From a virus (Duplodnaviria; Caudoviricetes): a stretch of 52,701 bases of DNA. The stretch spans positions 1 through 52,701 of the IMG/VR virus record IMGVR_UViG_3300022562_002170. One strand, 5' to 3'. The notes under the pieces were generated by a model. The model saw only the letters and a list, made by a program, of their open reading frames with translations, ran no database searches and had not been told where the DNA came from. Every line of letters begins with the position of its first letter. Position 1 is the first letter of the stretch. Shown piece by piece: positions 1 to 52,701 of this stretch. Both the position numbers and the translations under genes were made by a program.

Positions 1-7
1 CGTCGCG

Positions 8-1312
8 ATGTGCCAGAAGCTCGGCATCAATGCAAGGGAACTTGCAAAGGTTTTCAACAACGAGAGCAGGTTCGACCCGTCCATTCAGGCCATCAGGGGG
101 AAGCCTCCGCACGTCGTTGCCCAAGGTATCGCGCAGTTCATCAAGAGTACCGCGATCAGGGTCGGTGGCGTGCCCCCGGAACAGTGGGACACATTCAACC
201 AACTCTCCGGGGAGGAGCAGCTCCCCTACATCGAGACCTATCTGAAGAAGGTTGGGATGGCGCGGTACAAGACCGCCGGACAGATGTATGCGTCGCACTT
301 TGGCGGGTACAACCTGCCTGGGTACGGGCGCGGATACATGAGTCGTGAGACTTACGGCTCCCTGCCTCCGGACAAGAAGGCGGCCGTGGAGAAGGCCATC
401 GGCGGTAAGGGTCAGCTGGAGCCGATGTTTAACGCGTATGAGCAGAACAAGCCGGCCGACGGCATATCCGGCGGGCACAAGAAGGGGGTCGTGGACAACA
501 CGGACTTCGCCAGGCTCATGGGGAACGCGTCCCTTCCTGTCAGCATCGACTCTGCGATAGCCCAGGCAGAGTCCCAGATCGCGTCCGGTGCCCAGCCGAC
601 AGAACCGCAGGCCGCCCAGACCGAGGCACAGACCAACGCCAACGAGTCTCCTCCTCAGGCTTTCCTGATGAAGTCCGGGTACGTTACGGACCCGGACGAC
701 AAACTCCGTGACGGGCTCGGGAGGACGGTCCAAGTCGCGGACGAGAACAGGCTTGCCGCGGCCGCGGTGCAGACGGCTTCCCTCCGGAGGCAGATCGACC
801 TGGTTAATCAGACCCCTCCGCTCATCATGCTCATCAACCCAAGCCAGATGAGCCGGAGGTACGAGGCTAGCGCCGACTCGAGCACCAAGGGCAGGTATGG
901 GCATATTGTCCACAACTGGTTGGAGCGGCCCTTCAGCCTCGAGGCCTCTGGTATGACGGCCGGGCAGTACGTGGTGGACGCCGAAGGGTCTGGCGGGCTC
1001 ACGAACACATTCCGCGTCCATTCGCTCAGCTATGCGAACCTCCTGAGCCTCGCGATGATTTACAAGAACAACGGGATCCTGTTCGCCGGCCAGGAATCAG
1101 ACACTGGGATCCCTGTCCTCGCGATGAGCGTCTTCGTTTACTACGACCAGCATGTTTATCTCGGCTCCTTCGATACGTTTTCCGTCGAGGACTCCGCGGA
1201 TAGGCCCCACAACATGGCATACGAGTTCAAGTTCAACGTCAGGTACGACATGCCCCTCCCCGGCGGGTCTCCCGTCATCGACTCCCTCATAGCTGACAGC
1301 ATGGGGTTCTGA
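8..1312 (+). CDS. Lytic transglycosylase (SLT-like) domain fused to a putative baseplate/tube-initiator-like C-terminal domain; probably 5'-truncated
   Basis: N-terminal NNESRFDP (catalytic Glu motif) and QGIAQFIKSTA (G-x-x-Q motif). An Ala/Gln/Thr linker is followed by 'LIMLINPSQM...YLGSFDTFSVEDSADRPHNMAYEFKFNV', typical of tube-like baseplate proteins. The frame is open to the window edge. Confidence 0.65.
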   Translation: MCQKLGINARELAKVFNNESRFDPSIQAIRGKPPHVVAQGIAQFIKSTAIRVGGVPPEQWDTFNQLSGEEQLPYIETYLKKVGMARYKTAGQMYASHFGGYNLPGYGRGYMSRETYGSLPPDKKAAVEKAIGGKGQLEPMFNAYEQNKPADGISGGHKKGVVDNTDFARLMGNASLPVSIDSAIAQAESQIASGAQPTEPQAAQTEAQTNANESPPQAFLMKSGYVTDPDDKLRDGLGRTVQVADENRLAAAAVQTASLRRQIDLVNQTPPLIMLINPSQMSRRYEASADSSTKGRYGHIVHNWLERPFSLEASGMTAGQYVVDAEGSGGLTNTFRVHSLSYANLLSLAMIYKNNGILFAGQESDTGIPVLAMSVFVYYDQHVYLGSFDTFSVEDSADRPHNMAYEFKFNVRYDMPLPGGSPVIDSLIADSMGF

Positions 1313-1313
1313 C

Positions 1314-4300
1314 GTGGCGAGAACCTCGGCCTTCAGGGGGACGTGGCAGCCGAACCGGCGTCCCTACCTCACTCTGACCCCGGACGCCTACGTGTCGATC
1401 CAGGGGGAGACGTCCGTGATAGCCTGCGGGGAGTGCCGCAGGGAGGTTGACGTCAACAGGTACCTGACCGGGATACAGGTGGACACGTCCGTCGAGTCCC
1501 CGCCCGGGTCCGCGACCGTGACCTTGTCCATCCCCGACAACGACATTAATCAGTTCTACGTGGACGGCGAGCTCATCATCATCTCGATGATGGAGATCGA
1601 GATCTACGCCAAGGGATATTTCACCGTCGGCGGGTTCCCCCAGTATTACCGCATCTTCTGGGGTCTCGTCTCTTCCGTGACGAAGAACTGGTCGAACGGG
1701 GTTACCACCGTCAGCCTGAACTGCAAGGACATCCTGCGGTGGTGGGAGATAACGAACGTCATCCTGAACCCGGCCTTTCTCGATACCTCGAAGTCGGGAT
1801 CCGGATATCAGCTTTTCCAGAACAAGTTCGCCGGCGCGAACCCGTACTCCGTCATCATAGCCTTGGCCCGCGAGGCTATGGGTGACTTCTCCATTACCAC
1901 CGGGTCCTTCACCTCATTCCGTCCGGAGGACGGGGCCGAGCGCGGGGTCATTGCTCAGTACGCCAAGGACATCATGGTGTACTGGCAGCTCAAATTCGGG
2001 AATATCTGGAACAGCCTGGTCTTGTATGGGACCAGCGGGCAGGCGTACACGTTCGCCGGCGATCCCGGAAACGTGTCTCCGGTGAAGATAGCGAATGACA
2101 TCTTCAAGGAGGAGGCCGCCCAACTCAACCTGAACCCGGAGACGTCCCTCTTCAAGATTCAGCCACATGAGATCGCCGCGTTCAAGGTAGATGTCTCCAG
2201 GGCCGGTGATGTCGATTTCTTTCAGAACGAGACCCAGAGCAAACTCGCTGTCGCCATCACGGCTAGGGACCAAGCCGGTGGCTACGAGTTCTACTGCGAC
2301 ACGACCGGGGATATCGTCTTCAAGCCCCCGTTCTACAACCTCAACGTCCTTCCGAACAAGCCCGTCAGCTGGATCCAGGACTTCGAGATCATGGATGACT
2401 CCATCACGGAGTCCGAGCAAGAGGTGTACACGCATGTCACGTCCAGCGGGAACGCTTTCGGCGGGGTCACGGACTGGGGCCTGAACGACGACATCACGAC
2501 GCCGCGGACTGGCGTCATCGACTGGCACCTCCTGAAGAGGTACGGATGGAGGCATCTGTCGCTTCAGCTCGAGTGGGCCGGGAATCCGAGGAAGTTGTTC
2601 TACCACCTCCTCGACCATATGGACAAGATAAACGCCCGGCGGCACTCCATGTCGGTCACCATCCCGATGCGTCCGGAGATCCGTATGGGGTTCCCGGTCT
2701 GGATCCCGAAGTATGATGCCTTCTTCTACATACAGGGGATCTCGCACAACTACGCGCCGGGAGGGCAGGCCGTCACGGCCCTCACTCTGATGGCGCGCCG
2801 TCGGAAGTTCGTCGCCCCGAAGAACATTGGCAGAGTCGTCGTCACGGGGTCGAAGACCGTCACGCCCAAGAACCAGAAGACAAAGCAGAGCCAGGCGGTC
2901 GAGGAGGAGACTTTCGCCATCAGCTTCCCGTCGGGTGTCGGTCAGACGTCGAGCTTGACCGATGCTGGACAGGAGGAGCGATATGGGGGCCCCGCGATCC
3001 TCCGGGATCCCAAGACCGGGAAGCTCCTCGGGTTCCCGAACGCCGTCATGGTGTACCGGACGACCCTCAGTGGACAGAAGCTCGCCGAGATTCTCCAGGG
3101 GAGCGGGAGCAAGAAGGGCCACAAGCCGCAAAAGCAGGACAAGAAGAGGCCGGAGGGACCGAACTTCTCCTACGCGAGGACGATCGGGGACGTCTTTACC
3201 CAGCTCCAGAACGACAAGCGCGCGGAGATCATCGATCGTCTGAGGATCCACCGGTATGAAACCGGGATGTCGAATGCCGGCGCCTACGACTATGCGCACG
3301 ACTTCGATGGCCGCTTCAAGGAGTTCTCGGTCATCCCGACGGACAGGATCACCTGGGGGACCGGTACGGAGGATCCCGACGCCGGGACCAAGGCCGCGGA
3401 CGGGGACTCCGTCGGGGCGGAGACCGTCGCGGATGCAAAGGAGAGGAAGGCCCGCATTGACGCCGAGGCCAAGGCCCTGGAGGCTCAGCTCCCTGAGCTC
3501 AGGACGAAGGTAAACGAGACGAACAAGGCCTACAAGCAGGCCCTGAAGGAGCTCCAGCAGCTTAAGCAGGCGAAGGGGAAGGTGAAGACGACGTCCAGCC
3601 TCGAGGGTCAGGCTGATGTCGCCGTTCAGCAGAAGGAAGAGTTGGTGAAGAGCGCGAAGGCTACCTACGACGAGGCCTCTAAGGCATACTCTGACCTTCA
3701 GGCCCAGATCAGGACGACGAAAGCGAACGGCGGGAAGATCAAGAAGCTCGCCTCCTTGAACATTATGATCCGCCCGGTTTCGGATGAGTTCGGATTCGAG
3801 GTGATCGGACATTACCGCTACGGGCGCGGGGCTTACATCGATCGCGGCCAAGTCCAGCTCCCCGATCCGAACACGGTCGATCAGAATCCGAATTATGTGA
3901 ACGAGCTAAACATTCAGTTTGCGGCGCATGGGGGCCTCCTGACGGACCCCGCCGCCCAGAACGCCCCGAACCTTGGTCCTGGATCCCCGAGCTTCGCGCA
4001 GGCCTTCGAGAAGATGCAACCCGAGGATTATATGACCGGCGCCTCCTTCAAGGGGGCGAATTATGTCGACGATCAACACCTGGAGGAGGTCAATCCGACC
4101 AACCAGAACACGTACTCGAACTCTTTCAGGCGCAACTCGGACAACGGGACCGCCGTCTTCGCGGAGGCCGACGCCCTCCGCAGGGCCGTGACCCTTGCGG
4201 AGCTAAAGCCTACGCTGTCCACCGGCCTGGATGCCGCAGGGTTCGAGCGCTGCGCGTGCGAGCTCGGGAGGACCGAGTGGCTGTCAGTCCTACCTCTGTC

Positions 4301-4820
4301 CTTTGTGCAGCAGGTCCTGCGCCCGGTCCAGGTCTCGGCCGGGAACATCGAGGTGAACGCGGCCGAGCTCGAAGCGCAATTTGCGGCCACCGGTGAGATC
4401 CCGGCCGCCCAGGAGACGGTCACGGTCGCCGCTGGGGACGTGTTCAGGCTCGAGGGCGCCGGCGGGTTCTTCAACATCCTGCACGACTACCTCGTACAGA
4501 GGTTCAACAAGGACTACGAGGAGAACAAGTTCCGCGAGGAGTACGCGATCAACGGCGGCATGGACGTCACGGTCCCAGACCCCGGGGAGCAGGACAACGT
4601 CCTCCGTCCGGCGAAGAACTCGCTCTTCGACCGGGCCTCGATGGGGGACCCGGATGCCCTCGGAGCGCTTACGAAGGGTGCGAACTTCAACTTCGGTCTT
4701 ACGAAGAAGGGCCTTCAAGACTTCAAGGAGACGCTGGACGATCCCCAACCGGTCGCGCCGAGGCAGGTCTCCTTCCCGACCCTCGTGAACCCGTCCGGCA
4801 GCGGGACGACCGGTTTCTAA
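1314..4820 (+). CDS. Putative baseplate hub protein (gp27/gpD/VgrG-N-like), 1168 aa, with coiled-coil insertion
   Basis: GTG start 1 nt after the upstream stop. Hub-like motifs 'GIQVDTSVESPPGSATVTL', 'YEFYCDTTGDIVFKPP' and 'TIPMRPEIRMGFPV...FYIQGISHNY'. Lys/Glu/Ala heptad segment at about 3430-3740. Lies just upstream of the spike gene. Confidence 0.65.
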   Translation: MARTSAFRGTWQPNRRPYLTLTPDAYVSIQGETSVIACGECRREVDVNRYLTGIQVDTSVESPPGSATVTLSIPDNDINQFYVDGELIIISMMEIEIYAKGYFTVGGFPQYYRIFWGLVSSVTKNWSNGVTTVSLNCKDILRWWEITNVILNPAFLDTSKSGSGYQLFQNKFAGANPYSVIIALAREAMGDFSITTGSFTSFRPEDGAERGVIAQYAKDIMVYWQLKFGNIWNSLVLYGTSGQAYTFAGDPGNVSPVKIANDIFKEEAAQLNLNPETSLFKIQPHEIAAFKVDVSRAGDVDFFQNETQSKLAVAITARDQAGGYEFYCDTTGDIVFKPPFYNLNVLPNKPVSWIQDFEIMDDSITESEQEVYTHVTSSGNAFGGVTDWGLNDDITTPRTGVIDWHLLKRYGWRHLSLQLEWAGNPRKLFYHLLDHMDKINARRHSMSVTIPMRPEIRMGFPVWIPKYDAFFYIQGISHNYAPGGQAVTALTLMARRRKFVAPKNIGRVVVTGSKTVTPKNQKTKQSQAVEEETFAISFPSGVGQTSSLTDAGQEERYGGPAILRDPKTGKLLGFPNAVMVYRTTLSGQKLAEILQGSGSKKGHKPQKQDKKRPEGPNFSYARTIGDVFTQLQNDKRAEIIDRLRIHRYETGMSNAGAYDYAHDFDGRFKEFSVIPTDRITWGTGTEDPDAGTKAADGDSVGAETVADAKERKARIDAEAKALEAQLPELRTKVNETNKAYKQALKELQQLKQAKGKVKTTSSLEGQADVAVQQKEELVKSAKATYDEASKAYSDLQAQIRTTKANGGKIKKLASLNIMIRPVSDEFGFEVIGHYRYGRGAYIDRGQVQLPDPNTVDQNPNYVNELNIQFAAHGGLLTDPAAQNAPNLGPGSPSFAQAFEKMQPEDYMTGASFKGANYVDDQHLEEVNPTNQNTYSNSFRRNSDNGTAVFAEADALRRAVTLAELKPTLSTGLDAAGFERCACELGRTEWLSVLPLSFVQQVLRPVQVSAGNIEVNAAELEAQFAATGEIPAAQETVTVAAGDVFRLEGAGGFFNILHDYLVQRFNKDYEENKFREEYAINGGMDVTVPDPGEQDNVLRPAKNSLFDRASMGDPDALGALTKGANFNFGLTKKGLQDFKETLDDPQPVAPRQVSFPTLVNPSGSGTTGF

Positions 4821-5198
4821 CTAGAGGTGCTTCAGCATCTCCACGAACTTCGGGTTGCATTTGTCCCGGTCGAGGAGGTATGTGAGCACCTCCTCGACGG
4901 TCCTGCTGGCCGGGGAGACGTAGACCTGGCTATCCAGCTCCCCAGTCGAATAGTCGAGCATGTGCCGGAAATGCATGATCTTCATCGTCAGGACGACATA
5001 GTGGCTCTTGTCCTCCTCGCGCTCCAGGACACACTCCATCCCGGTTTGCTTTCCGAGGAAGTGGATCAGGTTCTTGTCCTTGACCGCGATACTGATCTGC
5101 AAGTTCTGGCCCTCCCTCATGTTCGAGAGGGTCTCCACCTCCAGCCTCGCCTTTTCGATCAGCTTTCCGCTTATGGTCGTGACCTGTATCGCCGGCAT
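4821..5198 (-). CDS. Hypothetical protein, 125 aa (antisense insert in the tail operon)
   Basis: Fills the hub-spike gap exactly, has normal globular composition and a GTAACGT box 6 nt before its ATG. Confidence 0.7.
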   Translation of the reverse strand: MPAIQVTTISGKLIEKARLEVETLSNMREGQNLQISIAVKDKNLIHFLGKQTGMECVLEREEDKSHYVVLTMKIMHFRHMLDYSTGELDSQVYVSPASRTVEEVLTYLLDRDKCNPKFVEMLKHL

Positions 5199-5231
5199 GG
5201 AGTGACGTTACCTTCGAAGTAGGGTTTCACG
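5199..5231. promoter_or_regulatory. 33-bp divergent promoter region with two GTAnnnT (-10-like) boxes
   Basis: GTAGGGT at 5219-5225 (+) is 6 nt before ATG 5232. GTAACGT at 5211-5205 (-) is 6 nt before ATG 5198. Confidence 0.55.
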
Positions 5232-7514
5232 ATGGTCAAGGATCCGAAGTTCGGCCCGGACACGAAGTCCCCGCTCTTGATAGACCCCAGGAGGCCAGGA
5301 GGAGCCAGGAGCTCGTCCTTGGACAGCGCCGAGGCCCGGTCCCTCCTCTGGGTAGGCCGGATCCTGCACGTCGACACCGAGACCATGGTGTGTTCCGTCC
5401 AGCTCGAGACGGGTGGGGTCGGCGAGCGGTTCGATGTCCCTCTCCCCGCCCCTGCTGGCGGGGGGCCGCGCTCTTGGTCCGGGAACGTCCCGGAGAGGAA
5501 CTCGAAGGTCGTCATTGGATGGAGGCGGTATGACGGGCGCGCCTACGTCCCGTACATCATCAGCGTCATGACGGTTGGCGTTTTCCCGGGCAGGGAATAC
5601 GAACCGTTTTCGACTGTCGATCCGGACGACGCCTCGGAGGCGATGCGCCTGGCCCCAGAGCTCGCAGACGATCCGCACCTGAACCTCGGTGTCGTCCGCC
5701 TGAAGCTCCGCAAGGCATACCCTGGCGATTTCCTGGCCTCCGCTAGTGAAGGAGCAGACTTTCTCCTGGACAGGAACGCCGCCCTCCAGAACCGGGCCGG
5801 CAACGAGTACCTGCTTCGGGATTCCGACCAGACCGCCATCCTGCAGACCGTGAATGAGTTCACTAGCAACGCGGCCGGATACTACAGGCGCGGACTCATC
5901 AAGAGGACGGCTTTCAACTTCCTGCCCGACCTCGCTTTGAGCGGCTTCGACCCGTCCAAGGATGACTACGACACGTTCGTGTCCGGGAAGTTCACCGTCG
6001 GAGAGGACGGGGATGGAAACCCGCTCAGGGCCCTTCTGACGAAGGTGACTTCGGACAGCGCCGCGTTCTCGAAGCTCAGGGAGTTCGGCCTGATCAACCC
6101 GGACGGGACCCCCGCCGACCCGATCCCGACGGATCCGACCGATCCGTTCTACCCCTTCGTCGTGCTTGCCGACGGCCAGCGCGCCTCTTATTCCGTCCTC
6201 GGCGAGCACGAGAACAGCTTTGCCGACACGGACCAGTGTTACGTGGAGGACCGGACGGAGATCCGGCATACGAGCGACGGGATCATGGCCGTCACCGAGG
6301 AGGGGGACGGCGTACAGATAGATCCAGTCCCGCCCATCCTCATCGAGGACGTCAAGGGGACGGTCGTCGGGAATGACCCCTACACGGAGCACGGCCGGTC
6401 CCTCTACGGCCGGATCATGACGATGCGGGTCTTCGACGACCCGGACCAGGCCGCCCCGTCCCCGGGCCCGATATTTGAGCCCGTGGACACCCTGACGAGC
6501 CAGACCGAGGCCGACACGAGGGCCTTGTGCAGGCTCTTCCACGTGCGCAGTCCGAACGGAGTCAGTCAGTACGCCTTCGGTATCACGAAGGAGGGGAAGG
6601 TCGTTCTGCATGTCCCGATGACAACGACGGGCGGCGTGCAGGAGAAGGGGAAGTCCGTCGACGCGAACATCGTAGGCTTGATCAAGGCTATCGTCGGGAT
6701 GGACCCGAACAGCAAGGTCAGCATGGACCTTAGGACCCAGGGCGGCGTTAAGCTCGACATAGGGTCCTTCACCGACTTGTCGGATCCTCAGAACCCGGAA
6801 CAGGTCTCTGTCGAGCTCCACCTGGCCGGGAAGATCCGGACTGTCTACTCCGGGGAGCAGGGGCGTGAGACGCTGGTGGGCGGATCCGACTTCAACTCCG
6901 TCACCGGGTCCAAGATGGACATGATCGGGGGGAACAAGGTTGAGAACGTCGGCGGGTCGAAGGCCACAGAGGCATTCTCCATCACCGACAACGCCGGCTT
7001 CGGGGGCAAGAAGAGCAAGTGTGCCGGCGACTACAACAACACGGTCCTCGGCAAGACCATGGAGCTCTACGCGCAGCTCCGCCAGACGACCTTCGCCCTA
7101 TCCGACCTCAAGACGATGCTCGCCGGCGTCGACAGCACTACCGTCCTCGCCGGTGCCATGGCCAGGACCGTCGTCGCCGGGGCCGGCATAGCGGACACGG
7201 TCACGGCCGGGAACATGGCGTCGACGGTAGGGGCCGGGAACATGCTCATGAACGTCGGCACCGGGAACCTCGCCGCGACTGTCGGGGCCGGGAATCTTGC
7301 CCTGACCGCCGGCGCTGGGGCGGCAACCATGACCGCCGGAGTCACCGCGTCCCTCGTTGCCGGGACGGTCGCGAATGTGACCGCCCCGATAGTGAAGCTC
7401 GGAGTTGCCGTGGTCGGGTCCGCTGTGGCCGGGGTCCCGGGCCCTCCCGGTCCGCATCTCGACTACGTGACCGGTCTCCCGATCAAGGGCGTCCCGACCG
7501 TCACCCTCGGATGA
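5232..7514 (+). CDS. Baseplate central spike (gp5/gpV/VgrG-C-like), 760 aa
   Basis: OB-fold-like N-terminus (WVGRILHVD...VPERNSKVVIGW). C-terminal beta-helix repeats of 8 residues (VGGSDFNS VTGSKMDM IGGNKVEN) and 9 residues (TVTAGNMAS TVGAGNMLM NVGTGNLAA TVGAGNLAL). Terminal PHLDYVTG. Confidence 0.75.
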   Translation: MVKDPKFGPDTKSPLLIDPRRPGGARSSSLDSAEARSLLWVGRILHVDTETMVCSVQLETGGVGERFDVPLPAPAGGGPRSWSGNVPERNSKVVIGWRRYDGRAYVPYIISVMTVGVFPGREYEPFSTVDPDDASEAMRLAPELADDPHLNLGVVRLKLRKAYPGDFLASASEGADFLLDRNAALQNRAGNEYLLRDSDQTAILQTVNEFTSNAAGYYRRGLIKRTAFNFLPDLALSGFDPSKDDYDTFVSGKFTVGEDGDGNPLRALLTKVTSDSAAFSKLREFGLINPDGTPADPIPTDPTDPFYPFVVLADGQRASYSVLGEHENSFADTDQCYVEDRTEIRHTSDGIMAVTEEGDGVQIDPVPPILIEDVKGTVVGNDPYTEHGRSLYGRIMTMRVFDDPDQAAPSPGPIFEPVDTLTSQTEADTRALCRLFHVRSPNGVSQYAFGITKEGKVVLHVPMTTTGGVQEKGKSVDANIVGLIKAIVGMDPNSKVSMDLRTQGGVKLDIGSFTDLSDPQNPEQVSVELHLAGKIRTVYSGEQGRETLVGGSDFNSVTGSKMDMIGGNKVENVGGSKATEAFSITDNAGFGGKKSKCAGDYNNTVLGKTMELYAQLRQTTFALSDLKTMLAGVDSTTVLAGAMARTVVAGAGIADTVTAGNMASTVGAGNMLMNVGTGNLAATVGAGNLALTAGAGAATMTAGVTASLVAGTVANVTAPIVKLGVAVVGSAVAGVPGPPGPHLDYVTGLPIKGVPTVTLG

Positions 7515-7517
7515 CGC

Positions 7518-8099
7518 ATGCCGCTGGTCCCTCCCGCCATGACGGCACTGCTGACTGGGTACATGGGCGGAGGAGGCATATTCGGCGTCTCGAGTCCCCA
7601 GCTTGCCGCAGCGATATCTAACGGTTTTTGTCAGTACGCGATCAGCTCGGTCGTCGTCAACACCGTTGACGTCGGGTCTGCGGGGACCGGGACCGGGGTC
7701 GGTTCCGGGATTACGCTCGCTACTCCCGTCCTCGTCGCTTCCCTGACCGCGACTTTCGAGGGAGCGCAGATCCGGGGCCCCCTCCGTCAGTCCCTCATTG
7801 TGGCCATCTCGAAGGCCGTGTCGGACACCCTCAGGGTCGCCCTGATGAACACCGTGAACGCGGGGGTCGGCGCCGGGACCGGGAAGGCCACGCTCGTCCC
7901 GAACTCGGCCGTCTCCGTTCCCCTCATGGTCACAAACTTCTTCGGCCTGGCCTTGGTCGGCGTCTCGAGCCCCGTCCTGGCCTCAGCGGTAGCGCGCGGG
8001 ATAGATCAGGCCCTCCCCTCGGCCTCTGGCGCCGTCGTAATAACTGGGGCCTCCGGCTCCAGCCCCGGGACTGGAACCGGGGTGGGGAAGCTAATTTAG
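7518..8099 (+). CDS. Gly/Ala/Val-rich structural protein with internal duplication, 193 aa
   Basis: GVSSPQLAAAISNGF...GTGVG is repeated as GVSSPVLASAVARGI...GTGVG. Starts 3 nt after the spike stop. Confidence 0.7.
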   Translation: MPLVPPAMTALLTGYMGGGGIFGVSSPQLAAAISNGFCQYAISSVVVNTVDVGSAGTGTGVGSGITLATPVLVASLTATFEGAQIRGPLRQSLIVAISKAVSDTLRVALMNTVNAGVGAGTGKATLVPNSAVSVPLMVTNFFGLALVGVSSPVLASAVARGIDQALPSASGAVVITGASGSSPGTGTGVGKLI

Positions 8100-8108
8100 A
8101 CCCTTCAA

Positions 8109-8115
8109 GTACCGT
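8109..8115 (+). promoter_or_regulatory. GTACCGT -10-like box
   Basis: 7 nt before ATG 8123. The same heptamer precedes ATGs 15887, 18017 and 50613. Confidence 0.55.
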
Positions 8116-8122
8116 GTGACCG

Positions 8123-11100
8123 ATGTCGATAGACACCAGTGGAGGCCTCCTCGAGGGGATCAGGCTGAGCGAGGGGAACAACGGGTTCACCTTTCCCCCT
8201 CGCACTGTCGTGTCCAGCCAGGCCTCCCTGGACTCGATAACGGGCAGGGCCGAGTACGTCCTCATCGCTGCGAGCACGGATCCGGCGGCCAAGTCTGCCG
8301 AGATCGCGGATCCTGGCCTTCGCTTCCCGTGGACGAAGAACCAAGGGACGGTGGTCCGCTTTCGCTACGACAGCTTTTCGAAGCGGTGGCTCCCGGCCCC
8401 CGGCGGGCCACCGGACGAGCTCGGGCCGTTGTCGAACACGGAGCGCCTGATTGCGCCCATTCCGGACTCTTCCGTCACGGACTCTCCGTACTCCCTTTAC
8501 GTTGGGTCCACCTCGAGGCTCGTCACCTTCACCGTCGTCCTCGTCGGGACCGCGGGGGACTTCACGCCTCCGGCCTCGCTCGCGCAGGGGACGGTCGAGC
8601 TCTCGGTCCAGGACGGGCAGCTGAACTTCAGTCAGGCAGATGTGACCTCGTACGGCGGACAGGCGGTCCTGTCGCAGCGCCAGAGCTTCTTCGACAGGGT
8701 CCAGTCCACTGGATCCATTGGGTCTCTGCCGTCGTCTTCCGCGGTCGAGTACTTCCTGTTCCTCAACCCGAGGCCGGCGTCCGGACAAATGCCGAGGGTG
8801 AGGATTGGCTATCAGCCCCTCCTCTCCGCCATTCAGGTACCGAACGAGGCGTCGCTCGGGACCCCGGCCTCTGGTACCTTCACTTGGGCCCTGGACACCG
8901 GCCGGGTCAGGATCTCCCCGACCGACCTCGACGCGAACGCAAACGTCGACCTGTACTACGACGGCGTTACGACAGGCGAAGTTCAGCTCACGAGGGTCCT
9001 CCTCGGCTCCCCTGCCGGGTCCTTCCCGTCCTCGGCTTTCACCATCGCCGCGGCGGTCGGAGTGGAGGATCCCCAGAGATTCGTGATCTTCGCCGAGCTC
9101 TCCGGGCAGTCGCGCCGGTACTTCAACGTCCTGATGAGGGACCCGGTCAATACGTCCGGGAGCCGGCCCGGGACGGGGTCGGTGTACCTGGATTCTTCGA
9201 GCGGGGCGGTCTACATGAACCCCTCCGACGTTTCCTCCCTGTCCGGGTGGACCTTCTACTACCTGGACTCCGTCGTTCCGGTCGAGGACGGGGTCTCCGT
9301 ACAGCTTTATCGAAGCGGCGTGAACGGGTCCGGGATCGCTCAGGTCCCGGACTTCACAATCCAGTATTTCGTGGACGGGCAAATCGTTGTTGACGGCGTC
9401 ACCGCGTCACCGTTCGCCATGCTCCCGACCACGCCCCTCGTCGACTCCGACCTGGCTTTTTCCGTCGCTCAGGCGCCGGGCTCGAGCGGCACGTTCACTG
9501 GGAATCTCCTCGACGGATCGGATCCCTCCGGGCAGGGGAGGGCGTACCTCCTCGACCTCGACCTTCATCAGGTGAACTTCGCCTTCCGGAAGACCGTCCA
9601 GAAGACCCTCCTACGCGCGTCCCCGAGCGTGAAGCTCGATGATGCCGCCGTCAGCGAGCTTGGGCTCGAGGTGACTAGGGATGGGTCCCCGATAGTTGCC
9701 GGGACTGATTTTTCCTTCGACCCGGACACTGGTCTGCTCGAGTTCTTGGATCCAGTCGGAGAGAATGACCCTGGGAACAGGTCCGGGATCTCCGGTACTG
9801 TCTCTCTCCCGAACCTCTTCACGTCGGACGCGGGCTTCTCCGGGGCGGACGTCGGGAAGTTCCTCCTTTTTCAGAGCGGGGCGAACCAGGGGATCTACAA
9901 GGTCCTTGAGTTAGTTACGGCCTCTTCTGTTAGAGTCTCTCCTGGCTTCGCGTCCGTTGGCTCTGCGACGGCGGATCTGAAGGCGGCTGCCGAGGTCGTC
10001 GCGGACCGCTTTTGGACGGAGCTCAGCCCTCCGTACAAGAAATTCTCTCTCTCCGTAGCGAATTCGCAAGCCGGGCCTTTCGTGGCCCTAGACAACGGCC
10101 AGTACTCGGTTGCTGTGAACGTCGGGCAGGTAAACCTCGGCACTCCGGCGAAGCCCGGTCAGGTCTTCGTCATCACCTACGTCGCACTCGAGACCGAGGA
10201 CGACGGTTATACGTATACGCCCGTTAACAAGGTCGAGAACGCCCTGTTCAAGGTCCGTCAAGAGACGGCGGCTACCACGGCCGGGTCCAAGATAGCCACG
10301 TTCAACCCCGACGGCAGAACCTTCAGCTCCGCCCGACAGCCGACCCTTTACCTGAACGGTGTCCCTCTCGACCAGGAGGCCTTTGAGATTCAGGCCCCAG
10401 GGACCATCCAGCTCGCCGTGGCCATCACGTCGGGGCAATCCCTCGTCCTTGACTACTGGGTTGAGGAGGCCCTCGGTGGCGAGTCTGTCTTCGACCTCCT
10501 CTCCTCCAACGTCGACCTCGACTTGCCCCAGGTCGTGCAGGGGCAACAGACGACGTTCTTCAACGGGGACCAGACCGGGAAGCTGACCCCGGGCTCGGCT
10601 CTGTTCGTGGGGCAGACCGAGGTCGTCATCGTTCTCTCTGCTGTCTACGACCCGTCCGGGGACGTGACGTCCGTCACGTTCGAACAGGTTCCGACTGTTT
10701 CCTCGGATGGCGCTGCCATTCTCGCGACCGGGTCCGTCAGTGGGGACTACCGCGTTACCGAGACGGCGACGGCTGACATCTTCACGCAGGGGACCAACTT
10801 CCTGTTCGTGGACGGCGACGTCTCGTCCTCTTACAGGGCGGGGACGATAGTGACCGTCGACGAGGCCCCGTTCTCTGTTATCAGCGCCTCTTACGACGCT
10901 GCGTCCGGTAGGACGCGGATCACCTTCGCCGCTGCCGCCAAGAGGAACCACGTCCTCCCGTCCCTGACTAGGACGGTTCGTCCGGTCCTGTTTGCCGGAT
11001 CGTCCTTCGAAACGAGCATGCCTGCCAGCGTCGACCAGCCATTCACGCTCGTCCGAATGGGGTCGGACAGGAAGGTGCTCGTCAGGGACGTGGACTACGT

Positions 11101-13360
11101 CCTGACGGAGGGAGGTTCTATTTCCATGACCTCCCCGCTCGGGTTTGGAGCCTCCCTGTACGCCTTGTATGTGGCCCGCACGTTCCAGCCGGCCGGGACC
11201 GTCTTCACTGTCAACTACGCTTACGCCATCGCCCCGGGCCCAAACAACGGGATCCAGGGGCAGCGTCTCGTTGCCACCTACAACTTGTACGCGCCGGATA
11301 CCTTCTTCTACCGCGTCGAGACAGTCGGGACCTTCATCCCGGAGGTCCAGGACCTCCTCCGCTCTGGCGCCTCGTCCGGTTCGTCCGGCCCCTCCGTTCA
11401 GGACGCGGTTGGGCAGGCGAACAAGGACTACGGACGCCCGAGCCCATACTTCGATGAGCAGCACCTGTACAACGTCGACCTCGTCGTCCGGCGCCTCTTG
11501 CTCTTCTACAACGACTTTGTTGACGTGTACGAGGATATCCTGTCGGACCTCGACGGGAGAGTCGTGGGGGGAAACCAGGGGCGGTTCCGGTTTGATGGCG
11601 CTGTCGACAACCCTCCGCGGACTTCGTTCTCGGAGATCACGAACGACATCGACGATCAGGTCAAGCTCTACGACCGTATCCGGATGACTGGGTTCTTCAC
11701 CTTCTCCAGCGTCCCCGTTTACGGGAACATGGCCTCTCCGAACAGGCTCTCGAGGCTGTTTCCGACATACGCCGTGCAGTCGGCCGCGATCAGCGGGGAC
11801 GTCGGGGACAGCCATCGAGGGGAACCCATCGGGAGCCTCGACAGGGACGACATCAAGGGTGTCCAGACGATCCGGAGCGCGAAGGCCAGGGCGTTCTTCA
11901 CGTCCGTTCCGGGCGGCGCCGTCTTCACCATTGAGAAGAACGGGGACGAGGAGTCCCTCGTCCCCAGGTTCGCCAGCGGTCAAGACGTTTCCGTCTACAG
12001 CATCGACGGGGTCAAGCAGTACACGGCCACCGTCTCGTCTGCCACGACGACCGAGCCGGCTACCGTCGTCCTGGCGGCCCCAACAAGCCTCGACGAGGGA
12101 AGCCTCCTCCAGGACATTTCGGACGCCGGCAATTCGGAGAACCATTTTTACACGCCGGGCCGCGACCTCGTGGTCGACACGGACAACGGGCAGATCATCA
12201 ACAACACGTATCCGACACCTCTAAGCACTTTGCAGAATGCGGTGTCCGGCAACGAGATCCTGGATTTTCCCCTCTCCCTGAACAACCAGGACTTGCGGCC
12301 ACGCAGGATCCCCGCGTTGGATGGCCTCGAGCAGAACGACGATGGTCGCCTCCCGGAGCCGCTCCTCAGGCGCATGGGCGAGTCCGCCCTCCTCGGGAAG
12401 GAGGCTGCGGCCGGCTCTTCCCTCGGATTCGCCAAGATCAGCGCCGACCTCGTGACGGCGACCGGCGTCACCGTCCCCGTCGCCATTAACGACAAGGTGA
12501 GGTTCGTCGACGGCCCGAACGCCGGGCTTGAGAGGGTCGTCCAGTTCGTCGGCCCATCCTCGTTCGTTGTTAGCGCCACTCTCCTTGCTGCTGACCCGGT
12601 CGGGAGCAGCTTCGAGATAACCTCGAGGCCACTTACCTACTCGGAGATTCTCGCCCTCGAGGTCGGGGTCCTATCTACGAACGTGGCGAACGGGCCGACG
12701 AGCTCCGGTGCCCAGCTGAACGTCATAGACTCTGAGATCACGTCTGTGGAGAAGGCCATAGCCACGGCCTGCGACACGGTTTCCTCCGGGACGGGGATCG
12801 CCGCGCCGACGACCCTTACCGATCCGTCCGCAAACTTCACCCTCGACGGGGTCGGGGACGGATATCTGGTCTACGTCCCGTCGGGCGCGAACCTCGGCCT
12901 GTATAGGGTCTCTTCCGCCACGGCCACCGCGCTCACCGTCGACACGACGTCCCCGTTCCAAGGATTCCCGTCGGCCGGATCGACCCCATACGTCGTGTTT
13001 CGTCTCCTTTCGTTCCTCGATCCGTCACATGCGGAGTTCTACGCCAAGTTTCTCCGAGAGACTCTCGCCTTCCTCTCATCCACCCAGTCGTTCCTCGCTG
13101 CGCCGACCGCGGCCGGGAAGGCGGCGCGCCTCATCCTCGTGGCGGTCAGGGCCGCCGCGGTCCAGGGGTTCGTTTCCCAGGTCGAAGGCCTTCTCACGGA
13201 CGACAACATCTACGAAGTGAGGTACCTATGGATAGACCAGAGGACAAACAGGAAGGACGGGACGCTGGCACAGCAGGTGCAGGCCGCGACCAAGAGGGAG
13301 GACGACCTCCTGAAGATCGTGGAGGACCAACGGAAGCTTCTGGTGGCGGAGACCATGTAG
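8123..13360 (+). CDS. Giant beta-rich virion structural protein (baseplate-associated), 1745 aa
   Basis: Long ORF rich in Ser/Thr/Gly/Val. Repeated small beta modules (G-x-N-x-G-x-Y-x-V; GTDF and VDY motifs) and a helical C-terminus. Confidence 0.75.
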   Translation: MSIDTSGGLLEGIRLSEGNNGFTFPPRTVVSSQASLDSITGRAEYVLIAASTDPAAKSAEIADPGLRFPWTKNQGTVVRFRYDSFSKRWLPAPGGPPDELGPLSNTERLIAPIPDSSVTDSPYSLYVGSTSRLVTFTVVLVGTAGDFTPPASLAQGTVELSVQDGQLNFSQADVTSYGGQAVLSQRQSFFDRVQSTGSIGSLPSSSAVEYFLFLNPRPASGQMPRVRIGYQPLLSAIQVPNEASLGTPASGTFTWALDTGRVRISPTDLDANANVDLYYDGVTTGEVQLTRVLLGSPAGSFPSSAFTIAAAVGVEDPQRFVIFAELSGQSRRYFNVLMRDPVNTSGSRPGTGSVYLDSSSGAVYMNPSDVSSLSGWTFYYLDSVVPVEDGVSVQLYRSGVNGSGIAQVPDFTIQYFVDGQIVVDGVTASPFAMLPTTPLVDSDLAFSVAQAPGSSGTFTGNLLDGSDPSGQGRAYLLDLDLHQVNFAFRKTVQKTLLRASPSVKLDDAAVSELGLEVTRDGSPIVAGTDFSFDPDTGLLEFLDPVGENDPGNRSGISGTVSLPNLFTSDAGFSGADVGKFLLFQSGANQGIYKVLELVTASSVRVSPGFASVGSATADLKAAAEVVADRFWTELSPPYKKFSLSVANSQAGPFVALDNGQYSVAVNVGQVNLGTPAKPGQVFVITYVALETEDDGYTYTPVNKVENALFKVRQETAATTAGSKIATFNPDGRTFSSARQPTLYLNGVPLDQEAFEIQAPGTIQLAVAITSGQSLVLDYWVEEALGGESVFDLLSSNVDLDLPQVVQGQQTTFFNGDQTGKLTPGSALFVGQTEVVIVLSAVYDPSGDVTSVTFEQVPTVSSDGAAILATGSVSGDYRVTETATADIFTQGTNFLFVDGDVSSSYRAGTIVTVDEAPFSVISASYDAASGRTRITFAAAAKRNHVLPSLTRTVRPVLFAGSSFETSMPASVDQPFTLVRMGSDRKVLVRDVDYVLTEGGSISMTSPLGFGASLYALYVARTFQPAGTVFTVNYAYAIAPGPNNGIQGQRLVATYNLYAPDTFFYRVETVGTFIPEVQDLLRSGASSGSSGPSVQDAVGQANKDYGRPSPYFDEQHLYNVDLVVRRLLLFYNDFVDVYEDILSDLDGRVVGGNQGRFRFDGAVDNPPRTSFSEITNDIDDQVKLYDRIRMTGFFTFSSVPVYGNMASPNRLSRLFPTYAVQSAAISGDVGDSHRGEPIGSLDRDDIKGVQTIRSAKARAFFTSVPGGAVFTIEKNGDEESLVPRFASGQDVSVYSIDGVKQYTATVSSATTTEPATVVLAAPTSLDEGSLLQDISDAGNSENHFYTPGRDLVVDTDNGQIINNTYPTPLSTLQNAVSGNEILDFPLSLNNQDLRPRRIPALDGLEQNDDGRLPEPLLRRMGESALLGKEAAAGSSLGFAKISADLVTATGVTVPVAINDKVRFVDGPNAGLERVVQFVGPSSFVVSATLLAADPVGSSFEITSRPLTYSEILALEVGVLSTNVANGPTSSGAQLNVIDSEITSVEKAIATACDTVSSGTGIAAPTTLTDPSANFTLDGVGDGYLVYVPSGANLGLYRVSSATATALTVDTTSPFQGFPSAGSTPYVVFRLLSFLDPSHAEFYAKFLRETLAFLSSTQSFLAAPTAAGKAARLILVAVRAAAVQGFVSQVEGLLTDDNIYEVRYLWIDQRTNRKDGTLAQQVQAATKREDDLLKIVEDQRKLLVAETM

Positions 13361-13512
13361 GGCCGAAGTGGTCTCACGGTCAGGATCTGAACTTTGAGAA
13401 CGTGCGTGGCTTCCTCAACGTCATGAAGGAGGGCGTCGAGAAGTCCATAGCGGAGTGTGAGGACCTGTTGAAGAAGAAGAGGGCTGAACTGAGAAGGATG
13501 GGGGGAGGATAG
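13228..13512 (+). CDS. Small coiled-coil protein; start uncertain (94 aa if ATG 13228, overlapping the upstream gene by 133 nt)
   Basis: The C-terminal half (KWSHGQDLNFENVRGFLNVMKEGVEKSIAECEDLLKKKRAELRR) fills the 13361-13521 gap. GAGGT lies 4 nt before ATG 13228. Confidence 0.55.
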   Translation: MDRPEDKQEGRDAGTAGAGRDQEGGRPPEDRGGPTEASGGGDHVGPKWSHGQDLNFENVRGFLNVMKEGVEKSIAECEDLLKKKRAELRRMGGG

Positions 13513-13521
13513 CGGCGCCAG

Positions 13522-15858
13522 ATGTCCGAATGGCAGACCATAACCTTCAAGTTCGACATCTTCGACCCGCTCCGGCCCCCGCTGGAGACGGCGCTTTCCG
13601 CGCTCGAGGTGATCGAGGCCATCCTGGAGGCCCTGCTCGACCTGATCCGGCCTTTCATGCTGGACCTGCTGAACCCCCTGCGCGCCCTCATAGCCGCGCT
13701 CCTGGCCGCCCTACGCGCCCTCATCAACCAGATCCGCTCCACCGGCGTCGCAGTCCTCCTCGTGCACCCGGACTTCAGCCAACCGGATTTCAGCGGCGTA
13801 CTCAACTCCGTGTCCGGCGCATACCCCGGGTTCGAGTCGAAGGTCGTCAGCAAATTCTACGACACTTCTGACATCTTCCGTCCGCAGTACCCGCCCGGGT
13901 CCTCCGTCGCCATGCTCATCTTCTATATCGGCGCGGACTCCCCTGGCGACCTTCTCGGCCTACTCTTCGCCCTTCTGGCCCTAATCAAGCATCCGATTCG
14001 CCTTTCTGGCCTCCCCGCCCCCGTGGGGCTGAAGGTCCTTCCGGTGAAGCAGGGAGGGGACGCCATATCGCAGTTCCGGAACTTGTTCGACTCGGATCTG
14101 AACCAGGCCCTGTCGCTCGAGTGGAGGATGCCACAGTCCCCGGCCGGTATGGGCGCCGCCGGGTTCGCGGGACAGATTGTCGCTTTCTACAACGCTTTCC
14201 GGTTCCCGAACTTCGTCATCGAGCGCCATGGCCCGTTCCCGCAGGACGAGGGCGACTCGCAGCTGGACTCACGCGGGGAGGTCCTGCGCATTCAGACGAA
14301 TTCGAATAACCTCGGGAATGTCGTCGACTCGACGGTCTCCAAGTACGGCTTTCCGCGCGTCAACTCCTTGATCCCCGTCCGTGAGGAGGATGGAACAGTT
14401 CACAGGATCTTTAACAGCAAGCGGGCGATCCAGTTCGGAGGGAGCGGCGAGGCCAAGGACGGAGAACCGATTGGATCGCCGACGAGCGCCCTGGCGGCAG
14501 ATACGGCCCTCATCACCGGGATCGCGACAGGGACTTACAGGTACCTTGATGAGGACGAGAAGCTCGTCCCGGGACGAACTTACTATTACAGGGTCCGGGC
14601 CTTTTTCGGCGACGCGACGGATTATCTTGGCCTCACGCAGCCGGACGGGGTTCTTGCTTCCCAGGTCGGGCTTGCGAGATCCGGCAACTTCCAGGTCCTG
14701 AAGACGTCTCCAAAACTGACCCTCGGGAAGCCGAGCCGCGTGGTCAAGGGCTTCGTCCCCAGGAAGGTCGACGTCGGTGCGCAGGCCTTTAACGCGTATC
14801 AGAACATATACGACGCAATCAGGGCCGGGCTCCTGCTGAACTTCGACCTACCCCCGGCCAACGCGGATGACACGACCTTCCGCCAGGAGCAGAAGACGGG
14901 ATGGGGCACTCTCGGGATGCTCGGTGGGCAGATAGCTGTAGCCAAGGCGTCGGTCGCGTCTTTCAACAGCGAGTCCACTCAGGAGCTGATACGGACGCGC
15001 CTCGAGTTCGCGGGAGGATCTGCAACCCTGGCCCAGTCAAGCCAGCTCTTGGACGACGTCATCTTCAACGCGACGGCTCGCCGCCTCGCCAACTCGGTCG
15101 TCGACAAGCTGTTCGACAATTCGACGTTCGTGAACCTTCTTGCGGACCAGTGGAGTCAGGGTGTCAATGAGATCGTGCAGGGTATCCTGACTGAGAAGCA
15201 GTCCTGGTTCCTGCTGGCCGTGGTCGGCGGCATGACCCCGGAGTCCAACGCCCAGATAGAGACGTATTTATCTCTAGAGGAGCAGCTAGTTAATTCGGAC
15301 GGGACTTTTGCGGCCGGGGAGATCATGGTTAGTCCGCTCCCGATCCAGGGAGGGTCCCCTCCGGCCATCCTCGTGCAGGAGCGCCTCGATCTCGCAAACT
15401 TCCTCAGAACGGCCCTGTCCACCGTCAGCTCGCAGACCGGATATCTATCATGGTATTCCGTCACGGTCGGAGACCTCTTCCCGCCGCTGACTCCATTCCT
15501 TTTCGATTTCGAGGACTTCCTGTCTTCGCTCCTGAAGGCGGTAGAGAGCGCCCTGAAGGAGATCGCCGACATCATCGAGACCCTGCTCCAGAAGATCAGG
15601 GCCCTCAAGCAGATGCTCGAGACGATTTTGGCCCTCCTCGACCTCCTCGAGATCAGTATATCCGTGAGCGTCCTGTCTATGAGCACCACGAATGGGAGCG
15701 CCGAAACCCTCGTTCAGGCCCTGATCACCTCTGACAGCAAGCCGGGAGACTCGCCATACGGCCTTCACTCCGGGATGGTTCTAACTGCCGGCGGGCCTGG
15801 GCAGGGGTTCATCGCCGCTCTCGAGGCCATCAAGTTCATTCTCACGATCCCCTTCTAG
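13522..15858 (+). CDS. Structural protein with amphipathic/hydrophobic helical termini and a central FN3-like domain, 778 aa
   Basis: Leu/Ile/Ala helices at both ends. 'ALSLEW...YRYLD...LVPGRTYYYRVRAF' resembles fibronectin type III. GGAGG upstream. Confidence 0.7.
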   Translation: MSEWQTITFKFDIFDPLRPPLETALSALEVIEAILEALLDLIRPFMLDLLNPLRALIAALLAALRALINQIRSTGVAVLLVHPDFSQPDFSGVLNSVSGAYPGFESKVVSKFYDTSDIFRPQYPPGSSVAMLIFYIGADSPGDLLGLLFALLALIKHPIRLSGLPAPVGLKVLPVKQGGDAISQFRNLFDSDLNQALSLEWRMPQSPAGMGAAGFAGQIVAFYNAFRFPNFVIERHGPFPQDEGDSQLDSRGEVLRIQTNSNNLGNVVDSTVSKYGFPRVNSLIPVREEDGTVHRIFNSKRAIQFGGSGEAKDGEPIGSPTSALAADTALITGIATGTYRYLDEDEKLVPGRTYYYRVRAFFGDATDYLGLTQPDGVLASQVGLARSGNFQVLKTSPKLTLGKPSRVVKGFVPRKVDVGAQAFNAYQNIYDAIRAGLLLNFDLPPANADDTTFRQEQKTGWGTLGMLGGQIAVAKASVASFNSESTQELIRTRLEFAGGSATLAQSSQLLDDVIFNATARRLANSVVDKLFDNSTFVNLLADQWSQGVNEIVQGILTEKQSWFLLAVVGGMTPESNAQIETYLSLEEQLVNSDGTFAAGEIMVSPLPIQGGSPPAILVQERLDLANFLRTALSTVSSQTGYLSWYSVTVGDLFPPLTPFLFDFEDFLSSLLKAVESALKEIADIIETLLQKIRALKQMLETILALLDLLEISISVSVLSMSTTNGSAETLVQALITSDSKPGDSPYGLHSGMVLTAGGPGQGFIAALEAIKFILTIPF

Positions 15859-15869
15859 CGGCTCTTTAT

Positions 15870-15880
15870 GCGTACCGTGG
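15870..15880 (+). promoter_or_regulatory. GCGTACCGTGG box (GTAnnnT -10-like)
   Basis: Identical 11-mer at 18000-18010. The heptamer is 8 nt before ATG 15887. Confidence 0.6.
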
Positions 15881-15886
15881 ACGGAG

Positions 15887-16603
15887 ATGGCGTTTAACTT
15901 CTTCGGAACGTTCACCACGGCCCAGTGGGAGGATTTCAAGGCCTTCTCTAAGATTCAGGCCATGGAGCTCCGTCTCCGGAGGAGCTGGCTCCAGCGCGAG
16001 CTCAGCCGCGTCGGCGTGTTCACCACGACGTACGACGGCCCGAAGCCGACGGGTTTCTCCGCGACCGGGTACGCCGGGAAGCTTCTTCAGGCCTACCGGA
16101 TACTCGGTGGCGTCCCGGAACAGACAATGCTGCTCCGGACCCGGGATAAGCCCGTCTTTAAGACGAGGGCTGGCGGTGTGTCCGTGCAGAAGGATGCGAC
16201 TACCTCTGGCGGCTTCTCCGATGTCTACTCGAACGGGCGCAGGGAGCGGGGTACCCAAAGGTTCGACCGCGATATCGGACTTCGAGTCGAGAGTCTGAAG
16301 AGGTGGCAGCTCGAGTCGGTCAAGTTCAAGCGCGAGCGTCTCGAGTACAAGATCAAGCGAGCCCTCGACTACTCCGACCAGGTTCAGCAGGAGATCGCCC
16401 TGATAGACAGGCTCCTCGGCCTCGGCCTCGGATCCTTCGACGACCAGCTCACGTCGGTCGAGGTCCTCATATCCAGGCCCGGATCCGCGAACGTCGTCCA
16501 GGATCTGGACGACCGCTTCGGGCTCGATATCGGGAGGCCTACGGACTTCACGTTCGACGACGCCGAGGAGAGGAAGAACGAGTACAAGGAGCGCGGGACT
16601 TGA
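15887..16603 (+). CDS. Hypothetical virion protein with coiled-coil segment, 238 aa
   Basis: Clean ORF inside the operon. Its stop overlaps the next start (TTGA). Confidence 0.75.
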   Translation: MAFNFFGTFTTAQWEDFKAFSKIQAMELRLRRSWLQRELSRVGVFTTTYDGPKPTGFSATGYAGKLLQAYRILGGVPEQTMLLRTRDKPVFKTRAGGVSVQKDATTSGGFSDVYSNGRRERGTQRFDRDIGLRVESLKRWQLESVKFKRERLEYKIKRALDYSDQVQQEIALIDRLLGLGLGSFDDQLTSVEVLISRPGSANVVQDLDDRFGLDIGRPTDFTFDDAEERKNEYKERGT

Positions 16604-17778
16604 GCTTCGACTTCTTCACTCCGCGGATCTGCCCCCACGAGGTGGCCTACGAGACCCTCACACTCGACGCGTCCGACCGTCGCGTCGCCCCGTTCCTGCG
16701 CCCGCCATCGAACAGCCAGATCCATGTCTTCCTGGACAACGTTGAGGTCCCGCGGGCCGGTCTCTACTCGTATGCGACCCTCCCGTTCTCGAGGCCGGAG
16801 CCGTACCGGATCAAGAAGGGCGTGAACGACCTCCTGTATCTGTCCGTCGGATTTGACGCACCGCAGATGGTCCAGCTCATACCCGGGTCTGTCAGCGCGA
16901 GGGACCTGGCTAGGGATCTACAGCTGAAGTTCCCGGACCTGTACGTGGACGTCGTGAACCGGAGGACGTACGTCCGCTCCAGGACTGCTTCGCGCGGCAC
17001 GGCCTTCCAGCTCCATGATCCGAGATGGACCGACACGACGAGCTCCCTGCCGACCACGGCCAGGATCCTGGCGGCCTACTCCACGCTCGGGATCGTCCCG
17101 GGCCGCGCTGCGGTCGGGAGGCTCCTCGTCCCCGGCTGGTCCGTGAAGGACGACCCGGCGGACCCGCTCCTTCGGAACAAGCTTCTGGTCTTCTCTTCAG
17201 AGCTCAAGAACGACTCGCCGCTCGTCCAGGTCAGCTACGTCACGAGTGAGGTGGACTGCCGGCGCTGCCACGGAACGCGGATCGAGTTCGACTACCAGAT
17301 CGAGAACAACTCGTACGCCGAGGTACGTGACACGGACCTCCTTGCGCAGGAGTTCGACAAGTTCCTGTTCACGAAGATCGGGTCGCACTGGAAGTGGAAT
17401 TGGCTCGGATCCAAGCTCGTTGACCGCATCGGCGGAAAGGGCTCAACCGGCCAGGTCTCCGTCAACACCGTCATTACGGTCGATATATCTCAGGCCTTCA
17501 GCACCTACCAGAACATCAAGAGCCAACAGGACTCGAAGTTCCCGCAGCAGAAGGTGTCGGACGCCGAGTATCCGCAGCAGCTCGCCGGGATCAACGTCCA
17601 GACCCTCCCGCAAGATCCGACGGTGGCTATAGTCACGACTACGGTGGTCAGCAGAAGCCAGGTCGACGTCCCGTTGAAGCGCCTCGTCGGCGATCCGAAC
17701 CCGTTCACCCTCGCCGGGGATCCCGAGACGAACATACGGCTTCAGCCGGGACAGACCGGCTTCAGGCTTCGCGGATGA
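16600..17778 (+). CDS. gp25/gpW-like baseplate wedge (sheath initiator) protein with N-terminal extension, about 392 aa, TTG start
   Basis: TTG at 16600 overlaps the upstream TGA and gives MSFDFFTPRICPHE. The C-terminal 'DLLAQEFDKFLFTKIGSHWKWNWLGSKLVDRIG' matches the gp25-family L-x-T-x-x-G...G-S-x-L pattern. CPH and CRRC motifs present. Confidence 0.6.
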   Translation: MSFDFFTPRICPHEVAYETLTLDASDRRVAPFLRPPSNSQIHVFLDNVEVPRAGLYSYATLPFSRPEPYRIKKGVNDLLYLSVGFDAPQMVQLIPGSVSARDLARDLQLKFPDLYVDVVNRRTYVRSRTASRGTAFQLHDPRWTDTTSSLPTTARILAAYSTLGIVPGRAAVGRLLVPGWSVKDDPADPLLRNKLLVFSSELKNDSPLVQVSYVTSEVDCRRCHGTRIEFDYQIENNSYAEVRDTDLLAQEFDKFLFTKIGSHWKWNWLGSKLVDRIGGKGSTGQVSVNTVITVDISQAFSTYQNIKSQQDSKFPQQKVSDAEYPQQLAGINVQTLPQDPTVAIVTTTVVSRSQVDVPLKRLVGDPNPFTLAGDPETNIRLQPGQTGFRLRG

Positions 17779-17978
17779 TCCGGGGACGGCGCGTTCACGT
17801 CCAGCCTCTCGAGCTGGCCGCGAACCCCTCTATCCATATCGAGGACGTCAAGCGGCGAAGGTTCCGCCTGATCGACTCCGTCTGCCCCGTCTGCGAGGCC
17901 CGGGTGCAAGACCTCCTCGAGCACTGCCGCACGGTCGGGGACGACATGCACGGGATGCTCGAGGTCATGGTGTCCTGA
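17775..17978 (+). CDS. Small putative metal-binding protein, 67 aa
   Basis: ATGA overlap with the upstream gene. CPVC-x8-HC-x7-H. Confidence 0.6.
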   Translation: MIRGRRVHVQPLELAANPSIHIEDVKRRRFRLIDSVCPVCEARVQDLLEHCRTVGDDMHGMLEVMVS

Positions 17979-17999
17979 CCGCCCTTTAGGGCGCCTATC

Positions 18000-18010
18000 G
18001 CGTACCGTGG
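18000..18010 (+). promoter_or_regulatory. GCGTACCGTGG box (GTAnnnT -10-like)
   Basis: Identical to 15870-15880. The heptamer is 8 nt before ATG 18017. Confidence 0.6.
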
Positions 18011-18016
18011 GAGCGC

Positions 18017-21000
18017 ATGCCCACCGCTCCGAAGATAAACTTCCCTGACGGCTCCGGGACCACGAACGCGTTGGTCCTAACGACCAACCTCGCGGGGCTC
18101 GTCCTGACCGGGGAGCTCGACTCGAGCGTCGTGGACGTGCAGGTCAACGTCAATGGCGGAGGATGGAGCTCCGATCCCTCCCTGGTGGAGCTTGCCCTGC
18201 CGGAGTTCACGGTCCCGAACCTCAGCGCCTTCCCGGACGGGCTGGAGCTCGAGCAAGGCGTGAATATCATCCAGCTCCGGGCCATCGATATATCCGGTGC
18301 CTTCAGTCCGGTCGCCACGGCCACCGTCACCGTCATCCCGTCGTCTCAGTTTGCGGACGCCCAGTCCCCTCCGACCGGGATTCGCCTTCAGAGGAACGCG
18401 TCCTCCGTCTACGTCCAGTGGTCGGACGTCCTCCCCACCGCCGTCACCGGCTTCAACGTCTACGCGTCTACCGGATCCGGCGGGACCGGGTCCGGGTACC
18501 TCCGGATCAACAAGGACCTGATCTCTTCCGCCAGCCCCACGGAGCTCGTGGAAGAGGAATTCGCCGTCGGCGATTACAGCTACACGGCCAACGCCCCCGG
18601 GACGGTCGTCCTACCGAACCAGGTTGTCGAGGTTCAGGACGTGGTTCTGGCAGACCTCGTCATCACGTCCGAGTTCCGGGACGCGACCGTCGACATCGCC
18701 CTCCAGACCCCGGTCGTCCACCGCTTCACTCTCAGCGAGGACCCGAAGTTCAGGGTTACGCACTCGATAACGGGGCTCAGGCAGACGAATTTCTTCTCCT
18801 TCCAGCATGATCGGGACGACGGGATCGGGAACGGGATCCTGAACTCCGACATCTTCTCCGTTGTCAGCCCCGAGGACCCGCTCTTCTACGTGGTGACGGC
18901 CGTCTATTACGACAAGGCGACCGGCCAGATGCAGGAGAGCCGATACTCCCAGGAGGTCGCCGGATCCCCGCTTCCGCTCGACACGACCGTCCGGGGCATC
19001 AGGATCCGGGAGCAGGGCACCATCGCCGTCGACTTCATCGGCGAGATCCAATCCGCCAAGCCTGAGCTCTCGCTCATACCTGGGTCCACGGTCCGCGAGG
19101 TCCACGTCGAGCCGTTCTCGAACGAGATGCAGAAGGCCTACTTCCTGATGGACTTCGTCCACCGGGCGAAGTCCTTCGCGGCTCTGCTCCAGATCGACGA
19201 CCCTGGGCTGACGGGGACGAGCGTCCTCGTCGCGAACTCCGCATACAAGCAGAACCTGCGCTCTTCCCTCAGCCTCAGCAGCGATGCGGCCGTGCAGGCC
19301 CTAATCGACAACGCGTTCGACTCCCTGGCAGGGAACTTCGGCGTACCTCGGCTCGGGCGTCGGCAGGCCGTCGTGAACCAGACCTTTTACACGACGACGA
19401 AGCCGGTGGACGACCTCATCGTTGCCCAGGACGCGATAGTGACCTCGTCTACGAACACGGCTGCCCCGAGGTTCAAGGCGAACGGCGCCGCCACTCTTCC
19501 GGCCGCGAACGCGCAAGCCTACTACAACCCCGACAAGAAGCGGTACGAGATCAAGGTCCAGCTTATCGCGGACACCCCTGGTTCCATCGGGAACGTACCG
19601 GCCGGCGACCTCGACACGGTCACCTCCGGGGCCGACGGGTTCCAGACCGTCAACGAGGAGGCGGCGGACTTCGGGCGGGACGTGCAGAGCAACCTCGGCC
19701 TGTCCGAGACTGCGATCCGGAAGCTGTCCTCCTTGGACACTGGGACTGAGGGCGGATACGAGCTGACTGCCATCGGGACCCCCGGCGTCATCGAGGTGCG
19801 CGTTGTCAAGTCCGGGGATCCCGACATGATGCGCGACTACGACGAGGTGCGCGGAAAGCACATCGGCGGCAAAGTCGACATCTGGGTGAAGGGGATCATC
19901 GAGAGGACGATCACTGAGACTTTCGCGTTCCAGTTCGACATCGCCAGGAGCGTCCGGTTTGACGTCATTGACGCCGTCAATCTCGTGTTCCGGGCTCGGG
20001 ACTCCAGGCTCACAGAGGACAACCCGATCCAGGAGATGCTCTACAACCCGTCCCAAAGCCTCGGCCTGAGGAACCAGTCCCTGAGCCCGACGGAAGAGTA
20101 TGACCTGACGGGCGTCGAGATCGTGGACTACAGGACGATCCGTCTGAGCACGGTCATCCCGCAGCCGACGACCCTCTTGGACGACTTTGTAGAGGGTGAC
20201 TACCGTTTCAGGAGCAACAACCGCTTCACCGCCACGCTGCAGCCAATCCGGCGCATCGTGTCCGTGACCGGCGAGGTATCGGGTCCGATCGACTCGTCTC
20301 TCGGGTTCACCCTCTACAAGGTCCAGGATCCGCTCCTGGAGGGAGAGAGCACGATAGCGACGGACTATGTCGAGATCAACCAGGTCGACGACGTCCCGTC
20401 CGGGGCCTCCATCCCGGTGAACGGGGAGGAGCACGTCCTCATCGGGCAGTTCGAGGAGCCTCTGAACTCAGTTGGCATAAATACTTTCACCCTCCGCGTG
20501 TACAGCTCGGACCGGTCGATCGAGTACAACGGCCCGTCCGACCCGAATCCGGACTTCCTGATCGTCGAGGGGTCTCAGACGACCCCGATCAAGATCGTCA
20601 GGACTTCCTATTCGAACATCGCGAACGGCGCGACCGTCTCGGTCGACTATGAGAAGGACGAGAACTTCGACGTCGTGTACGTCGTCAACGACGTTCTACA
20701 GAGGCTCCAGAAGACCATTGAGCAAGGCGTTGACGGTCTGAGGAACGCCAGGCACGTGACCGCCGACGTGCTTGTCAAGCAGGCCGTGGAAAATCCGATG
20801 CTTCTCGAGGCAACGGTCCAACTCCTGCCCATGGCGGACCAGGGCGTGACGGACTCGGAAGTGAGGACTGGACTGACTATCCTGACGGACTCGCGCGGCG
20901 TCGGGGGCGCGGTCCGTCAGTCGGACTCAATTCGCGTCTTCGAGGAGGCCACGGGCTTGGACTTCGTCGTCCAGCCGTATACGCGCCACACTCTGATGGA

Positions 21001-21511
21001 CGGAGCTCTCAGGATCCGGGATAGGGTCCCGTCGGACTACCAGGCGCTTCCGTCCATCAGCCACTTCTCAAACGCCGTCTACATCTTGGACGAGCCCCTG
21101 CCCTTCGACACGACCGACGGCGGGGGAGGGGACACGGTCCACCACGGCGTCTACATGGACGAGCTCATCCTCGAGATGGCGGCATCCCTCGACGATGTCG
21201 GGTTCGGGCTCCATCGGGCCTGGATTATCGGTCGCCTTGGAGCGGTGATCGAGGGCTACTCAGACGACGCGACTCTAGCCCCGGAGTTCGTCACGACCGC
21301 CGCCATCGAGGCGGAAAGGATCCGGAGAACGGCGAACAGGATCGTCGTCTCCATGAACGCCGGCCTGACGCCGGCGGAGGTCCCGACCGACCACGAGTTC
21401 GCCGCAACTTACGTGGTCAACGGGGATCAGGGGACGAAGGACATCGAAGCCTCGCAGGTCGAGTATCTGACCCCGGGCAACGTGACGATCACCTACCGGG
21501 CCGCTGTCTGA
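18017..21511 (+). CDS. Baseplate J/gp6-like wedge protein with N-terminal Ig/FN3-like domains, 1164 aa
   Basis: 'PGSTVRE...FDSLAGNFGVPRLGRRQA', 'IADTPGSIGNVPAG', 'VNEEAADFGRDVQSN' and 'GGKVDIWV' follow the Baseplate_J pattern. Sits between the gp25-like and gpI-like genes. Confidence 0.75.
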   Translation: MPTAPKINFPDGSGTTNALVLTTNLAGLVLTGELDSSVVDVQVNVNGGGWSSDPSLVELALPEFTVPNLSAFPDGLELEQGVNIIQLRAIDISGAFSPVATATVTVIPSSQFADAQSPPTGIRLQRNASSVYVQWSDVLPTAVTGFNVYASTGSGGTGSGYLRINKDLISSASPTELVEEEFAVGDYSYTANAPGTVVLPNQVVEVQDVVLADLVITSEFRDATVDIALQTPVVHRFTLSEDPKFRVTHSITGLRQTNFFSFQHDRDDGIGNGILNSDIFSVVSPEDPLFYVVTAVYYDKATGQMQESRYSQEVAGSPLPLDTTVRGIRIREQGTIAVDFIGEIQSAKPELSLIPGSTVREVHVEPFSNEMQKAYFLMDFVHRAKSFAALLQIDDPGLTGTSVLVANSAYKQNLRSSLSLSSDAAVQALIDNAFDSLAGNFGVPRLGRRQAVVNQTFYTTTKPVDDLIVAQDAIVTSSTNTAAPRFKANGAATLPAANAQAYYNPDKKRYEIKVQLIADTPGSIGNVPAGDLDTVTSGADGFQTVNEEAADFGRDVQSNLGLSETAIRKLSSLDTGTEGGYELTAIGTPGVIEVRVVKSGDPDMMRDYDEVRGKHIGGKVDIWVKGIIERTITETFAFQFDIARSVRFDVIDAVNLVFRARDSRLTEDNPIQEMLYNPSQSLGLRNQSLSPTEEYDLTGVEIVDYRTIRLSTVIPQPTTLLDDFVEGDYRFRSNNRFTATLQPIRRIVSVTGEVSGPIDSSLGFTLYKVQDPLLEGESTIATDYVEINQVDDVPSGASIPVNGEEHVLIGQFEEPLNSVGINTFTLRVYSSDRSIEYNGPSDPNPDFLIVEGSQTTPIKIVRTSYSNIANGATVSVDYEKDENFDVVYVVNDVLQRLQKTIEQGVDGLRNARHVTADVLVKQAVENPMLLEATVQLLPMADQGVTDSEVRTGLTILTDSRGVGGAVRQSDSIRVFEEATGLDFVVQPYTRHTLMDGALRIRDRVPSDYQALPSISHFSNAVYILDEPLPFDTTDGGGGDTVHHGVYMDELILEMAASLDDVGFGLHRAWIIGRLGAVIEGYSDDATLAPEFVTTAAIEAERIRRTANRIVVSMNAGLTPAEVPTDHEFAATYVVNGDQGTKDIEASQVEYLTPGNVTITYRAAV

Positions 21512-21517
21512 GGTCTT

Positions 21518-22342
21518 ATGGCTATCGTCCGCATAAACTTCAACACGTATGAGGACGGTGAGGAGTATCGGATCCGGCTGAGCGACGAGGCGAACAGGAA
21601 CCTCAAGCTCTTCTTCGCCCTGCTCTCCTCGTACTGGCAGTCGACCATCGATGGGCCGAACTACGCCCGGGAGCTCAAAGCGATGGCCATCGAACTCGCG
21701 CGACTCAGGCTGGCCCTGGAGGACGTAAGGACGGACACGTTCTACGCGAACGTTCGATCCGACTTCATGTATCAGGTCTTGACCCAGGTCCTGTTCCCGA
21801 GCGGGGGTCCGGACCCCAGGTTCACGGACCTGGACTTCAGGGACTTCCTGCTGAAGATCGTCAAGGTCTACTTCCAGGGGAGCATACCGCAGTCGATGCA
21901 AGACGCGGTCCAGCTCCTGGTCGGGGACAGCCAGGTCGTGATTAAGGAGTACTTCCTCGAGGCGAGGAAGCCGGGGTCCGGGTTCGACATATCAGACCAG
22001 TTCGGGTTCGGGGTGGACGTCATCATGGCGTCCCCGGAGGACGTAGACGTCTTCTTGGCCGACCGAAACATCCGCATCCTTCTGAACATCATCCGTCCGG
22101 CCCACACCCTGTTCCGCCTCCGTTTCGTGCTCTCGGATGAGTTCCTCGGGAACCAAGACCCGGACCAGCCAACGGACGCGACCGGCTTCAACTCCAAGAT
22201 CGTTGACTCCTTCAGCTTCGTCCTCTCCTGCTACGACTACGAGGACTTTCGAAGGTTTGTCGAGGGGATGGAGGGAATCGACTACCTAGGTGCGAAGAAG
22301 TCCTCGTCTGTGTCGGGCGAGGACCACTCCTCGGACTTCTGA
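21518..22342 (+). CDS. Baseplate wedge gpI/gp7-like protein, 274 aa
   Basis: 'FRDFLLKIVKVYFQGSIPQSMQDAVQLL' and the 'LLNIIRPAHT' (PAH) motif. Follows the gpJ-like gene. Confidence 0.7.
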   Translation: MAIVRINFNTYEDGEEYRIRLSDEANRNLKLFFALLSSYWQSTIDGPNYARELKAMAIELARLRLALEDVRTDTFYANVRSDFMYQVLTQVLFPSGGPDPRFTDLDFRDFLLKIVKVYFQGSIPQSMQDAVQLLVGDSQVVIKEYFLEARKPGSGFDISDQFGFGVDVIMASPEDVDVFLADRNIRILLNIIRPAHTLFRLRFVLSDEFLGNQDPDQPTDATGFNSKIVDSFSFVLSCYDYEDFRRFVEGMEGIDYLGAKKSSSVSGEDHSSDF

Positions 22343-22369
22343 TCGCGCCCGCCAGGCGGGGACTCGGGA

Positions 22370-25300
22370 ATGGTTACTGAAAGGTTCTCAAACGCCGCTC
22401 AGACGACGATCTCCACCGGAGGAGGTATCTCCCCGGTCTCGACCATCGTCGACGTAGCCGACGCCACTCTCTTCCCCGCTCAGCCGCAGTTCCGCATTCG
22501 GATCGACGACGAGCTCATGCTCGTCACCGGCGTCGCAGGGACCACCTTCAACCTCGTCCGCGGCATCGAGGGGACCACTCCCGCCGCCCACGCGTTCGGG
22601 GCAAGAGTTACGCACGTCCTGACCGCCGAGGCTCTTTCGCAGTTCGGCATGGACCTGTCGAACGTGACGGGCCCTCAGGGTCCAGCTGGCGCTCAGGGTC
22701 CGACCGGTGCTCAAGGTGCCCAAGGGTCCCCCGGTTTTACGGGCTTTACAGGTCCGAAGGGGTCCACTGGCCCGCAGGGAGCCACCGGCGTTCAAGGGCC
22801 CACAGGCCCGACCGGTCCCCAGGGCGGACAGGGCGTTACAGGGCCCGTTGGTCCGCAAGGAAATCAGGGTGTCACGGGCTCCACGGGTGCCCAAGGGTCT
22901 CCTGGCTTGACGGGGGCGACGGGTCCGCAGGGCCCGACGGGTTCACAAGGACCCACTGGTCCGACGGGTCCTAGAGGCGACACCGGTCCGTTCGGGGGGC
23001 CGCCCGGAGAGACTGGGGCAACTGGACCGACAGGTCCGCAGGGGCCGCAGGGCGTAACGGGTCCCCAGGGACCCACCGGTCCGACTGGAGCACAAGGTGC
23101 CACCGGCGTGGTTGGGCCGCCTGGTATCGGAGCCACCGGTCCCCAGGGTGGGCAGGGATCACCAGGTGTCACGGGTTCCACTGGTCCTCAAGGTGAGACA
23201 GGACCAACGGGACCGGAGGGACCGACCGGCTCCATAGGATCCACCGGCCCAATCGGCGATACTGGTCCCCAGGGGCCAACCGGAATCCCGGGCGTCACTG
23301 GATTCACTGGGCCGCAGGGTAACACGGGGCCCGAGGGCCCTACCGGACCCCGGGGTGTCACGGGTCCTACCGGACCGGCCGGTCCGACAGGAGGAAAAGG
23401 GACCACCGGGGCCCAAGGGATTCAGGGCTCCCCTGGACTTACTGGAGCCACCGGGCCCACGGGCCCGCAAGGCCCGACTGGGGCCGGGATTCAGGGCTCC
23501 CCCGGACTTACTGGGGCCACCGGCCCCACAGGCCCGAGAGGCGATACTGGACCCCAGGGCGTGACCGGACTCGGAGCTCAGGGCTCTCCGGGTGTCACAG
23601 GTTCAACCGGGCCCACGGGCCCACAAGGTCCGACAGGCCCCGTCGGTCCGCAGGGTCAGACCGGAATCACCGGGCCCACGGGCCCGAGGGGCGACACTGG
23701 GCCCCAGGGTCCTACGGGGGTGCAGGGGATTCAGGGCTCCCCTGGACTTACTGGAGCCACTGGCCCTACGGGTCCTGAGGGTCCGACCGGCGCGGGCGTC
23801 CAGGGTTCCCCGGGCGTTACAGGTTCAACAGGACCCACAGGTCCTACAGGTCCGGTAGGCCCCACGGGGCCACAAGGGATTCAAGGATCCCCGGGTGTTA
23901 CGGGTTCCACCGGTCCGACGGGTCCGGAGGGTCCGACCGGAGCCGGGGTCCAGGGCTCCCCTGGTGTCACAGGTTCAACAGGACCCACAGGTCCTCAAGG
24001 CGACACTGGACCTCAGGGCCCCACGGGGCCACAAGGGATTCAAGGATCCCCGGGTGTTACGGGTTCCACTGGACCCACAGGTCCTCAAGGCCCGACGGGC
24101 GCGGGCGTTCAGGGACCGACTGGTCCGACAGGCGCCGTGGGTCCGGCCGGAGCGTTTGTGGACAGGTATGTTGCCCCGGACGCCAACACATTCCTATATT
24201 GGCCTCTGAATGAGGCGACTGGAGTGGCGACATTCGCGAATGTCGGATCCCAGCAGACCGGGGCGATGGGGATTCCGACGGGCACCATTAGGCTTGCCCG
24301 CGCCGGCGTGTTCGATGGGGCCGCTGATTTCCGTCCAAACGCCTTCAATCACACCCCGCGAAACTCCGCCGGAAGCCTGAACCCGAGCGCCACTCAGTTC
24401 ACGATCCATGGATGGGCAAAGCCTTCGGCTTTGGCGAGTGGCTACACGCGGCTCATCAGTAAATGGTTCAATGATTCCGGGAACACTCCGTCAGCGGCTC
24501 CGGACGCCTTCGCCATACTTCAGTCTTCCGGGACAAGCAAGCTCTTCATTCAGTCGAACAATGGAGGGGCGAACAAGGCCACGACCACGACGACGACGCC
24601 CTTGTCCCTGTATCTCTGGAACCACGTCGCCGTCACATTCGACAACGGAACGGTGAAGATCTACATTAACGGAAGTCTGGATTTGGTTGACGGGACGTTC
24701 CCGTCCAGCATTGACTGGAACGGGACGAGTGGCGGGCCTTGGTCTCTCGGAGGGACTACCGTCAACAGTCCGTTCCTGAGCTTCTTCGATGGGGAACTCG
24801 ACGATTGGCGCGTGGAGAGTGGTGTCGTTAGGGACGCGGCTTACATTTTCGATCTTTTCCAGAAGTCCCGTCAGCTCGGGGTCGGCGGGACTGGAGCTAC
24901 TGGTCCTCGGGGCGCGACTGGGCCCCAGGGCGCGACTGGTCCTCTTGGAGCGACTGGTCCGACGGGTCCGGCGGGGGCCCCGCAGGGTTCTCCTGGCGTC
25001 ACCGGAGCTACCGGCCCGACCGGTCCGCGCGGAGACACCGGCCCGACTGGGCCGGTTGGTCCAACCGGTGCCGGCGTTCAGGGGTCTCCTGGGGTCACGG
25101 GAGCAACTGGCCCACAAGGGATCCAGGGCTCTCCGGGCGTCACCGGGACCACTGGCCCCGCAGGGGCCACAGGGGCCACTGGTCCTGCAGGGGCCACTGG
25201 TCCTGCAGGGGCCACAGGTCCTGCAGGAGGAGGAGGTGGTGGAGGTGCGACGGCGTCCTCAATAGCTGCTGTGGATTCGGCTCCGACTTTCGGGTTCTTC

Positions 25301-26521
25301 GAAGCACAGGCGGCCATTGACCAGATCAAGTCTTCCCTCGACCCGATCCCGACCGGCGGCGGCGCGCCGATCATCCAGACGTTCACGAGGCGCCATTATG
25401 TCGTCGGTGTGGCCGGGAAGCAGTCCTCGAGCGCGACTGGGTTCGTCGCGGTCGGTGCTCTTAGCTTCCGCCCCGAGGACTATCGTCCAGCGGCCCCGGC
25501 CCCGAGCGGGGCTCCGTGGCCGACGATCACGGACGCGTCCGGCGGCGGGTTGGATGGGACGGCGACGAGCATGGTAACCACCGATGTGGTTGTCGACTCC
25601 GCGGGTGGAGTGTTTTCCAAACGCTCGATGAGCTTCAACGGCTCTAGCAAATACGTTGAGATCGGTGATGTCGTCCCTCTGCAGTTCGAAAGGACGAATT
25701 CGTTCTCCATCTCTGCCTGGGTGAAGACTACGTCATCCAGTCCGCAGGTCGTCATCGGGAAGCAGGCGACGGGGACGGCTAACCAAGGGTGGGCGCTCGC
25801 TATCGATACTGGCCTCGTTCCGCACTTCTCGCTATACAACAGCGAGAGTGGGGGGAACGCCCTGGTGGTGAAGGCCTCCTCGGCGATCTCTTCTGGCGTG
25901 TGGACACACGTTGTCATCACATACGGTGGGACCTCTTCTCCCTCCGGAGTGACTATTTACGTGAACGGCTCACCGGTTGGGACGACTACTGTCAGTGATA
26001 CATTGACCGGAACCATCCTGAGCTCCGCCACAGTCCAGATCGCGAGACGGAACAACGTGTCGTTCCCGAACTACTTCAACGGGAACCTGGATGAGATTGC
26101 AGTCTATGGTAAGGAGCTGTCGGCCGCCGAGGTCACGGCTATCTATAACTCCTTCTCCCCTCCGGATCTTGCTACGACCGGTCCGGCCGCGAATCTCGTC
26201 GGATGGTGGCGAATGGGAGATCTGGTCTCCCTCAGCGGGATCGCCATGAAGCATGTCCAGTTCGGGGCCATGCTGGAGTCTGCCGGCGGACTCACGGGAG
26301 CCGTCCAGCTTTACGATCTTTCCGTTGGTACTGGTGTCCCCGGATCCGTGCTTGCCACCACGCTGAACGTACCCACGTATATGCTGTCCCCCGATCTGGA
26401 CCTCCCGACCGGGTCCAGGGAGTACGAGGTCCAGGTCCTGCTCGGGAGCTCAGCGACCGGCCCGACCGGCGCGGACGCAGTTGTCGTTAAGCTCGCGCAG
26501 CTGGAGGTAACGCACGAGTGA
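22370..26521 (+). CDS. Collagen-like fibre with two LamG/concanavalin-A-like domains, 1383 aa
   Basis: N-terminal anchor ([11 protein letters not shown]), about 490 aa of Gly-X-Y, LamG (WNHVAVTFD...FDGELDDWR), about 110 aa of Gly-X-Y, a second LamG (WTHVVITY...[11 protein letters not shown]) and a C-terminal beta domain. Confidence 0.85.
22670..24152 (+). repeat. Gly-X-Y collagen repeat tract 1 ([15 protein letters not shown] triplets)
   Basis: Continuous triplet periodicity with a few interruptions (GAGVQG, GIG). Recurring block [15 protein letters not shown]. Confidence 0.95.
24888..25227 (+). repeat. Gly-X-Y collagen repeat tract 2
   Basis: Ends in tandem GATGPA units (near-identical 18-bp repeats ggggccactggtcctgca) followed by poly-Gly. 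Confidence 0.9.
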
Positions 26522-26525
26522 CGGC

Positions 26526-29021
26526 ATGGCTTTCACTGGCATACTAGGGACAAAGAACACCAAGCTCGGAAATGTGGTCCTTGGGATCACGAACGGGCTC
26601 GGCGTCGGGCCGCTCGGGTTCGACGTACATGTCCTGTCCGCGGACGAAGTCCGCGTCCGCTACACCGTGAAGGTGAATGAAACGGCGCTGGATGCGTCAT
26701 TTTACGCGCTCACGTCCATAGCTACCCCGGGTACGGCCGTCACGCCCACCATTCTTTCCGTCAGGTGGTACGACGACAAGCAAAGGTCCGTTGTCCTCCA
26801 GCTTTCCCAGAACCTGACGTATGGGACGGACTATTCGCTCGAGATCAACGGCGTCGAGGACGAGACGGGCGACACCTTGGCCCAGGTTGCGAAGAATTTC
26901 ACGGCGAACGTGCAGGATCCGCCGAGGGCGGTCGGGGCGTGGCAGTCGAAGCGCGGCTTCGTAGACATCCTCTTCGATAAGCCGGTCGGCCTGGACTCGT
27001 CTGGCGCCACGTTCGAGATCCGGGACTCGAGCTCCCCGGGACCTGGCGTGCCGATGGCTCAGACTTCATGGGCCGTCGAGGCCCTGACGGAGGAAACCCT
27101 CCGTATTTCGGTGCCGGGAGGGACGCCGTCGGCCGCGTCCTACTCGATTGACTTCTCCGGCGTGACGGACACCTCGCTGAACACCGCTTCCGGGTCCGTG
27201 CCGATCACTCTCGCCATCAGGTCCGCCCCGCCCTATTCCCTGGCGGACATGCTGCAGCTTCAGATCACCGACGCGTACGTCGTGGGTGGGGACTTCGAAT
27301 ACCTGAAGTTCGGGGTCGTGAGGGTCTTCTTCAACGGTCCCGCCGCGGTCGACCAGGCGTTCCCCGACACGCAATTCACCGTGTACCACGAGGGGCCGCA
27401 CCTGAAGGCCGACGACCTGAACACGATCACGGCCGCCGACGCGGTCGACCTGCCGACCCTGATCACCCTATGTACGGACATCAGGACCAGGTTCAACACC
27501 CACATCGTCGGGCCGGGCGTCCACTTCTCGAATGACCCTGGGGATGCCATCACGTCGGCGGTCCCGACAGACCTCCCGACTTGCATCGACCTGGTGAACG
27601 AGGCCCAGGACCGCTTCCTGTCCCACTATCAGAACACCCTGATCCACATCTACGAGGATGCGGCGAACGAGTTCACGAAGCTGACGGTCGGCGCCGGGAA
27701 CCAGGCCCTGGCGATAGCGGTCGCGAACCAGTACCTCAAGGAGAAATTCAACTCGCACATCCTGGCTGAGCAGCAGGTCCCGTTCGCGCTGCCTCAGTCC
27801 GGGATCATGAACTACATCTCGACGCACGCCACGGAACCCGACAGCGCCTATGACGTCGACAGCGCCTACACGTACTTCGCGGACCTGCACGTCAAGATGT
27901 ATTCGGCCAAGTCCTACGTCAGGATAGAGGCGGACGTCCCGAGTGAGGACGGATTCAGCTCGACGAGCTCAGTCAATTTCACCGGGAACTACACGGCCCG
28001 GGCGTACTCGGACCCGGCCCGGGACCTCTCCCACCTCGTCTTCACGGACGACAGGGTCGAGGTACGTCTCTCTGGGGAGGTCGTCGTCCCTTCCCCGTCC
28101 GCGGTCTCCGCCACAGGCCCGTCCGGGCCCGTCGACATCGACCCGGTCCGCGTCACCGCGACGCTTCGGAACGTCGCGTCGAACCTGAACTTCCTGACCG
28201 TTGCGTTCAATAGTCACGTCGGCGGGGTGGACGCAGGGCACGAGCAGGCGGACACGTATAACAACGTCGTCTTCGGAGTCTTCTCCCCGGACCTTCAGGA
28301 CGTGATCGTTCAGGCCAACATCGTGAAGGACGTGATCAACGCCCATGTCGGGAACCTCCAGGCTCCGTTCCACCTGCACGCGGATCCGAGGACCGTCACG
28401 GCCCCGGACGCGACCGACATGCCCTCCCTCGTCGCCCTCGTCGCCCAGATGAGGGACGTCTACGTCCGCCACAATCAAGAAGGCCCGCACCTGCGCCCCG
28501 GATACCGGGTCTACAACTCGGGAATGTTCGACATCCTCGTCGTCCCAACGAGGGCGATGGTGGACGGGTCCGCATACTCCCTCGGAGGGACGATCAGAAG
28601 CCGATACCTGAGCATACCTGGGAACGGCGAGATTGGTGTCCTATATCCATATCAGTCCGGGACCACTCTCAGGTACCTAGGGGACGAGGGGATGTCCCAG
28701 ACGGACCTCTCCACCTCCTTCACCGGCATCGCCTCCAGGCCGTCCTTGGCGTCCGCCCTCCCGAAGTCCGGGCTCGAGTTCGGGGACGACGGCGAGCTCC
28801 GCTTCGAGTCGGACCAGGTAGAGGTCTACTTTTCCAAGCCGATGGCCCGCGTGCCCCTCGACTCGTCGAACCTCCCGATTTCCGGAGGGACCCTCCTCCA
28901 GAAGGAGGCCGACTGGATGGACCCGCGCACGGCCTCGGTAAGGGTTATTAGCATGGAGGCGATCCCGTACACGGTCGTCGCGGTCGGCCTCACTGACGAG
29001 GCGGGGAACCAGGTCTACTAG
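26526..29021 (+). CDS. Virion protein with Ig-like domains and two triplets of His-pair helical repeats, 831 aa
   Basis: Ig-like 'VVLQLSQNLTYGTDYSLEINGVEDETG' and 'VYFSKPM...GLTDEAGN'. Repeats such as DLPTLITLCTDIRTRFNTHIVGPGVHFSND. Confidence 0.8.
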   Translation: MAFTGILGTKNTKLGNVVLGITNGLGVGPLGFDVHVLSADEVRVRYTVKVNETALDASFYALTSIATPGTAVTPTILSVRWYDDKQRSVVLQLSQNLTYGTDYSLEINGVEDETGDTLAQVAKNFTANVQDPPRAVGAWQSKRGFVDILFDKPVGLDSSGATFEIRDSSSPGPGVPMAQTSWAVEALTEETLRISVPGGTPSAASYSIDFSGVTDTSLNTASGSVPITLAIRSAPPYSLADMLQLQITDAYVVGGDFEYLKFGVVRVFFNGPAAVDQAFPDTQFTVYHEGPHLKADDLNTITAADAVDLPTLITLCTDIRTRFNTHIVGPGVHFSNDPGDAITSAVPTDLPTCIDLVNEAQDRFLSHYQNTLIHIYEDAANEFTKLTVGAGNQALAIAVANQYLKEKFNSHILAEQQVPFALPQSGIMNYISTHATEPDSAYDVDSAYTYFADLHVKMYSAKSYVRIEADVPSEDGFSSTSSVNFTGNYTARAYSDPARDLSHLVFTDDRVEVRLSGEVVVPSPSAVSATGPSGPVDIDPVRVTATLRNVASNLNFLTVAFNSHVGGVDAGHEQADTYNNVVFGVFSPDLQDVIVQANIVKDVINAHVGNLQAPFHLHADPRTVTAPDATDMPSLVALVAQMRDVYVRHNQEGPHLRPGYRVYNSGMFDILVVPTRAMVDGSAYSLGGTIRSRYLSIPGNGEIGVLYPYQSGTTLRYLGDEGMSQTDLSTSFTGIASRPSLASALPKSGLEFGDDGELRFESDQVEVYFSKPMARVPLDSSNLPISGGTLLQKEADWMDPRTASVRVISMEAIPYTVVAVGLTDEAGNQVY

Positions 29022-29023
29022 CC

Positions 29024-32000
29024 ATGGTGTCCTTCTTCGGCATAAGCTCGGTTCTGGACCGGACTCTCTTCACGAACAAGGGTCCGATTGTGAAGAGGCC
29101 CCTCCCCGTCCTGACCGGGGCGAACCTCCAGGTCCTTAGCGAGACAACCATCTCCATTCCGACCGCCAGCTTCACGTCCGCGCACGTCGGGTATAGGATC
29201 GAGATAGCCGGGTCCCCGTCTGGGAGGAACGACGGCGAGTTCCCCGTGGCCCAGGTCCTTGGGTCCACGACGGTCAGGCTCGACGGTGCCAGTTTCGATG
29301 TGTCGGACGTGACCCTCACCCTGGATGTTGCGGTCGCCCTCGCGAACGAGCTCAGGGGCCTTTACGAGGCGCACCGGGTCCAACACATCGACGAGAACGG
29401 GGACGGGACCGCGGAGGGCGTCCACGGGACCGACGACACGGTGAACGTGGTCGCCGCCCCGGCTGCTTTCGACCTCGCGAGCCTCATTACGCTCCTGAAC
29501 GACCTTCGGTCGAAGTTCAGTGCCCACGCCCAGGACGTCTCCGGGAACCCGACGGTGCACAAGATCATCGACTCCGAGGACGTCATCGAAGCCCCGGACG
29601 CGGACAACCTCCCAAGCTCGTTGAACCTGGTGAACGATATCCGCAGGAAGTACGACGCTCACCGGCAGAAGCGGGATGTCCATTACGTCGACGACTCGGA
29701 GAACCGCGTGACTCTCCCTCCCGCCAGGGCGATCACCGGCGTGTACCCGGGGCCTCTGACCGGCCCCTTCACGTGGACCCTCAAGGACCCGAGACTCGGG
29801 ATGGTGGCCGACGACCCGACCGACGTCGACGTCACGGTGAACGGTTCCCCCGCCTCCGTCGACGCGGTTTTCGGGATGCTTGGGGCGGTCGTACTCAGCA
29901 CGAAGCCGGCCCCGGCTGACACCGTCCTCATCGATTATGACCACGTCAAGAACCCGCCGTCCCGGTTCCTCCGTCTATCCTCTCCAGAGTTCAACCTGAA
30001 TCAGGCGGGGAACAGGGGCCTCACGGGCCTCCCTCAGCACAAGTATCGGGCTAGGTCCCACCTCGTAGATCCTGGCAACAGCCCGGACCTGATGTCCCCC
30101 GTGCAGCCGAAGAGGATCGGGTGGAAGTACAAGGGGCTCGAGCGCTCGTACACGGCCGTCCTGAACGACCCGACGACGCTCCTCCTGAACGTCCCGACGA
30201 ACAAGGTCTCGTACCCGGTCCTGTTCCAGAGGATCCCCGAGGTCACGGTCCGGTACGACCCGACGACGCTCCCGCAGAACGCGACGGACCCGTGGGTCCT
30301 TGACGGGGACGGGACTTTCTCCCTTGCCCCGGGCGGAAACCAGCTCGCCATCGTCGACCAGGACGTGCAGACCGGGCCGGACAGCATGCCCCCATTCTTC
30401 CATCACGAGGTGGACCTCCGGGCTCCGAGTCTCGTGTCCGCGGCCTTCAGGGCCCTCGTCGTGGACGACAATGACCTCGTCTACGACGGAGTCTTCACCG
30501 GTGTCGCCTTCGGCGTGTCCGACGGCGGGAAGGCCGCGGTCGTCGGGTTCATCCTCACCGAGGCGACGAACCTGTCCTCTGCCATCGTCCTCGCGAACTC
30601 CCTGAAGGCGGCCTTCAACGCCCACATAGTCAACCTCGGATCCCACAGTCCGGACGACACGGGGGACGCCACCACGGTCGTGGACGCGACAGACCTCGAG
30701 TCGCTCCTCATCCTAGCCAACGAGGTCCGCTCCCAGTACCTAATCCACATCGCGAAGGGCGGCGGGCCCGGCCTCGTTCACCAGGTCGCGGACGGCGCGA
30801 ACGTCGTGTCGTCGCCGGCGGCCAACGACCTTACCGAGGCCCTCGCCCTCCTGAACGAGATGATGGGTGCGTTCAACTCGCACATCGGGTATCCCGGGGT
30901 CCACTTCGTTGATGACACGGTGAACGAGGTCCCGCTCGTGAAGCAGGTCGGGATACTGACGGACGCGGACTTCCCGGAGTTCGCGGATTCTTGGCAGTCC
31001 TTTGCCCAGGACTGGACGGAGTTCGTGACGTACCGCCTCTCCTATGGGTCCGGTGTGGCGGACCTATATAGAAGCGGGGACACTGATCCAGGGGCCGAGG
31101 TCGACCGGGCATCCCTGCCAGCCTTGTCCGATCTCGACGGGAAGTTCGACCCCGCGCAACAGGTCTTCTTCGGAGCCATCGGGCGCGAGTCCCAGAGCAC
31201 GAGCCTTTGGCAGTTCATCCGGGTCAATATAGCGCCCCTCGACGGGAACCTCATCGAGGATAACAAGGCCGTGGACTACGATGGGTCCGTTCTGCCGGAG
31301 CTCGACCCGTCGGCCCCATGGATCACGATTGGGCAGGAGGGGCAGGAGCGGATCCTCTCTCCGGATATCCTCCTCCTCGACTCGACCGCCTCCACGCCGG
31401 AGGCGGACGTCGCGGCCTACGGGATGACGTCCGGGAATTTCCGCGGGTTCACGCGCCTCGAGCCAATCATGGGCGGAACCACGGCCGCGGCCGTGGAGTT
31501 CCGCTTCTCGGGGGACTGGTACACGCACGGCCTCGACAACAGCTCAATGTGCGTCGTCCTCGACGACAGGGATTTCTCCGTCCAGCTCGCTTTCCTTCAG
31601 TACTCCCCGTCCGCCGCGACGGTGACCGGGACCGCCTCCGAGCCCTTCCTCATCGTGGCTGGCGACGAGCTCCTTCTGCGCGTCGAGGGCGGACCGGTCC
31701 TGACCGTGTCCTTCCTGCTCGGAGATACGACGGCGGCGCTCGTCGCTACCAGGATCAACGCCGTCGCCGGGTACGTGATGGCGGACGTCGTGTCTGGGCA
31801 TGTGCGGCTCACCTCGCCGAACCTCGGCGCTACGTCGAGTTTCGAGGTCGTCAGCGGGAGCGCCCTCTCGAAGCTTGGCCTGAGCCCGGGCCCGTACTTC
31901 GGCCTGGACTCGAATCCGGAGCCGAGGGTCTCGTGGTTCGGGGGGAACCTCCCGGACCTCGACGACACCCCGTGGGTCAGGGGAGGCTCCCAGGCGTCTT

Positions 32001-34648
32001 CGATGCTCGGCCGGACCATGCGGATCACGGACACCGAGATCGGGGACTTCCTCGCCTTTACCCAGGACAACCTCCTGGTCACGAACCAGGCTTTCAATTC
32101 CGTGGTCGACTGGAAGCTGGACTTCCGCACGCAGGTCCTTTCCTTCCAGCCCGGAACCACCACCACGACCGTCGCTCCATACTCTGATCTGTACTTCGCC
32201 GGCGCGCTCGTCGCCGTGGACGAGGGACCCACCGGCAAGAACGTGGAGGTCCACCTCGTCGTGGACGGATCCGGGAGCCAGTTCCTGAACCTCCTCTCCT
32301 ACAACCCGTCCACGGACGAACTGGACGTCATGTCCCAGTACGCGTTTGCCTGGGGCGATGGCGGCGTCCACTCCTTCAGCGTGTACACGTCCAAGGCGGC
32401 GAACATGGTCATGGTCCTGGCCGACGGACAGGTCCTATCCCCGTTCGTTGGGCCGTCCCCGACCTACACGGGCTTGAACCAGGGCGTGGCCGGCCCGGCC
32501 GTCTCGTTCGGATCCGGAAGTGAGCCCGTCTCCAACTCTGATCCGAAGTCCTCGAAGTCCGTAGTCGACTGGCAGTCCGTGGCCGTGTTCCGGGACAGCA
32601 AGGTCGGCGACCCAACAGCCGGGTCGAGGCGGTACGTCGGGGTTTATCAAGGCGGGGACCCGTCCGTCCTCAGCAGCTACGCTCTGCACCAGATAGACTG
32701 GTCCGTCGCGCACACCTACAGGCTCGTGCGCAACCCCGTCACCTCTGTCTCCGTGTACGTCGACGGGGCCGCGGTCCCGTCTATCTCAGTGGCCTACGAC
32801 GTTCTTGCGCTCCCGCCCGCCAGCTCGAGCTTCCTGGACGGCGTCACGGGCCCGCACTCAGCGGTGTCCTTCGGCGCGTTCAATCCCGGGGAGATCTCGC
32901 GCGGAAGGTGGGACTTTGTCCGGTACTCGATAGGCAAGATCTCCCTCACCGACCGCATTGTCCCGCCACACCAGGTCCTGAATCAGCACAACGCCGTCGC
33001 CTCTCCGGACCATCTCTACACGCAGGAGCCGCACGCGCACGCGGGGTTTACTGTCTATTCTGGAGGCACCCCGCTGGACGACTTCATGTCCAACGAGGAC
33101 GTGGCGTCCTACACGAATCTCGGGGAGGGAACGGCCCCTATCCCGATGACGCAGGACTTGGAGTCCCGCGGAGGGATGGACAAGATCGCTACCCCCGCCG
33201 ACGGCGTGCCGGCTGTCGACTTCGTGAACACGAAGGGGTACATGACAGACCTCGAGGATGATAGCACGAACGCCCTCGAGGAGCCCATCGCGTCCGACCT
33301 CGCGACCGCCATTGCCCTGGCGAACGATGTGAGGGCGAAGTACCTGGCCCACCTCGTCCAGTACCGGGTCCATCTGGCGGACGACACGGAGAACGACGTT
33401 CTTCCGGACGTCGCGACGGACCTCGCGACGGCCATCGATCTGGCGAATTCCGAGAAGGAGGTATTCAACGTCCACTTGACGGCCACCATCCGAGAGGTGC
33501 AGAAGGTTCACTCCGAGGACGACCTCGCTAACGCCGTCGTCTCCCCGGACGCCACGGACCTGGCGAGCCTCGTGATCCTTCTGAACGACATCAGGGCCAG
33601 ATACGAGGCGCACAGGGTCGAAGCCGGGGTGCACGGATCCACTCTGTTCATCAGGCTGGCCCCTCCGTCAAGGGTCCTGTACGAGGGTATGAAGTTCTAC
33701 AGGGTCGAAACCGGGACGGAGGGCCTCGTGGCCCCGTTCTCCGATGATGAGACCATGTACGTGGACGGCTTCCGCCTCCAGGGAGGGGCGTCCTTCTCAT
33801 ATGACGCCTCCGTCCTTCCCGAGGATCAGGAGCTTCAGGACGTGATCACGCTCTCGAACGACTTTCGCGCCAGGTACGAGGCGCACAGGGTTGAGGCCGG
33901 AGTGCACGCGACGGATGACACGGTGAACGTCGTGTCCGCGGCCGTGGCCACGGACCTGCCGACGGCTCTCACCTTGCTCCAGGACCTAAAGGCCGTGTTT
34001 GACGCCCACCTCGTGGAGGCCGGGGTGCACGTGGCGGACGACCCGAGGAACACGGCCCTCGGCGCTGACCCGACGGTCTTGAAGATGGCGCAGGCACTGG
34101 CGAACGAGCTCAAGCTGAAGTTCGAGCGGCACAGGGTCAGCCTTGTCGCCCATCTCGTGGCCGACGACGTGAACGCTGTCACGGCCCCGGACGTTGCTCC
34201 GGTCGCCAATCCAGGATGGATCAGGTACGACGCCGGGCCCGGGACCCCCGACCTATCGCTGCAGACGGTCGGGCCCCTCGACGTCCTCAGGTATGGAACT
34301 ACGGTCTCCGGGCCCGTCGAAACCGCCTACAGGCGTAGGACCGGGATCCCGGATGACCCGTCTATCGGGGTGGAGATGACCATCTCGATGCGGATCAACG
34401 CGTATCCGGCCGGGTCTGACGTCGACACCGGGATTTATGCCGGGATGTTGAGCAAGGCCGGTCCCGGGGTGGCCGTCGCCGTCGGGTTTGACGTGATGGG
34501 CGATATCCCGTACGTCAAGCTTCAGGACGTGAACGCGAACGAGGCCGTGTTCAGGGCCCCCTTCAACTGGGGGGACGGGTCCTTCCATACTTACAAGATC
34601 GTGCGGGACCCTGTGACCGGGAACTATGGCTTGGTAGTCGTCTCCTAA
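29024..34648 (+). CDS. Giant virion protein with 12 His-pair helical repeats and beta-sandwich (lectin-like) regions, 1874 aa
   Basis: Four clusters of three DL-x5-L-x-N-x2-R-x2-(F/Y)-x2-H...VH-x3-D repeats. 'W-x-DG-x-x-H-(T/S)-(Y/F)' motifs suggest ConA-like folds. Confidence 0.8.
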   Translation: MVSFFGISSVLDRTLFTNKGPIVKRPLPVLTGANLQVLSETTISIPTASFTSAHVGYRIEIAGSPSGRNDGEFPVAQVLGSTTVRLDGASFDVSDVTLTLDVAVALANELRGLYEAHRVQHIDENGDGTAEGVHGTDDTVNVVAAPAAFDLASLITLLNDLRSKFSAHAQDVSGNPTVHKIIDSEDVIEAPDADNLPSSLNLVNDIRRKYDAHRQKRDVHYVDDSENRVTLPPARAITGVYPGPLTGPFTWTLKDPRLGMVADDPTDVDVTVNGSPASVDAVFGMLGAVVLSTKPAPADTVLIDYDHVKNPPSRFLRLSSPEFNLNQAGNRGLTGLPQHKYRARSHLVDPGNSPDLMSPVQPKRIGWKYKGLERSYTAVLNDPTTLLLNVPTNKVSYPVLFQRIPEVTVRYDPTTLPQNATDPWVLDGDGTFSLAPGGNQLAIVDQDVQTGPDSMPPFFHHEVDLRAPSLVSAAFRALVVDDNDLVYDGVFTGVAFGVSDGGKAAVVGFILTEATNLSSAIVLANSLKAAFNAHIVNLGSHSPDDTGDATTVVDATDLESLLILANEVRSQYLIHIAKGGGPGLVHQVADGANVVSSPAANDLTEALALLNEMMGAFNSHIGYPGVHFVDDTVNEVPLVKQVGILTDADFPEFADSWQSFAQDWTEFVTYRLSYGSGVADLYRSGDTDPGAEVDRASLPALSDLDGKFDPAQQVFFGAIGRESQSTSLWQFIRVNIAPLDGNLIEDNKAVDYDGSVLPELDPSAPWITIGQEGQERILSPDILLLDSTASTPEADVAAYGMTSGNFRGFTRLEPIMGGTTAAAVEFRFSGDWYTHGLDNSSMCVVLDDRDFSVQLAFLQYSPSAATVTGTASEPFLIVAGDELLLRVEGGPVLTVSFLLGDTTAALVATRINAVAGYVMADVVSGHVRLTSPNLGATSSFEVVSGSALSKLGLSPGPYFGLDSNPEPRVSWFGGNLPDLDDTPWVRGGSQASSMLGRTMRITDTEIGDFLAFTQDNLLVTNQAFNSVVDWKLDFRTQVLSFQPGTTTTTVAPYSDLYFAGALVAVDEGPTGKNVEVHLVVDGSGSQFLNLLSYNPSTDELDVMSQYAFAWGDGGVHSFSVYTSKAANMVMVLADGQVLSPFVGPSPTYTGLNQGVAGPAVSFGSGSEPVSNSDPKSSKSVVDWQSVAVFRDSKVGDPTAGSRRYVGVYQGGDPSVLSSYALHQIDWSVAHTYRLVRNPVTSVSVYVDGAAVPSISVAYDVLALPPASSSFLDGVTGPHSAVSFGAFNPGEISRGRWDFVRYSIGKISLTDRIVPPHQVLNQHNAVASPDHLYTQEPHAHAGFTVYSGGTPLDDFMSNEDVASYTNLGEGTAPIPMTQDLESRGGMDKIATPADGVPAVDFVNTKGYMTDLEDDSTNALEEPIASDLATAIALANDVRAKYLAHLVQYRVHLADDTENDVLPDVATDLATAIDLANSEKEVFNVHLTATIREVQKVHSEDDLANAVVSPDATDLASLVILLNDIRARYEAHRVEAGVHGSTLFIRLAPPSRVLYEGMKFYRVETGTEGLVAPFSDDETMYVDGFRLQGGASFSYDASVLPEDQELQDVITLSNDFRARYEAHRVEAGVHATDDTVNVVSAAVATDLPTALTLLQDLKAVFDAHLVEAGVHVADDPRNTALGADPTVLKMAQALANELKLKFERHRVSLVAHLVADDVNAVTAPDVAPVANPGWIRYDAGPGTPDLSLQTVGPLDVLRYGTTVSGPVETAYRRRTGIPDDPSIGVEMTISMRINAYPAGSDVDTGIYAGMLSKAGPGVAVAVGFDVMGDIPYVKLQDVNANEAVFRAPFNWGDGSFHTYKIVRDPVTGNYGLVVVS

Positions 34649-34663
34649 TTCGAGGTACGACTG

Positions 34664-35035
34664 ATGGCGTTTAAGTCCCCCCTCTATCCGGTCCCGACCG
34701 GGACCGTGCTGGGCGACGTACCCTCTTCGAGGTTCTCCGGAGAGCCGACCTCAGGCCCGCTGTCCGGATCGGACGGCTCGATATTCTTCTCCCCGTCCTT
34801 GCTTCAGCAGAACGACACGAACGAGATCGACGTGGACGAGGTGAGTGTCGCCGCGACCGCGGCGGACGCATACTCGAGGCCCGAGGAGAAGGAGAGCCGT
34901 GTCTTTCGGTTCAGCAATAGTGGGACCTACAAGACGAACGACCCCTTTTATAGGAGTCAACCGGAGTACGCCGTCACGGCCGTCCTCGTGCAGACTATCC
35001 CTCCCGGCCCGACGACGGTCATCAAGATACCCTGA
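34664..35035 (+). CDS. Hypothetical structural protein, 123 aa
   Basis: ORF within the operon, with GAGG 8 nt upstream. Confidence 0.7.
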   Translation: MAFKSPLYPVPTGTVLGDVPSSRFSGEPTSGPLSGSDGSIFFSPSLLQQNDTNEIDVDEVSVAATAADAYSRPEEKESRVFRFSNSGTYKTNDPFYRSQPEYAVTAVLVQTIPPGPTTVIKIP

Positions 35036-35059
35036 CCAGTAGGGTGTCGCGGAGACCCA

Positions 35060-35722
35060 ATGACAAGACCCAACGGAACCGAGCGCATCAGGCCCCCGAC
35101 GGACGGGCGATCCGGCATGCACTTTCGAGAGAAGGACCTGGTGGAGGCCATCTACGGCGGGGAGATCCTGTGGGAGCTCCGTGACGGGAAGACCGGTGAG
35201 CTGCAAGACAGCGGTTGTTTCAAGAACGTCGTCACGAGGGACGCGAGCATCCTCATAGCTCGTCTCATGAAGAGTCCCGGTACGCCGAACGTGTCGGAGC
35301 CGGCCTTCGGCGTCTATGCCCTGGCCGTCGGGACGGGGGACGTCGGATGGGACCCCATGAACCCGCCCGCCGCCACGAACACGCAACGGTCGCTCTACAA
35401 CGAGCTCGCTCGAAAGCAAGTCACCGTCTCAGACTTCATCGACTCCGTCGGTGCCATCAGCGGAATCCCAACGAATGTCGTCGACTTCACAACCACGTTC
35501 TCGGAATCGGAGGCCGTCGGGGCTCTGGTCGAAATGGGGCTCCTCGGCGGGGATGTGGACACGAACATGGCTGTCACGAATCCGATCCTTCCCGCGAACG
35601 GGATCTACGATCCGACCGTGGACGTCGTCGGGAAGGACATGCTCGTGAACTACAAGACCTTCCCGGTGATCAACAAGCCGGCGACGTCCACCCTGACCTG
35701 GACCTGGCGCCTGACGTTTTAG
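35060..35722 (+). CDS. Baseplate wedge / tail-fibre attachment (collar-like) protein, 220 aa
   Basis: 'NVVT...LAVGTG...LYNELARK...FTTTF...EA...LVEMGL...YKTFPVINK...TWRLTF' matches a common myovirus baseplate/fibre-anchor pattern. GTAGGGT and GGAG upstream. Confidence 0.7.
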   Translation: MTRPNGTERIRPPTDGRSGMHFREKDLVEAIYGGEILWELRDGKTGELQDSGCFKNVVTRDASILIARLMKSPGTPNVSEPAFGVYALAVGTGDVGWDPMNPPAATNTQRSLYNELARKQVTVSDFIDSVGAISGIPTNVVDFTTTFSESEAVGALVEMGLLGGDVDTNMAVTNPILPANGIYDPTVDVVGKDMLVNYKTFPVINKPATSTLTWTWRLTF

Positions 35723-35871
35723 TCCGCTTTTAATGCTATTTCCCGCTGTAAGGTGGGACCATTTCAAGTCCGGTAAGGCTGCTCACGGCAAGCCGAACCT
35801 GCGCGCGATCTGATCCCGGCAAGGATTCGCGATGATCGGCGCCCGATAGGCCTCCTGTCCGGGGCGGTCGC

Positions 35872-36132
35872 GTGTCAGCGCGCATAGAGCGGCGCCAGCT
35901 CGCGAAGACGAGCTGGGAGAACCTGGCCCGCCTCGCCAGGTGGAAGGGGTACTTTGTGCTCCCGGGCCCGGAGACTTTCTTTCGCAGGATGAGGCTCGTG
36001 GAGGCGCTCGTGCGCGACCTTGACTCCGGGCACATGGCCGACGCGAGCGGCTATGACAGGCCTCCGATGAGGGGTCCCGGTACGGTCCGCCAGGCGGGGA
36101 GTTCCCCGTCCGGCCAATCACCCTCGATTTGA
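35872..36132 (+). CDS. Hypothetical basic protein, 86 aa
   Basis: GTG start. The stop is 3 nt before the next ATG, with the same TGACGCATG junction as 7512-7520. Confidence 0.5.
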   Translation: MSARIERRQLAKTSWENLARLARWKGYFVLPGPETFFRRMRLVEALVRDLDSGHMADASGYDRPPMRGPGTVRQAGSSPSGQSPSI

Positions 36133-36135
36133 CGC

Positions 36136-38748
36136 ATGCCCGGATATAGGAACTACGGATCCAACGTCAGTCAGAACCCGCAGGACACTGGGACTGGCGG
36201 CCAATTCTCCGGCGAGGACCGAGCTTACGAGTCTGTCGTTATCCAGGAGGGTGCCCCGGTCATCGACTGGGAGATGAATCTCCGCGGGGAGGTGAGCAGC
36301 GATTATGGGCTCCGGCTCGGGAATCAGCGCCTCATGACGTCCTGCTTCCTGGACGGAGACTTTCTCGAACGGGCGGATGTCCTCGGGTCCTACGTCCCCC
36401 TATCCCCCGTCGCTGGGAACGAGAACAAGTTCCGGCTCCTGCCCCAGAACGCCCTCATCAATGGGTGGCATGTTCGCGTGGACTACACGGAGAGCTCAAC
36501 GCCCGGGATCAACGAGATCCAGCTTACGGCACCTCCGATCGCTGGATCCAGGATCGACCTCGTCATCATGGAGGTCTGGCGGGCCCTCGTCACGGCCGCC
36601 CCGAGCGCCGCGAACAAGAGCCCGACCTCGCTAATCCTGCGTCACGGAAACGTCAAGGCTCCGGATGCGGTGAACCTGACCGACGACCTCATCGACCCGG
36701 TCTACGCCCTCGAGTCGAACGCGCGCGTCCAGATCCAGTACCGGCTCCGCGTCATCGAGGGCGTGGACATCGCGTCCTACCCTGACGGTCTCGCCGACCC
36801 GACCGTGTTTGCGAACTCGGTCTCGGATTTCGGAGGACCTGGGGCCGACGGGACGGCGACGGCCTACAACTTCACAGCTGTCTCCGGAGATGGAGGTTTG
36901 TGGCGTGCCGGGACCGGAGACGCGGCAGGTGCCGCCGCCATAGGGTCGGTCGACGGCTACATGTACGCCGTCCCAGTCTGTGCCGTGGCTCGCCGGAATA
37001 GTGCCGCCTTCGACAAGGACACAAACCTGAACGGCGCCGCCCTGATCTCCGCCGGGACGTCCGATAGGCCAGACGGCCTTTTCTCCGACCAGGTCGTGTC
37101 CGAGGATATCCTGGACCTGAGGCGCGGGCTCGCCCGCGACTTCCAGGAGATCATGGATAAGATGGTCCAGCAGGCGCTGGACAACACCCTCTCGACCCAG
37201 CTCGAGGAGTCCGTCCCCGGGCCGGCCGGGACCGCATTCCTCGCCCGGGAGGACGTCGGGTCCGGGACCTCCTTCGACTTCTCCGACGGGGTGAGGCGCC
37301 ATTTCAGCGACAGGGCCGTCACCGAGGTCGTCATCGCCCGCGCCGACCTCGGCGTGGCCGTCGGGTCGGTTGACTTCGATCTGTCCGCGCTACTCCTGTC
37401 GTGGGCGTCCTCGTCGGTGGACCTCCTCACCTCAGCTCCGTCCGGCACGACGATCGTGGGCTTTGGGAGAATCCGAGTCGTGCAGCCGGCCCTGTCGACC
37501 GACGAGGACATGCTCGACCCGGGGTCCTCCATCTACGTCTCGGCGTCCGAGTTGCTCGTGAACATCGGTCCTCAGATCGACCGTCTCCACCTCGACTTCA
37601 ACACCCCGACCACCGTCGCGACCACGGTCTACGTGGAGCTCTTTGTCTCCTACGAGTCCGGCCACGGAACGTCCCGGAATATGCTCGACGGACACGAGTT
37701 CTGGGTCCGTGGGTCCCTGCCGGCGTGGGTCGACTCCGCCTTTTTGACGGCGACCTCGGACGCGACCAGGACCAGCCTCGACCCGGGCCTCTGGACCGCG
37801 GACCCTTCGCACCGAGAGCTTGCCGTCCATTTCCAGAGCGTGGCGCAGGCCGGTGTCACGTTCTACACCATCGCCACGGACACGCTCCTCATATGGGAGC
37901 GTCTGAACGGTGACCCGATCACAATCACGGACGGTGTCAACGCTCCGTACGCAACTACAAACTACACGTCGAACACGGCATACACGGTTGTGCAGCTGAC
38001 TGGGGGGACGCCGATCGCCGGCGGTTCCTCCGTCAGCGTGGACTACGTCGCGCTCCGGGCCATCCCGCCGATCGATGTTGCCCCGGATGACACGTACAAC
38101 TTTTTCTACCAGACGGCCGCCATCCAGTCCCTGCTCCCGCCGGCCGGGACGCAGACCTTGAACCTCATCCCGCGCTTGATCTCGAAGCAGCTCTTCGTGA
38201 TCGGGGCGAGCACGGGATCTCCGGACTATCCGTTCCCGTACGGCTCACCGGGGGAGCAGGTCCCGGTCGCCGCGCTACCGGCTCCGGACTATCCGGAAAG
38301 TCGTATCGACAGCCCCGCGGATATCAGCGTCATCGGGTTCGGGGCGAACTCCGGGTTCCTCCAGCTCCCGGTCTACATCCCGTACGTCCCGAACCCGGGT
38401 CAGGTGAGCCTTTATAGGGACGCCCCGGACGCCGTCACAGACGCGGAAGGCCGGAATTTCTGGCCGAAATCGGACTCTGGGACACCGGCCGTGTACTCGC
38501 CAACGGCCTTCGGGCCAGAGCTCGCGGCGTCCCTGGACCATAAGGTGGTCCTACCGATGCTCGCGGAGCTCAAGGAAGATTTCCTCAGCGTCGGTCGTCA
38601 GGGGACCCTCATCCTCGTCCTCCTCACGAACTGGCTTGGCTTCAATTCGGACAACAGTGTGGTCATCACGCCGACTGTCGACTCGTCTGGTGCCGGCGTC
38701 TTCCGCATCAAAGGCCGCATGATGAACCCCAGGAGGGTTGACCCCTGA
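36136..38748 (+). CDS. Tail/baseplate structural protein, paralog A, 870 aa
   Basis: N-terminal 'VVIQEGAPVIDWEMN' (DUF4815/DUF6519-like pattern, by eye). Shares RVQIQYR, GLWRAGTGD and RPDGLF with 40039-44685. Confidence 0.75.
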   Translation: MPGYRNYGSNVSQNPQDTGTGGQFSGEDRAYESVVIQEGAPVIDWEMNLRGEVSSDYGLRLGNQRLMTSCFLDGDFLERADVLGSYVPLSPVAGNENKFRLLPQNALINGWHVRVDYTESSTPGINEIQLTAPPIAGSRIDLVIMEVWRALVTAAPSAANKSPTSLILRHGNVKAPDAVNLTDDLIDPVYALESNARVQIQYRLRVIEGVDIASYPDGLADPTVFANSVSDFGGPGADGTATAYNFTAVSGDGGLWRAGTGDAAGAAAIGSVDGYMYAVPVCAVARRNSAAFDKDTNLNGAALISAGTSDRPDGLFSDQVVSEDILDLRRGLARDFQEIMDKMVQQALDNTLSTQLEESVPGPAGTAFLAREDVGSGTSFDFSDGVRRHFSDRAVTEVVIARADLGVAVGSVDFDLSALLLSWASSSVDLLTSAPSGTTIVGFGRIRVVQPALSTDEDMLDPGSSIYVSASELLVNIGPQIDRLHLDFNTPTTVATTVYVELFVSYESGHGTSRNMLDGHEFWVRGSLPAWVDSAFLTATSDATRTSLDPGLWTADPSHRELAVHFQSVAQAGVTFYTIATDTLLIWERLNGDPITITDGVNAPYATTNYTSNTAYTVVQLTGGTPIAGGSSVSVDYVALRAIPPIDVAPDDTYNFFYQTAAIQSLLPPAGTQTLNLIPRLISKQLFVIGASTGSPDYPFPYGSPGEQVPVAALPAPDYPESRIDSPADISVIGFGANSGFLQLPVYIPYVPNPGQVSLYRDAPDAVTDAEGRNFWPKSDSGTPAVYSPTAFGPELAASLDHKVVLPMLAELKEDFLSVGRQGTLILVLLTNWLGFNSDNSVVITPTVDSSGAGVFRIKGRMMNPRRVDP

Positions 38749-39248
38749 TGCCCCGTCCCTACGATCTGCTCAATCCGATCGAGACGACCCCGGGCAGCGC
38801 AGCGGGGCCTGAAGGCCCTTCCGGTCCACCCGGCCCTCCGAGTAACCAGCCCTTCGACCTTCAGATCTTTTCTGGAGAGTATGGGACCACCTCTGACTTC
38901 GCGACGAGGGCCGGATCGAGGTACCTCGACCTCACCCCATATCCACCCATCGACTCAGCTGGTAGGACGCGTCAGATCGAGTTCGTTGCAAACCTCGAGG
39001 TCGGGACCGCGGGGACCGGGTATGTCCAGCTTCGGAACCGGGACGACGACGAGCTCGTAACTGGGGCGTCACTCTCCACGGCCTCCCTGACGAACGTCGA
39101 GCTCAGGTCCGGACCTCTCACGGTCGGCACACTGGCCGGAAATCTAAAGGATGACAAGATGTACGAGGTCGAGGTCTACCATCTCGGGGGCTCGTCGACG
39201 GACGGCGTGACGATCACCAACGCGAGGTTGGAGGTCGTCTATGTCTAA
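38748..39248 (+). CDS. Mini-collagen plus beta domain homologous to the collagen-fibre C-terminus, 166 aa
   Basis: TGATG overlap and GPEGPSGPPGPP. 'IEFVANLEV..GTGYVQL...YEVEV...ARLEV' aligns with the end of 22370-26521. Confidence 0.75.
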   Translation: MPRPYDLLNPIETTPGSAAGPEGPSGPPGPPSNQPFDLQIFSGEYGTTSDFATRAGSRYLDLTPYPPIDSAGRTRQIEFVANLEVGTAGTGYVQLRNRDDDELVTGASLSTASLTNVELRSGPLTVGTLAGNLKDDKMYEVEVYHLGGSSTDGVTITNARLEVVYV

Positions 39249-39894
39249 ATTCCTCGTCTCTCTTTCTGACGGCAAAATCAAGAGCACGCACGATTTTCCG
39301 ATGGACTTCTCCATCGCCGGCCATTACGTGATGGACATCCCGTCCGACCTGCAGGTAAAGGCCCAGACAGACGTTGTTGCGGACCTCGAGGCCGCGAAGA
39401 TCGCGGCCTTCAAGGGGAAGCATCCTGGCCTTGCGACCTCCCTTAACGACGAGGTCCTGGCCAGCCCGAACGTGGACGCGGCCGAGTCGTCGCGCTTCAC
39501 GCTCGGTCCGTACAAGAGGACGATTCTCTTCCCGGCCGGCGGGCAGATCGTGACCGCGGCCATGGCGGTCGGAATTGCGGCCACGACGGTCTTCGCCCAC
39601 TGGCACGGTTTCACCCTATACTCGGAGCCGGCAGATTACCCGGCCGCCGGTGCCCCTCCTCCGGACCGCCTCCTGTACAACTACGACACCGTCGCGGTGG
39701 CCTTTCAGGCGTTCGACCCGGCCACCTTCACGGTGGAGATCAGGGACTCGACGAACACCTCGACCCTCGCCACCCTGACGCCGGACGTAGAGCAGGCCTT
39801 CGCGTTCGGGCCCGGCAACATCCGGCTTCGTGTCACGAACAACGACCCGGACAAGTCGTACCACCTATCGGACTGGATCCTGCTCCTCGGCTGA
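39241..39894 (+). CDS. Hypothetical structural protein, 217 aa
   Basis: 8-nt overlap with the upstream gene, with GGAGG upstream. Confidence 0.75.
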   Translation: MSKFLVSLSDGKIKSTHDFPMDFSIAGHYVMDIPSDLQVKAQTDVVADLEAAKIAAFKGKHPGLATSLNDEVLASPNVDAAESSRFTLGPYKRTILFPAGGQIVTAAMAVGIAATTVFAHWHGFTLYSEPADYPAAGAPPPDRLLYNYDTVAVAFQAFDPATFTVEIRDSTNTSTLATLTPDVEQAFAFGPGNIRLRVTNNDPDKSYHLSDWILLLG

Positions 39895-40038
39895 CCCGGT
39901 ATTGTGCCTCACTAAGGCACTTATGCACGGCCGGTGCTGGGTCTTCGGCTACCCGTGCGCAGGACCGAGTGAAAATGGAGCTCACGAAGCCAATCAACGA
40001 CCTCCGGGGTCACCTTCTGATGATGGAGCCAGTCTGAG

Positions 40039-43000
40039 ATGCCCAACAGCCTCGGATCAGGAGTCTCCAGGGTCATTGACGGCCGAGACAAGCAGTTCGC
40101 CATCGTCGTCTTCCAGGCGGGTAAGCCACCGCTCGACTCAGAGCTGAATCTTCTTGCGCTCGCGGAGCTCGAGTCCCGCGCCGAGGAGGTCCGTTCTAGG
40201 GTCCCGAGCGGATGGCTCATGGACGAGCTGAATCCGCGCCACGACTTTTCGACGAACCCGGCCTGGTCGAACCACCTTTACTTCGGGCGCCAGGCCGCCG
40301 GCGAGCTTCGGAACGTGCCGTGGGCGGTCGTGAACGGATGGGTTGTCCCGGTCGCGGGGACCAGGACTGGACAGCCTCCCCTGTCCCCGAACGATACTGT
40401 CACCTGGAACAAGATCGAGCTCAATCCCCCCGGGACTTCCACGGGTGGGAACAGGGCGGACTTCGTCTTCCTCGAGGTGTGGCTGCAGCGGGTCGACGTC
40501 GATCCAGCACCCCCCGGGATCGCCCCGGGGAAGCCGCAGCGCGGTTTCCTCTACAGGTTCGGGAACGTCGAGAGCGGGTTCTCGTACCTTCAGGACGAGC
40601 TTGTCGACCCCGACCTCAATTACGAGACCACGAAGAGGGTGCAGATCCAATACAGGATCAGGGTCGTCCCGGGGATCAATATCGCTCAGTATCCGGAGGG
40701 CTTCGACCCTACGGTCGTGTTCGCCCAGGGCGCACTTACCTCCCCGAGCTCCGTCGGGTTCGCGAACATGCGCGAGGCCCTTGGGGACCCTGGCCTGTGG
40801 CGCGCCGGGACGGGCGACCCCGCTACCTTCGGAACGGTGGACGGATACGTCTATGCGATCCCCATGTTCGCGGTCTTCCGCCGGAATGGCGCGGGGTTCT
40901 CGGACGTCGGGAACCTCGCCGGCGCTTTCAACAGGAACAGTTCGGCGACCCTGCGGGAAGATACCCTCGTCTACTCTAGTTCGGTCCTGCTCCCGGCGGA
41001 CATCAGCGAAACCGATGTTCAGTTCACCCTCACCTCAATCTCTGGGACCGTCCTCGAGGGGATGACGTCGTTCGGGGAGGCCTATTTCAGGGTCGACGAC
41101 GAGATCGTTCGCGTCAACAACGTCACGCAGACCGGGCCGACCTCCTTCGTCGTTACCTTCGACCGCGGCCAGCTCCAGACCACGATCCGTGAACACCTGG
41201 CCGACACCGAGCTTATCCCTTACACCGTCCGCCCCGACGGGCTTTTCGCAGATCAGATCGCCAGGACCGACATCCTGGACATGCGGCACGGAGTCGCCGA
41301 CAAGTTCGACTATGAGGCTATTCTCAAGACGGGCCTCACCGAGCTGATGAAGGGGAACCTCCGCACGGTGTGGAAGCGGTACGGGTCGACGAACTCCGCC
41401 GGGCCCGTCGTCCTCTACGGCGACAGAATCACTGACGGGTCCATCTTCGTCGGTGGTCTCAGTAGGCTCGACGCTCCGAACGGCAATAGGAGATCCTGGT
41501 CCGACGCTGTCATGACCGAGCGCTATGAGGCGCCGGTCACAGTCCCGTCCAACGCCGCCGCCCTCAACTCCGAGCTCGTATTCGCCGTCAATCCTTACGT
41601 CGTCAGTGTGACCTGGGAGGCGGGCGGCACGGGCCACGGACCTGGATCCCGTCTGTACGGCAGCGTCCCGTGGTGGTACAACGGCGACGTCCTGAGACTC
41701 AAGCTCTCCTCGTTCCAGATTGGGCTCCCCGCCGGGGACGCGGACCAGGTCCGGTTCGTCCTTCCGTCCGAGGACGAAGATGCCGTGCTCATCAGGTTCG
41801 AGGGCATGACGACGGATCCGAACGGGGGCGTCCCTCTCTCTACCACCGTTCGGTCCGCGACCAACACGAATGGGCTCACGTCCACCGGCAACCGAATCAT
41901 GAAGGACGGCCAGGGGATTTCGGTCGCCCTGGACTCGCTGACCGGCGACCTCCTCATCACGTTCGACGGGGACACCGACGGGACTCGGCTCAAGGAGTTC
42001 GACGACGCGATGTCGGCCTTCGGCGCCCCTACCGCCGACCAGACCAACAACACTCGGATGCACATCCAGTTCGCGGTCGTCGTAGGCGCCGGCCGCGGGG
42101 CGTCTCACAAGCCAGATTACGTCCACACTGTCCACTATCGCGGGAACGCAACGAACTCGTCACGGATCATGCAGAGGCCCGGCCTCTCTGACCGGAGCCG
42201 GATGATCCCGACCTACGTCGGAGATTCCCCGTACGTCCAGACCGGTAGGAACCGGGACCTTGCGACGACCTCCGAGGTCATGATTGACCCGGGTAGCAGG
42301 ACTGTCTTCGTCCAACCTTATCGAAACGTCCTCGTCCCGCCGCTCCTGGCCCGTGACGGGTCGAAGCTCAACTGGACCGATGGGGGGTCTTACCAGGGCG
42401 CCATGCCGACCCTGGACCCGCCCGGGACCGCCACCGTCCATACGACGGTGGACCCCCTCAACTTGTTCTACGTCGGAGTGCAGGCGAGGTTCGTCGAGGT
42501 CCCGTTCAATTACCTGCCGCGTCCCGGCCTGCACCACGTTCCGATCGTTCCGGTCACTACGACCAGGTTCCCGTCCGGCATCAACTTCTTCATGATGTCG
42601 AAGGAGGGGCCGTTCGGTGCTACGGACACCTCGGATTGGAACCGGAGCCTCGTCAGTTACCCGAGCACGGCCGGATACTACGTCGTTACCCCGGTCACCG
42701 GGGAGACCTACGGGACTGGCACGCTCCCGTCCATGTTCGGACGGAAATTCCAGAGCACGCAGATCAGGTCGGTGGACGGAGGCCCGTTCGAGGGCATCGA
42801 ATTCCCGCCGTTCATTATGCCGGCGCGAATCACGGGTGTCTACCTGCGCGACACGTCCGGGGCAGCCCCGTACCCAACCGTCCCGACCGCGTCCCCCTTC
42901 AACACCGACCGCGTCTACGTCGGCGGCGTGGGGACGGACGTCAACCTACTTCGCGATGATTTTGATGGGCCGACCTTCCTCATCGAGGTCGACATCAACG

Positions 43001-44685
43001 GAGACCCGACCTTCGTCCTCAACAAGGATGTCATCGACTTCAAGAAGGCGCCGGCGGGCACGACTTGGGACAACTCGGAGTTCCTCGTCGAGTGCACCGT
43101 GTTCGGCGTCGACCGTGGATGGCTTCAGACGAACGGGCGCCTCCTGGTCGCCAGGACGAGCGGCGGCGGATCCCTGCCCCTGGCTATCGACACCTTCACG
43201 GCGACGAGCGATGGCGTCGTTGGCGTGATCACCCCCGCCCCGCTCTCGCTCAACTCTGCGAACAACGAGCTCACGTTCTACTACAGCCGTCAGCCGTACC
43301 AGGGCGACGTGTTCGGGAGCCAAAGTGCGTTTTCGGACGATCCGCAGCGACTCGGCCCCCTCACTGTGTCCGAGGCGACCAGTATCGCTACGAATCAACT
43401 CGGCCCGGTCGAGAGCCTCACGCTCCCGAACAAGCGGGGGTACGAAGTCCTCACGGCGATGAACTTCATCACGTCGATGGGGTCCGGGCGCCTGTCCGGG
43501 TCGAATCCGATCCCGCTCCTCAATACGGCGGAGGCCCCAGACCAAGTCGAGGACTTTGCCGGGACCATCGTAGACCTGAACCGCAGGTTCTCGCTGAACA
43601 GGGTCGGGTACGAGGACTGGTCGACTCCGAAGTTCCCGGTCGTGACGGCATCGCTTGCGTCCAGGCCGGAGATCAAGAGGGACGCCCTGTCGGAGGTGTT
43701 CGACCGGGACGTCAACCCAGAGTTCGCAGGGTCCGTCAGCACGCTCCCGCTCGGGAAGTATTTCCGGGACAAGGACTTTGCCGGAAAGACTCTGTATCAG
43801 CAGCGCAGCTCGAGCAATGTAGGCGCCATCGCCATCGGGACGATGGTCTTCCCTCCGTATCAGGCCCCAACCAACCCGACCCCGCCCGGGTCCTCCACCT
43901 GGGAGGGCACGGAGTTCGTCTGCGGACAGGCGAGCGGGACGTCCGGCGTAGGCGGGGAGAAGATGGTGCTCGTGGACGGGACCTCGAGCTTCTCCAGCGT
44001 CGGCGTCTTCAAGACGACCCGCGGCGGCGCCGCGTGGTCCGTCTCCCCGCCGTGGCCCGGCGGCGCCATCGCCTCCCGCATGCCGAAAGCCCGCCCGAAC
44101 TCGGAGGTCGGGTCGATCCTTGTGGGAACCGCCTATCTCGTCCGATCCCAGCCGGAGTCCATCAGCTCCGTCGAGGTCCATCCGGGCCACGAACTCCAGA
44201 TGGTGATTGTCACCAGAGCAGTTCCGTCCTACTTCCGGGACACGGACATCCTTCACTCGGCGAGCGGGACCGGGGAAGGCTTCACGGCCGTCGATCGGTT
44301 CAGGGTCTGGGGGCGCCCGCTCGAGAAGCGGCGCGGGGACGTGGACACAGTGAGCCCGCCCCTGAACGATCGTCCGCTGTTCGTCAACGACATTTACGAC
44401 GATCCGATTTTCTATGGATCTAGCGACATCAACCTCACCTCGCTGAAGCAGGAGACCCTCCCGATCACATCGAACGGTCAGACTGCCTTCACACTGAGCT
44501 CGAGGCCCCTGGATCCGACGACGGTCATGATGTTCGTCAACGGCGTCAAGCTCAAGTACGGGACGGATTACATCGTCGGCGGAACAACAGACCAAGATCT
44601 CACTCACCTCTCGATCCCTGCGCCGAGTTCGAACCCACCCCTGAAGACGACCGACGTGCTCGAAGTTTGGTACGCCCTGCTCTGA
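40039..44685 (+). CDS. Giant tail/baseplate structural protein, paralog B, 1548 aa
   Basis: 'VVFQAGKPPLDSELN' N-terminus and motifs shared with 36136-38748. C-terminal 'GQTAFTL...FVNG...GTDY' beta module. Confidence 0.8.
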   Translation: MPNSLGSGVSRVIDGRDKQFAIVVFQAGKPPLDSELNLLALAELESRAEEVRSRVPSGWLMDELNPRHDFSTNPAWSNHLYFGRQAAGELRNVPWAVVNGWVVPVAGTRTGQPPLSPNDTVTWNKIELNPPGTSTGGNRADFVFLEVWLQRVDVDPAPPGIAPGKPQRGFLYRFGNVESGFSYLQDELVDPDLNYETTKRVQIQYRIRVVPGINIAQYPEGFDPTVVFAQGALTSPSSVGFANMREALGDPGLWRAGTGDPATFGTVDGYVYAIPMFAVFRRNGAGFSDVGNLAGAFNRNSSATLREDTLVYSSSVLLPADISETDVQFTLTSISGTVLEGMTSFGEAYFRVDDEIVRVNNVTQTGPTSFVVTFDRGQLQTTIREHLADTELIPYTVRPDGLFADQIARTDILDMRHGVADKFDYEAILKTGLTELMKGNLRTVWKRYGSTNSAGPVVLYGDRITDGSIFVGGLSRLDAPNGNRRSWSDAVMTERYEAPVTVPSNAAALNSELVFAVNPYVVSVTWEAGGTGHGPGSRLYGSVPWWYNGDVLRLKLSSFQIGLPAGDADQVRFVLPSEDEDAVLIRFEGMTTDPNGGVPLSTTVRSATNTNGLTSTGNRIMKDGQGISVALDSLTGDLLITFDGDTDGTRLKEFDDAMSAFGAPTADQTNNTRMHIQFAVVVGAGRGASHKPDYVHTVHYRGNATNSSRIMQRPGLSDRSRMIPTYVGDSPYVQTGRNRDLATTSEVMIDPGSRTVFVQPYRNVLVPPLLARDGSKLNWTDGGSYQGAMPTLDPPGTATVHTTVDPLNLFYVGVQARFVEVPFNYLPRPGLHHVPIVPVTTTRFPSGINFFMMSKEGPFGATDTSDWNRSLVSYPSTAGYYVVTPVTGETYGTGTLPSMFGRKFQSTQIRSVDGGPFEGIEFPPFIMPARITGVYLRDTSGAAPYPTVPTASPFNTDRVYVGGVGTDVNLLRDDFDGPTFLIEVDINGDPTFVLNKDVIDFKKAPAGTTWDNSEFLVECTVFGVDRGWLQTNGRLLVARTSGGGSLPLAIDTFTATSDGVVGVITPAPLSLNSANNELTFYYSRQPYQGDVFGSQSAFSDDPQRLGPLTVSEATSIATNQLGPVESLTLPNKRGYEVLTAMNFITSMGSGRLSGSNPIPLLNTAEAPDQVEDFAGTIVDLNRRFSLNRVGYEDWSTPKFPVVTASLASRPEIKRDALSEVFDRDVNPEFAGSVSTLPLGKYFRDKDFAGKTLYQQRSSSNVGAIAIGTMVFPPYQAPTNPTPPGSSTWEGTEFVCGQASGTSGVGGEKMVLVDGTSSFSSVGVFKTTRGGAAWSVSPPWPGGAIASRMPKARPNSEVGSILVGTAYLVRSQPESISSVEVHPGHELQMVIVTRAVPSYFRDTDILHSASGTGEGFTAVDRFRVWGRPLEKRRGDVDTVSPPLNDRPLFVNDIYDDPIFYGSSDINLTSLKQETLPITSNGQTAFTLSSRPLDPTTVMMFVNGVKLKYGTDYIVGGTTDQDLTHLSIPAPSSNPPLKTTDVLEVWYALL

Positions 44686-44694
44686 CGGAGAGAC

Positions 44695-47600
44695 ATGACA
44701 AGGCCCCGCTCACAGCAGATCCTAGACCTTCAGACAAGGTTCTCGAGGCTCCAGTACACGCCGCTCCCCGGGGCGACCCGGGACAGGATCGCCCTCGGAA
44801 CCGTCCACTCAGCCTCCGTCACGGCGGTAGAGGGCGGCGCTGACGAGTCGACCCCGGCCTACGTCACGAGCACCGCGACGCCTCCGTATACGATCCTCGC
44901 TGGTGACGCCATCACGGTCACGGTGGACGCAGGCATCGCGACCACCGTGACATTTGCCAGCACGGACACGACCGCCTCTCGTGTCGCCGCCAGGATCAAC
45001 ACCACCGTCGGTTCCACAGTCGCGTTCGCCGACGCCGGAATCCTGAGCATCAGAGGGTCGACCGTCGGATCAACCGGGCAGGTCATCCTCGCGGACTTCG
45101 TCGCGGGCACCCTCACCAAGCTCGGTCTCGTCGCGGGTACGTACAATGGCGTCGACGCTCCGAACAGGGGCATCGTGACCGTGTCCTTGGACTTGCTCGG
45201 GGGGACAGCCCTTCTGAAGACGCTGGACGGGCAAGATATCCTGACCGACACATCCGCCTCGATCCTTATCGGCGACGGCTTTCTTCCTCCCGTAAGGGTT
45301 CTCGACGTCCCTGGTGGTGTCCCGATGCACGCGCGGGTCACGGCCGACGCGACATGGCTGTACCTCGATTATTATGCCCGGATGCCGACGCGCGCCGAGG
45401 TCGAGACCTTCAACAGTGACCTGGCCTCCCTCGACGGGACTGACACCGTTACCTTCACTGTCGACGACCCGGAGTACGGATTCAACGCGGTCATCGTCGC
45501 GACGTTCCCATCCGGCCCCCTCCTGACGAGAGATCAAGTCGTCACCAGGATCAACGACCTCTGGTCCAACGCCCTCACCATTTCCGGATCCGGCGCATCT
45601 CATGTCCAGGGGACCATCAGTCAGCCTTTCACGTTCAACGGGGTTGCCTCCTCGATCGACATTGCGGTGGATGGCGGCGCGTTCACGTCCGTCGACCTCA
45701 CCGGAGCGGTGACCGTCGCTGACGTCGTCGCTCTCATCAACGGCGCGGTCGCTGGCGTCACCGCATCCCCCGTCTCGCTGACGAATGGGATCTTCCTAGC
45801 GATCAGGAGCAACAATACAGACGGGACGACGTCTTCCCTCGAGATCAGGCCGACCGGCGGGTTCTCGGATGCATTGCAGGCCCTCGGACTCACTCCGGGC
45901 CTGTACAAAGGTTACTACCTCTGTCAACCGTCCGGCCCCTCGGAAATCAAATTCTTTGGCGTTGGGCGGGGATCGCAGGCCACCATTACGGTTGCCTCCG
46001 GAAATCCGACAACTCTCACGAGGCTTGGACTTCCCGCCGGTGTGTATGGGGGGCTCGACGAGGGGGAGCAACTTGTCAGCTTCCCGGCCATGGCAGCGGA
46101 CATTGCCCTGGTCGAGCCGGTGATCGTTCTGTTCCCGGAGGTCATGGACTTCGGGGAGGTACCCGTCCAGGCTGAGTCCACGGTCGCGAAGTTCCTGAAC
46201 CGATCAAACAGCGACGTCCGGATCCAGTCGGTGAAGCTGTACTCGATTGATCAGTTCCGGCTCGATGGCTCGGGGCTCAATGCTGCGGGCCATACGGTTT
46301 CCCTCGGGCCGGACGGTCTTCTTCCATTGACCGTTACGGCGCAGGTCAGGACGGAATACGAGAATTTCTTCAAGAAGTTCATTCGAGGTGACTTCTCCGC
46401 CAGGACCGTCATCGCGCTGGTCGCGAACAATATCGAAACCGGCGGCGTCGATGGAAACACGACAGACGTCTCGGACACCTTCACGGTCGACATCGACCCG
46501 ACTGGAGGTTGGGCCGGCAGTCCCCGATATTTCAAGGTCCAATTCGGGAGGGACGCGACCGCGTATCTGCCGTTTCAAGTCCACTCCTTCTTCCCTCTCA
46601 TCGACGGTGTGAAGTGGTTCGTCGAGGCCCAGGACGATGCTGGAGACCTTGCCGCCTTCGCGAACACGACTGGCGCCATGCGCCTGTACGACCTGAACAT
46701 GGCGACGGCTGGGACCGCCACCACAGGAAAGAAGATCATCCCGGTCACTTCGTCGACGGTCACGCAGGGTGACGACACCCTCCGGATCTTCGGGAAGCGT
46801 GAGGGGAACCTCGAGGCCGTCACACTCTTCCGTCAGATCAACGCGAAGTGGGTGACGACCGTCGGCGACGGGACGGTTTCGTTCGGCGACTTCAACGGGG
46901 TGAACGCAATCCAGCAGGCGCTTACGTTCTGGAATGCATACGTCGGAGCGGCGGACTCGACCGTCCGCATCCAGGTTAAGAAGGGGAATTACACGATCTC
47001 GGCCGCGAATGGTCTGATCGACGTGCCCGCGGACATGCACCTCATCCTCGAAGGTGAAGGGTGGGATGCGTCCATCATCACGCTCACGGACGGGACGAAC
47101 CCGGCTGTCCGGGCAAACTCGAACTGCAAGCTCGAGCTCCGTGACCTGCGCCTCGTCGGATCCGGGTTTGACCTCAGGGTCCAGGTCAAAACGACGTCTC
47201 GCCTTGCCGCCTCCGACGTCAAGGCCTGGAGGGCTCATTTTGAGTTCGACGACGGATACGCCGGCCAATTCGAGCGCTGTTCCATCCTTGCGAACAGTAC
47301 CACCTCTCCTCTCGTCTCCATTCTCGCCGGGGACGGGATCCAGAAGGACGGGTACACTTTCTTCGATTGTGACCTAACAAGTGGGGACAACCTACCCGTT
47401 CTGAAGGTGGCCTCCAGTATCGGAGGATACACGGGCACTGGGAGGATTCTGTTCTGTGACTGCAGGATTCGTCTCGGAAGCACTACCGTCGATGCAAACA
47501 ACAACCTCGTCGGAAACTGCGGGGTCGTGGATCTCGATCCGAACGGTTACAACTCCTTCGGTGGCCTCGAGGGCGCGTACATCGACCACCTGGAGTACAG

Positions 47601-49044
47601 GGATTGTGAGGTCACGGCAAACACAACTGCCGGGGCGGTGAGCGTCCTGATCCACCTCATTCCCATCGCCAACGGTGGAGCGACCACCGCGACCCCGTTC
47701 GTCACAACCGACAGTTCGCTCAGGGTGGACAGGTTCGTCATCGCCGGTGGTAAGTGGATCGCCCCGAGGTCCAATACGACCGTGAATCCCTTCACGGTCG
47801 GGCTGTCATGGACCGATGAGACCTTCCCTGAGGCGAACCTCAATTCCGGGAGGGTTGAAATCCGAGATGTGGTCATCGGGTTCGATCAGGCTGGGACGGC
47901 CGGCGTAAACCACGGGTACCCGACGCAGGACTTGGGCTCCTTCTTCACTACGACGGAGTTCGGCGGTGCGCGTCCCGCGACCGCGATTTGGGGTGCCATT
48001 GCTATCGCGGCGAACTATCTGTTCATGCGGGGAGTCACCCTCGTCGGAATGAGTCAACTCGGGGAGTCCGGAGATCTCTTCCTGAAGTGTGACCGGATGA
48101 TGGATGTCGACGGAATCTTCCTCGAAGACTACAAGTTGTCCGGTCCGCTCACAGCTCCAACGGACAGGGTCCGCGTTAGGACAGGGAATTACTCTGCGGG
48201 CGACCTCAGGGGGAACTTCAGCATCCGAAACGTCTTCATGCGCGGGTCTGACGCTTTGGCCGGATCCTGGGGTACGAATCTCTTTAGTGTCGAGCCGAAC
48301 TCCAGTGGTGCGAGCACAAGTCAGACCTCCCTCGAGGTGTCCGGTGTTCGGATCATGGGCTTTACGGTCGTCGGTGTCCCATCCGCGACAGTCGGATTCC
48401 GGTATGTGAACGCTCTCTTCGGGTCCCTGTATACTGGGAGTGCAGGTAGTTTCGACAGATTTTATGTCTCGAAGCTGCAAATCCGGGATTGCCTCACAGG
48501 GATCCAGGCGCTCCTCACGAATTCGGTGTTCGGAACGTGGTCTATCACGGACAGTGAGGTCTCCTTCTGTACAAACGGTGTGTTTCTGTCGAGCTCGGCC
48601 GAGATCGGGGATTTCACCTTCTGTAGGAACAAGGTCCACGCCAACACGACATCCGGTGTCTACGTGCAGGTTGGAGATTGGATCACAACGGACGAGTTTG
48701 CACCGTGCACCATCGTGGCAAACGACAACGTCATTAGAAACAACCCGAACGCATCCGGCGTTCAGATGCAGGTGTTTGCATCCGCCGTGGCCGGAAATCA
48801 CCTCCCGAGGGGATCCGTCATCGGCAATTCCTTCGGTGGGGGGAGCTCCACTGAAGGAGATTTCAAGGTTAACCAGATCTCTGCTGGGGTGTCGAGTGCT
48901 CTTACGAGTCCGGCCAACCCTGGGCCGCCGAACCAAACCTTGCGCGGAGTTCAGACCGGACATTCTTTGGCCGACGCGAACACGCTGCTTTATCAGAATA
49001 ACTTCAGCATGTACAACAACCAGGGGTTCCTGGTAACTCCGTAG
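44695..49044 (+). CDS. Tailspike / receptor-binding protein with right-handed beta-helix (pectate-lyase-like), 1449 aa
   Basis: 'GDFNGVNAIQQAL...VRIQVKKGNYTI...LILEGEG' is the classic beta-helix cap. Asn/Cys-ladder repeats (CRNKVHAN, NDNVIRNN, VIGNSF) follow. Confidence 0.75.
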   Translation: MTRPRSQQILDLQTRFSRLQYTPLPGATRDRIALGTVHSASVTAVEGGADESTPAYVTSTATPPYTILAGDAITVTVDAGIATTVTFASTDTTASRVAARINTTVGSTVAFADAGILSIRGSTVGSTGQVILADFVAGTLTKLGLVAGTYNGVDAPNRGIVTVSLDLLGGTALLKTLDGQDILTDTSASILIGDGFLPPVRVLDVPGGVPMHARVTADATWLYLDYYARMPTRAEVETFNSDLASLDGTDTVTFTVDDPEYGFNAVIVATFPSGPLLTRDQVVTRINDLWSNALTISGSGASHVQGTISQPFTFNGVASSIDIAVDGGAFTSVDLTGAVTVADVVALINGAVAGVTASPVSLTNGIFLAIRSNNTDGTTSSLEIRPTGGFSDALQALGLTPGLYKGYYLCQPSGPSEIKFFGVGRGSQATITVASGNPTTLTRLGLPAGVYGGLDEGEQLVSFPAMAADIALVEPVIVLFPEVMDFGEVPVQAESTVAKFLNRSNSDVRIQSVKLYSIDQFRLDGSGLNAAGHTVSLGPDGLLPLTVTAQVRTEYENFFKKFIRGDFSARTVIALVANNIETGGVDGNTTDVSDTFTVDIDPTGGWAGSPRYFKVQFGRDATAYLPFQVHSFFPLIDGVKWFVEAQDDAGDLAAFANTTGAMRLYDLNMATAGTATTGKKIIPVTSSTVTQGDDTLRIFGKREGNLEAVTLFRQINAKWVTTVGDGTVSFGDFNGVNAIQQALTFWNAYVGAADSTVRIQVKKGNYTISAANGLIDVPADMHLILEGEGWDASIITLTDGTNPAVRANSNCKLELRDLRLVGSGFDLRVQVKTTSRLAASDVKAWRAHFEFDDGYAGQFERCSILANSTTSPLVSILAGDGIQKDGYTFFDCDLTSGDNLPVLKVASSIGGYTGTGRILFCDCRIRLGSTTVDANNNLVGNCGVVDLDPNGYNSFGGLEGAYIDHLEYRDCEVTANTTAGAVSVLIHLIPIANGGATTATPFVTTDSSLRVDRFVIAGGKWIAPRSNTTVNPFTVGLSWTDETFPEANLNSGRVEIRDVVIGFDQAGTAGVNHGYPTQDLGSFFTTTEFGGARPATAIWGAIAIAANYLFMRGVTLVGMSQLGESGDLFLKCDRMMDVDGIFLEDYKLSGPLTAPTDRVRVRTGNYSAGDLRGNFSIRNVFMRGSDALAGSWGTNLFSVEPNSSGASTSQTSLEVSGVRIMGFTVVGVPSATVGFRYVNALFGSLYTGSAGSFDRFYVSKLQIRDCLTGIQALLTNSVFGTWSITDSEVSFCTNGVFLSSSAEIGDFTFCRNKVHANTTSGVYVQVGDWITTDEFAPCTIVANDNVIRNNPNASGVQMQVFASAVAGNHLPRGSVIGNSFGGGSSTEGDFKVNQISAGVSSALTSPANPGPPNQTLRGVQTGHSLADANTLLYQNNFSMYNNQGFLVTP

Positions 49045-49082
49045 ATCCGAATCCGGCCCACATATGCGGGCCCGGAGGATCG

Positions 49083-50339
49083 ATGGAGAACGTGCGAGGA
49101 TATTTTCTGATTCTGACGCTGTGCGTCGCTTGCGGGTCTACGTCCACGAACTTGACGGAGGCCCCGAACACGGGCGGGCAAGCCGGATCCGTCACGGGCG
49201 GGCAAGCCGGGGCCCAAACAGGCGGGGGACCGTCCGGAGGAGAAGCCGGGATCGTCCCGACGGGCGGGACGGGCTCCGGAGGCGCGGCTGGTCAGGACGC
49301 CGGAGGCGCGTCCGGGTCGTCCGGTACCGGAGGCGACCAGGACGGAGGAGGGGCTGCGGGCTCCGCCGGAACCGGTGGTGGAGGGATCGGGGGAGGGGCG
49401 GACGCCTGCGTCCCCCAGCCTTGCGCCAACGATAACGTGACCTGCGGCGAGGTCCCCGACGGATGCGGAGGGACCTCGAAGTGCATCCACACGTGTACGG
49501 CGCCGGAGACCTGCGGGGCCAAGGTAGCGAACAAGTGCGGGTGCGTGGAATACACGGCGGCGGAGGTCGCGACGCTCTGCGCCGGGAAGTGCGCCGTCCC
49601 GTCGAAGTGCAACCCGAACATCGCCACCTCCTGCTCGTCCCAGGCGGGGGCCTGTACCCTTGACGGCCCCTACGACGTCTGCGACGGCTCGAAGACGTAC
49701 TCGACGTCGCCGCCGCCGACCGGCGACTGCCTGACCTGCGCGAGGCCGTTCGCGGCGGACGACTGCGCCTACGGGTCCGGGAAGCCGTTCAAGTACTTCT
49801 GCTCCGCGGGGGTCACCTGCTCCAAGGGATCGGACTGTAAGTCGGGGATCTGCGGCTCAGATGGTATCTGCTTCTGTAGCCTGAACTCGGACTGCGCGAC
49901 CGCGTGCGACCAGGGATCGGGGCGCTGCCTCGGATACGACGTCGACAATCTGCAGGATGACGAGGAGACCGACGTGGACTGCGGCGGCCCGAAGAACCCC
50001 ATCAAATGCGCCCCGGGCAAGAAGTGCCTGCAAGATTCCGACTGTGAGGGAGCTATCACGGGCTCGTGCCAGGGTGGCGTACCTCCGTCGACGTACGGGA
50101 TCTGCCTGAACTCCGGCGGCCCTAAGGTCGGGTGCTCGAAGTCCGACGGCAACGCCGTGTGTTGCTACGAGAGCCTCGGCGGGTTCCACCCGTACGACGA
50201 CGCCACTGCCGTCTCCTTCTGCGCCGGGAAGGGGCTCCCGTTCGTATTCAAGAAGGACGCGGGAGGTGGGACCGCCCCGAAGGCAGGGTGCGTAGCAGGG
50301 GCTGGATGGTGGTGCTGCCCCGACGACCAGTTCCTTTGA
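49083..50339 (+). CDS. Cys-rich lipoprotein of myxobacterial type, 418 aa
   Basis: GGAGG RBS, lipobox-like LTLCVAC-G, Gly-rich linker, about 40 Cys. Motifs CGEVPDGCGG and ETDVDCGG. Confidence 0.75.
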   Translation: MENVRGYFLILTLCVACGSTSTNLTEAPNTGGQAGSVTGGQAGAQTGGGPSGGEAGIVPTGGTGSGGAAGQDAGGASGSSGTGGDQDGGGAAGSAGTGGGGIGGGADACVPQPCANDNVTCGEVPDGCGGTSKCIHTCTAPETCGAKVANKCGCVEYTAAEVATLCAGKCAVPSKCNPNIATSCSSQAGACTLDGPYDVCDGSKTYSTSPPPTGDCLTCARPFAADDCAYGSGKPFKYFCSAGVTCSKGSDCKSGICGSDGICFCSLNSDCATACDQGSGRCLGYDVDNLQDDEETDVDCGGPKNPIKCAPGKKCLQDSDCEGAITGSCQGGVPPSTYGICLNSGGPKVGCSKSDGNAVCCYESLGGFHPYDDATAVSFCAGKGLPFVFKKDAGGGTAPKAGCVAGAGWWCCPDDQFL

Positions 50340-50546
50340 TCAGGCAGGGACCTTCTTCGTCACGTTCAGGTTCCTGACGCCCGGTTCGATCTGTGGCTTT
50401 GACAGCCCGACGAAGCTGATTTCGACGCTGCAGATCGAGACCGGGTCCTCCTGCCTCGCCTCGGCCGCTTCTGCCGAGGCGACAAACTCGTCGATAGCCT
50501 CTTGGAAGGTGGTGAGGAGCTCCTGCTTGATGTCGGAGAACTTCAT
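50340..50546 (-). CDS. Hypothetical protein, 68 aa (MKFSDIKQELL...)
   Basis: The likely real part of the 269-aa track ORF. Fills the gap, and its stop abuts the lipoprotein stop. Confidence 0.55.
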   Translation of the reverse strand: MKFSDIKQELLTTFQEAIDEFVASAEAAEARQEDPVSICSVEISFVGLSKPQIEPGVRNLNVTKKVPA

Positions 50547-50600
50547 CTTTGCCCCTGTCCCGCCAAAAAAGGCGGAGTGTCTGTTCGGACCGGAAACACC

Positions 50601-50607
50601 GTACCGT
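50601..50607 (+). promoter_or_regulatory. GTACCGT -10-like box, overlapping an opposite-strand GTACGGT (50604-50598)
   Basis: 5 nt before ATG 50613. Confidence 0.5.
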
Positions 50608-50612
50608 TCCGC

Positions 50613-51113
50613 ATGACGTTCATCTGGGAGTACATCAAGGCCTTCGCCAAGTCCGTCGGGAAGTGGCTCATCCGGTACCCGATCGCGGCGGCTGTAGCGG
50701 TCTTCGTGATCGTGGGCGGGCTCGCCCTCGTCTTCCTCGGCAAGGACGTGCAGCTCGGCGGCATCCTCGGGAGGCTCTTTGGTAAGGAAAAGGGCCAGAA
50801 CGCCCGGGGAGTCGTGCCTCCGGACCGCGTAGACGGTGACGGGAAGCCGATACAGCCCGGGGAGTCCGATGAGAAGGGGTACGTGCAGGCACCGGTCAGC
50901 ACGGAGATCAAAGACCCCGGTATCTTCGACGACCCGGGCACTATCACCGTCGTGCACCCGGAGAAGGGCGAGGTCGTCATAGACCTCCCCGAGGGCGTCA
51001 AGAACCGGGACGTCAGGGAGGTCGTGGAGATCGAGCCGGACGTTTACGAGGTTCGGAACAACGACAAGGGAGTCGATGCTGGAGCTCTGTTGAGGGACCT
51101 CGGGGAGAAATGA
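50613..51113 (+). CDS. Single-pass membrane protein, 166 aa (possible inner-membrane spanin-like component)
   Basis: Start reassigned to MTFIWEY. Transmembrane segment PIAAAVAVFVIVGGLALVFLG is followed by an acidic soluble domain. ATGA overlap with the next gene. Confidence 0.7.
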   Translation: MTFIWEYIKAFAKSVGKWLIRYPIAAAVAVFVIVGGLALVFLGKDVQLGGILGRLFGKEKGQNARGVVPPDRVDGDGKPIQPGESDEKGYVQAPVSTEIKDPGIFDDPGTITVVHPEKGEVVIDLPEGVKNRDVREVVEIEPDVYEVRNNDKGVDAGALLRDLGEK

Positions 51114-51799
51114 AGCTCTCAGCCCTGGTTGCGTCCGTCCTGCTTGCATCTCCGGCGGCCGCGGGGTCCGAGGTGGCGATCACGGACCCCGCGTCCCCGC
51201 AGGTCTCCCCTCCTGCCCCGTTCTGTCCGAAGGAAGTGACGGACTCCGGAGGCATGTGCCTGACAAAAGAACAGAAGGAGCTCGTCACGGACGCCCTTCG
51301 GGAGCTTCAGGACATTCACGGTTCGAAGGCTGTGCTCGAGTTCCCGGAGCCCATCGTCATCATCCGCGACTGGGAGGACCGAGTCTACGTCAACGGGGGC
51401 GAGAAGAACCCGGTCAAGGCGAAGCTCCGGATTGGGGAGCACGTGGACAGGGATCTCGAGATGCAGCTCCCGATCCGGGTCTTCTACCGTGAGGCTCCTC
51501 CCCCTCCGTGGTTCAGGCTCCGCATACGGGCCCAGGCCGGCATTCTCGCTCCGCAGGTTGTCCAGTCTGCGAAGTCGGATGGGGACTTCAAGCCGTTCTG
51601 GGACGCCGGCATAGGATGGGACTTCTTCCACGTCCCCGGACTGGAGCTCAACCTCGCGGCGTACACCGGAATTCGGAGCGCCGGCGGAGGCGCCGGCATG
51701 GACCTGACGAAGAATTTCGGCGTGTACGCCGGCTACAGCCTCGTGTACGACGGCCTGCAGCACAGCCTCCTCGGCGGGGCGTACTTCGCGTTCAACTAG
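51110..51799 (+). CDS. Secreted / putative outer-membrane beta-strand protein, 229 aa
   Basis: Signal peptide MKLSALVASVLLASPAAA. C-terminal amphipathic Gly/aromatic strands ending GGAYFAFN. Confidence 0.7.
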   Translation: MKLSALVASVLLASPAAAGSEVAITDPASPQVSPPAPFCPKEVTDSGGMCLTKEQKELVTDALRELQDIHGSKAVLEFPEPIVIIRDWEDRVYVNGGEKNPVKAKLRIGEHVDRDLEMQLPIRVFYREAPPPPWFRLRIRAQAGILAPQVVQSAKSDGDFKPFWDAGIGWDFFHVPGLELNLAAYTGIRSAGGGAGMDLTKNFGVYAGYSLVYDGLQHSLLGGAYFAFN

Positions 51800-52283
51800 G
51801 CTGTTCCGGAAGGTCCCCGATGAGGTCGAGCCGGAGCCCGTCGGCCCAGCTCGGGGCCCCGACCAGCCTCTGCTTCCCGTCCCTCGATATGACGGCGACG
51901 GCGGAGTTCTTTGCGACCAGCCGGAGGACTTCTTCGCCCTCCCCGGACTCAGTCGCTCCATCCCTCGTCTCTATCGCGACCGGGATCCGGCCCAAGGCGC
52001 CGCCGGACGATATGTCGAAGATGACGCCGATCTTGTCCGGCCTGTCCTTATCCTCCATGCTCCCGAGGAGCCACTGGCAGGAGAAGTTTCGGCACTGCTG
52101 CGGCCTCTCGTCGTAGGATCCGCAGCCGGAGTCCCCCTCGTGCCGGCACTTCTCATGGAAGCCCTTCTCGAGCTCCGGAACCCCGAGGGCGGTGCAGCAC
52201 TCGGTGCAGCCCCCGCATGTCCGCCTGACGACCGGGAGCCGCCTCGCCCGGGCTGCCGAGGCCCTTCTTTCTTTCCTGTTCAT
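51792..52283 (-). CDS. CxxCxxCC (YkgJ-like) cysteine-cluster protein, about 163 aa
   Basis: CGGCTECC...C...GC..Y..RP..CR.F.C. The start MNRKERR is preceded by GTAGGAT 5 nt upstream. Confidence 0.8.
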   Translation of the reverse strand: MNRKERRASAARARRLPVVRRTCGGCTECCTALGVPELEKGFHEKCRHEGDSGCGSYDERPQQCRNFSCQWLLGSMEDKDRPDKIGVIFDISSGGALGRIPVAIETRDGATESGEGEEVLRLVAKNSAVAVISRDGKQRLVGAPSWADGLRLDLIGDLPEQPS

Positions 52284-52356
52284 CCAGGATCCTACGCGCG
52301 GCGCGGAGCGGCGAGAAGCTCCCCCGGCCAGGGAGCTTCGATGTAACATCCCGTGC
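52284..52356. promoter_or_regulatory. Divergent promoter region with two GTAnnnT boxes
   Basis: GTAGGAT (-, 52295-52289) is 5 nt before ATG 52283. GTAACAT (+, 52343-52349) is 7 nt before ATG 52357. Confidence 0.55.
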
Positions 52357-52701
52357 ATGGAAAGAGACGCCGCGCTGCAGAAGATCAGGTCAATCCGGAC
52401 CCTCAAGGATCCGGTCCTGAGGCCGTCCCCCTTCCTGAGGGAAAGGTACGTGAACGAGTTCGGGGTCGAGGGTCCCGTCCGCGTCAGGGACTATCAGGTC
52501 CGCGGGATCATGAATTTGCTCCAGGTCCAGGACATGATCCTCGGCGACGATACGGGGCTCGGCAAGACGCTCCAAGTCCTGAACGCCATCGGGTATATCT
52601 GGATGAAGGAGCCCGAGTACGTCCCCATCGTGGTCACGAAGAAATCCAGCCTGTACCAGTGGGCCGCCGAGGCGGACCGATTCATGCACGGGATGGAAGT
52701 G
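52357..52701 (+). CDS. SNF2-family helicase, N-terminal part (truncated by the window end)
   Basis: Not in the ORF track. Translates MERDAALQK...RDYQVRG (Q motif)...ILGDDTGLGKTLQ (Walker A)...IVVTKKSSLYQW (motif Ia). Confidence 0.85.
   Translation, partial: MERDAALQKIRSIRTLKDPVLRPSPFLRERYVNEFGVEGPVRVRDYQVRGIMNLLQVQDMILGDDTGLGKTLQVLNAIGYIWMKEPEYVPIVVTKKSSLYQWAAEADRFMHGMEV

Follow-up and report, generated by a model that had tools for sequence, protein, structure and literature searches.

What apparatus is encoded by a block of unusually large genes on an uncultured viral contig, and does it belong to a phage or to a contractile injection system of another kind? The window analyzed here, i.e. 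the whole stretch of DNA under study, is 52.7 kb long and constitutes an entire viral contig (CheckV completeness 12%). Its positions 8-49044 form one co-directional plus-strand block of 19 large ORFs, accompanied by two small conserved genes (Table 1). An earlier note, made from the sequence alone, had read the block as the oversized contractile baseplate and fibre module of an uncharacterized jumbo phage, probably of myxobacteria. Our analysis indicates that the block very probably encodes the baseplate and the host-recognition fibres of an uncultured megaphage with a contractile tail; judging from its relatives, the complete genome of this phage probably measures about 430-440 kb.

Layout of the block

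All 19 large genes have homologues in related viral contigs, and their order is conserved except for one inverted gene in a single relative (G005), which argues that they are not chance ORFs. In the five module genes measured, the GC content at the third codon position is 0.81-0.87, against an overall 0.63 for the window. As the earlier note had counted, seven products exceed 1100 aa (1168, 1745, 1164, 1383, 1874, 1548 and 1449 aa). The first gene is cut at its 5' end by the contig boundary and lacks ~146 N-terminal residues relative to its 551-aa homologue in the relative G001, while g08, previously listed as 16303-17778, has its true start at 16600 and a product of 392 aa. Both small conserved genes had been overlooked in the first reading: s1, with a GC content by codon position of 0.54/0.31/0.83 that agrees with the minus strand, is found at the same place in G001-G005 (35-46% identity by tblastn), and s2 has syntenic tblastn matches in G001, G002, G003 and G004. 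Downstream of the block, two long minus-strand ORFs (50340-51149 and 51119-51961) were rejected as shadows of plus-strand genes (50502-51113 and 51110-51799, respectively).

Table 1. Genes of the window with their coordinates and assignments
Gene	Positions	Strand	Assignment
g01	8-1312	+	5'-truncated putative tail-associated lysin; SLT/lysozyme-like N-terminal and conserved C-terminal domain
g02	1314-4820	+	1168 aa, conserved tail protein; its position makes it a candidate for the baseplate hub
s1	4821-5198	-	Conserved 125-aa gene
g03	5232-7514	+	Predicted central membrane-piercing spike (gpV/gp5/VgrG type)
g04	7518-8099	+	193 aa, Gly/Ala-rich, nearly uncharged, three internal repeats; candidate spike-tip cap
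g05	8123-13360	+	1745-aa conserved structural protein
g06	13522-15858	+	778 aa; hydrophobic/helical N- and C-terminal segments, FN3-like motif
g07	15887-16603	+	238-aa highly charged conserved protein; putative baseplate component
g08	16600-17778	+	gp25-like sheath initiator (residues ~229-356)
g09	18017-21511	+	1164-aa gp6/gpJ-type baseplate wedge ('triplex') protein
g10	21518-22342	+	274 aa, directly after gpJ; candidate gp7/gpI-type wedge adaptor
g11	22370-26521	+	1383 aa; collagen-like fibre carrying two lectin-type domains (concanavalin/laminin-G)
g12	26526-29021	+	831-aa fibre/baseplate-periphery protein; Ig-like domain, repeats in common with g13
g13	29024-34648	+	1874 aa, the module's largest product; fibre-like and rich in repeats
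s2	34664-35035	+	Conserved 123-aa gene
g14	35060-35722	+	220-aa virion structural protein (phrog_5417, E 9.6e-21)
g15	36136-38748	+	870-aa fibre/tailspike paralogue; N-terminal attachment domain in common with g18
g16	38748-39248	+	166 aa, short Gly-Pro tract; putative accessory fibre protein
g17	39241-39894	+	217-aa conserved protein; possible fibre assembly/adaptor protein
g18	40039-44685	+	1548-aa fibre/tailspike paralogue, strongly conserved
g19	44695-49044	+	1449-aa fast-evolving distal protein; candidate receptor-binding determinant
g20	49083-50339	+	Secreted lipoprotein rich in Cys (42 of 418 residues); accessory, outside the virion core
SNF2	52192-52701	+	N-terminus of SNF2-family helicase, cut by contig end (PF00176, E 3.4e-9)

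Components of the baseplate

Of the core parts of a contractile baseplate, three could be verified: the spike (g03), the gp25-like protein (g08) and the gp6/gpJ-type wedge protein (g09). For g03, an AF2 model of moderate confidence (63 sequences, mean pLDDT 68.4) suggests an N-terminal OB-fold, extra middle domains and a C-terminal Gly-rich triple beta-helix. When 48,161 chains were searched unfiltered with the model, P2 gpV came first (3qr8; Z 8.6, rmsd 7.2, 125 aligned), followed by the Mu spike (9ki1_V; Z 8.1, rmsd 3.3, 79 aligned), and residues 542-656 of the model superimpose on a beta-helix fragment of T4 gp5 (6p20_C; Z 7.3, rmsd 2.0, 108/109 aligned). Foldseek recovers the spikes of phi92 (gp138), PhiTE, Anabaena, Algoriphagus and PVC with probabilities of 0.94-1.00, and BFVD yields nine matches at E<=1e-3, with gp5/Vgr OB-fold proteins among the weaker named ones. 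Since generic OB-folds, e.g. those of proteasome ATPases and IF1, equal the phage spikes at Z 7-8 over the N-terminus, the spike assignment draws on the combination with the beta-helix and on gene position. By analogy to its family, g03 would trimerize into a needle in which an OB-fold collar is combined with a gp5-type beta-helix. The adjacent g04 (15% Gly, 13.5% Ala, 3.6% K+R and 2.1% D+E) displays its three repeats by eye in a six-sequence alignment, and none of the six family members matches a Pfam family at E<=0.1. A complex test of g04 with three copies of g03 residues 560-760 scored 0.58 against 0.00 for the best control, a weak hint that it may cap the spike.

In g08, the gp25-like domain is preceded by a ~220-aa beta-rich extension of the flagellin/FliD/sheath outer-domain type. 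Its AF2 model (74 sequences, mean pLDDT 81.6) was matched by VIA-align to the equivalents from PVC (9qgl_9A; Z 8.9, rmsd 2.5, 103 aligned), KP1 (9f4a_AA; Z 8.9), Afp (6j0n_D; Z 8.6), pyocin R2 (6u5b_a; Z 8.6, 95/99 aligned) and T4 (gp25, 5iw9_B; Z 7.5); in all, at least 12 different contractile systems are matched at Z 6.4-8.9, with the small target chains covered almost entirely. Over residues 55-177 the model resembles flagellin, FliD and the outer domains of sheath proteins (Z 7.6-9.3), and the homologue in LR745208 hits the Pfam Sheath_initiator family (E 6e-6, below the cut-off). The predicted fold thus bears out the gp25-like gene proposed earlier. The wedge protein g09 contains a Pfam Baseplate_J domain in residues 441-599 (E 1.3e-6, 28.3 bits versus a cut-off of 21.1), and a profile of 73 sequences recovers diffocin TRI-2 (E 2.1e-15), a phi812 baseplate component (5.8e-13), the phiCD508 Baseplate J protein (1.4e-8) and Mu gp47 (5.6e-4). 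It is indeed oversized, being about three times as long as the solved J-type proteins that it matches (348-652 aa), and is 60-68% identical across seven relatives. Great length is common in its family: clustered at 50% identity, this yields 203 clusters with E<=1e-30, mostly of 1000-1250 aa, and 117 of the best 150 cluster representatives have at least 1000 aa. Judged from these sequences, the large gpJ-like protein is a hallmark of a big lineage and not of one contig.

In LR745208, a segment homologous to g10 (30% identity, E 7e-14) stands at the N-terminal end of a protein of 1763 aa, encoded directly after gpJ, in which it is fused with a g13-like segment. Phage_Mu_Gp48 was reached at E 0.063 in one of the seven g10 family members and hhalign to Mu gp48 gave a probability of 0.7%. 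Thus, g08, g09 and probably g10 would make up the core responsible for anchoring and triggering the sheath, a role indicated by fold and family for the first two and by position and the fusion in a relative for g10.

The remaining proteins of this region are characterized chiefly by their conservation. The truncated g01 aligns to residues 147-526 of its G001 homologue; its Pfam SLT match (E 6.1e-4, 19.8 bits) lies below the cut-off of 21.3, and that of the G001 homologue lies above it (25.5 bits). The lysozyme part of the latter matches phrog_196 'baseplate hub' (E 1.3e-34), a family matched in one of five g01 relatives scanned, and the C-terminal domain of the homologue in G002, another relative, matches gp255 'virion structural protein' of phage Tunturi_5 (E 2e-12). 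The peptidoglycan-cutting domain of g01 would allow local digestion of the cell wall. The g02 protein has homologues in all five relatives covering the site (49-58% identity); its N-terminal ~500 aa resemble Tunturi_5 gp254 'tail protein' (24.5% identity, E 3e-20) and LR745208 (29.7%, E 1e-67), and residues ~695-840 give weak matches of coiled-coil type. No match emerged from a PDB sequence search with g02, and hhalign to the Mu gp44 hub returned a probability of 0.2%; by position it would be the hub. Full-length homologues of g05 occur in all six relatives covering the site (42-51% identity). Pfam (E<=0.01) and NCBIfam (E<=0.05) gave no family for it; among the PHROGs it weakly matches one of unknown function, and in LR745208 it has one weak match (24.5% identity over 30% of the query). 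The g06 protein is possibly tape-measure-like or an internal tail protein: two of seven family members have weak PHROG tape-measure matches (E 0.0017-0.036), a PDB sequence search gave nothing below E 0.5, and its Atlas scores are at most 0.79, in a range (<0.9) that provides leads only (a third of shuffled proteins score as high as 0.8). Homologues of g07 are present in all seven relatives (51-64% identity) and family searches gave nothing better than E 0.017. Together with g02, these three proteins would be conserved structural components.

Of the canonical gene order claimed in the earlier note, the spike, the gp25-like and gpJ-like proteins and the collagen/lectin fibre (see below) stand, while the tube initiator, the hub and the gpI-like protein were confirmed by no test. 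Neither a hub, a tube initiator nor a gp7-like subunit was detected by any method tried.

The predicted fibre region

Downstream of g10 lie products with fibre-like features. The first is g11, which matches the Pfam families Collagen (E 1.8e-71, five stretches) and Laminin_G_3 (E 4.1e-43, two stretches) and PHROG tail-fibre families 6320, 819 and 5073 (E 1e-139 to 1e-114); its homologues in four relatives vary in length (516-917 aa). The next two genes share repeats: those in residues 290-414 of g12, a protein with a Pfam Big_5 match (E 2e-7) and homologues in five relatives (35-42% identity), match five regions of g13. The latter contains nine copies, in three clusters, of the motif L-x-N-[DE]-[LIV]-[RK]-x-x-[YF]-x-x-H, and its first ~1540-1730 residues are conserved in relatives, whose proteins extend to 1997-2591 aa. 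The small g14 is 33% identical to Tunturi_5 gp222 'virion structural protein' and 43% to LR745208. Residues 14-315 of g15 and 3-310 of g18 are 33% identical (E 1.5e-28), and the N-termini of both resemble the Tunturi_5 'tail fiber protein' gp247 (28.6% identity, E 1.8e-19 for g15); g18 is 63-68% identical over its full length in G001-G003 and matches phrog_1101 'tail protein' (E 5.2e-7). Between them, the last 96 residues of g16 resemble the C-terminal end of a protein of 441 aa in G002, and g17 has homologues in G001, G002 and G003 (33-46% identity) with no match in family searches. The distal g19, with 13 Cys and one ~100-aa domain in common with g13 (39% identity), is only 28-30% identical to its positional homologues, as against 63-68% for its neighbours. 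Thus, g11-g19 would constitute the peripheral fibres, namely one collagen/lectin fibre, repeat-rich giants and two paralogues with a common attachment domain, with g19 as the likeliest receptor binder.

For nine of the 19 large proteins (g05, g06, g07, g10, g12, g13, g16, g17 and g19) the annotation derives only from conservation, generic domains and position, and some of them may not be tail parts. One might limit the baseplate to the first ~22 kb (g01-g10) and regard some of g12, g13, g18 and g19 as other virion or non-virion proteins of the same late operon; head decoration, whiskers and injected proteins are among the roles that could be proposed for these giants. The lack of a PDB sequence match or Pfam family for g13, g18 and g19 would fit this, as would a weak PHROG 'head fiber' match of g12 (E 5e-4) and the g14 homologue in Tunturi_5, which adjoins the portal gene outside the tail block. 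Yet in every relative the downstream genes lie close together and run in the same direction as those of the wedge. Moreover, the N-terminal domain common to g15 and g18 resembles both a protein annotated as a tail fibre in Tunturi_5 and a tail family of the PHROGs, and LR745208 couples a g13-like segment to the g10-like wedge adaptor. We therefore consider such a restricted baseplate unlikely and retain the reading of a combined baseplate and fibre module.

Viral identity, host and comparison with known tails

The 19 large module genes and the SNF2 gene are collinear with positions 248,204->190,149 of G002, and the module likewise with G001, G003, G004, L002 and L003, as far as those contigs extend, and with G005 save its inverted gene. 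G001 (426,960 bp) and G002 (436,316 bp) have direct terminal repeats and are 100% complete by CheckV. Among the genes of G002 are those for a major head protein (phrog_2522, E 6.7e-47), a portal (E 1.5e-25), a large terminase (E 6.2e-26) and a head protease, and it also has a sigma factor, clamp loader, primase, ligase, RNR, 49 tRNAs and a tmRNA. Because the window is collinear with these complete genomes, its virus is, as far as sequence comparison can tell, a megaphage and neither an eCIS nor a tailocin, in keeping with the jumbo phage of the earlier note.

An eCIS or tailocin on a bacterial chromosome would share gp25-, gp6- and spike-type proteins with the block, several of the best structural matches are indeed eCIS parts (PVC, Afp, AlgoCIS and Anabaena CIS), and the window itself contains no head genes. 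Against this stand the terminal-repeat-bounded genomes with capsid, portal and terminase in the 436-kb one; moreover, a scan for the g08 family in one genome per species (185,579) found a single locus, on a 9,997-bp MAG contig, and no eCIS hallmark family appears among the Pfam matches of the window's proteins, leaving a chromosomal origin exceedingly improbable. The window lacks sheath and tube genes, and searches of the relatives led to no firm identification: PF04984 had no match in five of their records and PF06841 none in three, and PF17482 matched only the C-terminus of a 1684-aa G003 protein (27.1 and 21.8 bits in two scans, cut-off 26.9). In G002, a 1130-aa ORF two genes upstream of the g01 homologue is tape-measure-like in composition. 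Judged from the relatives, the tape measure of the megaphage would thus lie just upstream of the window and the sheath elsewhere in the genome.

The Cys-rich lipoprotein and SNF2 helicase noted earlier in the flank are both present, the latter with full-length homologues (697-734 aa) at the same place in G001-G003. The g20 product has a signal peptide with an L-C-V-A-C motif (lipobox read by eye) and only seven HMMER matches in 5.8 billion proteins; G002 has a positional analogue (324 aa, 29 Cys) and G001 and G003 have none. From this lipoprotein and the high GC a Myxococcota host had been deduced, which we regard as possible but doubtful. The window's GC of 63% would fit, the sole named HMMER match is a Polyangia MAG protein, and in the ESM Atlas the four feature-search matches shown (of 30) and eight of ten structure matches are clusters with Myxococcota as the commonest phylum. 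However, all these Atlas scores (0.75-0.84) are below the 0.9 bar, with TM <=0.26 by query, the Polyangia match (E 1.7e-4) spans 13% of the query, and a scan of a genome collection, which finds close relatives only, found no relative. As a similar lipoprotein is found at this position in G002, where GC is 48% in the module region and 50% genome-wide, it may be a lineage gene and not a recent host acquisition. Since module GC spans 36-66% across the relatives examined while gpJ remains 60-68% identical, high GC is no host marker in this lineage. Finally, the sole MAG in which a relative occurs bears the label Methylobacter, and Tunturi_5, a distant relative and the only one found in culture, infects Acidobacteriota.

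Tunturi_5 is described as a myovirus with a 167-nm contractile tail, observed extended and contracted (PMC11924767). It has in common with the module the order TMP, lytic tail protein, gp255, gp254, ..., baseplate protein, wedge protein, baseplate protein, and its wedge protein has 1239 aa compared with 1164 aa in g09. In contrast to the compact P2/Mu order, the spike here precedes four genes (g04-g07) before the gp25-like gene, so that the arrangement is not strictly that of these phages. The core parts of the module are of the usual baseplate kind, but two to eight times larger.

Gene content and phage origin of the module

The 52,701-base window has a GC content of 63% and holds 19 large open reading frames (g01 to g19 in window order; see the table), all on the plus strand and separated by gaps of a few to about 400 bases. 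GC at the third codon position is 0.81-0.87 in the five genes measured, high values of this kind being the usual mark of real genes in GC-rich DNA. The seven proteins of more than 1100 aa that the earlier note had counted are all present (1168, 1745, 1164, 1383, 1874, 1548 and 1449 aa), and its gene calls needed adjustment at several points. The first gene exists as called but is cut by the contig end, about 146 N-terminal residues being absent relative to its 551-aa homologue in the complete related genome G001; likewise, the reading frame called for the gp25-like gene g08 is real, but its true start lies further downstream and its product has 392 aa. Two small conserved genes had been overlooked, one of which, between g02 and the spike gene, is the sole antisense gene of the 49-kb block. 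The long minus-strand reading frames after position 50340 proved to be shadows of two conserved plus-strand genes.

Coordinates of the module, of features within the window and of related features in other viral contigs
Feature	Record	Position	Strand	Remark
Baseplate and fibre module (g01-g19)	Window	8-49044	+	19 large genes
Small antisense gene, 125 aa	Window	4821-5198	-	Kept at the same spot in G001-G005, 35-46% identity
g08, gp25-like	Window	16303-17778 as called	+	True start 16600
g12, repeat protein	Window	26526-29021	+	
g13, repeat protein	Window	29024-34648	+	
g20, Cys-rich lipoprotein	Window	49083-50339		418 aa
Stretch collinear with g01-g19 and the SNF2 gene	G002	248,204->190,149		
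tRNA block	G002 (L017-L018)	about 97-115 kb		44 of 49 tRNA genes
Two adjacent tRNAs, anticodon UCA	G002 (L019)	19122-19296 (about 139.1 kb)		ARAGORN 'SeC'
tmRNA	G002 (L020)	6433-6807		Tag ANDNGALRIAA
Cys-rich lipoprotein, 324 aa	G002 (L023)	11065-12039	-	29 Cys
Homologue of the candidate giant sheath, 1557 aa	G002 (L029)	2277-6950		59-65% identity
Volactin-like protein, 349 aa	G002 (L029)	9537-10586		PF25216, E 4.1e-70
Candidate giant sheath, 1684 aa	G003 (L063)	9077-14131 (G003 85,077-90,131)	-	
Inverted g01 homologue	G005 (L055)	12928-14535		Between g02 and g03 homologues

When 24 reading frames of the window were scanned against Pfam, PHROGs and NCBIfam, Pfam matched five and PHROGs nine at E<=0.01, the latter mostly with weak hits or families of unknown function, and NCBIfam gave no useful match at E<=0.05 beyond collagen and SNF2. 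About nine conserved proteins of the module are without a known family. A tRNA scan found no tRNA genes in the window.

The window corresponds to one whole public viral record, to which CheckV assigns a completeness of 12%, implying a genome of roughly 440 kb. Scanning viral contigs with the gpJ-like protein (g09) recovered seven loci of 60-68% identity, two of them on records of 426,960 bp (G001) and 436,316 bp (G002) that have direct terminal repeats and an estimated completeness of 100%. The SNF2 gene at the window end and the 19 large genes of the module are all collinear with G002; within the reach of their contigs, G001, G003, G004, L002 and L003 have the same gene order, and G005 deviates from it by a single inverted gene. 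The latter is the homologue of g01, which in G005 lies next to the antisense gene and in the other relatives is found upstream of g02 on the same strand. In G002, head and packaging functions are represented by a major head protein (phrog_2522, E 6.7e-47), head protease, portal (E 1.5e-25) and large terminase (E 6.2e-26); sigma factor, clamp loader, primase, NAD ligase and ribonucleotide reductase are encoded as well, and the genome has a tmRNA and 49 tRNA genes. Most of the tRNA genes form a single block; a separate pair with the anticodon UCA are possible TGA readers. The same genome also encodes a match to Volactin, an actin-like Pfam family.

A contractile module could also belong to an eCIS or a tailocin, for which a chromosomal site and the lack of capsid and packaging genes would be expected. 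What was found is the reverse: the collinear genomes end in terminal repeats, G002 (the one scanned) carries capsid, portal and terminase genes, and a scan for the g08 family across one genome per species (185,579 species) yielded a single locus. That locus, with a g08 homologue of 63% identity, lies on a 9,997-bp contig (DATBQC010000904.1) of a metagenome-assembled genome (MAG) labelled Methylobacter; the contig most likely represents a piece of a phage genome from this lineage, misbinned or else offering a faint host hint for that relative. We therefore reject the eCIS or tailocin reading, and the earlier note's preference for a phage is upheld by the terminal-repeat-bounded relatives and the head and packaging genes of G002. 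A genome of more than 200 kb with such genes is found through the collinear relatives and not in the window itself. Neither full-length matches to a well-described phage family nor chromosomal flanks devoid of head genes, the two outcomes that the earlier note had named as counting against it, were encountered. The block is genuine and encodes the baseplate and fibres of a megaphage lineage not yet described.

The baseplate core and its neighbours

The first two genes sit where a tube initiator or lysin and a hub belong, a putative assignment made by position. In g01 an SLT/lysozyme-type domain is weak in the window and clear in the G001 homologue (phrog_196, E 1.3e-34), and a conserved C-terminal domain matches gp255 of Tunturi_5, a cultured Acidobacteriota myovirus, and the N-terminal ~500 aa of g02 match its gp254 'tail protein'. 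Alignment by hhalign of the g01 family to Mu gp43 and of the g02 family to Mu gp44 gave uninformative probabilities of 0.1% and 0.2%, each from shallow six-sequence profiles. A coiled-coil segment and a Pfam TMP_4 match (E 0.039) in one relative had made g02 a candidate tape measure; this was dropped because a 1130-aa Ala/Gly/Lys-rich reading frame of tape-measure-like composition, two genes upstream of the g01 homologue in G002, matches the position of the annotated tape measure of Tunturi_5. Its place, together with the Tunturi_5 gene order, puts the tape measure just outside the window.

Neither sheath nor tube genes are present in the window, and the Pfam sheath (PF04984) and tube (PF06841) families were found in none of five and none of three records of relatives, respectively. 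A 1684-aa protein of G003 has a match to PF17482 (Phage_sheath_1C) in its last ~90 residues, scoring 27.1 bits in one scan and 21.8 in another against a cut-off of 26.9; its 1557-aa homologue in G002 shows no Phage_sheath_1C match. The G003 protein is a candidate giant tail sheath which, if real, would be more than twice the size of the 490-504-aa phage sheath chains that g08 matched.

The spike assignment of g03 comes from a model folded from 63 sequences (mean pLDDT 68.4). When 48,161 representative chains were searched independently of Foldseek, P2 gpV (Z 8.6, rmsd 7.2, 125 aligned) ranked first and the Mu spike (Z 8.1, rmsd 3.3, 79 aligned) second, and residues 542-656 superpose on the T4 gp5 beta-helix fragment (Z 7.3, rmsd 2.0, 108 of 109 aligned); Foldseek itself matches the spikes of phi92, PhiTE, Anabaena CIS, AlgoCIS and PVC with probabilities of 0.94-1.00. 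Since generic OB-folds tie with phage spikes at Z 7-8, the call rests on the combination of OB-fold, beta-helix and position. With that caveat, and at a mean pLDDT of 68, the modelled fold identifies g03 as the central spike, predicted to combine an OB-fold with a trimeric beta-helix.

The g04 gene starts three bases after that of the spike, an order like that of gp5 and gp5.4 in T4. PAAR tips such as phiKZ gp163.1 and PVC Pvc10 sit on gp5-type beta-helices (PDB 6p20, 6p22), and the beta-helix of g03 matches the beta-helix chains of those entries. When compared with these tips, the three internal repeats of g04 would suit a protein that caps a trimer, whereas its Gly/Ala-rich, nearly uncharged composition sets it apart, and no Pfam family, PAAR included, was matched at E<=0.1 in any of six family members. 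A complex prediction with three copies of g03 residues 560-760 and one copy of g04 scored 0.58 (0.58, 0.60 and 0.57 in the separate runs) against 0.00 for the best of three controls, with at least 94% of contacts agreeing between runs and a partner pLDDT of at least 76. Of 157 solved complexes, 116 attain the mark for such scores, as do two of 215 mismatched pairs, and scores of 0.60 or less comprise only 18 of those 157 solved complexes plus both mismatches that passed. The verdict of the predictor is 'weak support', and g04 is a lead as a candidate spike-tip cap.

Three further proteins follow before g08. Both g05 (1745 aa) and g07 (238 aa) are conserved, and g06 (778 aa), whose ends are helical, contains an FN3-like motif, with weak tape-measure matches in two of seven members; the best ESM Atlas score of g06 was 0.79, with no structure there. 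Among 50,697 phage records, tblastn found one weak match to g05 and none to g06.

The g08 model was built from 74 sequences (the window protein and 73 of the 120 listed among 203 matches) and has a mean pLDDT of 81.6. Its residues ~229-356 can be superposed on the gp25-type sheath initiators from PVC, KP1, Afp, pyocin R2, cyanophage A-1(L), diffocin, AlgoCIS, Anabaena CIS, T4, Pam3 and PhiTE at Z 6.4-8.9 over 95-112 residues, with rmsd mostly of 2.2-3.7 (5.2 for T4 gp25), and the match spans nearly the whole chain of the smaller targets, e.g. 95 of 99 pyocin residues. By the fold of this model, g08 is assigned as a gp25-like sheath initiator, and its homologue in LR745208, an uncultured phage record, has a sub-threshold match to Pfam Sheath_initiator (E 6e-6). 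A further beta-rich domain at residues 55-177 resembles flagellin, FliD and some phage sheath outer domains (Z 7.6-9.3). Profiles of the g02, g06, g08 and g10 families found no match below E 0.3 among PDB sequences, and the failure with g08 shows that profiles of such depth lack the power for this test.

For g09, Pfam Baseplate_J (PF04865) matches residues 441-599 at 28.3 bits, above the cut-off of 21.1. A family profile of 73 sequences (the window protein and 72 of the best 150 representatives) matches solved J-type 'triplex' proteins, namely diffocin TRI-2 (E 2.1e-15), a phi812 baseplate component (5.8e-13), phiCD508 gp65 (1.4e-8) and Mu gp47 (5.6e-4); these are 348-378 aa long, and the matched J-type chains range up to 652 aa. 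Profile similarity accordingly assigns g09 as a gp6/gpJ-type wedge protein. The gene directly after it, g10, corresponds in LR745208 to the N-terminal end of a protein of 1763 aa in which a g13-like part is present too; by position and fusion this recalls, suggestively, a long gp7-type subunit. Pfam Phage_Mu_Gp48 appears at E 0.063 in one of seven g10 members, and hhalign against Mu gp48 gave an uninformative probability of 0.7% with profiles of only six to seven sequences.

Taken together, these observations lead to a reading that we regard as doubtful, namely that the baseplate of this lineage breaks with the classical plan at three connected points. The sheath initiator may keep a sheath- or flagellin-like outer domain, making the first 'sheath-like' ring part of the baseplate; the spike cap may be the new, almost uncharged repeat protein g04 and not a PAAR protein; and four conserved proteins of no known family may be inserted between spike and wedge. 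The relatives may, in addition, pair such a baseplate with a sheath subunit of about 1600 aa. If true, this three-way departure would define a distinct architectural class of contractile tail tip.

Fibres, host and spread of the lineage

A collagen-like fibre, g11, carries two Laminin_G_3 lectin-type domains. Repeats are common to g12 and g13; in the latter the motif L-x-N-[DE]-[LIV]-[RK]-x-x-[YF]-x-x-H occurs in nine copies in three clusters, related repeats occur in g12, and no family was matched by the motif or the repeats of either protein. The paralogues g15 and g18 have in common an N-terminal domain of ~310 aa (33% identity) that also heads the annotated Tunturi_5 fibre gp247. Whereas g18 is highly conserved (63-68% identity), the adjoining g19 shares no more than 28-30% identity with its positional homologues. 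Fast divergence beside a conserved neighbour is the pattern expected of a receptor-binding protein, and g19 is likely, judging from this sequence pattern, to be a host-range determinant. A phmmer search of g13, g18 and g19 against PDB gave no matches at E<=0.1.

High GC and the Cys-rich lipoprotein g20 had been taken as pointers to a host among the Myxococcota. In favour of that reading, g20 has 42 Cys residues and resembles Myxococcota Cys-rich proteins, at Atlas scores of 0.75-0.84 that lie below the reliability bar of the tool, and the only named one of its seven HMMER matches is a Polyangia MAG protein (E 1.7e-4, 13% of the query). In the genome collection, 77 pattern matches to g20 yielded no confirmed one and no close relative. 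Both pointers are unsafe host guides here: module GC is 38% in G001, 48% in G002, 66% in G003, 61% in G004, 40% in G005 and, in the short contigs L002 and L003, 36% and 43%, and the 48%-GC G002 has a lipoprotein with a Gly-rich linker at the same place after the last fibre gene. A Myxococcota host is, on this evidence, unlikely. Across these seven contigs the gpJ-like protein remains 60-68% identical, the closest relatives of the window's copy (68% identity) being on the contigs of 36% and 43% GC. The g20 position is occupied by a 1464-aa protein in G001 and by a 120-aa reading frame without Cys in G003.

The lineage is widespread. The g08 and g03 families comprise 203 and 191 clusters at 90% identity, respectively, on contigs of up to 444,958 bp, with source names reading only 'hypothetical protein' and one member on the MAG labelled Methylobacter. 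At 50% identity, the gpJ family numbers 570 representatives that match with E<=1e-3, 203 of them with E<=1e-30; among the best 150, 117 are at least 1000 aa long and the median is 1125 aa, making the giant gpJ a trait of the lineage. To our knowledge, most information on huge phages comes from metagenomes, and hardly any of it concerns their attachment to cells. For this lineage, with about 200 protein clusters per core gene, the module provides an annotated map of the adsorption apparatus that singles out a conserved core of spike, gp25-like and gp6-like proteins and offers a handful of conserved giant proteins of no known fold as structure targets, and is of use chiefly for structural and host-range work on huge phages. 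Titles and the opening parts of abstracts retrieved from the literature (huge phage, soil, baseplate, Myxococcota) hold nothing on this lineage; the retrieved passages of PMC7162821 make no mention of Myxococcota or tail fibres, and its supplements might give a clade name.

Comparison with known contractile systems

Among the 50,697 phage records, gpJ matches only LR745208.1 and Tunturi_5 (PP885688), the latter being the only cultured phage there to match gpJ and g02. According to the passages seen of PMC11924767, Tunturi_5 is a 308.7-kb jumbo myovirus of Acidobacteriota with an observed 167-nm contractile tail and a singleton in its authors' gene-sharing network. Its gene order is similar: a chaperone is followed by the tape measure (1106 aa), a lytic tail protein, gp255 (resembling the g01 C-terminus), gp254 (resembling the N-terminus of g02) and a 'tail fiber' of 739 aa, and beyond gp254 come a baseplate protein of small size, a wedge protein of 1239 aa and a second baseplate protein; besides the gp247 fibre, its gp222 resembles g14. 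It differs in that its gpJ is 28% identical over 44% of the query and its genome about 130 kb smaller, and two stretches of it (73 of 309 kb) contain no BLAST-level homologues of g05, g06, g07, g08, g10, g12, g13 or g19. LR745208.1 (uncultured, 485,034 bp, unannotated; no paper naming it was found in the literature) has a gpJ of 35% identity over 95% of the query, with the g08 homologue directly before it, and homologues of g02, g10, g14 and g15/g18. Its distance from the window far exceeds that of the IMG/VR relatives, and its g10-like and g13-like parts are fused.

The classical core comprises gp5/gp25/gp6/gp7 in T4, gp45/gp46/gp47/gp48 in Mu and gpV/gpW/gpJ/gpI in P2. In hhalign comparisons of shallow profiles with Mu gp48, gp44 and gp43, the third wedge subunit, hub and tube initiator were not recognisable in the window. 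As in these phages, spike, gp25-like and gp6/J-like proteins are present, and the gp25-like, J-like and next genes are adjacent in that order; unlike in them, four extra genes, one encoding 1745 aa, lie between the spike and gp25-like genes. The core of the module is canonical and its proportions unusual, the core proteins being two to eight times the usual size: the spike has 760 aa against 157-228 aa for the matched phage spike chains, the gp25-like protein 392 aa against 99-212 aa, and the J-type protein 1164 aa against 348-652 aa.
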